This document shows positions 1 through 57,115 of a stretch of DNA of 57,115 nt, one piece after another (positions within the stretch are counted from its first letter, which is position 1; every line of letters starts with the position of its first letter). The DNA is from Candidatus Kaiserbacteria bacterium (GTDB lineage Bacteria > Patescibacteriota > Minisyncoccia > Phycocordibacterales > Phycocordibacteraceae), in the NCBI GenBank assembly GCA_016194455.1, contig JACQBN010000010.1:1-57115 (forward strand). The letters run 5' to 3'. The notes below the pieces were generated by a model, which made no database searches, had not been told where the DNA came from, and saw only the letters and a program-made list of their open reading frames with translations. The translations under genes and the position numbers were made by a program.

Positions 1-230
1 AGCATCTCCTCTAGGAGCGGGGCAGTCTCCCCGCAATCGTAGTCAATGCGGTTCGTATCGCTCGCGACGACAATTTTAATTTCTTCAAAGAGCCGCCGCC
101 CGTCCACCGTAATCGATGCCGCCTGCCGTGCGGTATCAGCCGTCTCTTGCGCCTCCGCGCGGACTTGCTCTGGCTTTTTCGCGAAGACGCGCAGGATAAG
201 CCCGAAACGTTTTTCTGCGGTCGTTACCAT
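1..230 (-). CDS. hypothetical protein, partial (runs off the window start)
   Basis: Open frame from ATG at 230 on the minus strand (MVTTAEKRFGLILRVFAKK...) with no stop before base 1. Upstream TTGACA-17bp-GAGCAT lies 6 nt before the ATG. Absent from the ORF track because it has no stop. Confidence 0.65.
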   Translation of the reverse strand, partial: MVTTAEKRFGLILRVFAKKPEQVRAEAQETADTARQAASITVDGRRLFEEIKIVVASDTNRIDYDCGETAPLLEEM

Positions 231-326
231 CGTTCCATGCTCGCAACAAGGAAGAGGAGTGTCAATCTGCTCGCGGACGCTGCGACCCTTGCCCCGTCGC
301 AGCGGTTAAGTATAGATATACCTCCT

Positions 327-1274
327 ATGAAGATTCTCGTTACCGGAGCAGCGGGCGCCGTCGGCTCGCATGTGGCTGAGGCTTTGGCGCGCGCGGGCCA
401 CGCCGTCCACTGCATCGACTCATTCGATCCCTTCTACGCGCGGGAGCTCAAGGACAGCACGGCCGCCGATCTTGCAGAACACGGCATCCGCCTCGTCGAG
501 CTTGACCTCTGCACCGCGGATCTTGCGCCACACCTCGACGGCGTCGAGGTGATCTATCATTTCGCCGCGCAACCCGGGCTCGCGACGCACGTTCCCTTCG
601 TCCACTACGTGCGGAACAATCTGCTCGCGACCTACCACCTCCTCGAAGCAGCGAGGCGCGCAGGCAGCGTGTTGCTCTTTGTGCATATCTCCACCTCCTC
701 AGTCTACGGCGCGCACGCTGCGGGCGACGAAGCGAGCGAGCCGAAACCGACCTCCTTTTACGGCGTGACTAAGCTCGCCGCCGAGCAGCTTGCGCTTGCG
801 TATCACCGGGAAGGGCGCCTGCCAGTCGTAGTCCTGCGGCTTTTCTCGGTGTATGGAGAGCGGGAACGTCCGGAGAAACTCTTTCACAAGTTCATCAAAA
901 GCGTTCTCAACGAAGAGCCATTCATGCTCTACGAAGGAGCGGAGCGCCATGTTCGCAGCTATACGCATGTGGCTGACATCGTGAGCGGCTGTCTGCTCGC
1001 GCTCGCGCACCCCGAGAAGGCGGTGGGGCACATTTTCAACCTCGGCAATGACCACACCGTCACGACCATCGACGCTCTCGCGGCGCTCGAGAAGATCCTT
1101 GGGCAGAAGGCGAATGTCGTGCGCCTGCCGCGCCGCTCGGGGGATCAGCTCGAGACTGCCGCCAACATCCAGAAAGCCCGCAAGCTCCTCGGCTATAACC
1201 CCGTCATACGTATTGAAGAGGGGCTCGCGCGAGAGGCGCAGTGGTACCGGGAGAAGGTTTGGGGAAGGGCGTAA
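327..1274 (+). CDS. NAD-dependent epimerase/dehydratase (UDP-glucuronate 4-epimerase-like extended SDR)
   Basis: MKILVTGAAGAVGS Rossmann motif, HFAAQPG, STSSVYG, YGVTK (YxxxK). Start reassigned to ATG 327. Confidence 0.9.
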   Translation: MKILVTGAAGAVGSHVAEALARAGHAVHCIDSFDPFYARELKDSTAADLAEHGIRLVELDLCTADLAPHLDGVEVIYHFAAQPGLATHVPFVHYVRNNLLATYHLLEAARRAGSVLLFVHISTSSVYGAHAAGDEASEPKPTSFYGVTKLAAEQLALAYHREGRLPVVVLRLFSVYGERERPEKLFHKFIKSVLNEEPFMLYEGAERHVRSYTHVADIVSGCLLALAHPEKAVGHIFNLGNDHTVTTIDALAALEKILGQKANVVRLPRRSGDQLETAANIQKARKLLGYNPVIRIEEGLAREAQWYREKVWGRA

Positions 1275-1284
1275 AAAAGAGCCC

Positions 1285-1313
1285 TTGACAACATTGTATC
1301 AGTTTGTTATGAT
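1285..1313 (+). promoter_or_regulatory. sigma70 promoter TTGACA-17-TATGAT
   Basis: Consensus -35 at 1285-1290, -10 at 1308-1313; SD AGGAGGT at 1329-1335. Confidence 0.8.
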
Positions 1314-1341
1314 AGCGCCGTACCTGACAGGAGGTAACGAC

Positions 1342-1617
1342 ATGCGGTACGCGTTCTTTGTGGTCCTGGCGGCGATGATTTTGTCCCAGTCGACGGGGCT
1401 TTTTGTGGACGAAAGCGTCGCTCGCGAAGCCCTGGAAAATCAGGGATTCACCAAGGTCACGGTTACTGAACGGATCTGGTTCTTTCCATCGCTGCGCGGC
1501 TGCGGCAGCGGGGATGCGGCTCGCTTCAATGCGACCGCCACGAATCCGATTGGCAAGCCGGTGCAGGTGTACGTCTGCAGCGGCTGGCTCTTCAAGGGTT
1601 CTACCGTTCGTTCGTAA
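1342..1617 (+). CDS. small secreted/membrane-anchored protein with two Cys, phage-like hypothetical
   Basis: Hydrophobic N-terminus, CGSGD...F.AT.TNP.G..V...VC.GWLFKG.TVR pattern, own promoter, SD and terminator. Confidence 0.75.
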   Translation: MRYAFFVVLAAMILSQSTGLFVDESVAREALENQGFTKVTVTERIWFFPSLRGCGSGDAARFNATATNPIGKPVQVYVCSGWLFKGSTVRS

Positions 1618-1633
1618 CTAAAAGGAAGGACCG

Positions 1634-1668
1634 AAAGTCGGGGGATCTCTCCCCCGACTTTTCTTTTT
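1634..1668 (+). terminator. intrinsic terminator
   Basis: AAAGTCGGGGGA-tctc-TCCCCCGACTTT followed by a T-rich tract. Confidence 0.85.
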
Positions 1669-1694
1669 AGTTCGTCTCATTTATACTCTCCCTC

Positions 1695-3017
1695 ATGACT
1701 CGCTATCGGGTGGCTGCCGTGATTGCGCTTATCGCCGGATTCTTGCTCGCCTATTTCATCTGGGCGAGCGATGCCTCTCCCGAGAGCCGCTACCGCTTCA
1801 AGCTCGGGCTTGACCTGGCCGGCGGCACCGAGCTCGTCTACAAGGCCGATATGTCGCAAACTCCAGCAGCCGAGCAGTCCGGCGCTCTCACCGCGCTCCA
1901 GGGCGTCGTCGAGCGGCGGGTAAACCTTTTCGGCGTCGCGGAGCCCCTGGTCCAGACCGAGCGCGCAAGCGCACTCTCTGGCACCACCGAGGATCGTTTG
2001 ATAGTCGACTTGCCGGGCGTCACCGACATCAACGCCGCAGTCGCTGCGCTCGGCAAAACGCCAACGCTGGAATTCAAACTTGCGACAACTGCTCCCGCGG
2101 GCCCGGGGCAGGCGACCAGCTCTGTCGCTTTCATCACCACCGGCCTTACCGGCCGCTATCTCTCGAGTGCCGCTTTACAATTTGGTAGCGGAGCGACCGC
2201 GGGTCTCGTCTCTCCCGAGGTTCTGCTTACCTTCAACGCTGAAGGAGCGAAGCTTTTTGAACAGCTCACGAGCCAAAACGTCGGCCAAGTACTCGCGATA
2301 TTTCTTGATGGCCAACCCATTTCAACGCCCGTCATTCAAGAAGCGATCCCGGGCGGGGTCGCGACCATTACCGGTCACTTCAGCGCGACCGAGGCGCGCG
2401 ACCTAGTGCGGAACCTCAATTTCGGCGCGCTGCCCGTCCCGATCACACTCGAAAGTTCTTCGGCAGTTGGCCCCACCTTGGGCGCCGCAGCGATTGCCGC
2501 CGGCGTGGTCGCCGGGCTCCTCGGCTTCGCGATCGTCGCGCTCTTCATGACCCTCTGGTACCGCTTCGCGGGCCTCATCGCGGCGGTGGCGCTCGCGGAG
2601 TATCTGGTCTTCATGCTCTCCATCATCAAGGTAATCCCGATTACCCTCACCGCTTCGGGCATCGCGGGGCTTATCATCTCGCTTGGCATGGCGGTGGACG
2701 CGAATGTGCTTATTTTCGAGCGCACCAAGGAGGAGCTCCGCGAGGGGAAGCCGCCGCGCGAGGCGGTGCATATCGGCTTCGCGCGCGCGTGGACCGCGAT
2801 CCGCGACGGCCACCTCACCATGCTCATCTCGGGCGTCATCCTCTTCTGGCTCGGCACTTCTATCGTGCAGGGCTTCGCGCTCGTCTTCGTGCTCGGGGTG
2901 CTCGCCTCCTTCATCTCCGCGGTTTCGCTCTCGAGAGTGTTCCTGCTCGCTCTTGTGCCAGGCGAACAAGGCGGCGGGTGGCGCTTCCTGCTCGGCAGCG
3001 GTTTCCGTAACAACTGA
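1695..3017 (+). CDS. secD: protein translocase subunit SecD
   Basis: KLGLDLAGG, RRVNLFGVAEP, GALPVP, VGPTLG, GMAVDANVLIFER motifs. Confidence 0.97.
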   Translation: MTRYRVAAVIALIAGFLLAYFIWASDASPESRYRFKLGLDLAGGTELVYKADMSQTPAAEQSGALTALQGVVERRVNLFGVAEPLVQTERASALSGTTEDRLIVDLPGVTDINAAVAALGKTPTLEFKLATTAPAGPGQATSSVAFITTGLTGRYLSSAALQFGSGATAGLVSPEVLLTFNAEGAKLFEQLTSQNVGQVLAIFLDGQPISTPVIQEAIPGGVATITGHFSATEARDLVRNLNFGALPVPITLESSSAVGPTLGAAAIAAGVVAGLLGFAIVALFMTLWYRFAGLIAAVALAEYLVFMLSIIKVIPITLTASGIAGLIISLGMAVDANVLIFERTKEELREGKPPREAVHIGFARAWTAIRDGHLTMLISGVILFWLGTSIVQGFALVFVLGVLASFISAVSLSRVFLLALVPGEQGGGWRFLLGSGFRNN

Positions 3018-3020
3018 TCT

Positions 3021-3920
3021 ATGTACATCGCTCGCCATCGCACACTCTTCTTCTGGATCACCGGCCTCCTCCTTGCGGCCGCCGTCGCCGCAATCCTATT
3101 CTTCGGGCTCCCACTCGGCATCGACTTCACCGGCGGCTCACTGATGCAAATTTCGTATCCTGCTGGGCGCCCTGCACTCGCCACGATCCAAGAGCAGGTA
3201 GCGAGCATTCCGCTTGGCGCCGTCTCGGTCATCCCCTCGGGAGCAAATAACGTTTCTATCCGTACGCGCACGATGACACCTGCCGAGCATTCTGCTGTCC
3301 TCTCCGCCATATCAGGGAATGCACTCATCTCCGAGCTCGCCTACACCTCGGTAGGTCCCGCGCTCGGGAGCCAGTTCGCTGCCAAAGCGCTCTGGGCACT
3401 CATCGCAGTCATTCTTGTTATCGTCCTCTATATCACTTTCGCCTTCCGCAAGGTGTCGCGGCCAGTGCCCTCCTGGTGCTACGGCCTCACGGTCGTCGCG
3501 ATTCTCGCTCATGACCTCATCATCCCCGCCGGCTTCTATGCCATCCTCTGCTACTTCACCGGCGCGCAAGTAGATTCGCTCTTCGTCGTCGCGCTCCTTG
3601 CCTTGCTCGGCTATTCGGTCAATGACACCATCGTTATCTTCGACCGCGTGCGCGAGCACCTCGCGAGGAACGAGAAGACCGGATTGCGCGAGGAGTTTGT
3701 AGACACCGTCGGTAAATCGATCAGCGAAACGATGACCCGCTCCATCAACACCTCCTTCACCGTTATCCTCGCGCTCTCGGCGCTCATCTTCCTCGGCGCC
3801 GCAGTGACCCGCAACTTCGCGCTCGTGATGCTGGTCGGGGTGATTGCCGGCACCTATTCCTCCATCTTGCTCGCCGCACCGCTCTTGGTCCCGCTTGCGC
3901 GCCGCTTCGCCCGCACATGA
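3021..3920 (+). CDS. secF: protein translocase subunit SecF
   Basis: LGIDFTGGS, GYSVNDTIVIFDRVRE, RSINTS, GTYSSI motifs; directly follows secD. Confidence 0.97.
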   Translation: MYIARHRTLFFWITGLLLAAAVAAILFFGLPLGIDFTGGSLMQISYPAGRPALATIQEQVASIPLGAVSVIPSGANNVSIRTRTMTPAEHSAVLSAISGNALISELAYTSVGPALGSQFAAKALWALIAVILVIVLYITFAFRKVSRPVPSWCYGLTVVAILAHDLIIPAGFYAILCYFTGAQVDSLFVVALLALLGYSVNDTIVIFDRVREHLARNEKTGLREEFVDTVGKSISETMTRSINTSFTVILALSALIFLGAAVTRNFALVMLVGVIAGTYSSILLAAPLLVPLARRFART

Positions 3921-4483
3921 TCATCGGTATCACCGGCACGCTGGGCGCGGGTAAAGGAGAAGTCGCAGAATATTTGGTCAAGCAAAAGGGCTTCAAGCAC
4001 TATTCTTCTCGGGCACAAATCGTCGCGGAGATTGAGCACCGTGGTCTACCGGTAAATCGCGACACGATGACAGCAGTTGCCAACGATATGCGTCGTACAC
4101 ACGATCCAGCGTATCCGCAGCCGCAATCGTATGAGCAAGCACTTGCCGATCACGCAGAGAATGCCGTCATGGAGTCGGTTCGCGAAGTAGCCGGCGCAGC
4201 GTTTCTCAAGGCGCACGGCGCATTCCTGATCGGCGTCGACGCGGATCCGCGCATTCGCTACGAGCGCGCGATTAAGCGAGGGTCGAGTACGGATCATATA
4301 GATTTCGAAACATTTGTCGCGCAGGAGAAGCGGGAAATGCAGAACACCGACCCAACAAAACAGAATATCGGCGCCATCATGAAGATGGCGGATGCCGTGC
4401 TCACCAACAACGGCACGAAAGAAGAGCTGCATCAGCAGATAGAACAAACGCTTCAAACATTCAGCGCCTCCGACAAGGATTGA
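3917..4483 (+). CDS. P-loop nucleotide kinase-like protein (dephospho-CoA/NMP kinase fold)
   Basis: IIGITGTLGAGKG Walker A, ADPRIRYER, ADAVLTNNGT; ATGA overlap with secF. Confidence 0.8.
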   Translation: MIIGITGTLGAGKGEVAEYLVKQKGFKHYSSRAQIVAEIEHRGLPVNRDTMTAVANDMRRTHDPAYPQPQSYEQALADHAENAVMESVREVAGAAFLKAHGAFLIGVDADPRIRYERAIKRGSSTDHIDFETFVAQEKREMQNTDPTKQNIGAIMKMADAVLTNNGTKEELHQQIEQTLQTFSASDKD

Positions 4484-4524
4484 CGGCTCCTTGAAGAGTA
4501 TCGCTCCCCGCCCTCTGACGCAAC

Positions 4525-4553
4525 TTGCAATAAGTTAGGATGTGTAGTAGTTT
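4525..4553 (+). promoter_or_regulatory. probable sigma70 promoter TTGCAA-17-TAGTTT
   Basis: 17 bp spacing; SD GAGGAG at 4574-4579. Confidence 0.5.
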
Positions 4554-4585
4554 CTCAAGCAGAAGAGGCAACTGAGGAGAACACA

Positions 4586-5059
4586 ATGCCAAGGTATCGT
4601 TTTTTCGGCCGGTACAAGACTGCCAGTCAAAAAGCTGCCACCGAGTTGACGGAAATTATGAGTTTCGATGCGGCCACCGACGCTGCCGCTCGCGCGCAGG
4701 TTACGGAATTCCGCAGGAACCGTACGCCTATCGTGAATGCTCGGCTTGTCCGAATCGAAGAGCTCGAGGTCAAGGTCGAGGATACGCCCGGGTACGAGTT
4801 CCTTCCCTGGAACGATTGCGAATGCGGTTGCTACTGTTCCAATATCACTCTTGGCTCACGGACCTACTCAGTCTTCCATCGGGACATCGATACGTTCCGC
4901 CTCGACTACGGCCACAGCGCATTCGCCGGGGCTCTTGGCATCTTCGACTCCTTTGCGGATGCCGACCGCGAGGTCCGTCGTCTGGCGAAGCTCCACGTGG
5001 GAAAGGAATTCGGCGCTCTGAAAGAAACAGCCCAAGCCCTCGGGGTTCCGACTGCCTAA
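4586..5059 (+). CDS. hypothetical protein (CECGCYC Cys cluster)
   Basis: 157 aa ORF with SD, upstream promoter and downstream terminator. Confidence 0.7.
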   Translation: MPRYRFFGRYKTASQKAATELTEIMSFDAATDAAARAQVTEFRRNRTPIVNARLVRIEELEVKVEDTPGYEFLPWNDCECGCYCSNITLGSRTYSVFHRDIDTFRLDYGHSAFAGALGIFDSFADADREVRRLAKLHVGKEFGALKETAQALGVPTA

Positions 5060-5066
5060 TCAATCC

Positions 5067-5094
5067 GCCGCCGGCCCTCCGGCGGCTTTTCTTT
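5067..5094 (+). terminator. intrinsic terminator
   Basis: GCCGCCGG-ccct-CCGGCGGC-TTTTCTTT. Confidence 0.8.
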
Positions 5095-5104
5095 ATCCGC
5101 GTTT

Positions 5105-5135
5105 GCCACCACACCAACCGGGTTGGTGTGGTGGC
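5105..5135. repeat. 31 bp palindrome (REP-like)
   Basis: GCCACCACACCAACC-G-GGTTGGTGTGGTGGC with 15 bp perfect arms. Confidence 0.8.
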
Positions 5136-5164
5136 TTGACGCCCTTAAGGGCTTCCGCTAGGAT
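5136..5164 (+). promoter_or_regulatory. rRNA promoter TTGACG-17-TAGGAT
   Basis: Near-consensus hexamers ~170 nt upstream of the 16S; boxA-like CTGTTATTTGAAAA in the leader near 5247-5260. Confidence 0.75.
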
Positions 5165-5299
5165 GACTCCACTGCCACTCCGATAGCGAGAAGGCGGTCG
5201 TGCGCCCGAGAAAATGGACTCGGAAGAGTTCATTTGTCGTCTAGCGCTGTTATTTGAAAATGGAATACGTGCAAGCCCGCGGCGCTTCGCGCCGCGGGC

Positions 5300-5333
5300 G
5301 AAAAGATGTGTGAATTGTTTTGTTCCGCTTATT

Positions 5334-5334
<1 letters not shown>
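5300..5334 (+). other. 5' strand of the 16S processing (RNase III-type) stem, pairs with 6976-7010
   Basis: GAAAAGATGTGTGAATTGTTTTGTTCCGCTTATTC is complementary, with G-U pairs and a few mismatches, to GAATAGGCGGAACAAACGAGTTCGCACATCTTTTC. Confidence 0.85.
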
Positions 5335-6822
<1,488 letters not shown>

Positions 6823-6975
6823 AATGGAACCGATTTTCTCGAAAGGAAGATCACGTCGATCTGATTCGGCAAGAATCAGGGGAGATTGCTTTCGTCCCTA
6901 CACGAAGCACGGACGCCGGATAACGTATCCCGGTGTCCCGAGTCGAGATCCTCAATTGAGATTTCGACGAGGGGC
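6823..6975 (+). ncRNA. structured 3' trailer of the 16S (five hairpins), function unknown
   Basis: Consecutive stem-loops, including GAAA and GGCAA loops, enclosed by the processing stem. Confidence 0.5.
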
Positions 6976-7019
6976 GAATAGGCGGAACAAACGAGTTCGC
7001 ACATCTTTTCAACAACCAC

Positions 7020-7071
7020 AGCCGCCGCCCGAAGGGCGGCGGCTGCGTAGTGGAAGAACTCCGCTATTTTT
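7020..7071 (+). terminator. GC hairpin plus intrinsic terminator ending the 16S transcript
   Basis: AGCCGCCGCCC-GAA-GGGCGGCGGCT, then TAGTGGA-agaac-TCCGCTA-TTTTT. Confidence 0.7.
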
Positions 7072-7168
7072 GCTACTATCCCCAGGTTCGCACGCGTATG
7101 TATGCATACGCGTGCGGCGTTCGGCGAAAACACTTAAACGCAGACGTTCAGTTGTTTTGCCTCACTTT

Positions 7169-7241
7169 GCACGCGTAGCTCAGCTGGTAGAGCACTCGAC
7201 TGATACTCGAGCGGTCGTAGGTTCGACCCCTACCGCGTGCA
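7169..7241 (+). tRNA. tRNA-Ile (GAU), CCA not encoded
   Basis: Acceptor GCACGCG/CGCGTGC, D arm AGCTCAGCTGGTAGAGC, anticodon arm CTCGA-CTGATAC-TCGAG, T arm GTAGG-TTCGACC-CCTAC; extended -10 TGcTACTAT at 7071-7079. Confidence 0.96.
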
Positions 7242-7271
7242 CAGATAGAAACGCGCGTTATACTGAAAGCA

Positions 7272-7766
7272 ATGAAAGACGCGCTTGTGGTCGTTGCGCT
7301 TGCGCTCGTCGCTATTGCTGTGGGCGCCGTCCTCTACACGAAGAATCCCGCCGCGCCTTCCGCGCCAGCGACGATCGCGGGCACGCCCGTCTCCTTCAGC
7401 ACGCTTGCTTCGGGAATTGAATCGAGCGTCAAAGAGCCTAAAAATTACCTCATCACCTCGGAGCCCGGGCTCCAAGAGCTCTGGCAGATGATCAACAGTC
7501 AGGATCCGCCGCCTATAATTGACTTCACCAAGAATTCCGTCATCGCGATCTTCGCGGGCGCCGAGCCCACCGCGGGCTACGAGATTAAGGTCTCCGCTAT
7601 AGCGGACAGTGCCTCACGCCAAGTCCTGATTGTACTCACCAAACCGGGCGGCAGCTGCATCGTGCCGCAGATCGTCACGGCGCCCTACGAAGTCGTCGAG
7701 CTCCCCGCCACAGCGCTCCCGCTCACCCATCAACAGGCAGTAGAGACGACAAGTTGTTTGCAGTAA
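7272..7766 (+). CDS. membrane-anchored protein with PrcB C-terminal-like domain
   Basis: N-terminal TM; IDFTKNSVIAIFAGAEPTAGYEI and C..PQIVTAPY pattern. Confidence 0.75.
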   Translation: MKDALVVVALALVAIAVGAVLYTKNPAAPSAPATIAGTPVSFSTLASGIESSVKEPKNYLITSEPGLQELWQMINSQDPPPIIDFTKNSVIAIFAGAEPTAGYEIKVSAIADSASRQVLIVLTKPGGSCIVPQIVTAPYEVVELPATALPLTHQQAVETTSCLQ

Positions 7767-7772
7767 TCTCGC

Positions 7773-8237
7773 ATGCGGATTCTCAAGAAAGATTCCTATC
7801 TCGCGATGATTAAGAACGCCGAGGGCTCGAATCTTTTCCGTACGCTCTACGGCGAGACGGGAGGAGAGAAGCAGGACATCTTACGCGATGGCGATCTCTC
7901 TTGCGCCTTCTTTGTTTCATCCATTCTCCATCATTTTCATTTTGCCTACTGCAAATCGCCGCACGCGACCGTCGCCGGGCTGGAGCGCGATCTGCGGGAC
8001 TCCGGCTGGTGGAGAATAGAAATCCCCGCGGCAGGCGATGTCGTCTTCTGGATTCCCGGCGTGCAGAAGGGAGGCGAGGAGCATGCGCACGTCGGCTTCT
8101 CACTCGGGGGCGAGGAGGCCATCAGCAACGACGACCAGATGCGCTCTCCGCAGCGTCACCACCTCACCTTCGGCACCCGCGCGGGCGAGCCCGTCCGCGT
8201 CATCGCCGCGATCTACACGCGGGATTTCTCGGCATAA
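7773..8237 (+). CDS. NlpC/P60-like (papain fold) hydrolase
   Basis: DLSCAFFVSSIL catalytic Cys, GDVVFW, HAHVGF catalytic His. Confidence 0.65.
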   Translation: MRILKKDSYLAMIKNAEGSNLFRTLYGETGGEKQDILRDGDLSCAFFVSSILHHFHFAYCKSPHATVAGLERDLRDSGWWRIEIPAAGDVVFWIPGVQKGGEEHAHVGFSLGGEEAISNDDQMRSPQRHHLTFGTRAGEPVRVIAAIYTRDFSA

Positions 8238-8260
8238 ACCTCGCATGCTAGAGTGCGCAG

Positions 8261-8932
8261 ATGTCGGGAACATTAAGCGTCGTCGCGACTCCGATCGGGA
8301 ACTTGGGCGATATCACGTTGCGCGCGCTCGAGACCCTCAAACAGGCGGACGCAATCGCCTGCGAGGACACACGCGTCTCGGCGAAGCTGCTTGCGCGCTA
8401 CGACATCTCCAAGCCGCTTCTCATCTTCCACGCGCGAAGCGGCCAGAGGGCCGCTTCGCGCGTGCTCGCGTTGCTTGCCGAAGGGAAGCGCGTCGCGCTT
8501 ATCACTGATGCAGGCACGCCCGGCATCTCGGATCCGGGCACTGCGCTCGTCAAGGACGCGCGCGCCATCGGCGCGCGCGTTGAAGCAATCCCCGGCCCCT
8601 CCGCGCTCACCGCAGCACTCTCTATCGCCGGAGTACCTGCTGACGAATTTGTATTTCTTGGCTTCCCACCCCACAAGAAGGGCCGCCAGACTTTTTTCAA
8701 GAATCTTGTGCGCGAGGAGGGCACAGTCGTTTTCTATGAATCGCCGCACCGCGTCCTCAAGGCGCTTACAGCGCTCGCTTCCGCATTGCCTACTCGCCCT
8801 CTTACTATTTGTCGCGAGCTCACCAAGATCCACGAGTCGGTCCTCTCGGGGACCGCGGCAGAACTCGCCGCACATTTCGCGGCACATCCGGGCGAAGTCC
8901 GCGGCGAGTTTGTCGTCATTGTCGCGCCCTGA
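8261..8932 (+). CDS. rsmI: 16S rRNA (cytidine1402-2'-O)-methyltransferase
   Basis: VATPIGNLGDIT, ACEDTR, DAGTPGISDPG, FYESPHR, RELTKIHE. Confidence 0.96.
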   Translation: MSGTLSVVATPIGNLGDITLRALETLKQADAIACEDTRVSAKLLARYDISKPLLIFHARSGQRAASRVLALLAEGKRVALITDAGTPGISDPGTALVKDARAIGARVEAIPGPSALTAALSIAGVPADEFVFLGFPPHKKGRQTFFKNLVREEGTVVFYESPHRVLKALTALASALPTRPLTICRELTKIHESVLSGTAAELAAHFAAHPGEVRGEFVVIVAP

Positions 8933-8944
8933 TATACTCAGCCA

Positions 8945-9145
8945 ATGTCTCGCTCTTCTTCGCTTATCGTGCTTGGCGTCCTCACGATGCTGACACCCTT
9001 CTCGGGCTTGCCTTCCGCATTCCGCACGTTCCTGACGCTCCTCGTCGGCGCTATCGCGCTTGGGATCGGGGTCGCGGAGCGCGCCGAGCGGGCGCGCGCA
9101 TCACTTCCATCTGCCGCGCCCGCGCCCAATGCCCCCGCGCCCTAA
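8945..9145 (+). CDS. small two-TM membrane protein
   Basis: Two hydrophobic helices around PFSGLP; TATACT 6 nt upstream. Confidence 0.7.
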   Translation: MSRSSSLIVLGVLTMLTPFSGLPSAFRTFLTLLVGAIALGIGVAERAERARASLPSAAPAPNAPAP

Positions 9146-10316
9146 GCATCACGAGCTGCTCTTCGCGTTTGGCCTCGCGACCTTCGCCCTCGGGGCCCTC
9201 GTGCTCGGCCCATATCTTTTCGCGGCTTCCTACGAACGCTCATCGCTCGCCGCGGCAATTGCCGCGCCCCCCCCGGTCCTCGACCGCGCCGCCTACGACG
9301 CTCGGATGCTCGCGCTTGCGCATATCGACCTTGCTTCGACTACGCTCGGCACAAGTGCTTCGACTACGCTTGGCATAGCACCGCTCGCTATCGCCTCAAG
9401 CACCCCCTCGACTTCGCTCGGGGCAAGCGCCACGACAAGCCTCCCTCTCCTCGTAGCTACTACCACCGCCACGACGAGCGTCTCGGTAGAAGGGAAGCTC
9501 TGGCCGAGAGCCGCGGCGTATCCCAAGTACGGCGCGCTCCTGCCCTTCGACCGTATCGTCGCCTACTATGGCAACTTCTATTCCACTCGTATGGGAGTGC
9601 TCGGCGAATACCCGCCCGAAGAGATGCTCGCGATGCTCGCCTCCACAACCGCCGAGTGGCAAGCGGCCGACCCCTCGACGCTCACGGTCCCGGCAATCGA
9701 CTACATCGCCGTCATCGCGCAGGGGAGCCCAGGACAGGACGGCAAGTATCGCCTCCGGATGCCCGCTGACCAGATAGAGAAGGCACTCGCACTCGCAGAG
9801 GCGGCGAGCGGGATTGTGATTCTCGACGTGCAGGTGGGGCAGAGCACGGTTGAGGACGAGCTCCCGATCCTCGCTCCCTACCTTGCGCTCCCGCAGGTGC
9901 ACCTCGCACTTGATCCGGAATTCGCGATGCGCCCCGGCGAGCGCCCCGGCACCATCATCGGTTCACTTGACGCAAGCGACATCAACTGGGCAGCGACCTA
10001 TCTCGCGCAAATTGTGCAGGCGAATAATCTGCCGCCCAAGATTCTGCTTGTGCATCGCTTCACCGAGGCGATGGTGGGGCACCCGGAGGCGATTCTGCCC
10101 TTACCTGAAGTGCAAGTCGTGGTGGATATGGACGGCTTCGGTACCGTCTCCCGCAAGATCAGCACCTACACCAGCATCGTCGCGCCCGAGCCCGTAGAGT
10201 TCACCGGCTTCAAACTTTTTTATAAAAACGACATCCCGCCCCGGGGCGATCTGCTCATGACTCCCGCACAAGTCCTCTCGCTCACCCCCGCACCCGTGTT
10301 CATCCAGTATCAATAA
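9129..10316 (+). CDS. membrane-anchored conserved hypothetical (glycoside hydrolase-like barrel) with Ser/Thr linker
   Basis: N-terminal TM, S/T-rich linker, RIVAYYG...MGVLGE, HLALDPEF, DMDGFG, GFKLFY. Start placed at ATG 9129. Confidence 0.75.
   Translation: MPPRPKHHELLFAFGLATFALGALVLGPYLFAASYERSSLAAAIAAPPPVLDRAAYDARMLALAHIDLASTTLGTSASTTLGIAPLAIASSTPSTSLGASATTSLPLLVATTTATTSVSVEGKLWPRAAAYPKYGALLPFDRIVAYYGNFYSTRMGVLGEYPPEEMLAMLASTTAEWQAADPSTLTVPAIDYIAVIAQGSPGQDGKYRLRMPADQIEKALALAEAASGIVILDVQVGQSTVEDELPILAPYLALPQVHLALDPEFAMRPGERPGTIIGSLDASDINWAATYLAQIVQANNLPPKILLVHRFTEAMVGHPEAILPLPEVQVVVDMDGFGTVSRKISTYTSIVAPEPVEFTGFKLFYKNDIPPRGDLLMTPAQVLSLTPAPVFIQYQ
9332..9428. repeat. three REP-like ~24 bp hairpin units inside a CDS
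   Basis: TGCTTCGACTACGCTCGGCACAAG, TGCTTCGACTACGCTTGGCATAGC, CCCCTCGACTTCGCTCGGGGCAAG. Confidence 0.7.
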
Positions 10317-10323
10317 GCGAGAG

Positions 10324-10352
10324 TTGACAAAACGATCCACAGGATTTATATT
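10324..10352 (+). promoter_or_regulatory. sigma70 promoter TTGACA-17-TATATT
   Basis: Consensus -35 and near-consensus -10 with 17 bp spacer. Confidence 0.75.
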
Positions 10353-10410
10353 CCCCAGCGGATGATCGGCGGGCATCCCCAAGCCCCGCCACTCTTTTAG
10401 AGAGGCTCCA

Positions 10411-10731
10411 ATGCCGGCTCAAAAGGAATACATCGTCGCGCTTCGATACACGAAAGAAGCCGGCGGTTACGCGGGCGTTGTAACATGGACCGTTTCTCCA
10501 TCGAAAGCCGCTTTTGACGCACAGTTTAAAGATTACAAGGACCTCGAAGTAGTCGAGGAAGGAATCAGCGAAGAGCGAGCGATCCAGCTCTGCAAATCAA
10601 CGCCGCCCCAGAGCCTCCTCCTGGCCGCGCTCCAGGATGCCACCGATCGTGAAACTGGGCATATCAATTTCCTGCTACTCCGCGGGAATATCGAGCGGGC
10701 TCTCTTCGGGATCCAAAGCAACCTTACCTGA
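10411..10731 (+). CDS. hypothetical protein
   Basis: 106 aa ORF with own promoter, weak SD (AGAGG) and terminator. Confidence 0.7.
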   Translation: MPAQKEYIVALRYTKEAGGYAGVVTWTVSPSKAAFDAQFKDYKDLEVVEEGISEERAIQLCKSTPPQSLLLAALQDATDRETGHINFLLLRGNIERALFGIQSNLT

Positions 10732-10742
10732 CATTTCTATCA

Positions 10743-10771
10743 GCCCGCGCCGTCCTCGGCGCGGGTTTTTT
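10743..10771 (+). terminator. intrinsic terminator
   Basis: GCCCGCGCCG-tcct-CGGCGCGGGT-TTTTT. Confidence 0.85.
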
Positions 10772-10802
10772 CTTCTTCATACTAGCGCTATACTAGCCAC
10801 TA

Positions 10803-12566
10803 ATGGCCATCGATAACCCCGAGCGCGTGACCTACTTCGCCGCGACCGACTCTCGCGGGAAGAAAATACCCTTTGGCATCAAGCAGAAGGATCGGGACCG
10901 CCACATGTACGTCATCGGCAAGACCGGCATGGGTAAGTCGACCCTACTCGAAAACATGGCAATCCAGGATTTGCGGAACGGCGAGGGCATTGCCTTCATC
11001 GACCCGCACGGCGGTACCGTTGATCGCCTCCTGGATTACATCCCGCAGGAGCGGGTCAAGGACGTCGTCTACTTCGCCCCCTTCGATATGGAGAATCCGA
11101 TCGCCTTCAACGTCATGGAGGACGTCGGCTACGATAAGCGCCACCTCGTCGTCTCGGGGCTCATGGCCACCTTCAAGAAGATTTGGGAGGACGCGTGGAG
11201 CGCGCGCATGGAGTATATCTTGACCAACACGCTCCTTGCGCTTCTGGAATATCCGGGCGCGACTCTGCTCGGGGTCAATCGCATGTACACCGACAAGGGC
11301 TACCGCGCCAAGGTCATTGATAACGTGAAGGACCCAGTCGTGAAGGACTTCTGGCTGAAGGAATTTGCTAACTACGGCGACCGCTACACGCAGGAAGCGA
11401 CGCCCGCGATACAGAACAAGATCGGCCAGTTCACGGGGAATCCGCTCATCCGCAACATCATCGGGCAGCCCAAATCTTCCTTTGACATCCGTACGATGAT
11501 GGACGAACGCAAAATCCTCCTCATCAATCTCTCCAAGGGGCTGGTGGGGGAGACCAACATGCGCCTGCTGGGCTCTATGCTCACCACGCGCATCTTCCTC
11601 GGGGCGATGAGCCGCGCGAATCTCGCGGCTGGGGAGCTCGCGAAACTCCCACACTTCTATTTCTACGTCGACGAGTTCCAGAACTTCGCGAACAAGACTT
11701 TCTCCGAGATTCTCTCCGAGTCGCGCAAGTATCGGCTGGACCTCACCATCGCCCACCAATATATTGAACAAATGGAGGAGGAGGTACGCGATGCGGTCTT
11801 CGGCAATGCGGGGACGACCATTGCGTTTCGCGTTGGGCCGTTTGACGCCGAAGTGTTGGAGACCGTTTTCATGCCGCGCTTCACCAAGGAGGACATCGTG
11901 AGCCTCGATAAGCGGCAGATCTATCTCTCCCTCATGATTGATGACGTCGGGTCGCCTCCCTTCTCCGCCGTCACCATCCCGCCCATAGAAGCGCCACCGG
12001 TCTCGTACCACCAAGACGTTATCGCCTGGTCGCGTAAACAGTTCACCACTCCGCGCGGCGGGATCGAGAAGGCGATTATGGACGAACTCTCCGCGAGTCT
12101 CGCGGCCGAGATACCCGCCGATGCCCGGATGAAAAAGAAGTACGGGGCGCCCGTGCCACCTCGCGCGGCGGTTACCGCGCCGCACCCGCCGAGCGCCCAG
12201 GCACCATACTCGATCAACAGGCGTCCGCCGGACGAGGAACAAAAGTCTGGCCCCGCACAGCGGGGAGATCCGAGGACTTTTGTGAAACGTTCGGCGGACG
12301 CCCAGACCCCGTCTCCGCAACTGCCCGTTCCAAGCAAGAGCCCTGAAGATTTAAAAACAATTTTGCGCACAATGACCAGAGAGAGTACGAAGAGCCAGGA
12401 GCAGAAGAAGTCAGAGCAACAGCAGTCGTTGAAGAGCGTCTTGGCCGCGACGCTTGCGAAGAACACACTGCCTCCTCCGGTGCCTGCGCCTGCTCCAACC
12501 GCAGAGAAGAAGCCGTTTGAGATTCCCGAGGACGCGCTCCGCAAGGTGCTGAAGGGCGATGCATAA
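10803..12566 (+). CDS. VirD4/TrwB/HerA-like type IV coupling ATPase (CPR-type), Pro-rich C-terminal tail
   Basis: RHMYVIGKTGMGKS Walker A, IDPHG, YVDEFQNF Walker B, SESRKY, AHQYIEQ. Confidence 0.88.
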   Translation: MAIDNPERVTYFAATDSRGKKIPFGIKQKDRDRHMYVIGKTGMGKSTLLENMAIQDLRNGEGIAFIDPHGGTVDRLLDYIPQERVKDVVYFAPFDMENPIAFNVMEDVGYDKRHLVVSGLMATFKKIWEDAWSARMEYILTNTLLALLEYPGATLLGVNRMYTDKGYRAKVIDNVKDPVVKDFWLKEFANYGDRYTQEATPAIQNKIGQFTGNPLIRNIIGQPKSSFDIRTMMDERKILLINLSKGLVGETNMRLLGSMLTTRIFLGAMSRANLAAGELAKLPHFYFYVDEFQNFANKTFSEILSESRKYRLDLTIAHQYIEQMEEEVRDAVFGNAGTTIAFRVGPFDAEVLETVFMPRFTKEDIVSLDKRQIYLSLMIDDVGSPPFSAVTIPPIEAPPVSYHQDVIAWSRKQFTTPRGGIEKAIMDELSASLAAEIPADARMKKKYGAPVPPRAAVTAPHPPSAQAPYSINRRPPDEEQKSGPAQRGDPRTFVKRSADAQTPSPQLPVPSKSPEDLKTILRTMTRESTKSQEQKKSEQQQSLKSVLAATLAKNTLPPPVPAPAPTAEKKPFEIPEDALRKVLKGDA

Positions 12567-13320
12567 ATATTTTCTCGTCTTCGCGTTCCTCGCGCTCCCG
12601 GCGGCAGCGCATGCCGCCGTGCTTATCAACGAAGTCGCGTGGATGGGTACCACCGTCAGCGCGAACGCCGAGTGGATCGAACTCGCCAATACTGGCGCCG
12701 CGCCCGTGGACCTCTCCGGGTGGCGGCTCATGGCGGCGAGCAGCTCGCCCGCGATCACGCTCACCGGTTCTATCGCGGCGAGCGGATATTATCTGTTGGA
12801 GCGAACTTCAGACAATTCTGTGCCGAACATTTCTGCCGATCAGATCTACACTGGCGCGCTCCCCAACTCCGGCACCACGCTCACACTCTTTGACGCCACA
12901 GGCGCGACCGAGAACACTATTGTCGGCGGACTCAACTGGGTGAATATCGGCGGCGACAACAAAAGTAAGAAGACCGCCCAGCGCCTGCCTGCGCAGGCAG
13001 GAACGGCAACCAGCTGGGAAACAGCAACCCCGACGCCGCGCGCTGCGAATGCGACCTCGGCTCCCGCTGTCGCAGCGAAACTTCCCGCGCCCCCGATGAG
13101 TTCTACCAGGGTGCAGAAGGTCGAAGCTGCCGTCGGTACGAGCCTAAGCGAACCCACGCATGAAGAGACAGCGGTAATCGCCCCCGCGACGACGACTCCA
13201 CTCGCCGCCGCGGGGGCGGCCGAGCCGACTCCGCGAAGTGCAGGGCTCCTCTCTTCACCTTGGATGTTTGGTTTCATCGGTCTCTTGGTCGCGGCAGCCG
13301 GAGCGTTTATACTCCTCTAA
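12559..13320 (+). CDS. lamin-tail-domain (LTD) surface protein
   Basis: Signal peptide (AHA), VLINEVAWMG, EWIELAN, VDLSGWRL, C-terminal TM. Confidence 0.85.
   Translation: MHKYFLVFAFLALPAAAHAAVLINEVAWMGTTVSANAEWIELANTGAAPVDLSGWRLMAASSSPAITLTGSIAASGYYLLERTSDNSVPNISADQIYTGALPNSGTTLTLFDATGATENTIVGGLNWVNIGGDNKSKKTAQRLPAQAGTATSWETATPTPRAANATSAPAVAAKLPAPPMSSTRVQKVEAAVGTSLSEPTHEETAVIAPATTTPLAAAGAAEPTPRSAGLLSSPWMFGFIGLLVAAAGAFILL
12984..13001. repeat. 18 bp perfect palindrome in frame in a CDS
   Basis: CCTGCCTGCGCAGGCAGG, encoding LPAQAG. Confidence 0.7.
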
Positions 13321-15423
13321 ATGAATAGGCAAAAGCTCATCCTCGTGACCGGCGGCGCCGGCTTCATCGGCTCGCACCTCTGCGAGCGTCTCGCGCGTGA
13401 CGGCCACCGCGTCATCTCGCTCGACAATTACTTCACCGGCTCTCGCTCCAACCACGTCAGAGGTGTGGAGTATCGCGAAGGGCACACCAAAGACATCGCG
13501 CGGCTCGTCCCCGAAGACCTTGATGTCATTTATCACTTGGGGGAATATTCGCGCGTACGCCACTCGCTCGCGGAGCCCTCGGTAACGTTTGATTTGAATC
13601 TCCGCGGTACACTTGGCGTTTTGGAGTATTGGCGTGACAAGCGATGCAAACTTGTTTATGCAGGATCTTCAACAAAATTTGCCTATAGAGTGGAAGATGG
13701 AATTGAAGGCAAAAATCTAGCACCTTACACGTGGTCGAAGGCAGCGATGAGCGACCTTATCGTGCAGTACGCGCGGTGGTATGAGCTCCCGTACTCCATT
13801 ACCTACTTCTATAACGTGTACGGTCCGCGGGAGCGCGGCGACCAGTACGGGACACTCATTGAGATCCTCCATCAGAATTGGCTACAGGGCCTCACGCACC
13901 GGATTGCCGGATCGGGCAACCAGAAAAGAGCCTTCACACACGTTCTGGATACCATTGAAGGCATAATCCTTGTAGGAGAAAAAGGAGAGGGAGATGAGTA
14001 CGGCATTTGTGCGAAAGAAACCTATAGTCTCCTTGACGCAGCACGTATGTTTGGCGGCCATCTTGAGTATTCTTCCCCCACGCAGTCGACCCGTTCCTCC
14101 GAGGCGGTCGATACCGCGCGTATACAATCACTCGGCTGGCGCCAGCGCCACACCTTGCCCGGGTATATCGCCCAGATCAAAGCATCGGAGCACCCGCTCG
14201 AGAAGCCTGAAATCGACTTCGCGACTCTTAAACCTAGGAAACGGGTCCTTATCTTTTCGCTCGTGTATTATCCAAACTTTCACGGGGGAGCAGAGCCCGC
14301 CATCAAAGAAATCACCGACCGGATTTTGCCCTCCGATATCGAATTCCACCTCGTAACCTGTTGGTGGAACTCGAAAATTCCACGCACGGAACGATACGGA
14401 AATATTCTTGTCCACCGTATTGGTTTCGGGATACCCGACCCGCGTTTTGTGGACTACCGTTGGAATAAACGCTTACAGCTAAACAAGTATTTGTTCCAAG
14501 TTATGGCTGCGCTCAAGGGTCTCCAGCTGCATGCCCGGTATCACTACGACGGTATCTGGGCGATTATGGCTCACTCTGCGGGAGTTCCCGCCGCAATCTT
14601 TACATTATTTTCACCGCGCACCCCCCTCGTCTTGACTCTCCAAGAGGGTGACCCGATTGAGCACATTGAACGTGCCATGAAGCCAGTGTGGCCACTCTTT
14701 ACAAGGGCGTTCACCTCCGCATCGATCATCCAGAGCGTTTCAAACTATCTGAGCAATTGGGCTCGCGCGATGGGATATACGGGCACTATCGTGCTGGTAA
14801 AAAATGGCGCAAACCCAAACGACCTTAAAGAAAACTACACCCAGGAACAAGTGGGCGAGATCAAGCAAGAGCTAGGTAAGAAACCGGGTGACATTTTCTT
14901 GGTGAATACATCCCGACTCGTATTACAAAAAGGTCATGACCTTACGATACAGGCATTGCAGTATCTGCCGGCGCATATTAAGTACGTCATCGTTGGCGAC
15001 GGCGAGGACGAACAGAAGCTGCGAGATCTTGTGCGCAAGCTGAAATTAAGCGGCCGGGTTATTTTCACGGGCCGCGTCGATCGGTCAATCGTTACGCTTT
15101 ACCGAAAGGCCTGTGACATCTTTGTCGCTCCGTCCCGCTCCGAAGGGCTTGGCGCTGCTTTTGTTTCCGCGCTCGCGTCTCGACTCCCGCTCGTTACCTC
15201 CGGAGTCGGTGGAATTGCTGACTACGCGATTGATGGCGAGACTGCGTGGATCGTACCGCCAGAAGATCCTAAGGCGATTGCGGAAAAAGTGAAGGAAATC
15301 CTTGCGCATCCTGAAAAAGCGCACGAGATATCAGAGCGTGCTCGAAAAATGGTTGAGCGCGACTACGACTGGGATAAAATCGCCCACACAATGCAAAATA
15401 ATGTATTTGGTAAAGTACTATAA
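13321..15423 (+). CDS. NAD-dependent epimerase/dehydratase fused to a GT4 glycosyltransferase
   Basis: N half TGGAGFIGSH and YTWSK; C half YYPNFHGGAE, QKGHD, PSRSEGLG, YDWDKIA. Confidence 0.85.
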   Translation: MNRQKLILVTGGAGFIGSHLCERLARDGHRVISLDNYFTGSRSNHVRGVEYREGHTKDIARLVPEDLDVIYHLGEYSRVRHSLAEPSVTFDLNLRGTLGVLEYWRDKRCKLVYAGSSTKFAYRVEDGIEGKNLAPYTWSKAAMSDLIVQYARWYELPYSITYFYNVYGPRERGDQYGTLIEILHQNWLQGLTHRIAGSGNQKRAFTHVLDTIEGIILVGEKGEGDEYGICAKETYSLLDAARMFGGHLEYSSPTQSTRSSEAVDTARIQSLGWRQRHTLPGYIAQIKASEHPLEKPEIDFATLKPRKRVLIFSLVYYPNFHGGAEPAIKEITDRILPSDIEFHLVTCWWNSKIPRTERYGNILVHRIGFGIPDPRFVDYRWNKRLQLNKYLFQVMAALKGLQLHARYHYDGIWAIMAHSAGVPAAIFTLFSPRTPLVLTLQEGDPIEHIERAMKPVWPLFTRAFTSASIIQSVSNYLSNWARAMGYTGTIVLVKNGANPNDLKENYTQEQVGEIKQELGKKPGDIFLVNTSRLVLQKGHDLTIQALQYLPAHIKYVIVGDGEDEQKLRDLVRKLKLSGRVIFTGRVDRSIVTLYRKACDIFVAPSRSEGLGAAFVSALASRLPLVTSGVGGIADYAIDGETAWIVPPEDPKAIAEKVKEILAHPEKAHEISERARKMVERDYDWDKIAHTMQNNVFGKVL

Positions 15424-16127
15424 TGAATAAGATGACACCAAAATCCGCGGTCCTCATACACGGCCTCCATCTTGAGGCTAACGGCTGGGAATCGCTCGTC
15501 TGGGGCGATCCGGAACACGGTACGTACGGTACAATTCCCCGGGGCATACTCGAGGCATGGAAAACAAGTGCACACCTTATCTATTGGGGTACGGGAGCCT
15601 CGGAGCGCGATGGCAAGAAAGAAGCAGAGTGGATGTATGATCGCGCAATCTTGGGCATAGCCCAGTTGGCCACCTTGTGCGGCACAGATGTTGAATCGCT
15701 ACAATCTTTTTTGAAAGATCAATCAGTGAAAGATACCGAAGCAAAAGACACGAATACTGAGATCCGTGCCTGCTATGACGTTTGTATCGAACGAGGCATC
15801 GATCAATTAACCTTGATTCCGTATGCGAGCCAAGCGCCTCTCGCGGCGCGTCGAGCGTTGTGGATGGCGCTCGAAGACGAAAAATATTCCTCCTTTAAAC
15901 ACAAGATCACTATCGCACCTAGTGATACGCGCTATGTGGGCGTATCAATGCAGGACATCGTCATCTTTACGCCGCCGCATCGAGGTGATCGGATTGCGAA
16001 TCCAAGCCACACCCTTGCGCGCCGTACGCTCGATGTCATCCAACACTATAGCAAGGCGAGCGATAAAGAAGGCGTCGCCAACTTCCTAGCAGAGTGGGAC
16101 GCACTTCTCAAGAAGTTCGAAAAGTAA
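15423..16127 (+). CDS. hypothetical protein (possibly YdcF/DUF218-like)
   Basis: AVLIHG, WGTGAS...KEAEWM, AKDTNTEI resemble DUF218 elements. Confidence 0.6.
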   Translation: MNKMTPKSAVLIHGLHLEANGWESLVWGDPEHGTYGTIPRGILEAWKTSAHLIYWGTGASERDGKKEAEWMYDRAILGIAQLATLCGTDVESLQSFLKDQSVKDTEAKDTNTEIRACYDVCIERGIDQLTLIPYASQAPLAARRALWMALEDEKYSSFKHKITIAPSDTRYVGVSMQDIVIFTPPHRGDRIANPSHTLARRTLDVIQHYSKASDKEGVANFLAEWDALLKKFEK

Positions 16128-16131
16128 AGAT

Positions 16132-16683
16132 ATGTCGGAGAGCCTTGGTCTTATCTCCGATGCGATACGCCTTGCAACCCGGGCGCACCAGGGACAGACC
16201 CGCAAGGAAGACGATACGCCCTACATCGTGCACCCCTACGCGGTTGCGCTTGAGCTTGCTCGATACGGGTTTCCTGATACAGTCATTGCCGCTGCGCTCG
16301 CTCATGATGTCGTCGAAGATACCAAAGTAACCGCAGAAGAATTACGGGGCCAACTGGGCGACGAAGTAGCCGATATCGTCGCAGCCCTCACTCAGGACGA
16401 CTCGCTGTCGTGGGAAGAAAAGAAGAAGAAATACATCGAGACCGTCAGGAACGGCCCCGACAGCGTCAAGGCGGTGGCTACAGCCGATAAGGCAGCGAGC
16501 GCCCGAGACCTTCTCGTCGCGCACGCCGCACAGGGTCCTGCGGTCTGGAAGCATTTCAATGCAGGGAGGGAGAAGAAGCTCTGGTTCGAGAACGCGATGC
16601 TCTCGATGTTGCAGAAGTCTTGGAATCACGCGCTTGTCGATGAGTACGCGGCGCTTGTGGAGAAACTGAACACGCTCGCTTAG
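16132..16683 (+). CDS. HD-domain protein, small alarmone hydrolase/Mesh1-like
   Basis: AHQGQTRK, PYIVHP, AALAHDVVEDT, VATADK. Confidence 0.85.
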   Translation: MSESLGLISDAIRLATRAHQGQTRKEDDTPYIVHPYAVALELARYGFPDTVIAAALAHDVVEDTKVTAEELRGQLGDEVADIVAALTQDDSLSWEEKKKKYIETVRNGPDSVKAVATADKAASARDLLVAHAAQGPAVWKHFNAGREKKLWFENAMLSMLQKSWNHALVDEYAALVEKLNTLA

Positions 16684-17786
16684 TGCAAATCTTTTTGCCG
16701 ACGTTTCTCCTCTGCGCTCCGGAGCTGGTCGCGTTTCTTTTTGTATTCCTCCAGTACGGCCGGAGCGGGTTGCCGATCGTCGAGAACAGCCGCGAGGACA
16801 TGGGTCCAAAAACGAACCCGTTCTTGGTTGAGAATGCGAAGGTTCCCGGAGCATTTCTCTATAATGTTCGCGTAGTAAGAAATAATTTCTCCGAGACGAT
16901 AGATGCGCATCAGTTTGAGAGCAAGTGATTCCTCGGGAGTGCGGTTGAGGCGCACGTAGTCCATGAGCGCCTGCTGGAGCGGCGGATTATACAGCGCCAT
17001 GAAGTTGAGGAAACGCGCCCAACCCTCGTACTTGTTGCCGAATCGGAGCGATGAGTAATCAAGCAGGTAGATGTCGTGGCCGACGACGCGGAAGTTGTGC
17101 GGTACGAAGTCAGTGTGCGTGAGGAACCCCCCGTACTGCTCGATGATCTCGCGACTTGCTTCGAGGAGCTCCACACTTTTTTCAAGCAGTGCACGGAGAG
17201 CTTCGTCCGGTATGCGCTTGAGAATTTCTTTTTGAAATTGCCGAAAGGCTGCCAGGTAGCCGGCGGCGTCTCGTGCGCCAAACGTATTGCGAATAATCCG
17301 CTCGTGGCCATAGGTGGTGGCGTGTGCTCCCTCCTGTGCCTTGAAGGCCGAGAGCGCGAGCGCGAATTGTTCCTCGAGCGGACGCCCGAGGAATGGCCGC
17401 TCCTGCTCGATAAAGGCTTGTATCGACAGCGTATAGGGACCTCGTTTTGTAAAGAGGATTTCCTCGGGCGAGAGGAATGTCTGGTAGGCGAAGTTGATTC
17501 TTTGAAGCACGGCACGGCAGGTACGTTCGTGCTCAAGCTCGCGTATGCCCCCCGCATCGCTCGTTGCCTTGATGACAACGCGCTTGCCATCCTCGCGGCG
17601 GTGCCCAAGCAGAATAAGCTTGCGCCCACTCACCGTCGTAACCGCCCGCATCAAATAGCGTTCGCCAAAGAGGTGCGGCTGCTCCACTTCAAGCTCGAAG
17701 CCGAGCTCTGTGAGCACGTGCGCTATAACCGCGAGTTCACGATCCACATACTCCTGCCAGATTTGTTCCGCGTCGTTAGTGTGCAT
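16680..17786 (-). CDS. protein kinase-like (APH/choline kinase fold) phosphotransferase
   Basis: VVIKA, LEHE, LTHTDFVPHNF, YLLDY. Start at ATG 17786 overlaps the upstream gene's stop region. Confidence 0.75.
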   Translation of the reverse strand: MHTNDAEQIWQEYVDRELAVIAHVLTELGFELEVEQPHLFGERYLMRAVTTVSGRKLILLGHRREDGKRVVIKATSDAGGIRELEHERTCRAVLQRINFAYQTFLSPEEILFTKRGPYTLSIQAFIEQERPFLGRPLEEQFALALSAFKAQEGAHATTYGHERIIRNTFGARDAAGYLAAFRQFQKEILKRIPDEALRALLEKSVELLEASREIIEQYGGFLTHTDFVPHNFRVVGHDIYLLDYSSLRFGNKYEGWARFLNFMALYNPPLQQALMDYVRLNRTPEESLALKLMRIYRLGEIISYYANIIEKCSGNLRILNQERVRFWTHVLAAVLDDRQPAPAVLEEYKKKRDQLRSAEEKRRQKDLH

Positions 17787-18321
17787 GGTCGAAGAGAGTT
17801 TCAAGCGCGCGCAGATGCTCTTCCCAGGCATGTTCATATGCAACCCGCTTGGCGGGCGGAAAGGGCTGGAAGGGGATAACCTCCGGGCGCGGGAGCGGAC
17901 CATCGCTGATGACTTCGCATGCGCGGGAGAGCGCAAAACGCTCGATGATTCTGCGCGCGAGATGCCGCGTGGCATACTCGTGGGCTGCCTGGTCTCCGAT
18001 ACGTATGATAAGCGGGCGGCCCAAGATGAGAGCTACGAACGCAGCCGGCAGCTCTACTGATGGGCCGTTCTGCGCGTAGATAAGGTCGGCGTTACGCGCG
18101 GCGCCCAGGAGCGCAAAGAAATAGGCGAGCAAACGAAATGGTAGCGGCCACCGTTTATCTACAGCAACGATGGTGACTCCCAAGACCCTCTCGGGCAGCC
18201 GACCGTACGCGACGATGATCACCCTGTGGTCCTTCGACAAGCGCCTGGCCAGCTCCTTCACATAGGGAGCCGGTTCGGCGATTTCTGGAGGATAGAGCGG
18301 AGTCGCGAGCACTATGCGCAT
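17776..18321 (-). CDS. GT4 N-terminal-domain-only protein
   Basis: MRIVLATPLYPPEIAEPAPYVKEL closely resembles the 19270 GT4 N-terminus; no donor-binding domain. Confidence 0.7.
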   Translation of the reverse strand: MRIVLATPLYPPEIAEPAPYVKELARRLSKDHRVIIVAYGRLPERVLGVTIVAVDKRWPLPFRLLAYFFALLGAARNADLIYAQNGPSVELPAAFVALILGRPLIIRIGDQAAHEYATRHLARRIIERFALSRACEVISDGPLPRPEVIPFQPFPPAKRVAYEHAWEEHLRALETLFDHAH

Positions 18322-18384
18322 AATCGACACGGTACCATGATTCTGGTAACCACTGTCGGGGTTTGCGCGTTACGAGAAGTACCA

Positions 18385-19242
18385 ATGCCACGGATCGGAT
18401 TCATCGGGCAGGGATATGTCGGCAAGTCGCATGCCGACGATTTTGCACGCCGCGGATATGCGGTAGTACGCTATGCGAAGGAGGCGCCCTATGCCGGCAA
18501 TCAGAGAGCGATTACCGGTTGTCACGTTGTATTCATCGCCGTGCCGACCCCGACTACGCCCGCAGGCGTCGATCTCTCCATCGTAGAATCGGTCATTCCG
18601 CTTGCGCGCGCGGGCGCTACGGTAGTTATCAAGTCCACGCTGCCGCCCGGCACGACCGAGAAGCTCGCGAAGCGGTTCCCCGACCGGTTCATCCTGCACG
18701 CGCCGGAATTCTTGCGCGAAACGCGCGCAGCCGAAGACGCCGCACGCCCCGAACGCGTTATCATCGGGATCCCGCGGGATACGTCCGAGTATCGGGCGCG
18801 CGCTGAAGCGGTGCGCTCGATGTTACCGCGCGCGCCCTTTACGCGAATTGTTCCCGCGCGCGCCGCCGAGCTCGTGAAGTACGCGGGGAATGTTTTCTTG
18901 TACCTGAAGGTCGTGTACGCGAACCTGCTCTACGATCTCGCCCGCGCCACGGGAGTCGCACATGAAGATCTTTCCACGATGCTCGCTGCAGACCCGCGCA
19001 TCGGCCCCTCACATCTCACGGTCATCCACGCAAGCGGACACACGAATCAAAAGGGCCGCGGTGCGGGCGGGCACTGCTTTATCAAAGACTTTGAGGCGTT
19101 CCGACGGCTCTACGGGGCGAGTGTCAGCGACAGCGAGGGCTGCCTGCTTCTCGAAGCCCTGAAGAACAAAAATAACGACCTTCTGCGGGAGAGCGGCAAA
19201 GATCTCGATCTCTTGGCAGAGGTCTACGGGCCGCTTCCGTAG
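18385..19242 (+). CDS. UDP-glucose/GDP-mannose dehydrogenase family (short form)
   Basis: GQGYVG, VPTP, IKST, PEFLRE, KYAGN, GGHCFIKD. Confidence 0.88.
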   Translation: MPRIGFIGQGYVGKSHADDFARRGYAVVRYAKEAPYAGNQRAITGCHVVFIAVPTPTTPAGVDLSIVESVIPLARAGATVVIKSTLPPGTTEKLAKRFPDRFILHAPEFLRETRAAEDAARPERVIIGIPRDTSEYRARAEAVRSMLPRAPFTRIVPARAAELVKYAGNVFLYLKVVYANLLYDLARATGVAHEDLSTMLAADPRIGPSHLTVIHASGHTNQKGRGAGGHCFIKDFEAFRRLYGASVSDSEGCLLLEALKNKNNDLLRESGKDLDLLAEVYGPLP

Positions 19243-19269
19243 AGCGTGGGACCGCGTAGAATAGGTCCT

Positions 19270-20367
19270 ATGCGTATCATTATCGCGGCTCCTCTTTACC
19301 CCCCCGAAATCGGCGGGCCCGCCACCTATGCAAAAATTCTTGAGGAGGAGTTGCCCAAGCGCGGAATAGAAGTGGCGCTCGTGAAGTTTTCCGAAGTTCG
19401 CCGCCTGCCGAAGCTCCTTCGGCACTACGCCTACTTCAAAAAAGTTCTGCGCGCGGCGCGAGGCGCGGACGTTGTGCTCGCACTCGACCCGGTCTCGGTC
19501 GGACTTCCGGCGCTGAAAGCGGCGCAGCGGGCGGGAAAGCCATTTATCGTAAAAATCGTCGGGGATTACGCGTGGGAGCAAGGGCGACAGCGTTTCGGTG
19601 TTAAAGAAGATCTAAATACGTTCGTTGCGGCGAGGCAGAAATCTTTTTTTATCCGTATGCTGCAGAAAATACAAACCCGCGTCGCGCGGAGCGCGACGCG
19701 GGTCATCGTACCGAGTGAGTATTTGAAGGGAATCATCTGCCACTGGGGAATCCAAAGAGAGAAGATCGAGGTTATCTATAATGCAGTGTCTCTTGAAACA
19801 CCCGGAACGATTCCCACGGCCGTGGCTGCTTTACCGCGCCCGCTCATCGTCTCTGCGGGCCGCCTCGTGCCGTGGAAGCACTTCGACGGCGTCATTGATG
19901 CGGTCGCGCTCTTGCGCGGGAGAGGCATCGCTGCATCGCTGGCGATTGTCGGCGACGGGCCGCTTCGCTCGGGGCTTGAAGAGCGGGCGCGAGAGAAGCT
20001 CGGCAACTCATGCGTTTTTACCGGTTCGCTCGCGCACAAGGACGCGCTCGCAGTCCTCAAGAGCGCAGAGATCTTTGTCCTCAATTCTTCCTACGAAGGA
20101 CTTTCGCATTTTCTTATTGAAGCCCTGTCGCTTGGTGTACCAAGCATTGCGACCGACGTTGGGGGGAATCCGGAGGTCATAACACAAGCAGAGAACGGAC
20201 TTTTAGTACCCGTTGGCGACACGGGAGCGCTGGCGAGCGCACTAAGTCATGTCATCAGCGAGGACGCTACCCGCGCGCGGATTGCAGAGCGTGCTAAGGA
20301 ATCAGCGAAACGCTTCTCGTTGGGAGCGATGATCACCGCGACCGTCGGACTCCTCCAATCACTGTGA
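19270..20367 (+). CDS. GT4 glycosyltransferase
   Basis: GRLVPWK, NSSYEGLSHFLIEA, TDVGGNPE. Confidence 0.92.
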   Translation: MRIIIAAPLYPPEIGGPATYAKILEEELPKRGIEVALVKFSEVRRLPKLLRHYAYFKKVLRAARGADVVLALDPVSVGLPALKAAQRAGKPFIVKIVGDYAWEQGRQRFGVKEDLNTFVAARQKSFFIRMLQKIQTRVARSATRVIVPSEYLKGIICHWGIQREKIEVIYNAVSLETPGTIPTAVAALPRPLIVSAGRLVPWKHFDGVIDAVALLRGRGIAASLAIVGDGPLRSGLEERAREKLGNSCVFTGSLAHKDALAVLKSAEIFVLNSSYEGLSHFLIEALSLGVPSIATDVGGNPEVITQAENGLLVPVGDTGALASALSHVISEDATRARIAERAKESAKRFSLGAMITATVGLLQSL

Positions 20368-21290
20368 AAGTCCTAATGATCAGCGGCGACCCTACCTTGC
20401 TTGATCCGAAGAGCCGGGCCTTCGGGCGTTTAGAGCTACAGCGCGCACAGGTCGAGCGGCTCGATGTTTTCGTATGGCCCCAGATACATTCGCTCGGAAC
20501 CATTTTAAAGGCCGTCCACGGTCAGCACTACGATGTCGTGACTGCGCAGGACCCCTTCTGGCGCGGGCATCTCGCGTGGCATCTGGCGCGTCGGATGCAC
20601 GCCCGACTCAATCTGCAGGTCCACACCGATCTTGCCGCACAGCCGTGGTGGCGGCTCGTTTGGGCCTACGTCCAACTGCGCCGCGCGGACTCGGTGCGCG
20701 TTGTTTCGGAGCGACTGAAGAAAGAAATGGCGTCTCACATTCGCGCACCTATTTTCGTTGTGCCGATTTATATTGACCTCGCGCCTTTCTTGGGACTCGC
20801 ACACACACACAATCCGCGTTTTGAGAAAACGATTCTCTGGATCGGACGTTTCGAAGCGGAGAAAGATCCCGAGAATGCGCTCGCCGTGCTCAAACAGGTT
20901 CGCGCTGCGGGCGTAGACGCGGGGTTGATACTGCTTGGCGCGGGAAGTGAAGACGCGAGGCTGCGAAGCGAAGCGAGACGCCTTACCTTGCCAGTGGAAT
21001 TCCCCGGCTGGCAAAATCCCTTACCGTATCTGCAAATGGCAGACGTTGTCCTCTCTACCTCTCGGTTTGAGAGCTACGGGGCGAGCATCATTGAAGCTTT
21101 GGCGGCTGGGGTGCCGGTGGTCGCGCCTAATGTTGGTATTGCGAAGGAAGCCGGTGCGATTGTCGTGCCACGCTCAAACCTCGCTGCCGCGGTGCTCGAA
21201 GTATTGCGCAGCGGCAGGCGGGGGAAGCTCCTGCTCTCGATGCCAAGCGCACAAGAGTGGGCAAAACGCTGGCGCGAGACGCTGATATGA
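20364..21290 (+). CDS. GT4 glycosyltransferase
   Basis: GRFEAEK, SRFESYGASIIEALAAG; GTG start overlapping the previous stop. Confidence 0.9.
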   Translation: MKVLMISGDPTLLDPKSRAFGRLELQRAQVERLDVFVWPQIHSLGTILKAVHGQHYDVVTAQDPFWRGHLAWHLARRMHARLNLQVHTDLAAQPWWRLVWAYVQLRRADSVRVVSERLKKEMASHIRAPIFVVPIYIDLAPFLGLAHTHNPRFEKTILWIGRFEAEKDPENALAVLKQVRAAGVDAGLILLGAGSEDARLRSEARRLTLPVEFPGWQNPLPYLQMADVVLSTSRFESYGASIIEALAAGVPVVAPNVGIAKEAGAIVVPRSNLAAAVLEVLRSGRRGKLLLSMPSAQEWAKRWRETLI

Positions 21291-23068
21291 AACTCCTTAT
21301 TGTCACGCAAGCAGTGGATACGGACGACCCCGTGCTCGGGTTCTTCCATCGTTGGATTGAAGAGTTCTCCAAACACCTCGAGCATATCGAAGTCATTTGT
21401 CTGAAGGAGGGGAAACATCATCTGCCGACAAACGTACGCGTCTACTCTTTGGGGAAAGAACACGGAGCAGGAACCAAGCTTGGTTACGCAGTGAAGTTTC
21501 TTTCGCTCGCGTGGCGGCTCCATGGAGACTACGACGCGGTCTTTGTGCACATGAATCAGGAATACATTCTCATCGCCGGCTGGCTCTGGACGCTTCTCGG
21601 TAAACGCGTCTACCTTTGGCGCAACCACTATGTCGGATCAGGGCTTACCGATCTCGCTGCGGCATTTTCTACCAATATTTTCTATACGTCAGCACACTCC
21701 TACACCGCGCGGTACGACAACGCGCTCCCTATGCCCGTCGGCGTGGATACCGAGCGGTTTGCCTGTGACAAGCAGCTCCGGCGCACGCCGCATTCCATCC
21801 TATTTCTCGCCCGCATGGCGCCCTCAAAACGCCCGGAGATGCTCATCGAGGCGCTTGCAATCCTCGCGCGCGGTGGCGTTCACTTCGCTGCTTCACTGGT
21901 CGGCTCGCCGCTGCCGCAGGACACCGCCTACTACGAAAGCCTTAGAGAAAAAGTCCGCGGGCTCGGGCTCGCGGATACAGTCTCGTTCATCCCCGGGGTG
22001 CCAAACGCTCAGGCGCCAGAGCTCTACCGCACCCACGAGATATTCGTTAACGCCTCGCCTTCCGGCATGCTCGACAAAACGCTCTTCGAGGCGGCCGCCT
22101 CTGGTTGTCGGGTGCTTGCCGCAAGCGCCGACTTCGCCGCTCTCGCCGGGCCCGAATCGCACTTTACCTCCGCCCCCGAGCTCGCGAAGCGGCTTGCCGC
22201 AGCGCTTCGGGCGGGCACTCCACCCGCGCCTCCAGATTTTATACACACGAATGACCTCGATGCGCTTGGCGCACGCCTCGCGAAAGTTCTTGCGCGACGC
22301 CCACGCCCCTTGCGCTCGCTCGCCTGGCGCGTTCTCGCTATCCTCGCGCACCTGGCTCCGCACCAGCCGCGCATGACGGTTCTCCTCTACCACTCCATCT
22401 CTGATGCGGACGATTTCTTCGCGGTTTCACCGCCCGAATTCAATCGGCAGATGCAGTATCTGACGACTCAATTCGAGCTCGTACCGCTTGCGAGGGCCTT
22501 CCGCCACGCGGCAGGGGAGCGGGTTAGGCGCGACAGCGTTGCTGTCACTTTCGACGATGGCTACCGCGACTTCGCCACCACGGCGCTCCCGATCCTGAAA
22601 CGCCACAAGATTCCTACGACCGTCTTCGTGCTCGGGGACTCGCCAGATCGCGCCGAACTTGGGAACAATCATCCGCTTCTCGCTCCCGCCGATTTCTTCG
22701 CGCTCCCTCACCCGTTCATCACGGTCGGTAGCCACGGCCTGACCCACAGGAAGCTGACTAAAATCCCGCTTCCAGAAGCGCGAAAAGAAATGGAAGAGTC
22801 GCGCCGAGTAGTCGAGCAGCGCACCGGCGCTTCAAGCTCCTACCTCGCGTACCCGAAGGGGAGCTATAGCCCGGCCGTGATGCGCGCCGCGCAAGAGGCG
22901 GGGTACGAGGGCGCGGTGAGCGTTGTTGAGCGGGGCGTCCACGAGAGCGACGATCGCTACGCGCTGCCGCGCGTCCAAGTTGATTCCTCAACCACGCCGA
23001 TCGAATTTCGCGCGAAACTCTCTCCCGCGGCCGATTGGTACTACGCACTATGGAAACTGCTCCACTAA
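21287..23068 (+). CDS. GT4 glycosyltransferase fused to polysaccharide deacetylase (CE4)
   Basis: ARMAPSK, DKTLFEA; then VLLYHSI, TFDDG, GSHGLTH, AYPKG. Confidence 0.9.
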   Translation: MKLLIVTQAVDTDDPVLGFFHRWIEEFSKHLEHIEVICLKEGKHHLPTNVRVYSLGKEHGAGTKLGYAVKFLSLAWRLHGDYDAVFVHMNQEYILIAGWLWTLLGKRVYLWRNHYVGSGLTDLAAAFSTNIFYTSAHSYTARYDNALPMPVGVDTERFACDKQLRRTPHSILFLARMAPSKRPEMLIEALAILARGGVHFAASLVGSPLPQDTAYYESLREKVRGLGLADTVSFIPGVPNAQAPELYRTHEIFVNASPSGMLDKTLFEAAASGCRVLAASADFAALAGPESHFTSAPELAKRLAAALRAGTPPAPPDFIHTNDLDALGARLAKVLARRPRPLRSLAWRVLAILAHLAPHQPRMTVLLYHSISDADDFFAVSPPEFNRQMQYLTTQFELVPLARAFRHAAGERVRRDSVAVTFDDGYRDFATTALPILKRHKIPTTVFVLGDSPDRAELGNNHPLLAPADFFALPHPFITVGSHGLTHRKLTKIPLPEARKEMEESRRVVEQRTGASSSYLAYPKGSYSPAVMRAAQEAGYEGAVSVVERGVHESDDRYALPRVQVDSSTTPIEFRAKLSPAADWYYALWKLLH

Positions 23069-23904
23069 CCAGTCCGGTGCCGAGCGCGGATAAGGTCCCG
23101 TGCTCCGTCGGGATGCTCACCTTCAACTCCGCCCGCGTGCTCCGCCGGGCGCTCGAGAGCGTCAAAGACTTCGACGATATCATCCTCTGCGACGGCGGTT
23201 CAACCGATGAGACCACGAGAATAGCTGAGGAGTATGGCACACGCGTCATCCTGCAGGATGCGGAATACAAAATGCCGGGCGGCAATCGGCTCATCAATAT
23301 GGGGGGAGCGCGCGCCCAGATGATCGAGGCAGCGAAGAACGAGTGGTTCCTGATGATTGATTCGGACGAGAGCATTTCGCCGGGGCTCCACGACGACATC
23401 GCCCGCATCGCGCGCGCGCCGTATCGAGCAGGCGACCCGCTCGCCTACCGCATCCCGATCCGGTTCTTTTTCGCCGGGCGGCTGATCAAGCATTCCTCCA
23501 ACTATCCTGGCTACCAGCCGCGCCTCTTTAGCAAAAAAAGCGGCGGCCGCTACACGCGCGTCATGCACAACCGCATGGAGTTCAATGCTGGCGTGCCGAT
23601 CGGCACCCTCGCCTATCCCTGGTACGTCTATCTTGAGAGGGAAGACATCGGCATCTTCAGGGCGGAGCGCGGTTGGTACCGCAGGGTGGAAGTCGAGGAG
23701 GCCTGCAAGCGCACGTTGCCTGACTTCATGCGCTACGTCGTCTTCTGGCACCTGAAGGCCGCCGCGGGGATCGCGGGGCGCTCGCTCTACCTCTACTTGC
23801 GATATGGATTCAAGGACACGATGCCGCTCCAGGTTGAGATCGGCCGCACGCTCGGGCCCCTGATTCTCATCCTGAAAGCGACGTTGTGCCGCACCCAAAA
23901 ATAG
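23050..23904 (+). CDS. GT2 glycosyltransferase
   Basis: LTFNS, DGGSTD, IDSDE (DxD), YPGYQPRLF. Confidence 0.9.
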   Translation: METAPLTSPVPSADKVPCSVGMLTFNSARVLRRALESVKDFDDIILCDGGSTDETTRIAEEYGTRVILQDAEYKMPGGNRLINMGGARAQMIEAAKNEWFLMIDSDESISPGLHDDIARIARAPYRAGDPLAYRIPIRFFFAGRLIKHSSNYPGYQPRLFSKKSGGRYTRVMHNRMEFNAGVPIGTLAYPWYVYLEREDIGIFRAERGWYRRVEVEEACKRTLPDFMRYVVFWHLKAAAGIAGRSLYLYLRYGFKDTMPLQVEIGRTLGPLILILKATLCRTQK

Positions 23905-23932
23905 TTATAATAATGCGATTCCGAACTCTTAC

Positions 23933-24937
23933 ATGAAAATCCTTGTCTATTTCTCCGGCAAGTTGAACGAGCCCCGGGGCACGCCCATCCGCACGCGCAA
24001 TCAGATCAAAGAGCTCACGAAGAACGGATTCGATGTTTTTTATGCGGGTCACGACGTCCCCGAGGGATTCGCGCCCGAGCGCGTGCTGATGCTCGCCCCG
24101 CCCCTCCGCCGCTTCGGGCAGCTCGCGCGTTTCGTGCGCGAGGAAGGGATTGCTATCGTCTATATGCAGACGAGCGCCGGTATCTGGTATGCGCCCTGGC
24201 TGCGATTCTTCACCAGCGCGAAGGTCGGCATCGACTTCCACAGCCGCCGGTATCAGGAGGAGCACGTCTATAAAAAGCGCGCGACGGCGCTGACCGCCGT
24301 TCTTGAATGGCTTGAGCTCTTTTTGGCACGCTCGCTCCACTTCGGCACGGCGGTGTCGCACACGATCAGAGATTACTATCTGCATTCAGTGCCCAGATTT
24401 CTTGTTCTGCCGGTGGGCGTAGATACCACACTTTTTTCTTCAACGATAACACCGCGGCCCGATGTTGCACTCTGGAAGGGCAATGCAACGCTTCTCGGCT
24501 ACGCGGGGAACACGAAGTGGTACCAGGGAGTCGAAGATGTGCTCGAGGCGTTCCGCAAGGCGGTGAAGGCCAGATCCGGAGCATTCAAGTTCCTCGTCAT
24601 CGCGAGCTCGGGGAGCGAGGACGTAGAGAAGTACGCGAAGGAGCACGGCATTGGGAACGACCTTATGATTCTCGACAAACAGCCGCACGCGGAGATCCCC
24701 ACGCTCCTTGCCGCCGCAGACATCCTCACGGTCGTGCGGCCCTCGGATCCGGTCACGGAATATTCCTTCCCCTCCAAATTGCCGGAATATGCCGCGCTCG
24801 GCAAGGCGCTGATCGTCAGCCGCGTGAGCGACATCGGCTCCTACATCAAGAACGGGGAGAACGGCATGATCGTCGCGCCCGGGGACGCCGCCGCGCTTGA
24901 GCGGGCACTTCTCGCACCTGAAGACGCGTTTTCTTAA
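23933..24937 (+). CDS. GT4 glycosyltransferase, probably C-terminally truncated
   Basis: YAGNTKWYQG, FPSKLPEYAALG; stops at ERALLAPEDAFS without the usual last helices. Confidence 0.8.
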   Translation: MKILVYFSGKLNEPRGTPIRTRNQIKELTKNGFDVFYAGHDVPEGFAPERVLMLAPPLRRFGQLARFVREEGIAIVYMQTSAGIWYAPWLRFFTSAKVGIDFHSRRYQEEHVYKKRATALTAVLEWLELFLARSLHFGTAVSHTIRDYYLHSVPRFLVLPVGVDTTLFSSTITPRPDVALWKGNATLLGYAGNTKWYQGVEDVLEAFRKAVKARSGAFKFLVIASSGSEDVEKYAKEHGIGNDLMILDKQPHAEIPTLLAAADILTVVRPSDPVTEYSFPSKLPEYAALGKALIVSRVSDIGSYIKNGENGMIVAPGDAAALERALLAPEDAFS

Positions 24938-24951
24938 CCGGCTCGTGTAAT

Positions 24952-24984
24952 AAAAAGTCCCGCAATCAAAGGCGATTGCGGGAC
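24952..24984 (-). terminator. intrinsic terminator of the minus-strand cassette
   Basis: GTCCCGCAATC-gccttt-GATTGCGGGAC-TTTTT on the minus strand. Confidence 0.8.
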
Positions 24985-25032
24985 AGCATTGTCGGCATTT
25001 GTGGCTCCCCCGACCCCGTTGTCCGTCCGGTC

Positions 25033-25572
25033 CTACCGGTCCGTATACAGCGACCGCAGGATGAGAACGGTCTCGACCGTGCAGGGATCAAACAACTTCC
25101 CCTCAATGGCGAGCCTCGCGGCCTCACGGAGACTCATCAGTCGCGTGTGGCACCCGGGCGAGAGCCGTGCATCCTCCACTTTCGAATATTCATCGCACGT
25201 GAACATCTGTACGGGGACTTTTGCGACGCTGTAGGAGGTCGCCTCCCGCAGGAGACGCAGCCGTTTCGGAAGAATGATTCCGGCCTTGCTTCTGGCAAAT
25301 GCGCGGACACATTCTTCCGGGCTCATGCCGCGTTGATACCCCCCGATCGCCTTGATGACCGGCTTCCCGTCTGTTTCTGGACGCCCCTCTTGTTCGAGGA
25401 GGACGACGCCGCACTCGTTGCCGGCGAAGTGGTCACCAATCATTGGAACCATTGGAACAACGCAGGCGGCCGGGGCCGTCTCGATCATGGGATACGCCGC
25501 AACCCCCGCCCCTTCTTGGACCACCTTAAGCGTGGCGCGCATGTAGGGCGTCTCAAACAATTGAATGTCCAT
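25033..25572 (-). CDS. NudF-like Nudix-fold protein with degenerate Nudix box
   Basis: AACVVP...VVLLEQ.GRP, GGYQRGMSPEECVRAFARSKAGI, GKLFDPCT; SD GGGAGG before ATG 25572. Confidence 0.65.
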   Translation of the reverse strand: MDIQLFETPYMRATLKVVQEGAGVAAYPMIETAPAACVVPMVPMIGDHFAGNECGVVLLEQEGRPETDGKPVIKAIGGYQRGMSPEECVRAFARSKAGIILPKRLRLLREATSYSVAKVPVQMFTCDEYSKVEDARLSPGCHTRLMSLREAARLAIEGKLFDPCTVETVLILRSLYTDR

Positions 25573-25613
25573 GTAGGACCTCCCTATAAATAGGGGACAA
25601 ACTCCCCAATAAG

Positions 25614-25642
25614 AAGATAGCATACCCAATAAAATATGTCAA
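25614..25642 (-). promoter_or_regulatory. sigma70 promoter TTGACA-17-TATCTT
   Basis: Minus-strand consensus -35 with TGc extended -10. Confidence 0.75.
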
Positions 25643-25680
25643 GCCCCGGGGATGAGCTGGTATTCTTGCAGTACGTGTCT

Positions 25681-26514
25681 ATGGAATCCCCGACCGGATA
25701 TGTCGCGATGTGGGATGCGTTCGCCAAGAGGAAGGCGGGTGCGTACCTCACCGATAAATACGCGCTCACGAATATCGTGGGGCTGGTCGGGTGCGCGCGC
25801 GAGCATGAGATCCTCCGTCTCCTCGAGCTGAAGAAGGCAGACGTGCTACTTGATCTCGGTTGCGCCTCGGGGCATCAGGTCTTCGCTTCCGCTCCTTTTG
25901 TGAAGCGGGCGGTCGGCATTGACGTTGCACAAGACTTCATAGATACGGCGAAGCGATTTGCCGTGGAGCACGGTGTCAAAAATGCGGAGTTCCTCTCTAC
26001 CGATGGCGGCGCTATCCCGTTTCCGGACGCCACCTTCACCAAGCTCATTTGCTCCGAGGTGATCGAGCACTTGATTGATCCGCTTCCGCTTCTGGCCGAG
26101 ATCAAACGCGTGCTTACCCCGGGCGGCACCGCGGTCTTCACTGTCCCCAACTGGAACTCTCGCGGCACCCTCTATAAGCGCCTCCTCCACGGTTTCCAGG
26201 AGCCGCCTTTCACGCCCATCACGCAGTTTTCGCTCACGAGCCTGGAGAGCCACGGTGACGCGCACGTTCGGCAGTACTCACTCCGCACCTTCCGCGAGCT
26301 CGTGGAGTCCGCAGGCCTCACGGCGGATTATGTGGGCGGCGCGGGCTACCTTGACGGCCCGCATATCGGCCGGATCATAGAGATCACGAATCGCCTTGGT
26401 TTCTTCCGCTGGTTCACCTTTTCTTTTGAGAAATTTTGCGCGCGCGTACCGTTCTTCAAGGCCTTGAGCCGCCACGTTGTGCTCAAGGCGCACAAGGCCA
26501 CCTTGCAACCTTAG
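25681..26514 (+). CDS. class I SAM-dependent methyltransferase
   Basis: LLDLGCASG, GIDVA, CSEVIEH, LTPGG, TVPN. Confidence 0.9.
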   Translation: MESPTGYVAMWDAFAKRKAGAYLTDKYALTNIVGLVGCAREHEILRLLELKKADVLLDLGCASGHQVFASAPFVKRAVGIDVAQDFIDTAKRFAVEHGVKNAEFLSTDGGAIPFPDATFTKLICSEVIEHLIDPLPLLAEIKRVLTPGGTAVFTVPNWNSRGTLYKRLLHGFQEPPFTPITQFSLTSLESHGDAHVRQYSLRTFRELVESAGLTADYVGGAGYLDGPHIGRIIEITNRLGFFRWFTFSFEKFCARVPFFKALSRHVVLKAHKATLQP

Positions 26515-26542
26515 GCCGTTCTTGCTAGTTTTACGGCTATAC

Positions 26543-27586
26543 ATGGGCCCCAAAGACTCGCATGCTCGGTATGCCTCTGCAACTCATGGCAAAACGATAC
26601 TCATCACCGGCGGCACCGGCTCCTTCGGCAACGCGACGGTGCGGCGCCTGCTCGGGCAAGATGGGGTGAAGAAGATCGTTGTCTTTTCCCGCGACGAGGA
26701 GAAACAGCACCGCATGCGCCAAATGTTCCGTGATGAGCGCCTCGACTTTATCGTGGGGGACGTGCGCGACACGGACGCCCTCTTCCACGCGATGCGCGGC
26801 ATTGATGTCATCTTCCACGCCGCAGCTCTCAAGCAAGTCCCGACCGGAGAATTTTATCCGCTCGAGATGGTGAAGACAAACATCATCGGCACGCACAACG
26901 TGATTGATGCTGCAGTCCGCAGCGGGGTTGTCCAAAAGGTCGTGCTCCTCTCCACCGACAAGGCCGTCTATCCCATCAATGCCATGGGCATGTCGAAGGC
27001 CGTCGCCGAGAAGGTCGTGATGGCTCGCGCTCGCGCCCACATCGAACCGACATTCTGCACCGTCCGCTACGGCAACGTGATGGCGACGCGCGGCTCGGTG
27101 ATTCCGCTGTTCATTGAACAGATGAAAATGGGTAAACCAATCACCGTCACGAATCCCTCCATGACCCGTTTCATGCTCTCTATTGATGACGCGATTGACC
27201 TCGTGCTCCTCGCGATTGACAAAGGGGAGCGCGGCGACCTTTTCGTGAAGAAGTCGCCGGCATCCACCATCGGCGACCTCGCTCGGGCGGTCGTTGAGAT
27301 TTTTGGCTCGAAGAACGGCGTGGAGCAGATCGGGATGCGGGCAGGAGAGAAGCTCCACGAGACCCTGCTGACCGCGCTTGAACTCGCGCGCGCGGAGGAT
27401 CTCGGCGATTTCTATCGGATCCGGAACGTCGCCGAATATGATTATCGGAAGTTTTATGAGGAGGGAGCGGTGAATAAGCTCCCTGCCGACTTCACCTCCG
27501 AGAACACGCGCCGCTTGAACTATGCGGAAACGAAGGCGCTGGTTGCCTCGCTCGACGAAGTTAAGCAGGAACTCGCCGCGCGATGA
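26543..27586 (+). CDS. fnlA: UDP-GlcNAc 4,6-dehydratase/5-epimerase (FnlA/CapE/WbjB)
   Basis: TGGTGSFG, FSRDEEKQ, HAAALKQVP, STDKAVYPINAMGMSKA, RYGNVMATRGSVIP, GEKLHE. Confidence 0.9.
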   Translation: MGPKDSHARYASATHGKTILITGGTGSFGNATVRRLLGQDGVKKIVVFSRDEEKQHRMRQMFRDERLDFIVGDVRDTDALFHAMRGIDVIFHAAALKQVPTGEFYPLEMVKTNIIGTHNVIDAAVRSGVVQKVVLLSTDKAVYPINAMGMSKAVAEKVVMARARAHIEPTFCTVRYGNVMATRGSVIPLFIEQMKMGKPITVTNPSMTRFMLSIDDAIDLVLLAIDKGERGDLFVKKSPASTIGDLARAVVEIFGSKNGVEQIGMRAGEKLHETLLTALELARAEDLGDFYRIRNVAEYDYRKFYEEGAVNKLPADFTSENTRRLNYAETKALVASLDEVKQELAAR

Positions 27587-28689
27587 AGGTCGGCATCACG
27601 GGGGGTAACGGGCTTATCGGACTCCATCTTCGGGCGCTCCTCCACGCGCGGGGCGAGGACGCAGACGTGTCGCTCATTTCTCGTGAAGATTTCTCCGATG
27701 AGAAACGCCTTCAGGCGGCGGTGAAAGATTGTGACGTGGTGCTCCATGCCGCCGCGGCCACCCGCGGAGACGATCGAGAAATCTACGAGACTAACATCCG
27801 CTTGACGAACGCACTTATCCACGCGCTTGAGAAAACCGGAAGAAAACAGCACGTCATACTCACCTCAACCGTTCAGATCGAAAAGGATACGGGATACGGC
27901 AAAAGCAAACGCGAGAACGGCGAGGCGCTCGTAGCGTGGGGTGCGAGAGCTGGCGCGCCGGTCTCGGTGCTTGTCATCCCGAACGTGTTTGGGGAGTTCG
28001 CGAAGCCCTATCACAACACTGTCGTCGCGACTTTTTGCGACCAGCTCGTGAAGGGTGAGGAGTCCAGGGTGGCGCCGGACATCTCGGTCCGACTCATGCA
28101 TGCACAGGATGTCGCAGAGCGTCTCCGGGAACTCATGGAGACCAAAGAAACAGGCATTCTCCCATTCCCCGGCGGCACCGACATTACTGTGGAAGATATC
28201 TATCGGCTGCTTTCCGGCTTCCACACGGCATATCAGTCAAGCATCGCGCTCCCGCAGACGCGCTCGCTCTTCGAGCGCCGCCTCTTCAACATGTACCGCT
28301 CGGCGTTGCCGCTCTCCTTCTACCCGCGCCCGTTTGCTCCGCGAAGCGACCGCCGCGGCGATTTGTTCGAGATGGCCCAAGTCAGCTCTCCCGGTCAGAT
28401 ATTCATGTCAACGACCAAGCCCGGGCAGGTACGCGGCAACCACTGGCATATGCGCAAGATGGAGCGCTTCGCGCTGGTACGCGGTGAGGCGCGCATGAAG
28501 GTGCGGAAACTTTTTTCAAACGAGGCCCACACCTATGAGCTCTCGGGTAACCGCCCGGCTTTCGTCGATACCGGCACCTTCAGCATCCACGCTCTCGAGA
28601 ACGCGGGCACAGACGAACTCGTCACTGCCTTCTGGGCGGACGAAATTTTCAACCCGGGCGACCCCGATAGTTTCGCCGAGGTTGTATAG
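27583..28689 (+). CDS. fnlB: FnlB/CapF/WbjC reductase-epimerase (SDR plus cupin)
   Basis: PNVFGEFAKPYHNTVVATFC, DRRG, TKPGQVRGNHWH, E.FNPGDPDS. Confidence 0.9.
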   Translation: MKVGITGGNGLIGLHLRALLHARGEDADVSLISREDFSDEKRLQAAVKDCDVVLHAAAATRGDDREIYETNIRLTNALIHALEKTGRKQHVILTSTVQIEKDTGYGKSKRENGEALVAWGARAGAPVSVLVIPNVFGEFAKPYHNTVVATFCDQLVKGEESRVAPDISVRLMHAQDVAERLRELMETKETGILPFPGGTDITVEDIYRLLSGFHTAYQSSIALPQTRSLFERRLFNMYRSALPLSFYPRPFAPRSDRRGDLFEMAQVSSPGQIFMSTTKPGQVRGNHWHMRKMERFALVRGEARMKVRKLFSNEAHTYELSGNRPAFVDTGTFSIHALENAGTDELVTAFWADEIFNPGDPDSFAEVV

Positions 28690-28703
28690 GGTACACTCTT
28701 TCT

Positions 28704-29837
28704 ATGCCTACAAAAACGAAAGTCCTCACCATCCTCGGCACGCGCCCGGAAATCATCCGGCTCTCGGCGGTGATCAAAGAGCTCGACGCTCGAGTCGAGC
28801 ACGTGCTTGTGCATACCGGTCAGAACTACGACTATGAGCTCAACGAAATATTTTTTAAAGATCTTGGACTCCGCAAGCCCGACCACTTCCTCGAGGCGGC
28901 GGGTACAACAGCGATCGAAACGATCGCGAACCTCCTGGTCAAGACTGACGAGATCCTCGAGAAGGAAAAGCCGGACGCCGTACTCGTACTTGGCGACACC
29001 AACAGCGCGCTCGCGATTTATGCGGCGAAGCGCCGGAAGACACCGATTTTCCACATGGAGGCGGGGAACCGCTGCTTTGACGAACGCGTGCCCGAGGAGA
29101 TCAATCGCCGCATCGTCGACCACACGAGCGACATCAACCTTGTCTACTCTGAGCGCGCCCGTGAGTATCTGCTCCGCGAAGGATTTCCGCCCGACCGGAT
29201 CATCAAGACCGGCTCGCCGATGTTCGAGGTGCTCACCGCCCACGCCGATCAGATAAAAAGTTCAGGAGTGATGAAAAAACTTGGGCTCGCCCGCGGCACC
29301 TATTTCGTCGCGAGCTTCCACCGCGAGGAAAATGTCGGCACCGAGCGCGGCGCGCTCCGCATCAAGGAGATTCTCGACCGCCTTGCGGCGACCTATACAC
29401 TCCCGATCATCCTCTCGCTCCATCCGCGCACAAAGAAAGTTTTTGAGGAACGACACATCGTGCTGCCGAAGCTGGTGCAGGCGCAAAAACCGCTCGGCTT
29501 CTTTGACTATGTCGCGCTTGAGACCAACGCCGCCTGCGTGCTCTCGGACAGCGGGACGATCAACGAGGAGTCGTCCATTCTCGGGTTCCCGGCGGTCAAC
29601 GTCCGCGAGGCGCACGAGCGCCCCGAGGCCTCCGACGAAGGTATCACCGTGCTTGCCGGCCTCAACCCCGACCGGGTGCTCGAAGCGGTTGCGCTCGCGA
29701 TTGCCTATGCCAAAGAAGGAAAGAAAGCGCGACTCGTCGCCGACTACTCGATGCCAAATGTGTCGCAGAAGGTCGTACAGACGATTCTCGGCTACGTCGG
29801 CTACGTGAAGCGCCGCATCTGGTTCGAGGGTATCTAA
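28704..29837 (+). CDS. fnlC: UDP-N-acetylhexosamine 2-epimerase (FnlC/CapG/WbjD)
   Basis: GTRPEIIRLS, HTGQNYDYEL, HMEAGNRCFD, SDSGT, REAHERPE. Confidence 0.9.
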   Translation: MPTKTKVLTILGTRPEIIRLSAVIKELDARVEHVLVHTGQNYDYELNEIFFKDLGLRKPDHFLEAAGTTAIETIANLLVKTDEILEKEKPDAVLVLGDTNSALAIYAAKRRKTPIFHMEAGNRCFDERVPEEINRRIVDHTSDINLVYSERAREYLLREGFPPDRIIKTGSPMFEVLTAHADQIKSSGVMKKLGLARGTYFVASFHREENVGTERGALRIKEILDRLAATYTLPIILSLHPRTKKVFEERHIVLPKLVQAQKPLGFFDYVALETNAACVLSDSGTINEESSILGFPAVNVREAHERPEASDEGITVLAGLNPDRVLEAVALAIAYAKEGKKARLVADYSMPNVSQKVVQTILGYVGYVKRRIWFEGI

Positions 29838-29840
29838 CGC

Positions 29841-30989
29841 ATGCGTTTGCTCTATATCGCGAACGCGCGTATCCCGACTCCCCGCGCGTACGGGCTCCAG
29901 ATCATGAAGACCTGCGAGGCGCTTCAGGCCGCAGGGGCCGCGGTGGAGCTTGTGCTGCCCTCCCGCAGCGTCCGCATGATCGACGACCCGTTCGCCTACT
30001 ATGGCGTTCGAGCGCGCTTCCCGCTCAGGACGCTCCGGGTGCCCGACCTTGTCAGTTCCGGCCCGCTCGGCTTTTTCATCTCGACACTCTGGTTCGCCGA
30101 GCGCGTGCGGTTCCTGCCCTCTTTCTTCGACGCGGATGTGATGTATTCCCGCGACGCGCTCGTGCTTCTCCAGTATCTGCTGCTCGGACGGACACTTATT
30201 TTTGAAGCCCATGCGTCGCCGTCGTTTGTTTCAACGCTCGTCGCTCGGTGTGCCAGGCGCGTTGTCGTGATTTCACACGGGCTCCGGGACGCGTATGTCT
30301 CCGCTGGTATCATGCCGGGGAAGATCATCGTTGCGCCCGACGCGGTCGATGAACGTCTCTTTGACCTGGTTCAGGACAGGGGGGCGGCGCGGAGCTCGCT
30401 CGGGCTGCCGGTGGACGAGCGGATCGCGCTCTATGCGGGGCATCTCTATTCGCGCAAGGGCGCGGACACGCTCGCGGCGGCGGCGGAGCTCCTGCCCGGG
30501 ACACGCTTTGTTTTTGTCGGCGGGACGAGCGCGGATGTCGCGGCGTTTCAGCATCGATGGAGAAAGTTCTCGAACATCACGATTGTCGGCTCTGTAGCGC
30601 ATGAACAGATCCCGCTCTATCTGCGCGCGGCCGATATCCTTGTGGTGCCGAACTCGGGGCGGGACGAGGATGCCGCGCGCTTCACCTCGCCCATGAAGCT
30701 TTTTGAGTATATAGCCTCTGGCACGCCCGTTCTCGCCTCTGACGTGCCGGCGCTCCGCGAAATTTTGAGTGAAGAAAATGCCACGCTCGTCTCGCCAGAC
30801 GATCCCGCAGCGTTCGCGCGCGGGATCACTGAAATTCTTTCATATCCCGAGGATGCGCACGCACGCGCGGCGCGCGCGCAGGAGCTCGCGCGGCATTATT
30901 CTTGGAAGAACCGCGCGGAACTTATTTTGCAATCGCTTCGCGTCGACGGGTATACCCCTCAAGCAAGACCCCACCAAGCGCGAGGTTGA
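29841..30989 (+). CDS. GT4 glycosyltransferase
   Basis: YAGHLYSRKG, TSPMKLFEYIASG, YSWKNRA. Confidence 0.9.
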   Translation: MRLLYIANARIPTPRAYGLQIMKTCEALQAAGAAVELVLPSRSVRMIDDPFAYYGVRARFPLRTLRVPDLVSSGPLGFFISTLWFAERVRFLPSFFDADVMYSRDALVLLQYLLLGRTLIFEAHASPSFVSTLVARCARRVVVISHGLRDAYVSAGIMPGKIIVAPDAVDERLFDLVQDRGAARSSLGLPVDERIALYAGHLYSRKGADTLAAAAELLPGTRFVFVGGTSADVAAFQHRWRKFSNITIVGSVAHEQIPLYLRAADILVVPNSGRDEDAARFTSPMKLFEYIASGTPVLASDVPALREILSEENATLVSPDDPAAFARGITEILSYPEDAHARAARAQELARHYSWKNRAELILQSLRVDGYTPQARPHQARG

Positions 30990-32211
30990 GGGCGCGGCCG
31001 AAGATGCGCGCGACTACCGCGCCCATAAGGCCGTAGGCGCCGGTGAGAAAAACGAGCGCGGCGATCTGGCAGACGGGCGAGAGGACGTTGTAGATGTAAA
31101 GCTCCCGCTTCGCCTCGCGGGCCTGCAGCAGGGTGATGGGGAGCGCGTTCCCGATCGGGATCAGGGAAAGCGCATATATTTGAGAAAAAAATATCGCCTC
31201 CGTATACGCAGGGAAGAAAATCCGGAAGGCCAGGGGCGCGACCGCGATATAGAGAAACGCAACGAGCACAAGCGCACCCGTGAAGAGCCAGAGCCGGTTC
31301 CAGAAGTTCGCACGCACTTCGTTGAACGGCCGCGCAACGAACTTGGGTAGCGCGAGCACGGAAACGCTATTGAAGACTCCTTTGATCTGCTCCGGGAGCG
31401 CGGTCGCGAAGGCGTAGACGGCGAGCTCGACCGCGCCGAGATAATGAAAAACCACGAGCTTGTCGATCTGCTGCGCGAGCGTGGAGAGAAGATTCATCGC
31501 GCTGAAGTGGGCCCCCAGCTTCCGAACTTCCGGATCGGGGACCCCGCCCGGCCTCCAGAGATTCCAGGCGACAAACGTCAGCAGGATCCCGGTCACGATG
31601 TTGCTGCCCAGATAAGCGGCGAGAAAGCTGATCGGATTCTTCGTCGCGAGCATCGTGGCGAAGAGCGCGAGAGAGGGGACCGCGTACAGCACGAGGCCGA
31701 AGAGGGAATTTGCGCGGAACTCCTTGCGACCCACGAGGAAGGAACCGAAAAGATACGCGGGCTGGAAGAAGGGCCCAAGAAGCGCGATGACCGCGAAGGC
31801 GAGGGCGAGCGCGCCGTTGCCCGCGAGGTAGTAATAGATTCCGACCCCGAGCGCGATGAGCGCAAGGGGGATTCCGCCGAGAAGGCTTGGCAGGAACGAG
31901 GTGCGATAGGCGCCCTCCTTCCCGCGCGCGACCGCTTGCGAGAGCGCGGTGGGCAGTCCGGTAAAAGTGAACGCCGTAAGGACCCAAAAGGCGGAAAGCA
32001 GATAGCGATAGGTGCCGTAGACGTCCTTGGGGACATAGCGCGCGAACGCGATCGCGAGCAAGAAGGAAATCAGCGCTCCGCCGACTTGGTCGAGACCGAG
32101 CCAGAAGCCGCCCGAGGCGAGATAGACCATATCGGTCTTGGTGTACCGCCCAAGAAAGTGTAAGAAACGCTTAGGCGGCCCAGGCAAAGGCGAGGTGGAG
32201 GAGGGAGGCAT
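30922..32211 (-). CDS. wzx: polysaccharide flippase (Wzx/MOP family)
   Basis: About 12 TM segments, YGTYRY, QIDKLVV, LAVYAFA; 68 bp convergent overlap with the GT4. Confidence 0.85.
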   Translation of the reverse strand: MPPSSTSPLPGPPKRFLHFLGRYTKTDMVYLASGGFWLGLDQVGGALISFLLAIAFARYVPKDVYGTYRYLLSAFWVLTAFTFTGLPTALSQAVARGKEGAYRTSFLPSLLGGIPLALIALGVGIYYYLAGNGALALAFAVIALLGPFFQPAYLFGSFLVGRKEFRANSLFGLVLYAVPSLALFATMLATKNPISFLAAYLGSNIVTGILLTFVAWNLWRPGGVPDPEVRKLGAHFSAMNLLSTLAQQIDKLVVFHYLGAVELAVYAFATALPEQIKGVFNSVSVLALPKFVARPFNEVRANFWNRLWLFTGALVLVAFLYIAVAPLAFRIFFPAYTEAIFFSQIYALSLIPIGNALPITLLQAREAKRELYIYNVLSPVCQIAALVFLTGAYGLMGAVVARIFGRALNLALGGVLLEGYTRRREAIAK

Positions 32212-32278
32212 GGAGCGCCTCTATCGTACCATCGCGAGCAGGCTTAGGTTACCGAAGATATGCGTTATAGTGGCCGCT

Positions 32279-34009
32279 ATGAGCAACCAACTCCGCCCCC
32301 TCCTCTGCCAACACTGGGGCGTACTTCTGGTCGCCCTGATTGCAGGATGTCTTACCGCCTTCCCGCAACTCATCAACGAGCACCGGATGAGCGCCGCCTA
32401 CACAGGCGTCCACCCGATCGTGAGTGACGACGAACTCTATTATCTCGCGCGCGCGCACGAAACGCTCGACGGCCACCCGACTCTTGGCAACCCCTATCTC
32501 GCTGAGGACAAGAACCAGCCGGGCGTGCAGTTCTGGATGCCCGACGCCTTCTTCGCGAGCGTGGACCAGGCGCTCTTCGGAAATGTGCGCACGGGAGCGC
32601 TCGTCTGGGATTTCCTCTTGCCCTTCGGAATCGTGCTCGGCGCCTACGCGGTCTTCTATCTGCTCACCGCGGACGTACTGCTCGCGCTCGCAGGAACGAT
32701 ATTTCTCGAGCCCGGACGCTTTTTTCTTGAATATAATCGCACACCGAATCCCCAGCTCTTCTTCGTGCTCCTGCTCTCACTGCTTGCGCTGCTGCTCTAT
32801 TTTCGCACGAAGCGCACGCGCTACGCGCTTTTTGCCGCGCTTGCCGGCGGCTCGCTCTTCTACATCTATCCCTTCTATTGGACCTACTGGGTGGTGCTCG
32901 TGGGACTCGGCATCATGCTCACCTTCCTCTTCCTCCGCGAGAGCGGGGCATGGCAGAAGCTCGGACTCATCTTCCTCGGCGCGTGCGCGATCGGCGTGCC
33001 CTATTTCATCAGCGCGTATCGGGCGGCGCATCTGCCGTACTACCATGAATCGCTGGTGCGCATCGGGGTCATCGAGACGCATTTCCCCTCGGGCATCGCC
33101 GCGGTCTCGGTTGCAGGGGCAACACTGCTTCTCGTCCTCTGGTGCTGGTGGAAACGCTTCGTCCCGCGCACGCCCGAGACCGCGCTTATCGCCGCCGCAA
33201 CTCTTGCGGGAGGCATTGTGATGAATCAGCATCTCATCACCGGCATGAACTTCCAGTTCATCATCCACTACACAATGCCCTCCGTGGTGATGAGTGTCTT
33301 CGCGCTTGCCGCCTGCGCCGCGGGGCTGCTTACGCGCTCAAGAGAGTCCTACCGCGTTCCGCTTCGCGTCCTGGTCCTCTGTATTTTTGTTCTCTATGCC
33401 CTTATCCACACGACTCCGTTTGTGAGAGCGATTGCGACGCCCTCCGCGCGCGATCTCGCTGCCGAGCGCTACGGACCCGTTCTCGCCTGGCTTGATGCGC
33501 ACACCGTGACCGACGCCGTCGTCTACGCCGACGACGCACTCGCTCCCTACATCCCAGCCTACACACGCGACAACGTTTATTTTTCTCCGTGGGCGTATCT
33601 TTCCTATCTGCCGCAGGCGGAGGTTAATACGCGCTTCCTCGGCGCACACTACTTCGAGCGACCATTTACCCGCGAGAGCGTCACTTCCCGCGAGCTCGAC
33701 GTCTTCGGCGCCTACTATGTGGGCCGCTCTCAGCACGCGGCGACCGCGAACAAGGCCCGGCGGCTCCTCGGGCTCCCCGTTATTCTTGAACCGCGGTATC
33801 CGGAGGAGGAGGTGAATGCACTTGTCGCGCGTGAGGCGATGCTCCAGCGGGGGAGCTGGCAGAACGCACTCGCCGGCTATCGGGTTGACTACCTCGCCTG
33901 GGATACCGTCGCCGATCCTGGCTGGAATATCGGAGCCGTACCGGGGCTCACGAAGGTCTATGCCGCAAACGGCATTCTGGTGTATGCTGTGGCCGCTCGA
34001 AAACCATGA
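32279..34009 (+). CDS. multi-TM membrane protein, GT-C-like
   Basis: SDDELYYLAR acidic motif after TM1, many TMs, C-terminal LAWLDAHT...YRVDYL soluble domain. Start placed at ATG 32279. Confidence 0.7.
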   Translation: MSNQLRPLLCQHWGVLLVALIAGCLTAFPQLINEHRMSAAYTGVHPIVSDDELYYLARAHETLDGHPTLGNPYLAEDKNQPGVQFWMPDAFFASVDQALFGNVRTGALVWDFLLPFGIVLGAYAVFYLLTADVLLALAGTIFLEPGRFFLEYNRTPNPQLFFVLLLSLLALLLYFRTKRTRYALFAALAGGSLFYIYPFYWTYWVVLVGLGIMLTFLFLRESGAWQKLGLIFLGACAIGVPYFISAYRAAHLPYYHESLVRIGVIETHFPSGIAAVSVAGATLLLVLWCWWKRFVPRTPETALIAAATLAGGIVMNQHLITGMNFQFIIHYTMPSVVMSVFALAACAAGLLTRSRESYRVPLRVLVLCIFVLYALIHTTPFVRAIATPSARDLAAERYGPVLAWLDAHTVTDAVVYADDALAPYIPAYTRDNVYFSPWAYLSYLPQAEVNTRFLGAHYFERPFTRESVTSRELDVFGAYYVGRSQHAATANKARRLLGLPVILEPRYPEEEVNALVAREAMLQRGSWQNALAGYRVDYLAWDTVADPGWNIGAVPGLTKVYAANGILVYAVAARKP

Positions 34010-34953
34010 AGATTTCCGTTGTCACGCCGGTCTACAACGAAGCGAAAAGCCTCCCTCGCCTCGTCGAGGAGGTTACCGCAGCGCTCACGCCGCTCGGCGA
34101 GTACGAGATTCTCCTCGTTGACGACGGCTCGAAAGATGACACCTATGACACACTCGAACGGATTGCGAAGAAGGATAAGCGTCTGAAAGTCCTGTCGCTG
34201 CGCGCCAATCGCGGCCAGACTGCAGCCCTGATGGCGGGCATCGACCACGCCAGGGGCGATGTTGTCGTCACGATCGACAGCGATCTCGAGAACGATCCTG
34301 CCGACATCCCGCGCCTCGTCAAGAAACTGGAGGAAAGCGGAGCGGACATCGTCTCGGGCTGGCGCAAGGATCGCTGGCAGGACCATTTCTTCACCCGGCG
34401 CCTGCCCTCCGCGATCGCGAACCGGCTCATCTCGCGCATCAGCAAACTCTCCCTCCATGACCACGGCTGCACCTTGAAGGCGTATCGACGCGGGGTGCTC
34501 GAGGACGTCGCGCTCTACGGCGACATGCACCGCTTCATCGCGGCGTATCTCTCCTGGCGCGGCGCGCGGGTCGTCGAGCTGCCGGTCGCGCACCGCCCGC
34601 GGCTGTACGGACGCTCGAACTACGGCATCGGACGCACCTTGCGCGTCCTGCTGGATCTTGTGGTCATCAAGTTTTTTAATACCTATCTCAACCGGCCCAT
34701 CCACTTCTTCGGCGGACTCGGCCTCGTCTCGCTCGCGCTCGGCTTTCTGGCCGGGGCCGCGGCGATCGTGCTCCGCCTCCTCAACATCCGGCATTTCGTA
34801 GAGACACCGCTCCCGACACTCTCCGCGCTTTTCATCATCGTTGGCGTTGAACTCGTGCTGATGGGCGTCCTGGCGGAGATGCTCACCCGCATCTACTACG
34901 AGACGCGCGGCAAGCGCACCTACACGCTGAAGAAGACGCTCAACCTCCCCTAA
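34006..34953 (+). CDS. GT2 polyprenol-phosphate glycosyltransferase (ArnC/GtrB-like)
   Basis: PVYNE, DDGSKD, IDSDLEND, DHGCTLKAYR, MHRFI, two C-terminal TMs. Confidence 0.92.
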   Translation: MKISVVTPVYNEAKSLPRLVEEVTAALTPLGEYEILLVDDGSKDDTYDTLERIAKKDKRLKVLSLRANRGQTAALMAGIDHARGDVVVTIDSDLENDPADIPRLVKKLEESGADIVSGWRKDRWQDHFFTRRLPSAIANRLISRISKLSLHDHGCTLKAYRRGVLEDVALYGDMHRFIAAYLSWRGARVVELPVAHRPRLYGRSNYGIGRTLRVLLDLVVIKFFNTYLNRPIHFFGGLGLVSLALGFLAGAAAIVLRLLNIRHFVETPLPTLSALFIIVGVELVLMGVLAEMLTRIYYETRGKRTYTLKKTLNLP

Positions 34954-34955
34954 CT

Positions 34956-36830
34956 ATGTGCGGGATCGCCGGATTCGTCGGGAGAGGGGCGGAGCGCGAC
35001 GCGAAGCGAATGATCGCGGCTGTGCACCACCGCGGGCCCGATGATACCGGCATCTACGCCGCGCCGGGCATCGGGCTCGCCCACGCGCGGCTCTCGATCA
35101 TTGATCTCTCACCGGCGGGCCATCAGCCGATGTGGAACAAAGCGAAGACAGCCGCGATTATCCTCAACGGCGAGATTTATAATTTTGAAGAACTGCGCGC
35201 CTCTGAAGTCCCTCGGTATCCCTACGCCGGCCACTCCGACACGGAGGTCATCCTCGCGCTCTACGAGAAGTACGGCGCACGCTGCTTCTCGATGTTGGGC
35301 GGCATGTTCGCGCTCGCACTCTGGGATGCAGAGCGGGAGACGCTGTTTTTGGTCCGCGACCGAACGGGGAAGAAACCGCTCTACTGGGGATGCTTCGGCG
35401 ACACGCTCCTCTTCGGTTCTGAGCCCAAAGCGCTCTTCGCCCATCCTGCCGCAAAGAAAGAAATGGATCTACTTGCGCTCAATCAGTATCTCGCGCTCGA
35501 CTATGTCCCGACCCCGCTCTCGATCTGGAAGGGAATAGAGAAACTGCCTCCCGCAACGGTACTCACCTACGCCCGCGGGGAGATCACAATGGGTGTGTTC
35601 TGGCACCCGGACTTCTCCGAGTTCTTGATGCCGTTCCCGGAGACCCTTGCCCGGCTCGACACAGAACTCGCGCGCGCCGCTGCCGAGCGTCTCGTCTCGG
35701 ACGTCCCGCTTGGCGTCCTGCTCTCGGGCGGGCTCGATAGCAGCACAGTCGCGTTCTACGCGCAGAAGGCGGCGCACGAGCCGTTGCACACGTTCTCGAT
35801 CGGATTCGACGAGCCGAGCTTCGACGAGTCCCGCTACGCCCTCCTCGTCGCGAGGCATCTCGGCACTCAGCATCACCACCGAGTCGTCACCGCACAAGAT
35901 TCGCTTCGGGCGCTGCCGGACATCATCGCGCTCATGGACGAGCCCCTGGCGGACGCCTCCATCGTCCCGACAAATCTTCTATCCCGATTCGCGAAGGAGA
36001 GTGTCACGGCGGCGCTCGGCGGCGACGGCGGCGACGAGCTCTTCGCGGGTTACCCGACCTTCCTGGCCGACCGCTACGCCGCGCTTGCCCGCGCGCTGCC
36101 GCTCGCGCTCCCCGCGCTCAACCTCGTTATGCAGCACGCGCCGCCCCGAGAGCGCTACATGAGTTTTGAATTCAAACTGCGCCAGTTCCTCAAAGGCGCG
36201 GGCGAATCCGACCCAGTTGAACGTCATATGCGCTGGCTCGGCGCGTTCTCGGAGGGAGAGCGCAAGGAATTGCTCTCGTCTGACGCATGGCATGCGGTAG
36301 AGCACGATGACGTCTACCAGGCCGCCCGGGACGCGTTTTTGCAATCAACCAGCACCGACCCCCGCACGCGCCTCCTCTTTATGTATGAGCGAAGTTATCT
36401 CATGGATGAAGTTTTGGTGAAGGTTGATCGCGCGAGCATGGCGCACGCGCTTGAAGTGCGCGCGCCCTTCCTCGATTATAAACTCGTCGAGTTCGTGAAC
36501 CGCCTGCCGTATTCCTATAAGCTCCACGGCTTCACGACGAAATATATGTTGAAGCGCCTCATGCGCGGGAAATTGCCGGAGCTCATTATCAACCGAACGA
36601 AGAAAGGATTTGCGGTTCCGGTCGGTGCATGGATTAATGGCCCGCTGCGCGCCTGGGCGGACGATCTGCTCCTCGGGAGCGGGGGGCGGGCGGGCCTCTT
36701 CAAGCCGGTCTACATCTCAAAACTCCTCAGGGAACACCGCGCGGGAACCCGCGATCATCGCAAAAAACTTTGGAATCTGCTTATGTTCTTCGCGTGGTAC
36801 GATGCACTGCTTCCTCATGGAACTCCATAG
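34956..36830 (+). CDS. asnB: asparagine synthase (glutamine-hydrolysing)-family amidotransferase
   Basis: MCGIAG, HRGPD, RLSIID, NGEIYN, LSGGLDSS, GDGGDELF, KVDRASMAH. Confidence 0.95.
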   Translation: MCGIAGFVGRGAERDAKRMIAAVHHRGPDDTGIYAAPGIGLAHARLSIIDLSPAGHQPMWNKAKTAAIILNGEIYNFEELRASEVPRYPYAGHSDTEVILALYEKYGARCFSMLGGMFALALWDAERETLFLVRDRTGKKPLYWGCFGDTLLFGSEPKALFAHPAAKKEMDLLALNQYLALDYVPTPLSIWKGIEKLPPATVLTYARGEITMGVFWHPDFSEFLMPFPETLARLDTELARAAAERLVSDVPLGVLLSGGLDSSTVAFYAQKAAHEPLHTFSIGFDEPSFDESRYALLVARHLGTQHHHRVVTAQDSLRALPDIIALMDEPLADASIVPTNLLSRFAKESVTAALGGDGGDELFAGYPTFLADRYAALARALPLALPALNLVMQHAPPRERYMSFEFKLRQFLKGAGESDPVERHMRWLGAFSEGERKELLSSDAWHAVEHDDVYQAARDAFLQSTSTDPRTRLLFMYERSYLMDEVLVKVDRASMAHALEVRAPFLDYKLVEFVNRLPYSYKLHGFTTKYMLKRLMRGKLPELIINRTKKGFAVPVGAWINGPLRAWADDLLLGSGGRAGLFKPVYISKLLREHRAGTRDHRKKLWNLLMFFAWYDALLPHGTP

Positions 36831-37551
36831 CCACAGCGATATTGCCGCGCTCGAGAAGGATAACTGGTGGTACGTCGTCCGCCGGCAGCTTCTGCTCAAC
36901 CTGCTTGCAAAGTATGCGCGAGCGTCCGCGGGCGGGGTCGCGCTTGATCTCGGGTGCGGGGTGGGCGCCAACTACGACGTGCTCGCTCCCTACGCAGCGC
37001 GCGTCATCGGCGTCGACATCGCCCCCGAGGCGCTCGCGTATGCGCGTGCGCGCGGCTATGCAGAGGCGCTCCAGGCGAAGGGAGAACATCTGCCGCTTCA
37101 GGATCACTCGGTAACGCTTGCGCTCTGTGCGGATATCCTTGAGCACCTTGACGATACGAAAGCAGTCCCCGAACTCCGCAGGGTGCTTATGCCAGGCGGC
37201 ATCGTCGTCGCGACCGTGCCGGCCTTCCCGAGCCTCTGGAACGAGAACGACGATTACAGCCACCATTTGCGGCGCTACCGCCGCGGCGAGCTCCGGAAGC
37301 TCTTTGCGAAGTCCGGATTCATCCTTCGCGCGAGCGGATACTGGAACGCGCTCCTTTTCGTTCCCGTGTGGATCATGGCGCGCTTCTACCGGCGTCGGCC
37401 CAATCGCCCGCTGCGCAACAATCTCTCGCTCGTGCCGCGCTTCCTCAATGGCGCCTTGACGCGCGCCGCGCTCGTCGAGCAACGGCTCCATCGTTTCCTC
37501 CCGCTGCCTTTTGGCGTCTCCGAAGTGCTCGTTTGCGAAGCCCCGGCGTAG
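36817..37551 (+). CDS. class I SAM-dependent methyltransferase
   Basis: NWWYVVR, LDLGCGVG, DILEH, TVPAFPSLW, HHLRRY. Confidence 0.9.
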   Translation: MELHSHSDIAALEKDNWWYVVRRQLLLNLLAKYARASAGGVALDLGCGVGANYDVLAPYAARVIGVDIAPEALAYARARGYAEALQAKGEHLPLQDHSVTLALCADILEHLDDTKAVPELRRVLMPGGIVVATVPAFPSLWNENDDYSHHLRRYRRGELRKLFAKSGFILRASGYWNALLFVPVWIMARFYRRRPNRPLRNNLSLVPRFLNGALTRAALVEQRLHRFLPLPFGVSEVLVCEAPA

Positions 37552-37581
37552 CGGCCGATTCCCCGTGCTACGATTCGTCCA

Positions 37582-38034
37582 ATGAACCTGCGGGCATTCG
37601 TCGAGAAGCACCGCGCAACTTTTTTCTTTTTAGTTCGCTACGGGATCTCGGGGGCTACTGGCGGACTCATCCAGACCGTCGGGCTCTATATCTGGGTCTC
37701 GCTGTTCGGCTTCCGGGCGACCTATCTCTGGGGCGTCGTCATCGCCTATTGTATTGCGGTCGTCGTGAGTTTCGTCATGCAGAAGTACTGGACCTTCCGC
37801 GATTACGCCGGCCACATGGTTCCGCGGCAACTGTTTTGGTACACAACGACATCACTCGGAAATCTCGGACTCAACGCGCTCATTCTCCACGCCAGCAAGC
37901 AGGTGCTCGAGGGACTCGGCTTCAATTTCTTCCATCTCTGGTATCTCGGTGTCCAGGTGATCGCCGTATTCGTGGTCGCACTCTCGAGCTTCCTCTCGAA
38001 TCGCTATATCACCTTCCGCTCTGTCCCGCTTTAG
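37582..38034 (+). CDS. gtrA: GtrA family lipid-sugar flippase
   Basis: Four TMs, RYGISG, QKYWTF, NRYITF. Confidence 0.88.
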   Translation: MNLRAFVEKHRATFFFLVRYGISGATGGLIQTVGLYIWVSLFGFRATYLWGVVIAYCIAVVVSFVMQKYWTFRDYAGHMVPRQLFWYTTTSLGNLGLNALILHASKQVLEGLGFNFFHLWYLGVQVIAVFVVALSSFLSNRYITFRSVPL

Positions 38035-38836
38035 GATTTTCTGGCTTAGTCCCGATGACGCTCCAGCTATAGTCGTGCCGGTGGTAGAGCCGCACATCCT
38101 GGAAGCCCGCATCAGCAACAAGCGCCCGCGCTTCGGCCTCGCGGTAATATTTCGCATACGCGGGATTCAGCTGGTCGTAGATGGTCATATAGCGCGTGAC
38201 GTGCGGGAAGCGCGCGAGCACGTTTCTCATGTAGACATGCATGGGGAGCGGAAGGAAGCGACAGAGAAAAATATAGAGCTCGAGGAAGACATACAGCACC
38301 GCGGTGAGTGCGAGCAGTGCGAAGTGCGGCAGCCGTTTCGTCATTTTCCTCATCGGCTCTGCGAAGGAGAGATACGTCTCGTTGCCCTCGCGGCCGTAGA
38401 CCCAGATGAGGAGCTTCCCGCCCGGCCGTAGCGCCCGATACGCGGCGTGCAGCACCGGCCTCGGGTCGGGAATATGGTGGATCACCCCGATCGAAAACAC
38501 ATACTCAAGGCCGAGATCGGCAGGAAGTTGCTCGCCCGGTATGGGGAGGCACGTGATCTTTCCACTACGCCCCGCCGTGTTCGCCTGTAAGATATCCATC
38601 GCCGCCGAGGGCTCTACCGCCCAGACGTGGCTCGCGCCGGCGTCGAGGAGCATGTTGACGATGCGCCCTGTGCCGCTGCCTATTTCCGCGACTCGCGCGC
38701 CCCGCAGATCCTCGGCGGGCAGCAGCGGACCCATGATGTCTGAAAGAAGCGCCACAGCGCCGTAGAATCCCGGGTTACTGCGGAAGGTCTGCCATTGCTC
38801 GCCGAAGTCCTCTATCGTTTTTTGCGTTTCGTTCAT
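38009..38836 (-). CDS. class I SAM-dependent methyltransferase
   Basis: DFGEQW, EIGSGTGR, SIGVIHH, LRPGG, YDQLNP. Confidence 0.9.
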   Translation of the reverse strand: MNETQKTIEDFGEQWQTFRSNPGFYGAVALLSDIMGPLLPAEDLRGARVAEIGSGTGRIVNMLLDAGASHVWAVEPSAAMDILQANTAGRSGKITCLPIPGEQLPADLGLEYVFSIGVIHHIPDPRPVLHAAYRALRPGGKLLIWVYGREGNETYLSFAEPMRKMTKRLPHFALLALTAVLYVFLELYIFLCRFLPLPMHVYMRNVLARFPHVTRYMTIYDQLNPAYAKYYREAEARALVADAGFQDVRLYHRHDYSWSVIGTKPENPKAGQSGR

Positions 38837-38846
38837 AGTCCCTCAT

Positions 38847-40436
38847 TCAGTGCTTCAGATAGTCTCGCATATGCACCCCAATGCGGTTCGCGTTCGCCAT
38901 GACGGTAAGCCCCGGGGGCTTCGCGGGAAGCGCGTGCCAGGAGGCGGTGTCGGCGACGAAGATTCCTTCCGCGCCGCGGAGTTTGCCTTTCAAGTCGACC
39001 GAGAGGACGCCCAGAAGCGGCGTGGCGCTGGAGGGGATTCCACCCGCGTAGTGCGAGGTCGCGCCGTACGGGCTCTCAATGGTGCGCAGGGGCAGGAGGC
39101 CGAGGCTGCGGAGCGCGCGCTTGATGTTCCGTACTTCCGCTCGATCACCGCTCGGGAGCGACGGATGCACAATCTCCACGAAGTCGCGCGCGGAGCCCTT
39201 GCGGAGTGTCAGGTACCGCGCGGGCGAAGCGATAGAGGGGAAGCGAATATCGGCAAGAACAATCGAGGGGACGAGAAGCGCGAGCGCCTGAAGCGCGTGG
39301 GGCACCGGGAGCGGGACATAGCGCAGGAGCTTATGGAGAAGGAGCGCGCCGTAGCTGTAGAGCTGCACGTATGCGCTCATCATTCCCGAGCGTCGCTTCG
39401 CGCTCTCGAGCACGAGCTGGCAGAGGCTGTGGTGCTGCGGATCCGGCGCCCTCCCGAGGCGCGCAAGCAGCACGCTCGGGACGAGATAATTGTTTTTAAG
39501 AATGATGGGCACCGGCTCGTCGTAGCGACCGAAGCTCGCGAGCAGAATCCGGGTCGTGTTTACACTCCCGGCAGCAAGCACGACCCCGCGCGCCTCATAG
39601 ATCAGCGCGTTTCCCGTATCTACATCCTCGGCAGTAATACGCACGCCACTCGCAGTAGCTGCTACGTGAGAGACCAGGCGTCGCGGGATGTAACTGAAGT
39701 TCGGCTGCCGCTCCAGCCCCTCGAGCGTGTAATGGCCGCGGTAGACGGACCGGCCGATGTTGTCCCAGAAGTCCATATCACGATAGTCCGTCGCTCGCCG
39801 CGCGCCCTTGTCCCTAGAAAGAAGAGCAAGCGCCGGCTGTGTGAGCGTGTAGCCTTGAGTACGGAGATGATTCTTTTTGCGCGCATACCGCCTGAGCAGT
39901 TCCATATGGTTGTCGTCGAGTTTGACGGGGGGCTGTAGATCGAAGCGGAACTTCGGCCCCGAGACGCCGATGCGCTCGATAACCGCCTGGTAGTGCTCGG
40001 GCATTTCCTCGGCGGGAATGCCAACCACAGCGCATTCCTCTTCATCTAAGAAGCCGCAGACCGCACCCCACGCCTCCGAAAGCCCGCCGCGTGCAAGACT
40101 CTCGGTAATGACCGCGTCACTGCTTTTAGTCGGCAGGAGTTCCGGGGCGGAGCGGACAACATAGGAGCGCCGGCCGCTTGTCATCGTGCCCGCGTGTCCC
40201 GCATCTTGCTCGAACGCGCCAATGCCCGAAAGATCCTCGCCGAGGAAGATTCGCTGCTGCGTAGGATCCAAGCGCCGATGTTCTGCAAACGTCATTGCGG
40301 ATCCTGCCTCAAGCACGCGGGAATCATCCTCGCCGACATCAAGCATTGCGACCGCATACCCCGCTTCTACGAGTGGACACGCGGCATGTATTCCCGAGAG
40401 CCCGCTCCCGATGATAATTGTGTCAAAGCGCCGCAT
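38847..40436 (-). CDS. GMC-family FAD oxidoreductase
   Basis: IIGSGLSG, GGLSEAWG, LAAGSVNT, SHYAG, TVMANANR. Start placed at ATG 40436. Confidence 0.85.
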   Translation of the reverse strand: MRRFDTIIIGSGLSGIHAACPLVEAGYAVAMLDVGEDDSRVLEAGSAMTFAEHRRLDPTQQRIFLGEDLSGIGAFEQDAGHAGTMTSGRRSYVVRSAPELLPTKSSDAVITESLARGGLSEAWGAVCGFLDEEECAVVGIPAEEMPEHYQAVIERIGVSGPKFRFDLQPPVKLDDNHMELLRRYARKKNHLRTQGYTLTQPALALLSRDKGARRATDYRDMDFWDNIGRSVYRGHYTLEGLERQPNFSYIPRRLVSHVAATASGVRITAEDVDTGNALIYEARGVVLAAGSVNTTRILLASFGRYDEPVPIILKNNYLVPSVLLARLGRAPDPQHHSLCQLVLESAKRRSGMMSAYVQLYSYGALLLHKLLRYVPLPVPHALQALALLVPSIVLADIRFPSIASPARYLTLRKGSARDFVEIVHPSLPSGDRAEVRNIKRALRSLGLLPLRTIESPYGATSHYAGGIPSSATPLLGVLSVDLKGKLRGAEGIFVADTASWHALPAKPPGLTVMANANRIGVHMRDYLKH

Positions 40437-41700
40437 GGCGAGAGGGCCGGGCACGAAGAAGCCCGTAAGAAAGCGCCGCGAGCGAGGAGAAACCAATGCG
40501 ACACAGTCGGATGAGTAAAGAGGGGAGCGAGATCTGGCGCGGTAAGAGATAGCCTGCCGACTGCGGGCTGCACTCGGCGATTGCGGCCGCGATCAGGAGC
40601 TTCCGGCGCAAGGTGCCATTCGGGTCCCTGAATCGCGTCGCAGCATCCTCCGCCTTAAGGCGCCACGGACTTCTAAGGAGAGCGGAGTCAAGCGGCACGC
40701 CGGCAAGCCCGTATAAGTCACTGGCTTGCTCGTAGCGTGCAACGTGTTCCCCGGACGGATGCCGCCCCCCCAGCACATAGCGCATAAGGACATACGGCTC
40801 CCGGCTCTCTCGTTTCATCTCCGCCTTAAGGAGCGCAAGGCCCTCCGCGAGTGTGCGGGGGCGAAGGTCGTAGCGGGCATTGAACGTGCTAGTATCGATT
40901 GGCACGTCCACATTCGCGCCAAGCACATTACTGAGTGTAAGAGGCGGCTTGCGCAACAGTAGTTTGAAAAGCAGCGCAAGCGCATACGCGAACGCAAGCG
41001 GAATCGGGAATAGCCGGACGCGCTTCTTGAGCACCCCCTGCCCGACGAGGCGCGTGAGGGCGGCGAGGGAAACAAGATCGGGGCCCCCGAGATCGTAGGA
41101 AGCCGGCGCACTCCAATTTCCGGAAAGTACTTTCTCTATCGCCGCGGCGACGTCGAGCACGTGGATCGGGCGATACATAATTCTGCCCGAGCCGATGACG
41201 GGCGCGAGCGGGAGGCGCGCATAGCGGATCAGGGAGCCCACGACGCCGTGCGCAGGATCTCCGTACACTACGCTCAGCCGGAGTGTTATCGTCGGGACAG
41301 AGCTTTTTGCGAACAGCGCATCAGCGTCGCTCTTGGTCTTCGCGTATACTCCCTGACGGAGAAGTTTTGTAGACATAGTGCTGACATTGACGATGCCGCG
41401 CATGCCTTGAGCGCGCGCGGTGCTAATCACATTCTCCGCTCCGCCGACGTTCACCGCGCGACTTCCCGGCTCATCGGATTTGAGCGCGGCCAGATGCACA
41501 ATATGGTCGACGCCCTGCGCCGCCACCTCAAGCGCGGCCCGGTCGCACACATCAGCCACTCTCCACACGAGGCCCGAGCGGTCGAAGGTGATACCCTCCG
41601 GCGCGCGCACCAACGCGACCACCTCGTAGCCTCGCTCGAGCAGGAAGGGCACGAGTGTCCGGCCGATAAACCCGCCCGCCCCCGTCACTAGAACTTTCAT
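40423..41700 (-). CDS. NAD-dependent epimerase/atypical SDR with C-terminal extension
   Basis: VTGAGGFIG, HLAA, YAKTK, RPIHVLDVA, YDLGGP. Confidence 0.85.
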   Translation of the reverse strand: MKVLVTGAGGFIGRTLVPFLLERGYEVVALVRAPEGITFDRSGLVWRVADVCDRAALEVAAQGVDHIVHLAALKSDEPGSRAVNVGGAENVISTARAQGMRGIVNVSTMSTKLLRQGVYAKTKSDADALFAKSSVPTITLRLSVVYGDPAHGVVGSLIRYARLPLAPVIGSGRIMYRPIHVLDVAAAIEKVLSGNWSAPASYDLGGPDLVSLAALTRLVGQGVLKKRVRLFPIPLAFAYALALLFKLLLRKPPLTLSNVLGANVDVPIDTSTFNARYDLRPRTLAEGLALLKAEMKRESREPYVLMRYVLGGRHPSGEHVARYEQASDLYGLAGVPLDSALLRSPWRLKAEDAATRFRDPNGTLRRKLLIAAAIAECSPQSAGYLLPRQISLPSLLIRLCRIGFSSLAALSYGLLRARPSRHAAL

Positions 41701-41738
41701 CCGCGTGATTATATACTACCGAGCGTTGTGGTCCCGTC

Positions 41739-42593
41739 ATGAAACAAAGCTATTCCATCATTCTCCCCGCCTACAACGAGGCGGCCGCGATCGGCGCGGT
41801 GCTTGTCGATCTTCAGCAAGAGTTCTCGAAGGAGGAGATCATCGTCGTCGACGATTGCTCTACTGATGGCACCGCAGCCGTCGCCGCCCGCTACCCGGTC
41901 ACACTGCTGCGGAACGTACAGAATTTCGGCTACGGCTATTCGCTCAAGCGCGGCATCAAGAGCGCTGTCCACGAGCACGTGATCATCCTCGACGCCGACG
42001 GCTCATATCCGGTCGCGGCTCTCGCCCCCCTCGTCGCGGAATATGAAAAAGGTTTTGACATGGTGGTCGGCACGCGCCAGGGCTCCTTCTATCACGGCCC
42101 GCTCCTTAAGCGCATGGCGCGCGCATGCTTCCGCGCGCTCTCGGAATTCGCGACCGGTCGTACGATCCCCGACATCAACTCCGGTTGCCGCATCTTCCGC
42201 AAGGATCTAGCGCTTCGTTTCTTCCACACGCTTTCCACCGGCTTTTCCTTCACAACCACCATCACGCTCGCCTTCTTATTGAACGCGTACGCCGTGCGCT
42301 ACCTGCCGATCGAGTATCACAAACGCACCGGCAACTCCAAGGTCCGCTATCTGCGCGATACGCTTCGCTCCGCGCAGATCATTACCGAAGCGATCATCTT
42401 CTACAATCCGCTCAAGATGTTCCTGCTGTGCGCGGCAATCATCTTCTGCGCGGGCATCGCTTCCTTCTTCATCGGGTTCTACTCGCCCCCGCTCGCGTTC
42501 CTCTTTTTCTTCACGATTGCGGCGAGCGTTGCGACGCTCGCGCTCGGCTTCATTGCGGTTTTCCTGAAGTTTACCCACGACGCTCACTCCTGA
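41739..42593 (+). CDS. GT2 glycosyltransferase with C-terminal TMs
   Basis: PAYNE, DDCSTD, LDADG, DINSGCR, GFSFTTT. Confidence 0.92.
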   Translation: MKQSYSIILPAYNEAAAIGAVLVDLQQEFSKEEIIVVDDCSTDGTAAVAARYPVTLLRNVQNFGYGYSLKRGIKSAVHEHVIILDADGSYPVAALAPLVAEYEKGFDMVVGTRQGSFYHGPLLKRMARACFRALSEFATGRTIPDINSGCRIFRKDLALRFFHTLSTGFSFTTTITLAFLLNAYAVRYLPIEYHKRTGNSKVRYLRDTLRSAQIITEAIIFYNPLKMFLLCAAIIFCAGIASFFIGFYSPPLAFLFFFTIAASVATLALGFIAVFLKFTHDAHS

Positions 42594-44296
42594 ACCCTCC
42601 GTGCGATATAGGTGATGCCGAGACCCGTTTGCTCCAGATACGGGCGCAACAGGACGGCAGGGTATTCCTTCTGGTCCTCCGGCGAGAAGATCCCACAAGC
42701 GGCGGGATTGACGGCCAAGCAGGATCCGCGCGCGGCCTCGGCGGCGCTGCAAAGCCGACTGCAATCCTGCGTAATAGCCCACACGGCGCTCGTGCTGCTG
42801 GCAAGCCCCGCGAGCAGTGCTGATTCTTCTCGCGGCGTGTCAGCGAAGAGCACGAGCGGTTTGAATGATATCTCTCGGGCAACCAGGTCAAGATGCTGGC
42901 GCAGGAAGACGAAGCGCGTCTGATTTCTCCGGCGGTCGTCGAGCTCGCCGAGCGAGGAGGTATTGAGCGGGAGCGAGAGCCGCGCCGCGGAGGGTTCAAT
43001 AAGGAAAATGTTTGAAGACGAATTGTACACGCGCGCGATCGTCTCGCGCAGCAGGACTGCAGAGGAGGGCCACCAGTAGAGGGTAATCGCCTGCGTGCCC
43101 ACGGCGAAGAAAAAAAATCCGCTTGCCACGAGTGCGATAGTGCACGCCCAGCGGCTCGCTCCGAGGAGCAGCACGGCGGAGAAGGAACAGGCGGCCGCGA
43201 GTGGGACCGAATAGCGCGGGAAGAGGCTGAAGCCGATAAGGCCATAGTAAAAAAGAAACACCAGTATCGGATGGATACCCGCGATAATCCAGTATCGGCG
43301 AGTTCGAGATTCGGCGGACGCGAAGCCGCCACGCGAAAGGCGCCAGAGGAGGAGTGCGACCCCGACTGTATATAAGAGTATGAGCGGCTGGCTCTGGAGC
43401 GCGTAGACAACGGGGTCGGAGAGCCGATGGACCCAGTCAATCGCAGCGGAGGCGGTCCGGGTCGAGTTGCCGGCAGGATCGAGGAGCGAGGGATGCGCTC
43501 GGGCGATAAGCCCCCGGTAGAGGAACGAGATTTGCGTAAGGGAGAAAAGAACTAAGAGATACCAACGTCGCCTGAGATACTCCCCAATATCGCGCAGGCT
43601 GACATGCTCGAGCAAAAGCGCATAGGCAGCCCAGAGGCCGACCGAATAGACACCGATGAAATTCTGGAAGAAAGCAAGCACTGCAGCCCAGATGAGAAGT
43701 GCGGCGTAGCAGCCGCGCGAGATGAAGGACCTCCCCTTCTGGGCCAGATAATATTCGTTGGTGAGGAAAAGGGTGCCCACCGCGGCATCGAGAAGGAACG
43801 CGAGCGGCCAGACCTTTGCGGTGTGGATGAGACCGAGCAGGAGTGAGTTCCCGAGCAGGAGGAACAGGAGTAAGAGAAGATTAAGCCCGAGAGCGCGCGG
43901 AATTCTCCGTCGAACGAGATAGAGCACGCAGAATGCGATGAATCCAAGCACGAGAAATCCGTTGACGAGACGCAGCACCTGGAGCAGATCTCCGGTATGG
44001 AGCGCAATCCGGATTTCCGTTTCGACGAGAGAGAAATGGCTCGCAAGCGCAATCGCGCCCACGACCGGCACAAGCGCGAGCGTATCGAGATAGGTCTGTA
44101 CGCCGCCGTAGTACGCGCCGGAAGCCGAGAACTCCCAGCCGGGCAGCGTCACCTTTTGTATTGCGGAGAGCGAGCTCGTGAGGAAGTAACTCTCGTCCTG
44201 GATGAGATCAGGATTATTGCCGAAGGAGTTCGGGTAGAGCAGGGCGAACGCGACGAAGATCACGAGACCGAGGAGGAGCGGGCGCGAAAGACTCAT
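42584..44296 (-). CDS. multi-TM membrane protein, GT-C/PMT-like
   Basis: QDESYF motif after TM1, many TMs, FPRY. Start placed at ATG 44296. Confidence 0.7.
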   Translation of the reverse strand: MSLSRPLLLGLVIFVAFALLYPNSFGNNPDLIQDESYFLTSSLSAIQKVTLPGWEFSASGAYYGGVQTYLDTLALVPVVGAIALASHFSLVETEIRIALHTGDLLQVLRLVNGFLVLGFIAFCVLYLVRRRIPRALGLNLLLLLFLLLGNSLLLGLIHTAKVWPLAFLLDAAVGTLFLTNEYYLAQKGRSFISRGCYAALLIWAAVLAFFQNFIGVYSVGLWAAYALLLEHVSLRDIGEYLRRRWYLLVLFSLTQISFLYRGLIARAHPSLLDPAGNSTRTASAAIDWVHRLSDPVVYALQSQPLILLYTVGVALLLWRLSRGGFASAESRTRRYWIIAGIHPILVFLFYYGLIGFSLFPRYSVPLAAACSFSAVLLLGASRWACTIALVASGFFFFAVGTQAITLYWWPSSAVLLRETIARVYNSSSNIFLIEPSAARLSLPLNTSSLGELDDRRRNQTRFVFLRQHLDLVAREISFKPLVLFADTPREESALLAGLASSTSAVWAITQDCSRLCSAAEAARGSCLAVNPAACGIFSPEDQKEYPAVLLRPYLEQTGLGITYIARRVQE

Positions 44297-44312
44297 GATA
44301 CTATGGTACTCC

Positions 44313-46475
44313 ATGTCGGGGACGGCGAAGCAAATCGCACGATGGACAGCACTCGGGGCGCTCTTCCTCATACCACTTACGCCGCTTATCGTTGCGAACG
44401 GTTTCTTCTTCCCGTTCATCACCGCGAAGGCCTTCTACTTCCGCAGTCTGGTGGAGATCACGGTTTGCGCCTGGGCCGTGCTTGCGCTGCTGGATACAGA
44501 ATATCGCCCGCGCTTCTCGTGGGTTGGCGCGGCGGTGCTCGCGTTCGTGCTCTGGATGTTCGTTGCGGATGCCTTCGCGATCAATGCCTTCAAGGCCTTT
44601 TGGAGCAACTTGGAGCGCATGGAGGGATGGGTGCTGCTCATCCATCTTCTCGGATTCTTCTTCGCGGCTTCTGCGGTGCTGCGTACGGAGCGAAAATGGC
44701 GCGGCTGGTTCCTCACCTCGCTCGCCGTCTCCCTCGTCGTCTCTGCCCACGCACTGCTGCAGCTTAGCGGCGCGCTCTCGATCCACCAGGGTTCCATTCG
44801 CATCGACGCGTCTTTCGGTAACTCGGCGTATCTGGCAATCTATCTCCTCTTTAACGTCTTTATCGCGCTCTGGCTCGCGTTTGGCGAAAAGCGCATCTGG
44901 CTGAGGTGGGGCCTCATTGCACTCGCTGCGCTTGAAGCCGTATTCATCTTCTTCACCGAGACGCGCGGTACGGTGCTCGGGCTCGTGGGCGCTCTCCTGC
45001 TCGCCGCGCTCCTCACCGCGGTCACGGGAGGGAGGCGCGCCCGCCGCCTCGCGGCGGGCGCGTTCGTACTTATCCTCGTGCTTGCGGGAGGCTTCTTCTT
45101 GGCGCGCAACTCAAGCTTCGTCCAAAATAATTCCAGCTTACAACGTATTGCCTCCGTCTCGCTCGCGGACGGCCAGACGCGCTTCACCATTTGGCACATG
45201 GCATGGGAGGGGTTCCTCGAGAGCCCGGTGGTCGGCTGGGGGCAGGAGGGCTTCAACTACGTTTTCAATAAGTTCTACGAGTCCTCGCTCTACACGCAGG
45301 AGCCGTGGTTTGATCGCGCGCATAACGCATTCCTTGATTGGCTCACCGCCGGCGGAGCGCCTGCGTTCCTGCTCTACCTCTCGCTCTTCATTACCGCGCT
45401 TATCGCGCTCTGGCGGAGCTCAACGCTCGCGCGCGCCGAACGCGTCCTGCTCACCGCCGCGCTCGCGGGCTACGCCTGCCACAATCTCTTCGTTTTTGAT
45501 AATCTCTATTCGTACGTCTACTTCTTCGCGATACTTGCGCTCATCGATGCGCAACTATCGCGCCCGATCCAGACGTTTGAGTCGGCGCCTGCACTCACCG
45601 GTGAGCGCGGCCTCACCTACGCGCTCCCGCTCGCGAGCGTAGCGGCACTCATACTCATCTGGTTCGTGAACGTGCCGGGGCTCCGCGTAGGGACTGAACT
45701 CATCACTGCGCTCTCGCCCTCGCCCTCGGGTCTCTCGGCGAACCTTGCGACTTTTGAAGATCTTGCGGCGCATCCCGCTTTCGCCGCGCAGGAGGTGCGC
45801 GAGCAGATCGTCTCCTTCGCAAATATGCTTGCGCAGAACCCGAATGTCCCCGCGGACCAGAAGCAATCGTTCGCCACGCTCGCCGTTGCAGAAATCAGCA
45901 AGGAGGTCGCGGCGCATCCGCGTGACGCGCGCGCGCGACTCGAGCTCGTCTTCGCGTATCGCACCCTCGGTGATACACCCGGCGCTCTTAAGGAGCTCCA
46001 AGCAGCTGCGCTACTCTCGCCGGGCAAGGAGGATATTTATGTCCAACAGGGGGTCGCCGAGTGGGACGCGGGCGATGTCAAAGCGGCACAAGCCGCGTTC
46101 AGTAAAGCGTATACGCTCGGGCCACAGTTTAGCGATCTGGCCGCCGCCGCCGCCGCTGGCGACTTCGTGGCGGGCGATGCGGCTGCGGGCGATGCGCTCC
46201 TCATCAAGGCTTTCGGGACTACGGTGGCGGACAGCGACATCCTCGCCTCCGCTTATTACCGTACCAAGGCCTGGGGGCGACTGATCGCGCTCTGGCAGAT
46301 GCGCGCGAGTAAACCCGGCGCGAGCGCGCAGACGCTCTTTGGGCTCGCGGCCGCCTACTACGCCGCGGGAGAGAAAGCACAGGCGATCGCCGCTATCCAA
46401 CACGCGATTGAAGTCTATCCGCAGGCCGCCTCTGCGGGCGCCGCGGCGATAGCACAGATCAAGGCGGGGCAATGA
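44313..46475 (+). CDS. O-antigen ligase (Wzy_C/PglL-like) with C-terminal TPR-like repeats
   Basis: ERMEG, SFGNSAY, TETRG, R..IW...GWGQEGF, DRAHN, Ala-rich helical repeats. Confidence 0.88.
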   Translation: MSGTAKQIARWTALGALFLIPLTPLIVANGFFFPFITAKAFYFRSLVEITVCAWAVLALLDTEYRPRFSWVGAAVLAFVLWMFVADAFAINAFKAFWSNLERMEGWVLLIHLLGFFFAASAVLRTERKWRGWFLTSLAVSLVVSAHALLQLSGALSIHQGSIRIDASFGNSAYLAIYLLFNVFIALWLAFGEKRIWLRWGLIALAALEAVFIFFTETRGTVLGLVGALLLAALLTAVTGGRRARRLAAGAFVLILVLAGGFFLARNSSFVQNNSSLQRIASVSLADGQTRFTIWHMAWEGFLESPVVGWGQEGFNYVFNKFYESSLYTQEPWFDRAHNAFLDWLTAGGAPAFLLYLSLFITALIALWRSSTLARAERVLLTAALAGYACHNLFVFDNLYSYVYFFAILALIDAQLSRPIQTFESAPALTGERGLTYALPLASVAALILIWFVNVPGLRVGTELITALSPSPSGLSANLATFEDLAAHPAFAAQEVREQIVSFANMLAQNPNVPADQKQSFATLAVAEISKEVAAHPRDARARLELVFAYRTLGDTPGALKELQAAALLSPGKEDIYVQQGVAEWDAGDVKAAQAAFSKAYTLGPQFSDLAAAAAAGDFVAGDAAAGDALLIKAFGTTVADSDILASAYYRTKAWGRLIALWQMRASKPGASAQTLFGLAAAYYAAGEKAQAIAAIQHAIEVYPQAASAGAAAIAQIKAGQ

Positions 46476-47494
46476 ACATCCGCGAGCACACCAGACTCGC
46501 GCCGTTCACGACGTTTCGAGTGGGCGGAGAAGCGCAACTTTTTACAGCCTGCGAGACCGAGGAGGAGGTGAGTGCCGCGGTCGCGCATGCGCGCGACCGC
46601 GGCGTTCCGTTTCTGCCGTTTGGATCAGGATCAAACATTCTTGTACCGGACGAAGGCGTTTCTGGTTTGGCTGCGAAGATAGAAATAAACAGAATCTCAT
46701 TTGAAGAAAGGGGAGATACGGTAGACGTCAGCGCGGGCGCTGGAGTCGTGTGGGACGCGTTGGTACAAGAAGCCGCCGCGCGCAATCTCTGGGGTATAGA
46801 AAATCTCGCGGGCATCCCGGGCACGGTCGGCGGCGCCCCAATCCAGAACATCGGCGCCTATGGCGCCGAGCTTGCCGATACGTTTCTCTATGCCGATGCG
46901 ATTGACGCGGCGAGCGGCACTCGCCAATGTATCGATACACCCGCCGCACGGTTTGGCTACCGCGACAGCGTGTTCAAGAAAAATAGAAATCTCATACTTA
47001 CGCGAATCGTGCTACGGCTCTCAAGAACTCCCAAACCACACCTCGCCTACCGCGACCTCGCAGATGCGCGTGGGCGGAGCGAGCCACTCAATTCTCCCGG
47101 AGAAATTGGAGCCGCTGTGCGCCGCATCCGGAGCGCAAAGTTTCCGGATTTGGCGCAAGAAGGCACCGCCGGCTCATTCTTCAAGAATCCCGTTGTCTCG
47201 CGGGCGACTGCGGATGCTCTCGTTAAGAAATTTCCAAGCTTGCCGATCTTCCCGCGGGCGGGTGGAAGCGTGAAGCTCTCGCTCGCGTGGCTCTTGGACC
47301 ACGCGCTCGCGCTCAAGGGGTTTGCGGTCAGGCAGGCGCGACTTTTTGAACGGCAGCCGCTCGTCATCGTTGCATCTCGAGGGGCATCGGCGCACGACAT
47401 AGACGCTTGCGCGCAAGAAGTGGAGAAGCGCGTGCAAAACGCGACAGGCATCACGCTTGTGCGCGAGGTGGAAACGTTCGGCGCGCGGCGCTGA
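46472..47494 (+). CDS. murB: UDP-N-acetylenolpyruvoylglucosamine reductase
   Basis: TTFRVGG, GSGSNIL, GIPGTVGGAPIQNIGAYG, FGYRDS, GSFFKNP. Confidence 0.96.
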   Translation: MNIREHTRLAPFTTFRVGGEAQLFTACETEEEVSAAVAHARDRGVPFLPFGSGSNILVPDEGVSGLAAKIEINRISFEERGDTVDVSAGAGVVWDALVQEAAARNLWGIENLAGIPGTVGGAPIQNIGAYGAELADTFLYADAIDAASGTRQCIDTPAARFGYRDSVFKKNRNLILTRIVLRLSRTPKPHLAYRDLADARGRSEPLNSPGEIGAAVRRIRSAKFPDLAQEGTAGSFFKNPVVSRATADALVKKFPSLPIFPRAGGSVKLSLAWLLDHALALKGFAVRQARLFERQPLVIVASRGASAHDIDACAQEVEKRVQNATGITLVREVETFGARR

Positions 47495-47502
47495 GGCAAA
47501 AG

Positions 47503-47511
47503 TTATCCACA
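47503..47511 (+). promoter_or_regulatory. DnaA box (perfect TTATCCACA)
   Basis: Exact consensus in the intergenic region after murB; a single site. Confidence 0.45.
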
Positions 47512-47632
47512 CATTTTCGTTTTTCTTCGCGCAGAGAACATTTTCGCGCGATAATGACGAGCAGAAACGTTTGCGCCACGATTACTTTCGCGCAGGCGGG
47601 TCGACATACTAACCATTCACCGAACCACCACC

Positions 47633-47698
47633 ATGGCCAAGAGACGCAAGGCAAAGAAAGCGGGCAAGAAAGCGAAGCGCGCGAAGCGTCGCCGCTAG
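47633..47698 (+). CDS. 21-aa Lys/Arg-rich microprotein MAKRRKAKKAGKKAKRAKRRR
   Basis: Clean ATG..TAG in a ~260 bp intergenic gap, A/C-rich leader, followed at once by a terminator. Confidence 0.7.
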   Translation: MAKRRKAKKAGKKAKRAKRRR

Positions 47699-47709
47699 TG
47701 TGCACCACT

Positions 47710-47741
47710 CGCAAAAGGCTCCCCGAGGGGAGCCTTTTGCG
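47710..47741 (+). terminator. intrinsic terminator (possibly bidirectional)
   Basis: CGCAAAAGGCTCCCC-ga-GGGGAGCCTTTTGCG. Confidence 0.85.
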
Positions 47742-47755
47742 TTATAGTGCTCGCG

Positions 47756-50278
47756 ATGGCCAGTTTCCTCTCGCGAATGTTTTCGCAGAACCAATCCGCC
47801 GCTTTCCTCAAGGCCGCGGCGCCCGTCGTTGCGGCTGCCAACCATCTTGCATCCGAGTTCGAAGCGCTTAAGGATGCGGAGCTCAAGGGCCGGTTCGCGG
47901 AGGTGCAAAGCCGCGCCCGCCAGGCGGGCGCGGCTCCTGAGGCCGACCTTCCGCTTATCTATGCACTCGTGCGTGAGGCAGCGCGGCGCACACTTATGCA
48001 GCGGCCTTTCGATGTCCAGCTCATCGGCGGCCTTGTGCTTTCCCGCGGCAAGATCGCCGAAATGCGCACCGGCGAGGGTAAGACCCTCGTCGCGACACTG
48101 CCCGCCTCCTCCGCCGCGCTCGCCGGGAAGGGCGTGCACATCGTCACGGTGAACGACTACCTCGCGCGCCGCGACGCCGCGTGGATGGGGCAGATCTACG
48201 ACTACCTCGGGCTCACAGTAGGAGTGGTGACCTCGACCGGTAGCTATCGCTACGATGCGTCGCATGTCGAGCGAAGCGAAGACCCCGAACGAGACAGCGA
48301 AGGCTCGTTCAGAGTTTTCTACGACTACTTGAAACCGGTGACTAAGAAAGAAGCATACGCGGCCGACATCACCTATGCGACCAACAACGAACTCGGTTTC
48401 GATTATCTGCGCGACAACACCGCATACGACGCGTCGCAGATCGTGCAGCGCGGGCATCACTACGCGATCATCGACGAAGTGGATTCCATTTTGATCGACG
48501 AGGCGCGCACGCCGCTCATCATCAGCGGCCCCGCGGGCGACTCGGGGAATCTGTATCAGCAGTTCGCCGGCATCGTCCGCAACTTCAAACGCGGCGAAGA
48601 TTACACCGTGGACGAGAAGCAAAAGGCCGTGCAGATCACCGAAGAGGGGATGCATAAGGCCGAAATCGCGCTGTCGATGGAGAATATCTATACCGAAGGG
48701 GGAATGAAATATGCCCACCATCTTGAAACTGCTGTGCGAGCCCAAGCCCTCTTCAGTAAAGACAAGGAATACGTGGTCAGAAACGGCGAAATCGTGATTG
48801 TGGACGAGTTCACCGGGCGGCTGCAGCCTGGCCGGCGCTGGAGCGAAGGGCTCCACCAAGCAATTGAGGCAAAGGAGGGCGTGGCGATCAACGCCGAGAC
48901 GCGCACCTACGCGACCGTCACCTTCCAGAATCTCTTCCGCATGTACGAGAAGCTCGCGGGCATGACGGGCACCGCGCTCTCGAGCGAGGAAGAGTTCTTC
49001 ACGGTCTACGGGCTTGAGGTCGTCGTGGTGCCAACCCACAAACCGATGGCGCGCAAGGACCACAACGATCTCATCTTCCAGAGCGCGGCAGGGAAGTATC
49101 GCGCGGTCGCTCGCGCGGTCAAGGAGCGGCAGGAGCACGGGCAGCCGGTTTTGGTGGGCACCGTCTCTATTGAGGACAACGAAACAGTGAGCCGCTATCT
49201 CAAGGACGCGGGCGTGGCGCATGAAGTGCTGAACGCGAAGAATCACGAGCGCGAAGGCGAGATCATCGCCGAGGCGGGCGCGCCCGGCAGGGTGACGGTC
49301 GCGACCAACCTCGCAGGCCGCGGCGTCGACATTAAGCTCGGTGGCGCACTCGCCTCTTCGGAGGCGCGGAGCGCGGTGATTGCGCAGGGCGGGCTCGCGG
49401 TCGTCGGCACCGAGCGACACGACGCGCGCCGCATCGACAATCAACTCCGTGGCCGCTCCGGCCGCCAGGGCGATCCGGGCGAGACGCGCTTTTATGTTTC
49501 ACTTGAGGATAAATTGATGCGCGTCTTCGCCGCGGAGACCTTGAAGAAGGTGATGGGCGGCTTCGGCATCCCCGAGGACGAACCGATCGAGAGCGGTATG
49601 ATTACTAAATCCTTAGAGACCGCGCAGGGAAGAATAGAAGGGTTCAACTTCGACTCGCGTAAGCAAGTACTCGCCTACGACGACGTGATGAACACGCAGC
49701 GCCTCGCGATTTATGCTCGTCGCCGTGCCTTATTGGTGGGCACTGACGCCGAGGTCGAGGCGCTCGTGCGCACCCTCATCGCGGCCGACGATGCGGCGAC
49801 CGCCGCATTCGAGGAAAAGAAAAAGCTCTTGGCAGAGGCGTTTACTCCGCTTCTGCGGCATTTGCTCCTGCAGATCATTGATACTTTTTGGTTGGAACAT
49901 TTGGAAACAATGGATTATCTACGGCGCTCGGTATCGCTCCGGGCGTACGGGCAGCGTGATCCACTGATCGAGTACCGCCGCGAGGGGCTCGCGCGCTTCC
50001 GCGCGCTTGAAGCGAGTATTAAGGAGGCAGTGACCCGCACGCTGCCTACCGTCGCGCTCCGGGACGACGCGCGTATTAAGGCCGAAGAAGAAAGGGCGCG
50101 TGCCGCTCTCCTTGCCGCCGCCGAGCGCGAAGGTGGCGCCTCCGGCCAGCCGATCGTCCGCGCCCACACGCCCGGCCGCAACGACCTCGTCACCATCAAG
50201 AAGGGCGAGGAAACCAAAACGCTGAAATTTAAGAAAGCCGCACCGCTTCTCGCCGAGGGGTGGATTCTTGCCTCATGA
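47756..50278 (+). CDS. secA: protein translocase subunit SecA
   Basis: EMRTGEGKT, VTVNDYLA, IDEVDSILIDEARTP, GMTGTA, QLRGRSGRQGDPG, YGQRDPLIEY. Confidence 0.98.
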   Translation: MASFLSRMFSQNQSAAFLKAAAPVVAAANHLASEFEALKDAELKGRFAEVQSRARQAGAAPEADLPLIYALVREAARRTLMQRPFDVQLIGGLVLSRGKIAEMRTGEGKTLVATLPASSAALAGKGVHIVTVNDYLARRDAAWMGQIYDYLGLTVGVVTSTGSYRYDASHVERSEDPERDSEGSFRVFYDYLKPVTKKEAYAADITYATNNELGFDYLRDNTAYDASQIVQRGHHYAIIDEVDSILIDEARTPLIISGPAGDSGNLYQQFAGIVRNFKRGEDYTVDEKQKAVQITEEGMHKAEIALSMENIYTEGGMKYAHHLETAVRAQALFSKDKEYVVRNGEIVIVDEFTGRLQPGRRWSEGLHQAIEAKEGVAINAETRTYATVTFQNLFRMYEKLAGMTGTALSSEEEFFTVYGLEVVVVPTHKPMARKDHNDLIFQSAAGKYRAVARAVKERQEHGQPVLVGTVSIEDNETVSRYLKDAGVAHEVLNAKNHEREGEIIAEAGAPGRVTVATNLAGRGVDIKLGGALASSEARSAVIAQGGLAVVGTERHDARRIDNQLRGRSGRQGDPGETRFYVSLEDKLMRVFAAETLKKVMGGFGIPEDEPIESGMITKSLETAQGRIEGFNFDSRKQVLAYDDVMNTQRLAIYARRRALLVGTDAEVEALVRTLIAADDAATAAFEEKKKLLAEAFTPLLRHLLLQIIDTFWLEHLETMDYLRRSVSLRAYGQRDPLIEYRREGLARFRALEASIKEAVTRTLPTVALRDDARIKAEEERARAALLAAAEREGGASGQPIVRAHTPGRNDLVTIKKGEETKTLKFKKAAPLLAEGWILAS

Positions 50279-50308
50279 CAGACCCTGCCCCCCAATATAT
50301 TTAAAGTA

Positions 50309-50881
50309 ATGGAAGTTTTTGATAAGGAAAAAATCGGAAAGTGCATCGCGTGGGGAGGGGAACACCTAGTGTATGACTACGGCGATACCCAGGTCATAAA
50401 GTTCTCGCTTTTTGATCTGCTGATCGGTCTCCGGCTCGCGCGCATAAAGACTATGCATGATCTCACAATCTGCCGCGAGTTTTTCAGCGACTACATGCTC
50501 TCCACCACGCTCGTCTCGTCGTCAGACGGCAGGCGGCTTGCCAAGCTCCAACCAAAAATAACGGGTCGAGCCATCAAGAAGAGTGATCTGCAGGATAAAA
50601 GGATCGCGCAGCAGTTTAAGGAAATAATTCGGGCGCACCAAGCCCTGGTAGCCCAGGGGTATTACGGCGTAGACCTTATTGGCGGTAGGGGAGTGCTCCT
50701 CGCTCGTCCAACCAACATCTTCCTTACCGTCACCGGCAAGCTCTATCTTATTGACACGCTCTTGCTTTCCGTCCCCGAGCTTCCGTGGCTGCAATGGCTT
50801 TTCAACATTTTTCGCGACGTCGCTATCTGGAATCAGATTCGAATCATAAAAAGTTTCTTATCGGCCTGTGAGGAAAAGTAA
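50309..50881 (+). CDS. hypothetical protein, weak kinase-like fold
   Basis: GGEHLVY, VIK, DL...TNIF, LYLIDT; lower GC than flanks. Confidence 0.6.
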   Translation: MEVFDKEKIGKCIAWGGEHLVYDYGDTQVIKFSLFDLLIGLRLARIKTMHDLTICREFFSDYMLSTTLVSSSDGRRLAKLQPKITGRAIKKSDLQDKRIAQQFKEIIRAHQALVAQGYYGVDLIGGRGVLLARPTNIFLTVTGKLYLIDTLLLSVPELPWLQWLFNIFRDVAIWNQIRIIKSFLSACEEK

Positions 50882-50900
50882 ATCGTGATAGGGTGAGCCA

Positions 50901-51881
50901 ATGGCATTTGTTGATGAAGTGAGGATACGTGCGGCGGCGGGGAAGGGCGGCAACGGCGTCGTTCGCTGGCTGCGTAACAAAGAGACCGCGAAGGGAGGTC
51001 CCTCGGGCGGCGATGGAGGTAGGGGTGGCGACGTTGTTGTGATTGGTGTGCGCGACCTAGCGGTGCTCGCCAACTATCGCTACGAGAAGGACTTTCAAGC
51101 AGAGGACGGCCAAGACGGTGCCGGACAACTGAAGCACGGCAAGAACGGAGAACCAGTCATTTTGAAAGTACCGGTGGGCACGCTCGCGCGCGTTGTAGAA
51201 ACTGGCGAGGAGTTTGATATCCATACCGAGGGAGAGCCGGTGATTATTTTCAAAGGCGGCGGGGGCGGCAAGGGCAACGTTCATTTCAAGGGCTCCACAA
51301 ACCAGAACCCGTTCCAACAAACAGACGGCAAATCGGGAGGGGCTGGGGATATCGAATTCACGCTCAAATTGATCGCCGACGCAGGCCTCATCGGGCTCCC
51401 GAATGCTGGGAAGTCCTCACTCCTCAACGCGCTCACGAAGGCAAAGTCAAAAGTCGGCGCGTATCCCTTTACCACCCTCGAGCCGAACCTTGGCGACTTC
51501 TTCGGCCACATCCTCGCCGACATCCCTGGCCTCATCGAAGGCGCCTCGGCTGGGCGAGGGCTCGGAATAAAATTTTTAAAACACGTAGAACGAACAGGAA
51601 TTTTATTGCATCTCGTCTCGGCAGAGCAAGACGATCCTGTCGCGGCCTATAGGGAAGTGGTGGGGGAGCTCAACGCTTTCGGCCACGGCCTCGGCGATAA
51701 GCGCGAGATCGTTGTCCTCACCAAGACCGATCTCCTCTCGCCCAAGGAGGAGAAAACAAAAGCCGACGTTCTTGCCCGCGAGACCGGGCGAGAGGTACTC
51801 ACGGTTTCCGTGGAAGATCTGCAAAAGTTGAAGAGATTTTCCGACCACCTCGCAACCTTACTTCGCGCCCCCCGGGCTTAG
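50901..51881 (+). CDS. obg: GTPase Obg/CgtA (no C-terminal OCT domain)
   Basis: FVDE, GGDGGRGG, GLPNAGKS, YPFTT, DIPGLIEGA, TKTD. Confidence 0.97.
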   Translation: MAFVDEVRIRAAAGKGGNGVVRWLRNKETAKGGPSGGDGGRGGDVVVIGVRDLAVLANYRYEKDFQAEDGQDGAGQLKHGKNGEPVILKVPVGTLARVVETGEEFDIHTEGEPVIIFKGGGGGKGNVHFKGSTNQNPFQQTDGKSGGAGDIEFTLKLIADAGLIGLPNAGKSSLLNALTKAKSKVGAYPFTTLEPNLGDFFGHILADIPGLIEGASAGRGLGIKFLKHVERTGILLHLVSAEQDDPVAAYREVVGELNAFGHGLGDKREIVVLTKTDLLSPKEEKTKADVLARETGREVLTVSVEDLQKLKRFSDHLATLLRAPRA

Positions 51882-51897
51882 TGCTAGGATGGGCGCG

Positions 51898-53286
51898 ATG
51901 GCACTACTCCCCACCATCGGGCTCGAGATCCACGCAGAGCTCCGGACTTCGACCAAGATGTTCTGCAACTGCAAGAACGATCCGGACGAAGAGCGGCCGA
52001 ACGTCAATATCTGCCCGATCTGCCTCGCGCATCCGGGTACGCTGCCGGTCATTAATCGCGAGGCGGTGCGGCAAGTCTTGCGCGCTGGCGCGGCCCTCGG
52101 CGGCACGCTTGCTCACTTCAGCGAATTTGATCGCAAGAGCTACTTCTATCCGGACATCCCCAAGGGTTATCAGATCAGCCAGTATGAGCACCCGTTGGTC
52201 ACTGGTGGCACGCTCGCCGGTGTCGCGATAACGCGCATACATTTAGAAGAGGATACCGCCCGTTCAACACACGGGGAAAACAAAAGCCTTATCGACTTCA
52301 ATCGCGCGGGCATTCCGCTCATGGAGCTCGTGACCGAGCCGGTCATCCACGACGCGAAGACGGCGGGCGACTTCGCGCGCGAACTGCAACTCCTGCTGCG
52401 CACGCTCGGCGCCTCCGAGGCGAACTTAGAGAAAGGCGAGATGCGCATCGAGGCAAATGTCTCAGTCGCGAGCGGGGAAGAGAGGCTCGGCACCAAGACC
52501 GAGGTCAAAAACCTGAACTCATTCCGCTCCGTCGAGCGCGCTATCGCCTATGAGATCGAGCGACAGACCAAGGCGTTTGAGCGCGGAGAGAAGCTCGCTC
52601 AGGAGACGCGCGGCTGGGACGAGACGAAGCAAGAGACCTTCCATCAGCGATTCAAAGAGGGAAGCGCAGACTATCGCTACTTCCCCGAGCCGGACTTGCC
52701 GAAGCTCGTGCTCGAGGACGTTCCGGAATTTGCGTGCGAAGCGCTTACCGCGTCGCTCCCCGAACTTCCGAGCCAGAAGCGGGAGCGCTATGCAAGGCTC
52801 GGGATAAAGTCCGACGACAGAGCATATCTCGCTGCGGATGTTGCACGCAGCGCTTTCTTCGATGCCGTAACAAAAGAACTCGACGGTCGTCCAAAGTCCA
52901 CCGTGCTTGCTGCTAATTATTTTATATCAGACATGGCCGGCGATCCGTGCGTAGCGTCACCGAGTTCCTTCGCTGCTCTCATACAAATGTTCGCCGCCAA
53001 CGAACTCTCCTCACGCGGGGCGAAGGACGTACTCGCGATTATGATCACGAAGGGTGGGGAACCAGCCGTAATCGCAAAAGAACGCGGACTCGGACAAATC
53101 CAAGACCGCGGAACGCTAGAAGCGGCGGTAGAACGCGTGATGGAGGAGGAGCCCGGAGCAGTCAAGGAGTACCGGGCAGGCAAAAGCGGCACTCTCCAGT
53201 ACCTGCTCGGCAAGGCGATGAAGGTGACAGGCGGGGCAGGAGATCCGGAGCTTCTTAGGGAGATTCTCATAAAAAAGCTCGGTTGA
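51898..53286 (+). CDS. gatB: Asp-tRNA(Asn)/Glu-tRNA(Gln) amidotransferase subunit B
   Basis: IGLEIH, YFYPDIPKGYQISQ, HLEED, DFNRAG, EVKNLNS, DYRYFPEPD. Start 51898 preferred to 51889 from the -10 spacing. Confidence 0.97.
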   Translation: MALLPTIGLEIHAELRTSTKMFCNCKNDPDEERPNVNICPICLAHPGTLPVINREAVRQVLRAGAALGGTLAHFSEFDRKSYFYPDIPKGYQISQYEHPLVTGGTLAGVAITRIHLEEDTARSTHGENKSLIDFNRAGIPLMELVTEPVIHDAKTAGDFARELQLLLRTLGASEANLEKGEMRIEANVSVASGEERLGTKTEVKNLNSFRSVERAIAYEIERQTKAFERGEKLAQETRGWDETKQETFHQRFKEGSADYRYFPEPDLPKLVLEDVPEFACEALTASLPELPSQKRERYARLGIKSDDRAYLAADVARSAFFDAVTKELDGRPKSTVLAANYFISDMAGDPCVASPSSFAALIQMFAANELSSRGAKDVLAIMITKGGEPAVIAKERGLGQIQDRGTLEAAVERVMEEEPGAVKEYRAGKSGTLQYLLGKAMKVTGGAGDPELLREILIKKLG

Positions 53287-53290
53287 TTAT

Positions 53291-53299
53291 TTATACACA
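53291..53299 (+). promoter_or_regulatory. DnaA box (TTATACACA)
   Basis: Matches TTWTNCACA, just upstream of the HTH gene promoter. Confidence 0.4.
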
Positions 53300-53340
53300 A
53301 CCCCCTCCTTCACGAGCCCAGGAAGGCTTATACTAATTGG

Positions 53341-54057
53341 ATGAATGAGATAGTTATCGAAGACAAGAAGTACGTCTCGTCCAAGCGAGCTGCGGAAATC
53401 ACCGGCTACGCCAAGGACTATATCGGTCAACTCTGCCGAGAAGGCAGAGTCCCGGCGCGTCTTATCGGACGCAACTGGTACGTGCTCGAGTCTGCTATAC
53501 AGGACCACCGCTTCGGTGATCCCACACCCACGCCGGGCCCACATGAGGGGGAAGCGTCTGTAAGCCGATTTTCAGCCGACACATGGGAGGTTCCTCGTTA
53601 CGAGGCCCTAGACGCGAAGGAGCTGCCCCCGGTAGACGAGGCCTCAGATTACGGTAATACTCCCCCAGGGGTGGATACGATGCCAGAAGAAGAGCAGAAG
53701 GAACAAGCCCGGGTCACCGATATGCGCGAAGAATGGCAGGCCTGGTTTGATAAGAGCCAGCAGGAAAAGTCCATGAACTCGGTCGCAGAGGAAGTTACGC
53801 GTCATGAAGAGCCAGAAGAGCAGGAAATCCCAGTGTCGATTAAACCAATAGCCCGTCCGCTACAAGAGACCCAGCAAGCCAGGAGCCCAAAGTCGGCAAA
53901 AACTAGAAGAAGCTGGCTTTTACCGCAACTCACAGCGCTTTTCGTAGCACTAATTGCTATCGTCACGCTCGCTCTGAATTCCGGCTACTTTGATACTTTT
54001 ACCGTCTCTTATACCCAAGCCTCAGTTATAACTGGAATAAGGGTCTACAATAAATAG
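53341..54057 (+). CDS. excisionase/MerR-like HTH protein with acidic linker and C-terminal TM
   Basis: YVSSKRAAEITGYAKDYIGQLCREGRVPARLIGRNWYV; Glu-rich linker; LTALFVALIAIVTLAL. Confidence 0.85.
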   Translation: MNEIVIEDKKYVSSKRAAEITGYAKDYIGQLCREGRVPARLIGRNWYVLESAIQDHRFGDPTPTPGPHEGEASVSRFSADTWEVPRYEALDAKELPPVDEASDYGNTPPGVDTMPEEEQKEQARVTDMREEWQAWFDKSQQEKSMNSVAEEVTRHEEPEEQEIPVSIKPIARPLQETQQARSPKSAKTRRSWLLPQLTALFVALIAIVTLALNSGYFDTFTVSYTQASVITGIRVYNK

Positions 54058-54647
54058 CTCAAATAAAGGTTTTATTGTCTCGGCTAGCAGTGTTGCATAA
54101 ATTTATAAAGAAGAATTTAAAGAATCCGTAGACTGCTAAAATAGATCAAAAAATTAAAACCGAGAATCGTAATTTTTGACGACTTCCAGTTTAGAGAAAC
54201 AAGCACTCAAGCTATTCATTTTTTAACATGTGAAAATAGAAAATTCAGGAGGTTTTATTGGATAGATGTCTAGGAAGATTCGTTAATAATTTATAAAATC
54301 TTCGGCATAAATTTGAGATTTATAGACGTTATATCTAATAAAAACAAAGCGAAGTCGGTTAGACGACATTTAGCTCCTGATAATATGGCAGAGCCATGAG
54401 TTTTTACGCTCCCAATAGAAGGATTTTAGGAAATTCTGGTATCTTCGTTGAAAGTATAGGTCTCTCAGGGCTGATTTTAGGATATTTTTTGAAATTCTGC
54501 GAGAAACGCATCTTTAGGAACCAAGATGCAGAGAAGTAGGCTGCTGGAGCGGCTCCTTGATCGTTTTAGCTAGAATCCGCTATCCACAAGCAGGAAACAA
54601 AATGTGCCGGAAAAGCAGATAAACTATAGCTAATTCGGTTATCCGAC
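54058..54647. other. 590 bp AT-rich non-coding region
   Basis: No ORF of 60 aa or more in the track; visibly far lower GC than the rest of the window; A/T tracts and short direct repeats. Confidence 0.8.
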
Positions 54648-57115
54648 ATGGATCCTTCCTTTGAAAATAATTTCATAACGACGAAGCAGGCTCATGCACT
54701 TTCCGGATATTCTCCAGACTATTTGGCGCGTCTTGCGCGTTCGCAAAAGCTTATTGCAAAGCGCGTTGGGAAGTCCTGGGTCATCCGTAAGGATTCGCTA
54801 GCAGAATTCCTGAGAGTTCAAGGAAAACGAAAGGTTGAGTTTGCTCGTGCACTCTCGGAAAGCCGGGAGACTGAATATCGGATCATCCAATCGCCCGTCG
54901 AGCGGGTAAAAAAGGCTTTCACTCCAGCCATTCCGCGCGTTCTCGCGACTGCCGCGCTTGGCAGTTGGCGCGGCGAGCTCGCCGCAGTTGCTATTGCGCT
55001 TGCGGTAGTGGGCACCGGCGTCGCGCTCTCGCGTGCGACGACGGTCGCGCGCCTTGCCACAGCCGGTGAACAATTCTCGAGCGCGGCCTCTTCTGGCTTC
55101 GCAGACATGGCCCTTGGATTCGCACTCGATGTCGATGGGCATATTACTGGCGTTGCGCGCTCAGAGGAGGGCGCGCGGCAAGCTGTAATTAGTCGTCTCG
55201 CGCATATCTCGCCGATCCCCCTGCCGCTCGCCTCTTCTTCGCTTGCAATTTTCTCGCCACTCCCAAATGTAACACCCAGTTTGAATGTACACACACCACT
55301 CGCGCCGAGACCGCGCGTGCGAGTCTCACTCCCGTCGCCCGAAGAATTGCTCGCACTCGTTACGCCACGCGCGTTACTCGGTGACGCAAAAACATTTCTC
55401 GCCGCAAGTGTGAACACGCTCGGCGCGTTCCCAATCGCGCTCGCCCGCAGTGCGATCTCTGCAGATGTTTCTCTTGTGCGGGCGCTTACTGATGCCGGCC
55501 CGAACATCGCGGACGCCGTATTCTCCACCGAGTATCTCGCTATGCAGCCCTTTGTGGAAGGAACGAACCGCGTGCTCGCGGCCTACAGCAACGGTGTGAA
55601 GAGTACCGGCGAGCTCTTCTATGCTGCAGCATCTGGAGCACAGGATCTCAGCTCTGCCGCCCTCGCGCTTACGCACCCGAGTCTTCTCGAGGACACCTGG
55701 CTTGCTCTACTCGGCAGGGGAGAAGCATCGCTCGCTAACCTTGGCGATGCGCTGCGCTCTGGCGGGAGCCAGCTCCTCGCTGCAGTTAATGCTCCGGCGC
55801 TTTCGGGCCCCGAACGCATCGCCTTTTTCGTCTACGAATCCATACACGACATCTTCGCCCAAACGACCTCTGCGCTCGCGGATCTCCTCGTCCCCTCGCC
55901 CACCATTGTGGTGCTACGGAGTTCGATCCCCACTCCCCGCGCGCTTTACGCAAGCAGCACGCCTACGCACGTCGTCTACCCCTCGCCCACCTATGAGCGG
56001 ACGATTATTCAAGGCGGCGTTTCCATGAATTCTTTGAACCAAGCGTTGAGCTCGCTGCGCTCCAGCATCCTCTCCGACGTCCAAGGACTCATCCGCCCGG
56101 TTTCGCAACAGGTGGCGACGAACGCCACCAGCATTCAGCAGGTGAACATCATTCAATCACTCTCAAACTTGAAACTCCACGCGAGCACGATCGACAATAG
56201 CGTCATCACTAGCTCCACGCTTGATCAGCTCGTCGTGACCGGCAACGCAACCTCGACGCTCGCGAACGGCGTCGACATCACGGGCGGTTGCTTCTCGATC
56301 AACGGCACGTGTTTCACCGGCGGGGCGGGCTCACTCGCGACGCTCTCGGATGTCGCACTTACGCCGCTCGCCTACGGCGACGTCCTCTCCTACAACGGAA
56401 CGAAATGGAACAACATCGCCACCTCCACCCTCGGCGTCGCGCTTTCTGATACGACCGGTGTACTCGCGCAGTCGAGAGGCGGCACCGGCACGAGCACCTA
56501 CAACCCTGGCGATATCCTCTACGCGGATGCGTTCGGTACTCTCACGACACTCCCGGTGGGCGGTACCGGCAAAGTGCTCAAGGTCTCGGGCGGGTTGCCC
56601 AGCTGGGGGACCGACCTCTCCGGCAGCGGCGGCGCAAGCGCATGGGCGACCACCAGCGACAACCTTGCTGTTTACACGACCGATCCGACCCAGGTTGTCA
56701 TCATCGGCAACAGCGCGACCTCGACGACAGGGAATATTCTCGAGGTGCACGGCGATGCATATTTTTCGAACAACATCACACTCGCAAATCTGACCGCCAC
56801 CGGCACCCTCTCCGTCGCCGGCCAAACGACGCTCGATACTTCTCTCACCGGCCTCCTCAAGGCCGTCGCGGGTGTCGTTTCGACCGCCACGGCCGGCACC
56901 GACTATGTCGCTCCGGCGACCGCCATCAACACTACGTACCCGCTCCAGGGCGGAGGCGGTCTCTCCACCTCGCGCACCCTCTCCCTCGCCTTCGGCACCA
57001 CCACCTCCAACACCTGGGGCGGCACCCAGACCTTCACCAACAACCCAGTCCTCGGCGCCCTCACCGGTCTCCTCTATGGCAATTCAGGCACCCTCGCCAC
57101 CGCCGCCACCACCAC
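54648..57115 (+). CDS. large HTH-TM-fibre surface protein, partial (over 820 aa, runs off the window)
   Basis: Manually translated open frame: FITTKQAHALSGYSPDYLARLARSQKLIAKRVGKSWVI HTH, TM (AAVAIALAVVGTGVAL), then Gly/Thr/Ser fibre motifs (GGCFSINGTC, LSDV...GDVLSYNGTKWNN, RGGTG, GDILYA, repeated LTGLL). Confidence 0.85.
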   Translation, partial: MDPSFENNFITTKQAHALSGYSPDYLARLARSQKLIAKRVGKSWVIRKDSLAEFLRVQGKRKVEFARALSESRETEYRIIQSPVERVKKAFTPAIPRVLATAALGSWRGELAAVAIALAVVGTGVALSRATTVARLATAGEQFSSAASSGFADMALGFALDVDGHITGVARSEEGARQAVISRLAHISPIPLPLASSSLAIFSPLPNVTPSLNVHTPLAPRPRVRVSLPSPEELLALVTPRALLGDAKTFLAASVNTLGAFPIALARSAISADVSLVRALTDAGPNIADAVFSTEYLAMQPFVEGTNRVLAAYSNGVKSTGELFYAAASGAQDLSSAALALTHPSLLEDTWLALLGRGEASLANLGDALRSGGSQLLAAVNAPALSGPERIAFFVYESIHDIFAQTTSALADLLVPSPTIVVLRSSIPTPRALYASSTPTHVVYPSPTYERTIIQGGVSMNSLNQALSSLRSSILSDVQGLIRPVSQQVATNATSIQQVNIIQSLSNLKLHASTIDNSVITSSTLDQLVVTGNATSTLANGVDITGGCFSINGTCFTGGAGSLATLSDVALTPLAYGDVLSYNGTKWNNIATSTLGVALSDTTGVLAQSRGGTGTSTYNPGDILYADAFGTLTTLPVGGTGKVLKVSGGLPSWGTDLSGSGGASAWATTSDNLAVYTTDPTQVVIIGNSATSTTGNILEVHGDAYFSNNITLANLTATGTLSVAGQTTLDTSLTGLLKAVAGVVSTATAGTDYVAPATAINTTYPLQGGGGLSTSRTLSLAFGTTTSNTWGGTQTFTNNPVLGALTGLLYGNSGTLATAATT

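Follow-up and report, generated by a model that had tools for sequence, protein, structure and literature searches.

About four in ten genes of an ultra-small bacterium, Candidatus Kaiserbacteria, carry a promoter box that is probably placed so that the mRNA starts with the start codon. Most of the other native genes adjoin the stop of the previous gene. The box, TAnnnT, very likely marks sigma-70 promoters of the extended -10 type that would give leaderless mRNAs, a reading in which promoter geometry alone sets the predicted transcription start.

Genome, gene set and controls

The analysis covered the window, that is, the whole stretch of 57,115 nucleotides from contig JACQBN010000010.1, together with the whole genome assembly (603 kb, 83% complete). 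Genes were called with a crude home-made Markov gene finder, which returned 546 genes (85% coding). In the window it missed 8945, 18321(-) and 44296(-), and it over-extended 32279, which was called from TTG 32138; the window total of about 49 genes comprises 45 called and 4 added by hand. The spacing d is the number of nucleotides between the TAnnnT hexamer and the start codon. When 100 kb of E. coli K-12 was passed through the identical pipeline, 39.5% of starts had SD-like motifs, versus 1.5% of controls, and just 1.3% had TAnnnT at d=5-9. Between 37500 and 57115, a promoter scan requiring a -35 element returned 7 sites versus 5.2 expected, and a terminator scan 17 versus 19.9 expected.

Position and promoter identity of the box across the genome

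A box 5-9 nt before a start was found in 213 of 528 genes, compared with 35 of 919 internal control windows (3.8%, the matched control), a count that permits a choice among candidate starts up to 120 nt from the first start of the open reading frame. The start codon is ATG in 192 of these 213 genes. Under the plain rule of the first in-frame ATG, TAnnnT shows a sharp maximum at d=6 (87 of 528 genes, 16.5%), followed by 36, 25 and 26 genes at d=7, 8 and 9, while the remaining upstream offsets have it in 0.4-2.7%. As background, a box at d=6 precedes 0.7% of 2103 in-frame ATGs inside genes and 1.1% of all 14,971 ATGs.

The possibility that gene calling or base composition produced this enrichment artificially, with starts picked behind AT-rich intergenic DNA, was tested and rejected. 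The choice among candidate starts could raise the count, and upstream regions are richer in AT than coding DNA, but the peak is already present under the first-ATG rule, the matched internal control stays low, TAnnnT falls from 31.6% of genes at d=5-9 to only 6.0% at d=25-29, and E. coli gives a negative control. Anchoring by Pfam domains and conservation among orthologues, both independent of the gene finder, also stand against such an artefact, which is thus extremely improbable.

With regard to promoter identity, a TG at -3/-2, which was not selected for, accompanies 41.0% of 212 boxes versus 4.0% of 1806 intragenic TAnnnT hexamers, and because this TGn extension is enriched the boxes are best read as extended -10 promoters. 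At the -35 position, TTG with a 16-18 nt spacer occurs in 13.7% of boxes versus 3.5-4.7%. Among the encoded proteins is a complete primary sigma factor (regions 1.1, 1.2, 2, 3 and 4). In sigma-70 promoters, the gap between the -10 hexamer and +1 is 6 nt.

The boxes of the window

A preliminary description of the window had placed TAnnnT 6-8 nt ahead of 19 starts. All 19 were found, each before an ATG (Table 1). The starts of secA and gatB are slightly shifted, as the hexamers and spacings first given already implied: secA starts at ATG 47756 and not at the in-frame GTG 47747, and gatB at ATG 51898 and not at ATG 51889. Beside the 0.7% at d=6, the chance rates ahead of the same 2103 internal ATGs are 1.0% at d=7 and 0.1% at d=8, and 19 matches among about 49 window genes correspond to a binomial P of about 8e-21. 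Several TGn extensions had been noted, and a script counts 6 of 19, or 7 of 19 with the d=8 hexamer at 44313. The remark that none of these genes has a clear SD is likewise sustained, as only two have an SD-like 4-mer 4-12 nt ahead of the ATG, which is part of the TAGGAT box itself in gatB and sits upstream of the -10 box in 44296(-). Two candidates were added to the original list, and at one of them ATG 15423 overlaps the upstream stop by 1 nt.

Table 1. Boxes, hairpin, 16S tail and stop/start overlaps in the window (box, nt to start codon, start codon)
Feature	Coordinates	Strand	Sequence element	Basis
secD	1682..1697	+	TATACT +7 ATG	SecD/SecF Pfam domains
Coupled-class example	3917..3920	+	ATGA stop/start overlap	
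16S rRNA 3' tail	6810..6823	+	GGAACAUAUCCGAA; Rfam model has GGAUcACCUCCUUu there	Rfam alignment
PrcB_C-domain gene 7272	7259..7274	+	TATACT +7 ATG	sequence, Pfam
rsmI-like methylase 8261	8249..8263	+	TGcTAGAGT +6 ATG	TP_methylase position 1 = residue 4
8945, 66-aa two-helix small ORF	8933..8947	+	TGaTATACT +6 ATG	
VirD4/TraD-like ATPase 10803	10789..10805	+	TATACT +8 ATG	sequence, Pfam
Epimerase-glycosyltransferase 13321	13308..13323	+	TATACT +7 ATG	Epimerase position 1 = residue 7
Added candidate, ATG 15423	15411..15425	+	TAAAGT +6 ATG	
181-aa ORF, start 18321	18319..18334	-	TGgTACCGT +7 ATG	
Glycosyltransferase 19270	19257..19272	+	TAGAAT +7 ATG	sequence, Pfam
Added candidate, ATG 25623	25621..25636	-	TATTTT +7 ATG	
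UDP-GlcNAc 2-epimerase 28704	28692..28706	+	TACACT +6 ATG	sequence, Pfam
576-aa ORF 32279	32266..32281	+	TATAGT +7 ATG	
GtrA-like gene 37582	37569..37584	+	TGcTACGAT +7 ATG	sequence, Pfam
Epimerase, start 41700	41698..41713	-	TATAAT +7 ATG	Epimerase position 1 = residue 3
570-aa ORF, start 44296	44294..44308	-	TACCAT +6 ATG	
Wzy_C/TPR gene 44313	44299..44315	+	TGaTACTAT +8 ATG	sequence, Pfam
Terminator-like hairpin (14 bp), ends 1 nt ahead of secA -10 box	47710..47741	+		folding
secA, ATG 47756	47743..47758	+	TATAGT +7 ATG	SecA_DEAD position 3 = residue 7
190-aa ORF 50309	50296..50311	+	TATATT +7 ATG	
obg	50889..50903	+	TGaTAGGGT +6 ATG	GTP1_OBG position 1 = residue 4
gatB, ATG 51898	51885..51900	+	TGcTAGGAT +7 ATG	GatB_N position 2 = residue 6
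238-aa ORF 53341	53329..53343	+	TATACT +6 ATG	
Other coupled-class overlaps	20364 (GTGA), 27583, 34006, 46472			

Protein domains anchor several of these starts. Pfam domains begin at residues 3-7 in rsmI, 13321, 41700(-), secA, obg and gatB, and the longer TTG 32138 start of 32279 would cause a 74-nt overlap with the divergent gene. The box of 13321 sits within the final codons of the upstream gene, that of 41700(-) in a 38-nt divergent intergenic region, and that of 44296(-) inside the first codons of the divergent gene 44313(+), the two genes lying back to back with their ATGs only 16 nt apart. The hairpin ahead of secA folds at -34.1 kcal/mol (z = -6.9), and none of 200 shuffles folds equally well. 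Since the secA box adjoins this hairpin and the starts of 44296(-) and 44313(+) are so close, a leader has no room at these sites.

The 16S rRNA tail and ribosomal proteins

At the anti-SD position CCUCC, the single 16S 3' end of the assembly reads UAUCC, and CCUCC is absent from all 28 tails in which it was sought, namely that of this genome and those of 27 relatives (16 from the same genus and 11 from other families of the order). The anti-SD is truly lost. Such a loss is already published, as a large subgroup of Parcubacteria lacks CCUCCU in the 16S tail; anti-SD-less lineages overlap the group without uL1, and bS21 is often missing from Parcubacteria (Tsurumaki et al., 2022, RNA 28:1041; PMC9297842). 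The present genome resembles this subgroup in the missing CCUCCU and in that a search for uL1 (PF00687) found none in the 83% complete assembly. Nor did the search find it in 5 of 5 genomes of the same genus with a completeness of 91-100%, and a control search gave a match in 14 of 14 named genomes. An S21-like gene is present here, unlike the frequent absence of bS21 reported by Tsurumaki et al. A suggested check on rpsA and rpsU showed both to be present: the genome encodes an S1 protein of 391 aa and an S21-like protein of 90 aa, the latter scoring 23.7 bits, under the Pfam cut-off of 27.

A box at this distance might instead act in translation, as a ribosome-binding or enhancer signal of non-SD type on mRNAs with leaders, as in Bacteroidetes (group B), and be no promoter at all. 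TAnnnT does occupy the position expected of a ribosome-binding site, another signal might be expected where the anti-SD is missing, and non-SD motifs near starts are reported in group B genomes (GeneMarkS-2; Lomsadze et al., 2018; PMC6028130). Against this, the hexamer keeps the invariant T-A...T of a -10 element, with the unselected TGn extension and a weak TTG at -35 distance; the secA box adjoins a strong hairpin; only 16-38 nt separate the starts of divergent gene pairs; and GGAUA, the complement of the variant tail, is not enriched before starts (0.5-1.5% vs 0.8%). A translational signal is very unlikely on these grounds, and the promoter reading is retained below.

Conservation in relatives and transcription units

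At orthologous starts TAnnnT recurs at d=5-9 in 23 of 30 cases for SecA and 25 of 29 for Obg, with diverged flanks. When orthologous starts are compared with a complete genome of the same genus (G017), box-bearing genes keep the box at 95 of 128 (74%), while the coupled class has it at 13 of 60 and the unclassified genes at 7 of 42. Among the genes of G017 itself, 345 of 735 carry a box (47%), versus 85 of 1341 controls. The d=6 peak is also seen in two genus-level and two order-level relatives (15.7% pooled vs 1.0%).

Of 335 genes that are divergent from their upstream gene or more than 20 nt behind it, 158 have a box. Among all box-bearing genes, 66 are divergently oriented and 57 have an upstream gap above 60 nt, and these therefore appear to head transcription units; for 46 others the same-strand upstream gene ends at most 20 nt away, so that longer transcripts from upstream may cover them as well. 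These 46 genes lend some weight to the view that the boxes are real promoters while most protein is made from longer polycistronic or leadered transcripts, the leaderless fraction being minor or regulatory. So do some secA orthologues (e.g. L100, L104 and L105) that place the box 15-21 nt upstream, by which short SD-free leaders would also occur in the lineage. This view is nevertheless quite unlikely, given the divergent and widely spaced genes and the 74% conservation of the box at orthologous starts, an argument for selection on the exact geometry. The core of the earlier proposition, that the spacing puts the transcription start at or beside the AUG, appears to hold on the basis of domain-anchored starts, the TGn extension and gene-by-gene conservation.

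The same proposition had been matched to the loss of the anti-SD. The co-occurrence stands, but a causal role does not follow. The d=6 peak is present in 4 of 4 sampled relatives without anti-SD, while of the class-mates that keep an intact one 4 were sampled and 0 show it; those four, however, have no SD enrichment either.

Coupled genes and the SD-like accessory class

Many of the remaining genes had been described as overlapping the previous stop, in agreement with the 132 of 315 box-less genes that overlap, or lie at most 20 nt from, the same-strand upstream gene. These 132 coupled-class genes include 28 with 4-nt overlaps (ATGA 23, GTGA 3, TTGA 2) and 49 with gaps of 0-4 nt, and GGAG is depleted upstream of the class (1.5% vs 8.0% in controls). 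Leaderless starts plus coupling thus cover about 65% of genes (213 + 132 of 528); the description does not extend to 45 SD-like genes (8.5%) or to 138 (26%) that fit no class, in part because start calls are poor there.

In the 45 SD-like genes the motif peaks 7-8 nt before the start, the canonical spacing, despite the missing anti-SD. Almost all are accessory genes, with a consensus -35/-10 promoter and a leader of their own of about 16-50 nt, and native-type extended -10 boxes lie 23-35 nt upstream of many of them. In its coding sequence gcpE shares 70-85% identity with alphaproteobacterial genes, but the region upstream of it, which includes AGGAGAGG, has no resemblance to the corresponding regions of the 14 homologues compared. 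That upstream region and the native-type boxes hint that the SD-like motifs may be no relics and may function with a ribosome lacking the anti-SD, although this is rather doubtful. If it were true, a purine-rich GGAG element on leadered mRNAs would be recognised without 16S pairing, e.g. by a ribosomal protein or another rRNA segment, and two expression grammars would exist side by side in the lineage: an extended -10 with no -35, no leader and no SD for core genes, and a consensus TTGACA-17-TAnnnT with leader and GGAG for accessory cassettes.

Proposed mechanism and comparison with known systems

From these observations we infer where transcription starts, how translation begins and how it may be reinitiated. 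TAnnnT would serve as the -10 element of an extended -10 promoter (TGnTAnnnT) with little or no -35 element, 6-7 nt, or more rarely 5-9 nt, ahead of the start codon, a spacing by which RNA polymerase would start on the A of the AUG or no more than one or two bases from it. The resulting mRNA would have neither a 5' leader nor a ribosome-binding site. By analogy with Actinobacteria and Deinococcus, its 5'-terminal AUG may be bound by the ribosome and initiator tRNA with no need for SD pairing, a step that would fit a 16S rRNA without CCUCC. Downstream native operon genes, which are SD-free, are probably translated by ribosomes that terminate and then restart. A separate minority of accessory genes differs in having canonical -35/-10 promoters with leaders and SD-like motifs.

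This arrangement corresponds to the known leaderless type of GeneMarkS-2 group C, here without any anti-SD. In group C, which includes Actinobacteria (Mycobacterium tuberculosis) and Deinococcus-Thermus (D. deserti), a Pribnow box lies 6-8 nt before operon-first genes, and leaderless transcription is predicted for roughly 25-50% of operons (Lomsadze et al., 2018; PMC6028130); the box is found in 40% of genes here and 47% in G017. In those genomes the other genes use SD-type ribosome-binding sites and the 16S rRNA keeps its anti-SD (PMC6028130), whereas the present genome lacks the anti-SD, its internal genes show SD depletion, and only a small accessory class carries SD-like motifs. The relevant passages of the GeneMarkS-2 paper name no CPR lineage, and a literature search turned up no account of this leaderless layout in CPR bacteria.

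In leaderless-rich archaea, of which Haloferax volcanii is an example, the promoter box is found about 26 nt upstream, and transcription relies on a different machinery. Haloferax volcanii (group D; PMC6028130) shares with the present genome leaderless operon-first genes and coupled, overlapping internal genes. Bacteroidetes, some Mycoplasma and Carsonella lack or do not use SD pairing (Amin et al., 2018; PMC6107228), and they resemble the present case in that a missing anti-SD goes with no genome-wide SD enrichment and with no motif complementary to the variant tail. The relevant passages of that paper name leaderless initiation only as one possible alternative and do not cover CPR bacteria; unlike the organisms described there, this genome displays a specific replacement architecture and a persisting residual SD-like class.

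Implications

Gene finders that expect a ribosome-binding site will misplace starts in such genomes, as exemplified by secA (47747 vs 47756), gatB (51889 vs 51898) and 32279 (32138 vs 32279), and promoters and starts defined in this way would be needed for expression constructs in the few culturable CPR bacteria. The accessory genes with full canonical signals constitute a natural test of SD-dependent genes in a host unable to pair with the SD. In the passages concerned, Tsurumaki et al. (2022; PMC9297842) do not state the mode of translation start or mention leaderless mRNAs, and start-codon choice in anti-SD-less Parcubacteria is left open. This genome and its relatives offer a concrete and testable answer: leaderless mRNAs made from extended -10 promoters, together with SD-free stop/start coupling.

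Promoter-like boxes at gene starts

The preliminary description listed 19 gene starts at which a TAnnnT hexamer lies 6-8 nt before the ATG, and all 19 were found as described, the true ATG behind the box being at 47756 for secA and at 51898 for gatB. Against the rate at internal ATGs (1.8% for gaps of 6-8 nt), 19 matches in approximately 49 window genes correspond to a P of ~8e-21. The TGn extension noted at several sites precedes the hexamer in 6 of the 19 (7 with an alternative hexamer at 44313). The reported lack of a clear Shine-Dalgarno (SD) sequence also holds, as an SD-like 4-mer occurs 4-12 nt before the ATG at two sites and neither is credible: one lies within the TAGGAT box itself and the other upstream of the -10 box.

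The assembly comprises 603,616 nt in 31 contigs (59% GC; estimated 83% complete, 1% contamination), one of which (C7, 57,115 nt) is the entire window, with a single tRNA gene. A self-trained Markov model with three-base periodicity called 546 genes, at 85% coding. When the first in-frame ATG was taken in 528 genes, the hexamer stood at a gap of 6 nt in 87 (16.5%), 7 nt in 36, 8 nt in 25 and 9 nt in 26, and its enrichment over controls is positional, since the corresponding frequencies at 2103 internal in-frame ATGs were 0.7%, 1.0%, 0.1% and 0.5%; across all 14,971 ATGs, each gap from 6 to 9 nt accounted for 0.6-1.1%. When every candidate start up to 120 nt from the first start of the ORF was admitted, 213 of the 528 genes (40%) carry a box, defined as TAnnnT at a gap of 5-9 nt, in comparison with 35 of 919 internal windows (3.8%) matched for the choice of candidate start. 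These 213 starts are 192 ATG, 14 GTG and 7 TTG. The 40% share is probably an underestimate, because four window genes of the preliminary description were missed or mis-started by the gene calls.

Counted from the box-backed ATG, the Pfam domains of six window proteins open almost at residue 1 (see the table). Beside them, the ORF at 8945-9145 (66 aa, two hydrophobic helices) follows a perfect TGaTATACT box at a gap of 6 nt and runs, in a different frame, into the region where the next gene starts; length-based gene callers would probably miss this small membrane protein.

Coordinates of the features discussed, with the onset of Pfam domains counted from the box-backed ATG
Feature	Location	Strand	Pfam domain	Domain onset or context
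Bacterial 16S rRNA gene	window 5334-6823
rsmI-like	window, start 8261		TP_methylase	profile position 1 = residue 4
Gene at 13321	window, start 13321		Epimerase	profile position 1 = residue 7
Gene at 41700	window, start 41700	-	Epimerase	profile position 1 = residue 3
secA	window, start 47756		SecA_DEAD	profile position 3 = residue 7
obg	window, start 50901		GTP1_OBG	profile position 1 = residue 4
gatB	window, start 51898		GatB_N	profile position 2 = residue 6
gcpE/ispG (L139)	this genome (G000), C17:3241-4359			flanked by native genes

Promoter identity and predicted transcription start

Once the sites were aligned on the hexamer, most often TATACT (35) or TAGAAT (15), T was found in 52% at -3 and G in 60% at -2, neither of which had been selected for. 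A TG precedes 41.0% of 212 boxes vs 4.0% of 1806 intragenic TAnnnT sites, and a TTG at a 16-18-nt spacer accompanies 13.7% of boxes vs 3.5-4.7% of comparison sites; by these figures the boxes are built like extended -10 promoters whose -35 element is weak. A complete primary sigma factor, covering regions 1.1 to 4, is encoded in the genome. By established promoter geometry, a hexamer separated from the ATG by 6 nt has its canonical +1 at the A, and the GeneMarkS-2 paper (PMC6028130) reports this spacing for leaderless genes. A search of sequencing runs with window 44001-54000 listed no RNA data set.

At two loci there is no room for a leader of useful length: the secA box starts 2 nt past a 14-bp hairpin (-34.1 kcal/mol, z = -6.9), and the divergent ATGs of 44296(-) and 44313(+) are 16 nt apart, each box lying within the first codons of the other gene. 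Scans of 37500-57115 found 7 promoter-like sites vs 5.2 expected and 17 terminator-like sites vs 19.9 expected; these scans are uninformative, as they require a -35 hexamer and at least five T, respectively, features absent from these promoters and hairpins.

Conservation in relatives

The comparison covered 60 relatives (36 of the same genus and 24 from other families of the order), with the best 30 loci each for SecA and Obg. At SecA (consensus tggTATAGT) a box precedes 23 of 30 starts and at Obg (consensus tgtgcTAGGGT) 25 of 29, and the flanking sequence diverges around the kept box. Several of the SecA exceptions have the same box 15-21 nt upstream of the start, so that short leaders occur in relatives as well.

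In the complete genome of a member of the same genus (G017; 993,452 nt, 53% GC), the box is kept at 95 of the 128 placeable orthologous starts of box-bearing genes (74%), vs 13 of 60 (22%) for coupled and 7 of 42 (17%) for unclassified genes. Taken alone, G017 has a box at 345 of 735 genes (at 6 nt in 162) vs 85 of 1341 control windows. The peak at 6 nt also appears in 100-kb samples from a second member of the genus and from two further families of its order, reaching 15.7% vs 1.0% when these three are pooled with a sample of G017.

Coupled and unclassified genes

Among the 315 box-less genes, 132 overlap an upstream same-strand gene or lie within 20 nt of it. This agrees with the earlier remark that many of the remaining genes overlap the previous stop: 28 of these coupled genes show a 4-nt overlap, and the gap is 0-4 nt in 49. 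SD-like words are rarer than in controls upstream of them (GGAG in 1.5% vs 8.0%), which fits SD-free coupling.

A further 138 genes (26%) fit no class. Many of them are probably mis-started, since 41% begin with GTG or TTG under the rule that takes the first candidate start. Genes at 23933 and 41739, which have TATAAT and TATACT boxes 20-21 nt before the ATG and no SD, are short-leadered, SD-less examples from this group.

SD-like accessory genes

In the other 183 box-less genes, SD-like 4-mers are most frequent at the canonical spacing (10.4% at 7 nt and 10.9% at 8 nt, vs 0.8-1.9% of controls), and 45 genes fall by the class rule into an SD-like class. Examples in this genome are C5:2206, C23:21703, C31:50671 and C17:70640, and the window holds weak candidates at 4586-5059 and 10411-10731. 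Contaminant contigs were rejected as their source, for these genes occur one at a time among conserved native neighbours, spread over 17 contigs.

A homologue in G017 was found for 6 of the 45 SD-like genes (13%), vs 148 of 213 for box-bearing genes, 85 of 132 for coupled genes and 78 of 138 for the rest (Fisher P = 1.9e-11). Of these six, at least four (GTG/TTG starts) look like over-extended start calls, and the remaining two (ATG starts) have G017 matches of 39% and 43% identity that do not look orthologous. G017 itself shows a weaker trend in the same direction, with 5 of 25 SD-like genes having a homologue in the present genome vs 41-46% for other classes. By these homology counts, the SD-like genes are overwhelmingly accessory. 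They score lower for coding per kb (44.5 vs 68.3). Twelve examples of the class, 8 of them with a Pfam match, include GcpE, NadA, two ABC transporters, a MoxR ATPase, an SPFH protein and hydrolases. In the 100 nt upstream, 13 of the 45 (29%) have a complete near-consensus promoter (TTGACA allowing one mismatch, a 16-18-nt spacer, TAnnnT), vs 5 of 212 box-bearing, 0 of 132 coupled and 11 of 137 other genes and 6 of 1459 intragenic windows. The layout of this class (near-consensus TTGACA-17-TAnnnT, leader, SD-like GGAG) is an expression grammar distinct from that of the core genes, in a host whose ribosome has no anti-SD.

GcpE was found in none of the 60 relatives, and the protein is 70-85% identical to proteins on contigs mostly labelled Alphaproteobacteria; its gene looks like a recent cross-phylum acquisition. 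Import of the SD together with gcpE from its nearest homologues is unsupported, the upstream region with AGGAGAGG being unlike all 14 alphaproteobacterial upstream regions compared. On this evidence, the SD-like genes as a class look acquired. Their SD-like motifs may be either relics or in use.

Loss of the anti-SD and the translation factors

The 16S tail reads GGAACAUAUCCGAA where the Rfam model has GGAUcACCUCCUUu, and helix 45 is intact in the Rfam alignment. No other 16S copy that might keep the anti-SD was found, the assembly having a single 16S 3' end. CCUCC is present in none of the 28 readable tails (this genome and 27 relatives; 30 loci fetched): 17 genus tails, this genome included, read GGA(A/U)CAU(A/U)UCC, and the 11 from the order's other families have GGAAUAUUUC, GGAUUAAUUCC or similar sequences. 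Motifs that could pair with the variant tail as a compensating SD (GGAUA, GGAU, CGGAUA and others) show no enrichment ahead of starts. Of 151 class genomes drawn, with those without an assembled 16S counted in, 27 have the strict canonical tail.

Anti-SD loss itself is already published: Tsurumaki et al. (2022, PMC9297842) found a CCUCCU-type motif in only 48% of Parcubacteria and an overlap of anti-SD-less lineages with the group without uL1, and the available text of that paper does not address the mode of translation start. Consistent with this overlap, uL1 (PF00687) was not found in this genome or in five of five near-complete genus members (G017, G003, G023, G035 and G025).

Just 3' of the 16S tail, at 6826-6860, lies a GAAA-loop hairpin (GAUUUUCU-CGAAAG-GAAGAUC) followed by a conserved GUCGAU. 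It is kept in 17 genus sequences with compensatory stem changes (for example AU, CG, GC and UA at one pair), and may act as a processing stem or extend the 16S at its 3' end. In G006, G007, G017, G016, G020, G034 and other genomes, the 3' part of the 16S matches in 2-3 pieces approximately 1 kb apart, which points to 16S insertions in several members of the genus, close to the equivalent of window position 6692.

The preliminary description also proposed a check for rpsA and rpsU. Loss of either was rejected, both genes being found: a 391-aa S1 protein (Pfam S1, 144 bits) and a 90-aa S21-like protein with its own box at 9 nt (23.7 bits, below the Pfam cut-off of 27). IF3_C was not found in this genome. 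Its loss was rejected as assembly incompleteness, since 56 of the 60 relatives have IF3_C (57 of 61 with this genome added to the total), all 50 high-quality ones among them, and the assembly is only 83% complete. The IF3_C match covers profile positions 2 to ~45-68 of 86 in the genus and ~75-86 positions in most other families of the order, and the IF3 of the genus may have a divergent C-terminal region.

Probable leaderless starts and the anti-SD

In four class-mates with an intact anti-SD (G086, G136, G206 and G188; 31-38% GC, 80-100 kb each), TAnnnT has no positional peak and its profile is flat at 5-7%. TGnTAnnnT at gaps of 6-9 nt occurs in 1-3 genes in each of them vs 5-11 in each of four anti-SD-less relatives. 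The suggestion that leaderless initiation matches the loss of the anti-SD stands as a co-occurrence in this sample, in which the peak is confined to the four anti-SD-less relatives; the sample does not establish leaderless starts as cause or consequence of that loss. The same four AT-rich class-mates keep CCUCC yet show no SD enrichment (2-7% vs 6-11% of controls), whereas the pipeline control, E. coli, had SD-like motifs at 39.5% of starts vs 1.5% of controls. The sample is small and its members are not independent; the pattern is consistent with SD use in the class having perhaps faded before the anti-SD was lost.

Comparison with known systems and overall reading

The layout is of the GeneMarkS-2 group C type, which according to PMC6028130 comprises 1028 of 4769 bacteria, mainly Actinobacteria and Deinococcus-Thermus. 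Unlike that group, the ribosome here has no anti-SD and the internal genes have no SD. A literature search for leaderless genes in Patescibacteria/CPR, Parcubacteria and Saccharibacteria found no description in the texts available. The TM7x transcriptome (PubMed id 35975994), for which PMC12641261 cites 188 mapped starts, may bear on the question. The proposal that initiation runs on leaderless starts plus translational coupling does not extend to the 45 SD-like and 138 unclassified genes; for about two-thirds of the genes of this organism, it is a prediction well supported by sequence.

Follow-up and report, generated by a model that had tools for sequence, protein, structure and literature searches.

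The window analysed here, 57,115 nucleotides long and comprising an entire contig (C7) from a tiny groundwater bacterium (a Candidatus Kaiserbacteria assembly), ends in two forward-strand genes, p1 and p2, whose products begin with a helix–turn–helix (HTH) domain and continue through one predicted membrane helix. p1 (53341..54057, +) encodes a 238-residue bitopic membrane protein with its N-terminus predicted inside the cell. In the AlphaFold2 model residues 1–59 (53341..53517) form an excisionase/MerR-like winged helix (pLDDT 91–93), which is followed by a linker and a basic juxtamembrane stretch. The linker is acidic and largely disordered, but contains one helix (116–148) and some short conserved motifs. 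The membrane helix spans residues 193–211 by hydropathy (53917..53973; mean Kyte–Doolittle 2.3) and 190–213 in the model, and leaves an outer tail of about 25 residues that is conserved among relatives.

p2 (54648..57115, +) represents the N-terminal 822 residues of a giant bitopic surface fibre. Since the window is the whole contig, p2 is cut at its end; the open reading frame (54648..57113, +) encodes at least 822 residues, the public gene call gives 823, and another contig (C2) is the likely continuation. The HTH domain (residues 1–59; 54648..54824; pLDDT about 95) leads into a basic helix (residues 48–91) ahead of the membrane helix, which covers residues 109–127 by hydropathy (54972..55028) and 107–128 in the AlphaFold2 model. 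Beyond the membrane, a helical stalk (residues ~130–501) and a conserved neck (residues 441–520) occupy 55035..56207, with model helices at 130–187, 240–338, 344–414 and 460–501 (pLDDT 50–84). Gly/Thr-rich fibre repeats fill residues ~560–822 (56325..57113); they are modelled at low confidence, have Gly and Thr fractions of 0.15 and 0.19, and contain motifs common to relatives. Neither Pfam nor PHROG provided a family match for this Gly/Thr-rich part, Foldseek with the p2 model returned no match beyond the HTH, and there was no usable look-alike of the stalk in the ESM Atlas. Sequence searches against solved structures yielded no match for p2 and two chance-level rows for p1. An earlier note on this DNA had described one membrane helix in each protein, a short outer tail on p1 and, in p2, a helical stalk running into a Gly/Thr-rich part, and these features are all borne out. 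The note also had p2 missing from the ORF track; the public gene call does include it.

The two HTH domains are homologous: profile–profile alignment with hhalign gives an E-value of 9.8e-11 (97% probability, 46 columns), and both domains start at Met1. The same note had called them the same HTH. A winged HTH from residue 1 is indeed common to both, but at about 26% identity 'the same' is an overstatement; tblastn within the genome aligns them at 23–27% identity over 41–48 residues (E 6e-5 to 6e-4). The genome has only three matches to the Pfam family HTH_17, and two of these are the neighbours p1 and p2. Residues 10–56 of p2 score 28.1 bits (33 in a six-frame search), above the cut-off of 27, whereas residues 13–55 of p1 score 23.7 bits and up to 25.8 in the six-frame search; as its score alone lies below the cut-off, p1 is counted in HTH_17 because of its profile homology to p2 and its fold. 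The NCBIfam excisionase model TIGR01764 gives p2 16 bits against a cut-off of 28.8 and does not match p1. The HTH_17 pattern is retained in its canonical form, basic wing included.

Both N-terminal domains are modelled with pLDDT above 90, their strands and helices in winged-HTH order, and the modelled HTH followed by a β-hairpin wing superposes on solved members of the MerR/excisionase fold. The top structural matches are BldC (Z 6.5), the Xis of Pukovnik (Z 6.4), MerR-type regulators, RacA (Z 4.7) and TraN (Z 4.5), and all Z-scores under 8 are middling for the comparison tool. BldC and Xis, the best matches to both HTHs and the top Foldseek rows for p2, superpose with an rmsd of 2.3–2.7 over 51–53 residues (TM by target about 0.7). 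BldC and the excisionases of phages or transposons are, however, small soluble proteins that have neither a membrane helix nor an exported domain attached. The plasmid centromere binder pSK1 Par is also among the matches, as is CbpM (Z 5.5), a protein binder that shares the fold. Some relatives carry two tandem HTHs within one protein, an arrangement reminiscent of the doubled HTH of TraN.

Both proteins are predicted to be bitopic with the HTH in the cytoplasm, as charge distribution and models suggest. In p1 five Lys/Arg residues precede the membrane helix and none follows. For 30 of 31 p1 relatives the K+R counts on the N- and C-terminal sides are 4.55 and 0.87, and the corresponding values for p2 relatives are 1.62 and 0.79. 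Mean pairwise identity is highest in the HTH, at 0.91 among 31 p1 relatives (linker 32%) and 0.62 in p2 (neck 0.53, stalk 0.27–0.41). Since it is the best-conserved part of both proteins, the HTH is no disposable leader, and the p2 membrane helix, starting at about residue 107, lies beyond the range of a classical signal peptide. The topology foreseen in the earlier note, with the HTH inside and not removed with a signal peptide, is therefore supported by the positive-inside counts, the conservation and the helix position.

Complete relatives of p2 measure 2103, 2176 and 2556 residues, and a 644-position profile of the base (HTH, membrane helix, stalk and neck) finds 284 cluster representatives at E<=1e-30, which reach 7214 residues; the full-profile matches listed begin at residue 1, as does the full-length match of the window's p2. 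Sequence comparisons indicate that p2 is a fast-evolving fibre with this conserved base and variable tips. It is only 31% identical over 590 residues to its same-genus orthologue, which carries an Ig-like domain and an S74 domain (2119–2172 of 2556, and so not terminal) and matches tail-spike and virion-protein PHROGs. With Peptidase_S74, these PHROG matches and Gly/Thr-rich repeats, the relatives resemble those phage tail fibres and endosialidases that carry S74, an intramolecular chaperone, at the C-terminus. They differ in that p2 is chromosomal and has an N-terminal membrane anchor with a cytoplasmic HTH, and S74 was found in two of 20 long relatives scanned, the other 18 having other tips. 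Peptidase_S74 (PF13884) is absent from the 822 residues of the cut p2 and from every contig of this 83%-complete genome, in which the middle of p2 is unassembled. The phage-fibre likeness proposed earlier thus stands for the relatives, by S74 and tail-spike matches, and in the window's own 822 residues amounts to composition and likeness to those relatives. Among the incomplete p2 copies at related loci, 52 of 63 stop at a contig end, so the giant p2 cassette would explain why assemblies often break there.

p1 and p2 form a conserved two-gene cassette of Paceibacteria, judging from gene order and homology. Of 74 related loci in which 1000 nt or more lie downstream, 72 show the same small gene followed by the same kind of large gene, separated by an AT-rich spacer with a median length of 610 nt, and other families of the order have tandem pairs of a looser kind; the conserved pairing predicted in the earlier note is thereby supported. 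By hand tally, a pair of separate HTH genes no more than 3.5 kb apart is present in 17 further genomes of the order, and 13 of 14 distant regions fetched, most of them chosen for having two hits, show the small gene ahead of a larger one. The genes are chromosomal and adjoin secA-obg-gatB, with all flanking genes in the same direction. Because 80 syntenic loci also share secA-obg-gatB upstream of p1, much of the pairing count reflects common descent; the SecA, Obg and GatB proteins of related loci are about 58–80% identical to those of the window. Matches to the cassette occur in about half of 201 sampled genomes of the order (92 and 100). The p1 family comprises 1472 proteins at E<=1e-3 out of 1861 candidates, and the best 120 relatives listed all span the full length of p1 at 35–45% identity. 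The HTH-plus-helix module is also found at the start of many large proteins in the order, and in a good number of cases no small partner was detected (23 or more genomes, frames of at least 1000 residues).

The spacer between the genes (54058–54647) has a GC content of 0.354 against 0.593 for the window, and the spacers of the 72 related loci are AT-rich without exception (mean difference in GC −0.165). When the window spacer was compared with the 72 others by blastn, its positions 523–590 alone matched. The larger part (54058..54579) lacks conservation in the window's lineage and holds no conserved ORF; Rfam gave no match on the spacer at E<=1, and a tRNA search found none. A 47-residue ORF inside the spacer (54396–54539) is known solely from the mechanical ORF list. 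The earlier note had offered the AT-rich spacer as a candidate binding site, and a conserved element does lie immediately before p2, yet in the window's lineage conservation is confined to the last ~70 nt.

This segment (54580..54647, +), examined in an alignment of 64 upstream regions, would constitute a promoter and leader unique to p2. It comprises an upstream box CTATCCACA (54580–54588), a block GCCGGAAAA (54606–54614), a −10-like TAAACT (54620–54625) and a leader ATAGCTAATTCGGTTATCCGAC (54626–54647) that abuts the ATG and has no Shine–Dalgarno-like run. Across the 64 aligned regions the hexamer never varies at its T, A and last T, conservation in AATTCG and TATCCGAC is 90% or higher, and the ~45 nt ahead of the p2 ATG are conserved far better than the proteins; the layout is kept in outline in other families. 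The 12-nt leader motif precedes no other gene in the genome, and its one other match is a palindrome on contig C11. The putative p2 promoter is devoid of the CTTGACA −35 element usual in this genome, as are activator-dependent promoters. The upstream box, which fits the DnaA-box consensus, is enriched before other genes, dnaA included, and may for these reasons be bound by another protein. Ahead of p1, the predicted promoter region (53291..53340, +) consists of a TTATACACA box (53291–53299), 29 nt and a −10-like TATACT (53329–53334). This hexamer ends only 6 nt ahead of the p1 ATG, which suggests a leaderless or near-leaderless mRNA with an inferred start. A TAYAMT hexamer occupies position −12/−13 before the p1 ATG in 78 of 80 related loci, most of which share a conserved block upstream of it.

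Several other roles for the spacer were considered. The DnaA-box-like upstream box would favour a replication origin, but this was rejected because of the location of dnaA, on contig C17 here and ~195 kb and ~536 kb away in the record coordinates of two long assemblies, and because of the co-directional flanking genes. An invertible promoter was rejected too, the inverted repeats found being short and AT-rich. A second operator copy is present in just eight of 73 spacers and is thus not general, and the upstream box is not the genome's general promoter element, since the words enriched in that role are CTTGACA and TATACT. As to an RNA gene or riboswitch, the leader contains two candidate hairpins whose good pairing is due to sequence conservation, and whose covariation does not clearly exceed that of shuffled alignments (36 and 56 of 500 shuffles attain the observed score).

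How do p1 and p2 compare with known systems? Small bitopic proteins act as partners of ToxR and TcpP, and systems of this type relay a surface signal without a kinase. CadC is presented as a membrane-bound transcription activator (PMC5430869). Like ToxR, TcpP and CadC, p1 and p2 are predicted to place a DNA-binding-type domain at a cytoplasmic N-terminus, followed by one membrane helix and the remainder outside. They differ in both parts: the known proteins have an OmpR/PhoB winged helix and a small outer sensor domain, whereas p1 and p2 have a MerR/excisionase-like domain with no OmpR/PhoB-type Pfam match at E<=1, and outside there is a fibre of at least 2,000 residues in p2 and a 25-residue tail in p1. 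As the HTH is not of the OmpR type, the comparison is one of mechanism, not of family. The ToxR-like or tethering role suggested in the earlier note is supported in part, by the conserved pair and the predicted HTH-inside topology; the DNA binding, p1–p2 partnership, signalling, polar location and host attachment that it supposes are putative. RacA of Bacillus subtilis fastens DNA to the cell envelope, and its MerR-like winged HTH (PDB 5i44/5i41) is a structural match (Foldseek probability 0.96–0.97, Z 4.7); RacA is soluble, however, reaches the membrane via DivIVA and binds many chromosomal sites, while the p2 leader motif is single here. RodZ is likewise bitopic, with an N-terminal cytoplasmic HTH, a linker and one membrane helix, and its HTH binds protein, not DNA. 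RodZ has an Xre-type HTH and RodZ_C outside, which p1 and p2 lack; the RodZ_C score of 19.3 bits in this genome falls short of the 23.9-bit cut-off and comes from elsewhere than p1 or p2, and the sole MreB_Mbl match is weak and partial (52.4 bits, profile positions 92–317, in a 508-residue frame of the 83%-complete genome). An identity with RodZ was rejected on these grounds. In Bartonella, the very large adhesin gene badA has been proposed to be under the control of a small DNA-binding HTH protein (PMC5387305). The badA regulators are soluble and unrelated in sequence, and BadA itself belongs to the trimeric autotransporters of the outer membrane. A full-text literature search, with subscription journals outside its coverage, found nothing on an HTH–membrane–fibre architecture or on the p1/p2 family.

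Taken together, it is well supported that p2 is a giant protein held in the cytoplasmic membrane by one helix, with its first ~100 residues (HTH and basic helix) in the cytoplasm and the stalk, neck and diversifying β-rich fibre outside, and that the tip of this fibre in relatives is formed by an S74 intramolecular chaperone, an Ig-like domain or domains of other kinds. Equally well supported is p1 as a small protein of the same topology with a near-invariant HTH. The interpretation that we prefer, tentatively and with somewhat less than even confidence, is that the cassette is a membrane-tethered regulatory circuit governing its own surface fibre. Both HTHs would bind DNA, most likely the cassette's own conserved promoter and leader ahead of p2 and a related form ahead of p1. 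The pair would work as a self-contained circuit in the manner of ToxR/TcpP or CadC, with p1 as the conserved regulatory partner, and would tune fibre production to the state of the fibre or the envelope; the fibre itself would most likely serve attachment to a host cell or surface. In favour of such a circuit are the architecture and predicted topology, a fold common to DNA-binding domains (BldC, Xis, MerR-type, RacA, TraN, centromere binder), selection focused on the HTH (0.91 in p1 and 0.62 in p2, versus 0.27–0.43 elsewhere), the conserved pairing, the cis element before p2 and the fibre nature of the relatives. Against it, the p1 HTH is nearly neutral, the same fold also binds protein (CbpM), the presence of the module on many large proteins, often with no detected partner, suits a generic role more than gene-specific regulation, the pairing count is partly due to common descent, the DnaA-box-like box may serve another protein, and ~25 outside residues leave p1 little for sensing.

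It is possible, if unlikely, that the HTHs act as a DNA tether akin to RacA or a centromere binder, holding the chromosome or their own locus at the membrane beneath the fibre and exerting no control over transcription; such a tether could serve chromosome positioning or the coupled transcription, translation and insertion of a 2,000–7,000-residue protein. The fold matches to DNA-bound RacA and pSK1 Par, the predicted permanent membrane attachment of both proteins, the module at the head of many giant proteins and the leader at the very start of the giant gene all fit, but the conserved leader motif is single-copy, a second spacer copy is rare (8/73), the locus is distant from dnaA and there is no sign of a polar location. 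A comparably doubtful alternative is that the HTH fold now serves for binding to a conserved protein of the cytoplasm, by which p1 and the fibre would be anchored or positioned at cytoskeletal, division or export machinery, much as the HTH of RodZ binds MreB and CbpM binds CbpA. The entire p1 domain, and not a single helix, is near-invariant (0.91), its net charge is small (10 K/R versus 9 D/E), CbpM is among the structural matches, the p1 linker has several short conserved motifs of the docking-site type, and the module is generic across many large proteins; the canonical HTH_17 pattern with its basic wing is kept, however, RodZ_C stays below its cut-off and MreB_Mbl is matched just weakly and in part.

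Quite improbable is an ordinary anchor, in which the N-terminal domain would be mainly a basic plug, quick to fold, that serves to set the N-in orientation and to retain large exported proteins in the membrane, with p1 as a truncated or decoy paralogue and adjacency due to tandem duplication and shared descent. Homology of the N-termini from Met1 points to duplication, synteny of the secA-obg-gatB-p1-p2 block inflates the pairing count, and many large proteins have the module with no detected partner. Yet a plug has no need of 91% identity beside 32% in the rest of p1, the p1 family is large (1472 members, full length in the best 120 listed) and keeps its tail and linker motifs, and p1 and p2 each have their own conserved putative promoter. 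About as improbable is that the fibre itself is a latent transcription factor, a Notch-like bacterial contact sensor built from an adhesin, in which host contact, pulling or fibre loss would lead to cleavage in or near the membrane helix and free the HTH to act on DNA with p1 as a conserved gatekeeper; the genome does encode a site-2-type M50 protease.

Paceibacteria and their kin are tiny, mostly uncultured bacteria with a presumed life on the surface of other cells. Their means of attachment, and of sensing it, are poorly understood. Set in a housekeeping neighbourhood, the cassette couples a surface fibre, which is the type of protein that evolves fastest, with a domain that is among the slowest to evolve in these genomes. 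It offers small expressible domains and a 70-nt candidate DNA target. If the HTHs bind DNA, a single protein would connect the surface with the chromosome in organisms with few regulators; if they bind protein, they would hint at a so far unrecognised cytoplasmic scaffold.

The cassette closes a contig of a genome of 604 kb, which is assembled into 31 contigs and 83% complete, the window being all of contig C7. To go by the database names of its hits, the genome falls among Paceibacteria / Minisyncoccota. Its first gene, p1 (53341-54057, plus strand), encodes a small HTH-membrane protein of 238 aa; its second, p2, starts at 54648 on the same strand and remains open to the last base of the window, with 822 aa so far. 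The genes upstream of p1, on the same strand, are secA (47747-50278, plus strand), a 190-aa ORF, obg and gatB. The 590-nt spacer between p1 and p2 (54058-54647) has a GC content of 0.354 vs 0.593 in the whole window.

The excisionase/MerR-like HTH that the earlier note placed at the head of both ORFs is borne out by the fold. The Pfam family HTH_17 matches p2 with 28.1 bits, above the cut-off, and p1 with 23.7 bits, slightly below it, and AlphaFold2 models built from family alignments reach pLDDT >90 for both N-terminal domains, each with the order strand(s), helix, helix, hairpin, helix. Among structure representatives, the p1 model most closely resembles BldC (Z 6.5) and the Pukovnik Xis (Z 6.4), followed by MerR-type regulators (Z 5.1-5.8), Tn916 Xis, GlnR/TnrA and a plasmid centromere binder; Foldseek recovers the same proteins with the p1 and p2 models, with weak E-values because the domain is short. 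By its modelled fold, the domain belongs with the MerR/excisionase winged helices. Homology between the N-termini of p1 and p2 starts at Met1 and spans 46 columns (hhalign probability 97%, E 9.8e-11), with a GY-x-x-DY turn and a G-[RK]-x-W wing in common; the proposed likeness of the pair stands as homology, but the two sequences are only 26% identical. HTH_17 occurs once more in this genome, in a small excisionase-like protein that stands alone near the end of contig C31 (~59490-59690); it measures about 60-65 aa within an open frame of 67 aa, and no membrane helix was found in it. Tandem double HTHs within one protein are present in the small gene of four distant regions (L090, L092, L093 and L099) and in the large gene of the related locus L021 and of P0003, a p2-type database protein.

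Each protein contains a single strongly hydrophobic stretch, at residues 193-211 in p1 and 109-127 in p2. Within the 15 residues flanking this helix, K+R amount to 4.55 before and 0.87 after in the p1 family (more before in 30/31 rows), and to 1.62 before and 0.79 after in the p2 family (more before in 28/48 rows, with 14 ties); in p2, a basic helix precedes the stretch. The charge bias therefore predicts that both HTHs are inside and the remainder outside, in keeping with the topology first envisaged. Judged by its position, the p2 helix would not be a classical signal peptide, as it lies too far from the N-terminus.

A search with p1 yielded 1472 proteins at E<=1e-3 out of 1861 candidates; the best 120 of these 1472 align over their full length with 35-45% identity, and the ESM Atlas lists the family solely as hypothetical proteins. 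Across 31 relatives, mean pairwise identity is 0.91 (minimum 0.80) in the HTH (residues 1-59), 0.32 in the linker and 0.43 in the membrane helix plus tail; the SecA, Obg and GatB proteins encoded at these loci share about 58-80% identity with those of the window. The linker is acidic and largely disordered, with short conserved motifs and a confident helix at 116-148, and the ~25-residue outer tail shows conservation down to the last three. From these alignments, p1 represents a large family under tight constraint.

A locus search with the p1 alignment provided 211 relatives, the best 80 of which were kept; in 74 of these p1 is followed by 1000 nt or more, and in six there is too little downstream DNA to judge. 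A gene with a p2-type N-terminus follows p1 on the same strand in 72 of the 74, at a distance of 101-760 nt (median 610 nt), the exceptions being L024 and L081; the gene after p1 is short, at 238-503 aa, in a few loci. The pairing is thus conserved, but since secA, obg and gatB are also kept (69/80, 75/80 and 80/80 loci, respectively), the count stems from a single conserved block of one clade and exaggerates how far the support is independent. The block of secA, small ORF, obg and gatB (window 47747-53286) stands ahead of the cassette in 69-80 of 80 loci. Further afield, in other genera and families, a small HTH gene precedes a larger one in 13 of 14 regions, 11 of the 14 having been chosen for their two hits, and in 4 of the 13 pairs the small gene carries two HTHs. 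Across the phylum, 12 of the 401 genomes sampled contained a match to the p1 profile; at the level of the order, the p1 profile matched 92 and the p2 profile 100 of 201 genomes, mostly through the HTH alone and in frames from <100 to 6630 aa. The HTH heads a frame of at least 1000 aa in at least 23 genomes of the order, and by hand tally two separate HTH genes lie <=3.5 kb apart in 17 genomes of this sample besides the window's. Surveyed in this manner, an HTH-plus-helix head on large exported proteins is widespread in the order, and the small partner is frequent, not universal, at the thresholds used.

An initial search with p2 found 38 relatives, most labelled partial, four of them with Peptidase_S74. 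The number of cluster representatives matched by a profile of the ~600 N-terminal residues (48 rows) rises from 284 at E<=1e-30 to 1748 at E<=1e-10 and 6265 at E<=1e-3; the proteins reach 7214 aa, and the full-profile matches listed start at residue 1. Complete copies measure 2103 and 2176 aa; the same-genus orthologue, at 2556 aa, contains HTH_17 (10-58), S74 (2119-2172) and an Ig-like domain (2466-2535), and its PHROG matches are to a virion structural protein (7.9e-27) and to a tail spike (4.9e-15). The phage-fibre-like character ascribed to the ectodomain is thereby recovered in relatives, but S74 is present in just 2 of the 20 long relatives scanned; among the other 18 are proteins with LVIVD/beta-propeller repeats, with an Ig-like domain or with an intein plus NYN domain, and proteins with no match. 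Mean identity is 0.62 in the HTH, 0.27-0.41 in the stalk and 0.53 in the neck, and the window's p2 shares merely 31% identity over 590 aa with the same-genus orthologue. The p2 model contains long helices at 130-501 at moderate confidence and nothing reliable beyond 560. The resulting picture is of the base of a giant, fast-changing fibre, conserved at the base and with interchangeable tips. In locus L048 (9428-16759), LVIVD repeats and a beta-propeller replace the fibre repeats at residues ~1420-2180, and tip modules therefore swap on the conserved base. In locus L063 (9521-15394), an intein splicing domain, into which a NYN nuclease-like domain is inserted, occupies residues ~1252-1601 of the exported part of the giant fibre.

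The missing C-terminus of p2 probably sits on contig C2 (L083), to judge from a 5'-open frame of 699 aa (2-2101). This frame ends in the same Ig-like domain as the same-genus orthologue and aligns with two orthologues in their C-terminal parts, at 36% over 327 aa in one case and at 43% over 112 aa in the other. The next gene after p2 in the same-genus genome has its counterpart on C2 too (5453-6055; 70% over 175 aa); there it lies 3.3 kb beyond the 699-aa frame, with ORFs of 677 and 193 aa in between. The ORF thus gains a probable C-terminal frame, but the C-terminal S74 chaperone that the earlier note advised looking for was found in no contig of the incomplete genome. Incomplete copies of the giant gene number 63 in the related loci, and 52 of them stop at a contig end, as the window's copy does. 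Across L002-L081, the giant gene is a systematic breakpoint in short-read assemblies of the clade. Two further contigs, C21 (1-2034) and C28 (whole), carry 5'-open frames at contig ends that look like further large surface proteins: one has a Laminin_G_3 domain in a Gly-rich sequence, and the second is a fibronectin type III repeat array.

The spacer is AT-rich in 72/72 loci (mean difference -0.165), and its conservation in the window's lineage is limited to the last ~70 nt. An alignment of 64 regions upstream of p2 reveals a box of the TTATCCACA type, whose position falls into two spacing classes some ten nucleotides apart, then a GCCGAAAT block, a -10-like hexamer with invariant T, A and last T (TAAACT at 54620-54625 in the window), and a leader, AATTCGG-n-TATCCGAC, that reaches straight into the ATG; no Shine-Dalgarno-like run was found in these 64 regions. 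Other families keep the layout of box, ~30 nt, -10-like hexamer and TAATTCG ahead of the large gene. Ordinary promoters of this genome combine CTTGACA with TATACT; the p2 promoter has no CTTGACA-type -35, and p2 is the only gene in the genome with the 12-nt leader motif ahead of it. The conserved region upstream of p1 constitutes a promoter of its own, with a related box followed by a conserved block and, in 78/80 loci, a TATACT-type hexamer 5-7 nt from the ATG (window 53329-53343), the putative layout of a leaderless mRNA. Directly upstream of this hexamer, the block in most relatives has the consensus AGCCGAGATA-n-GGC, from which the window copy deviates. Overall, the two promoters are shown or strongly predicted to be separate and conserved, and the p2 leader to be gene-specific. 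An inverted repeat, GCCGAA ... TTCGGC, lies either side of the p2 hexamer; convincing covariation was not found in it, so that an RNA hairpin is unsupported there, and the repeat may represent a DNA palindrome. Right after the p1 stop (54058-54100), a short stretch (TTTTCTCGTCTCGG...) with hairpin potential is conserved in many loci and may be the p1 terminator.

The TTATCCACA box corresponds to the DnaA-box consensus. The 9-mer occurs in 10 copies in the genome vs about 2.3 expected from base composition, at 33402, 47503, 53291 and 54580 in the window and on contigs C8, C9, C17, C23, C25 and C31. With <=1 mismatch and in sense orientation, 13 sites are found in 302 upstream regions vs 3.0 +/- 2.0 for shuffled motifs, the highest of 200 of which likewise reached 13. 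These sites include those of dnaA (1 of 13), p1 and p2, and several lie ~28-31 nt ahead of TATACT. The enrichment and the DnaA-box likeness hint at a DnaA-linked or other regulon.

The evidence shows or strongly predicts that p2 is a giant fibre rooted in the membrane, its HTH in the cytoplasm, and that p1 is a small bitopic paralogue whose HTH is almost unchanging. Both HTHs would bind DNA, given the fold, the retained HTH_17 pattern and the tandem-HTH variants, and the most plausible target would be the cassette's own control region, because no other conserved non-coding DNA lies nearby and because this region is found just once in the genome and parallels the p1 HTH in its conservation. We tentatively favour a ToxR/TcpP-like membrane-bound circuit that would control the surface fibre; ToxR-like receptors have a similar architecture, but p1 and p2 do not carry their defining DNA-binding domain. 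The p1 model also matches RacA (Z 4.7) and TraN (Z 4.5), and a RacA-like tether, the other form of chromosome-to-surface coupling that had been considered, is unlikely. A protein adaptor akin to RodZ or CbpM, the latter a protein binder with the same fold (Z 5.5), would be favoured by near-invariance across the whole p1 HTH domain, the low net charge of p1 and the generic spread of the HTH module; p1 and p2 share the architecture of RodZ but fail its defining domain, and we regard this role as improbable. That the N-terminal domains serve as a plain topogenic anchor is very doubtful.

No account of the HTH-membrane-fibre architecture was found in the full-text literature searched. Phage fibres with S74 chaperones are alike in their outer part, whereas p2 is chromosomal and membrane-anchored. 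The cassette as a whole would be a variation on known kinds of protein, membrane-bound HTH proteins and giant adhesins, and would not yet amount to a new category.
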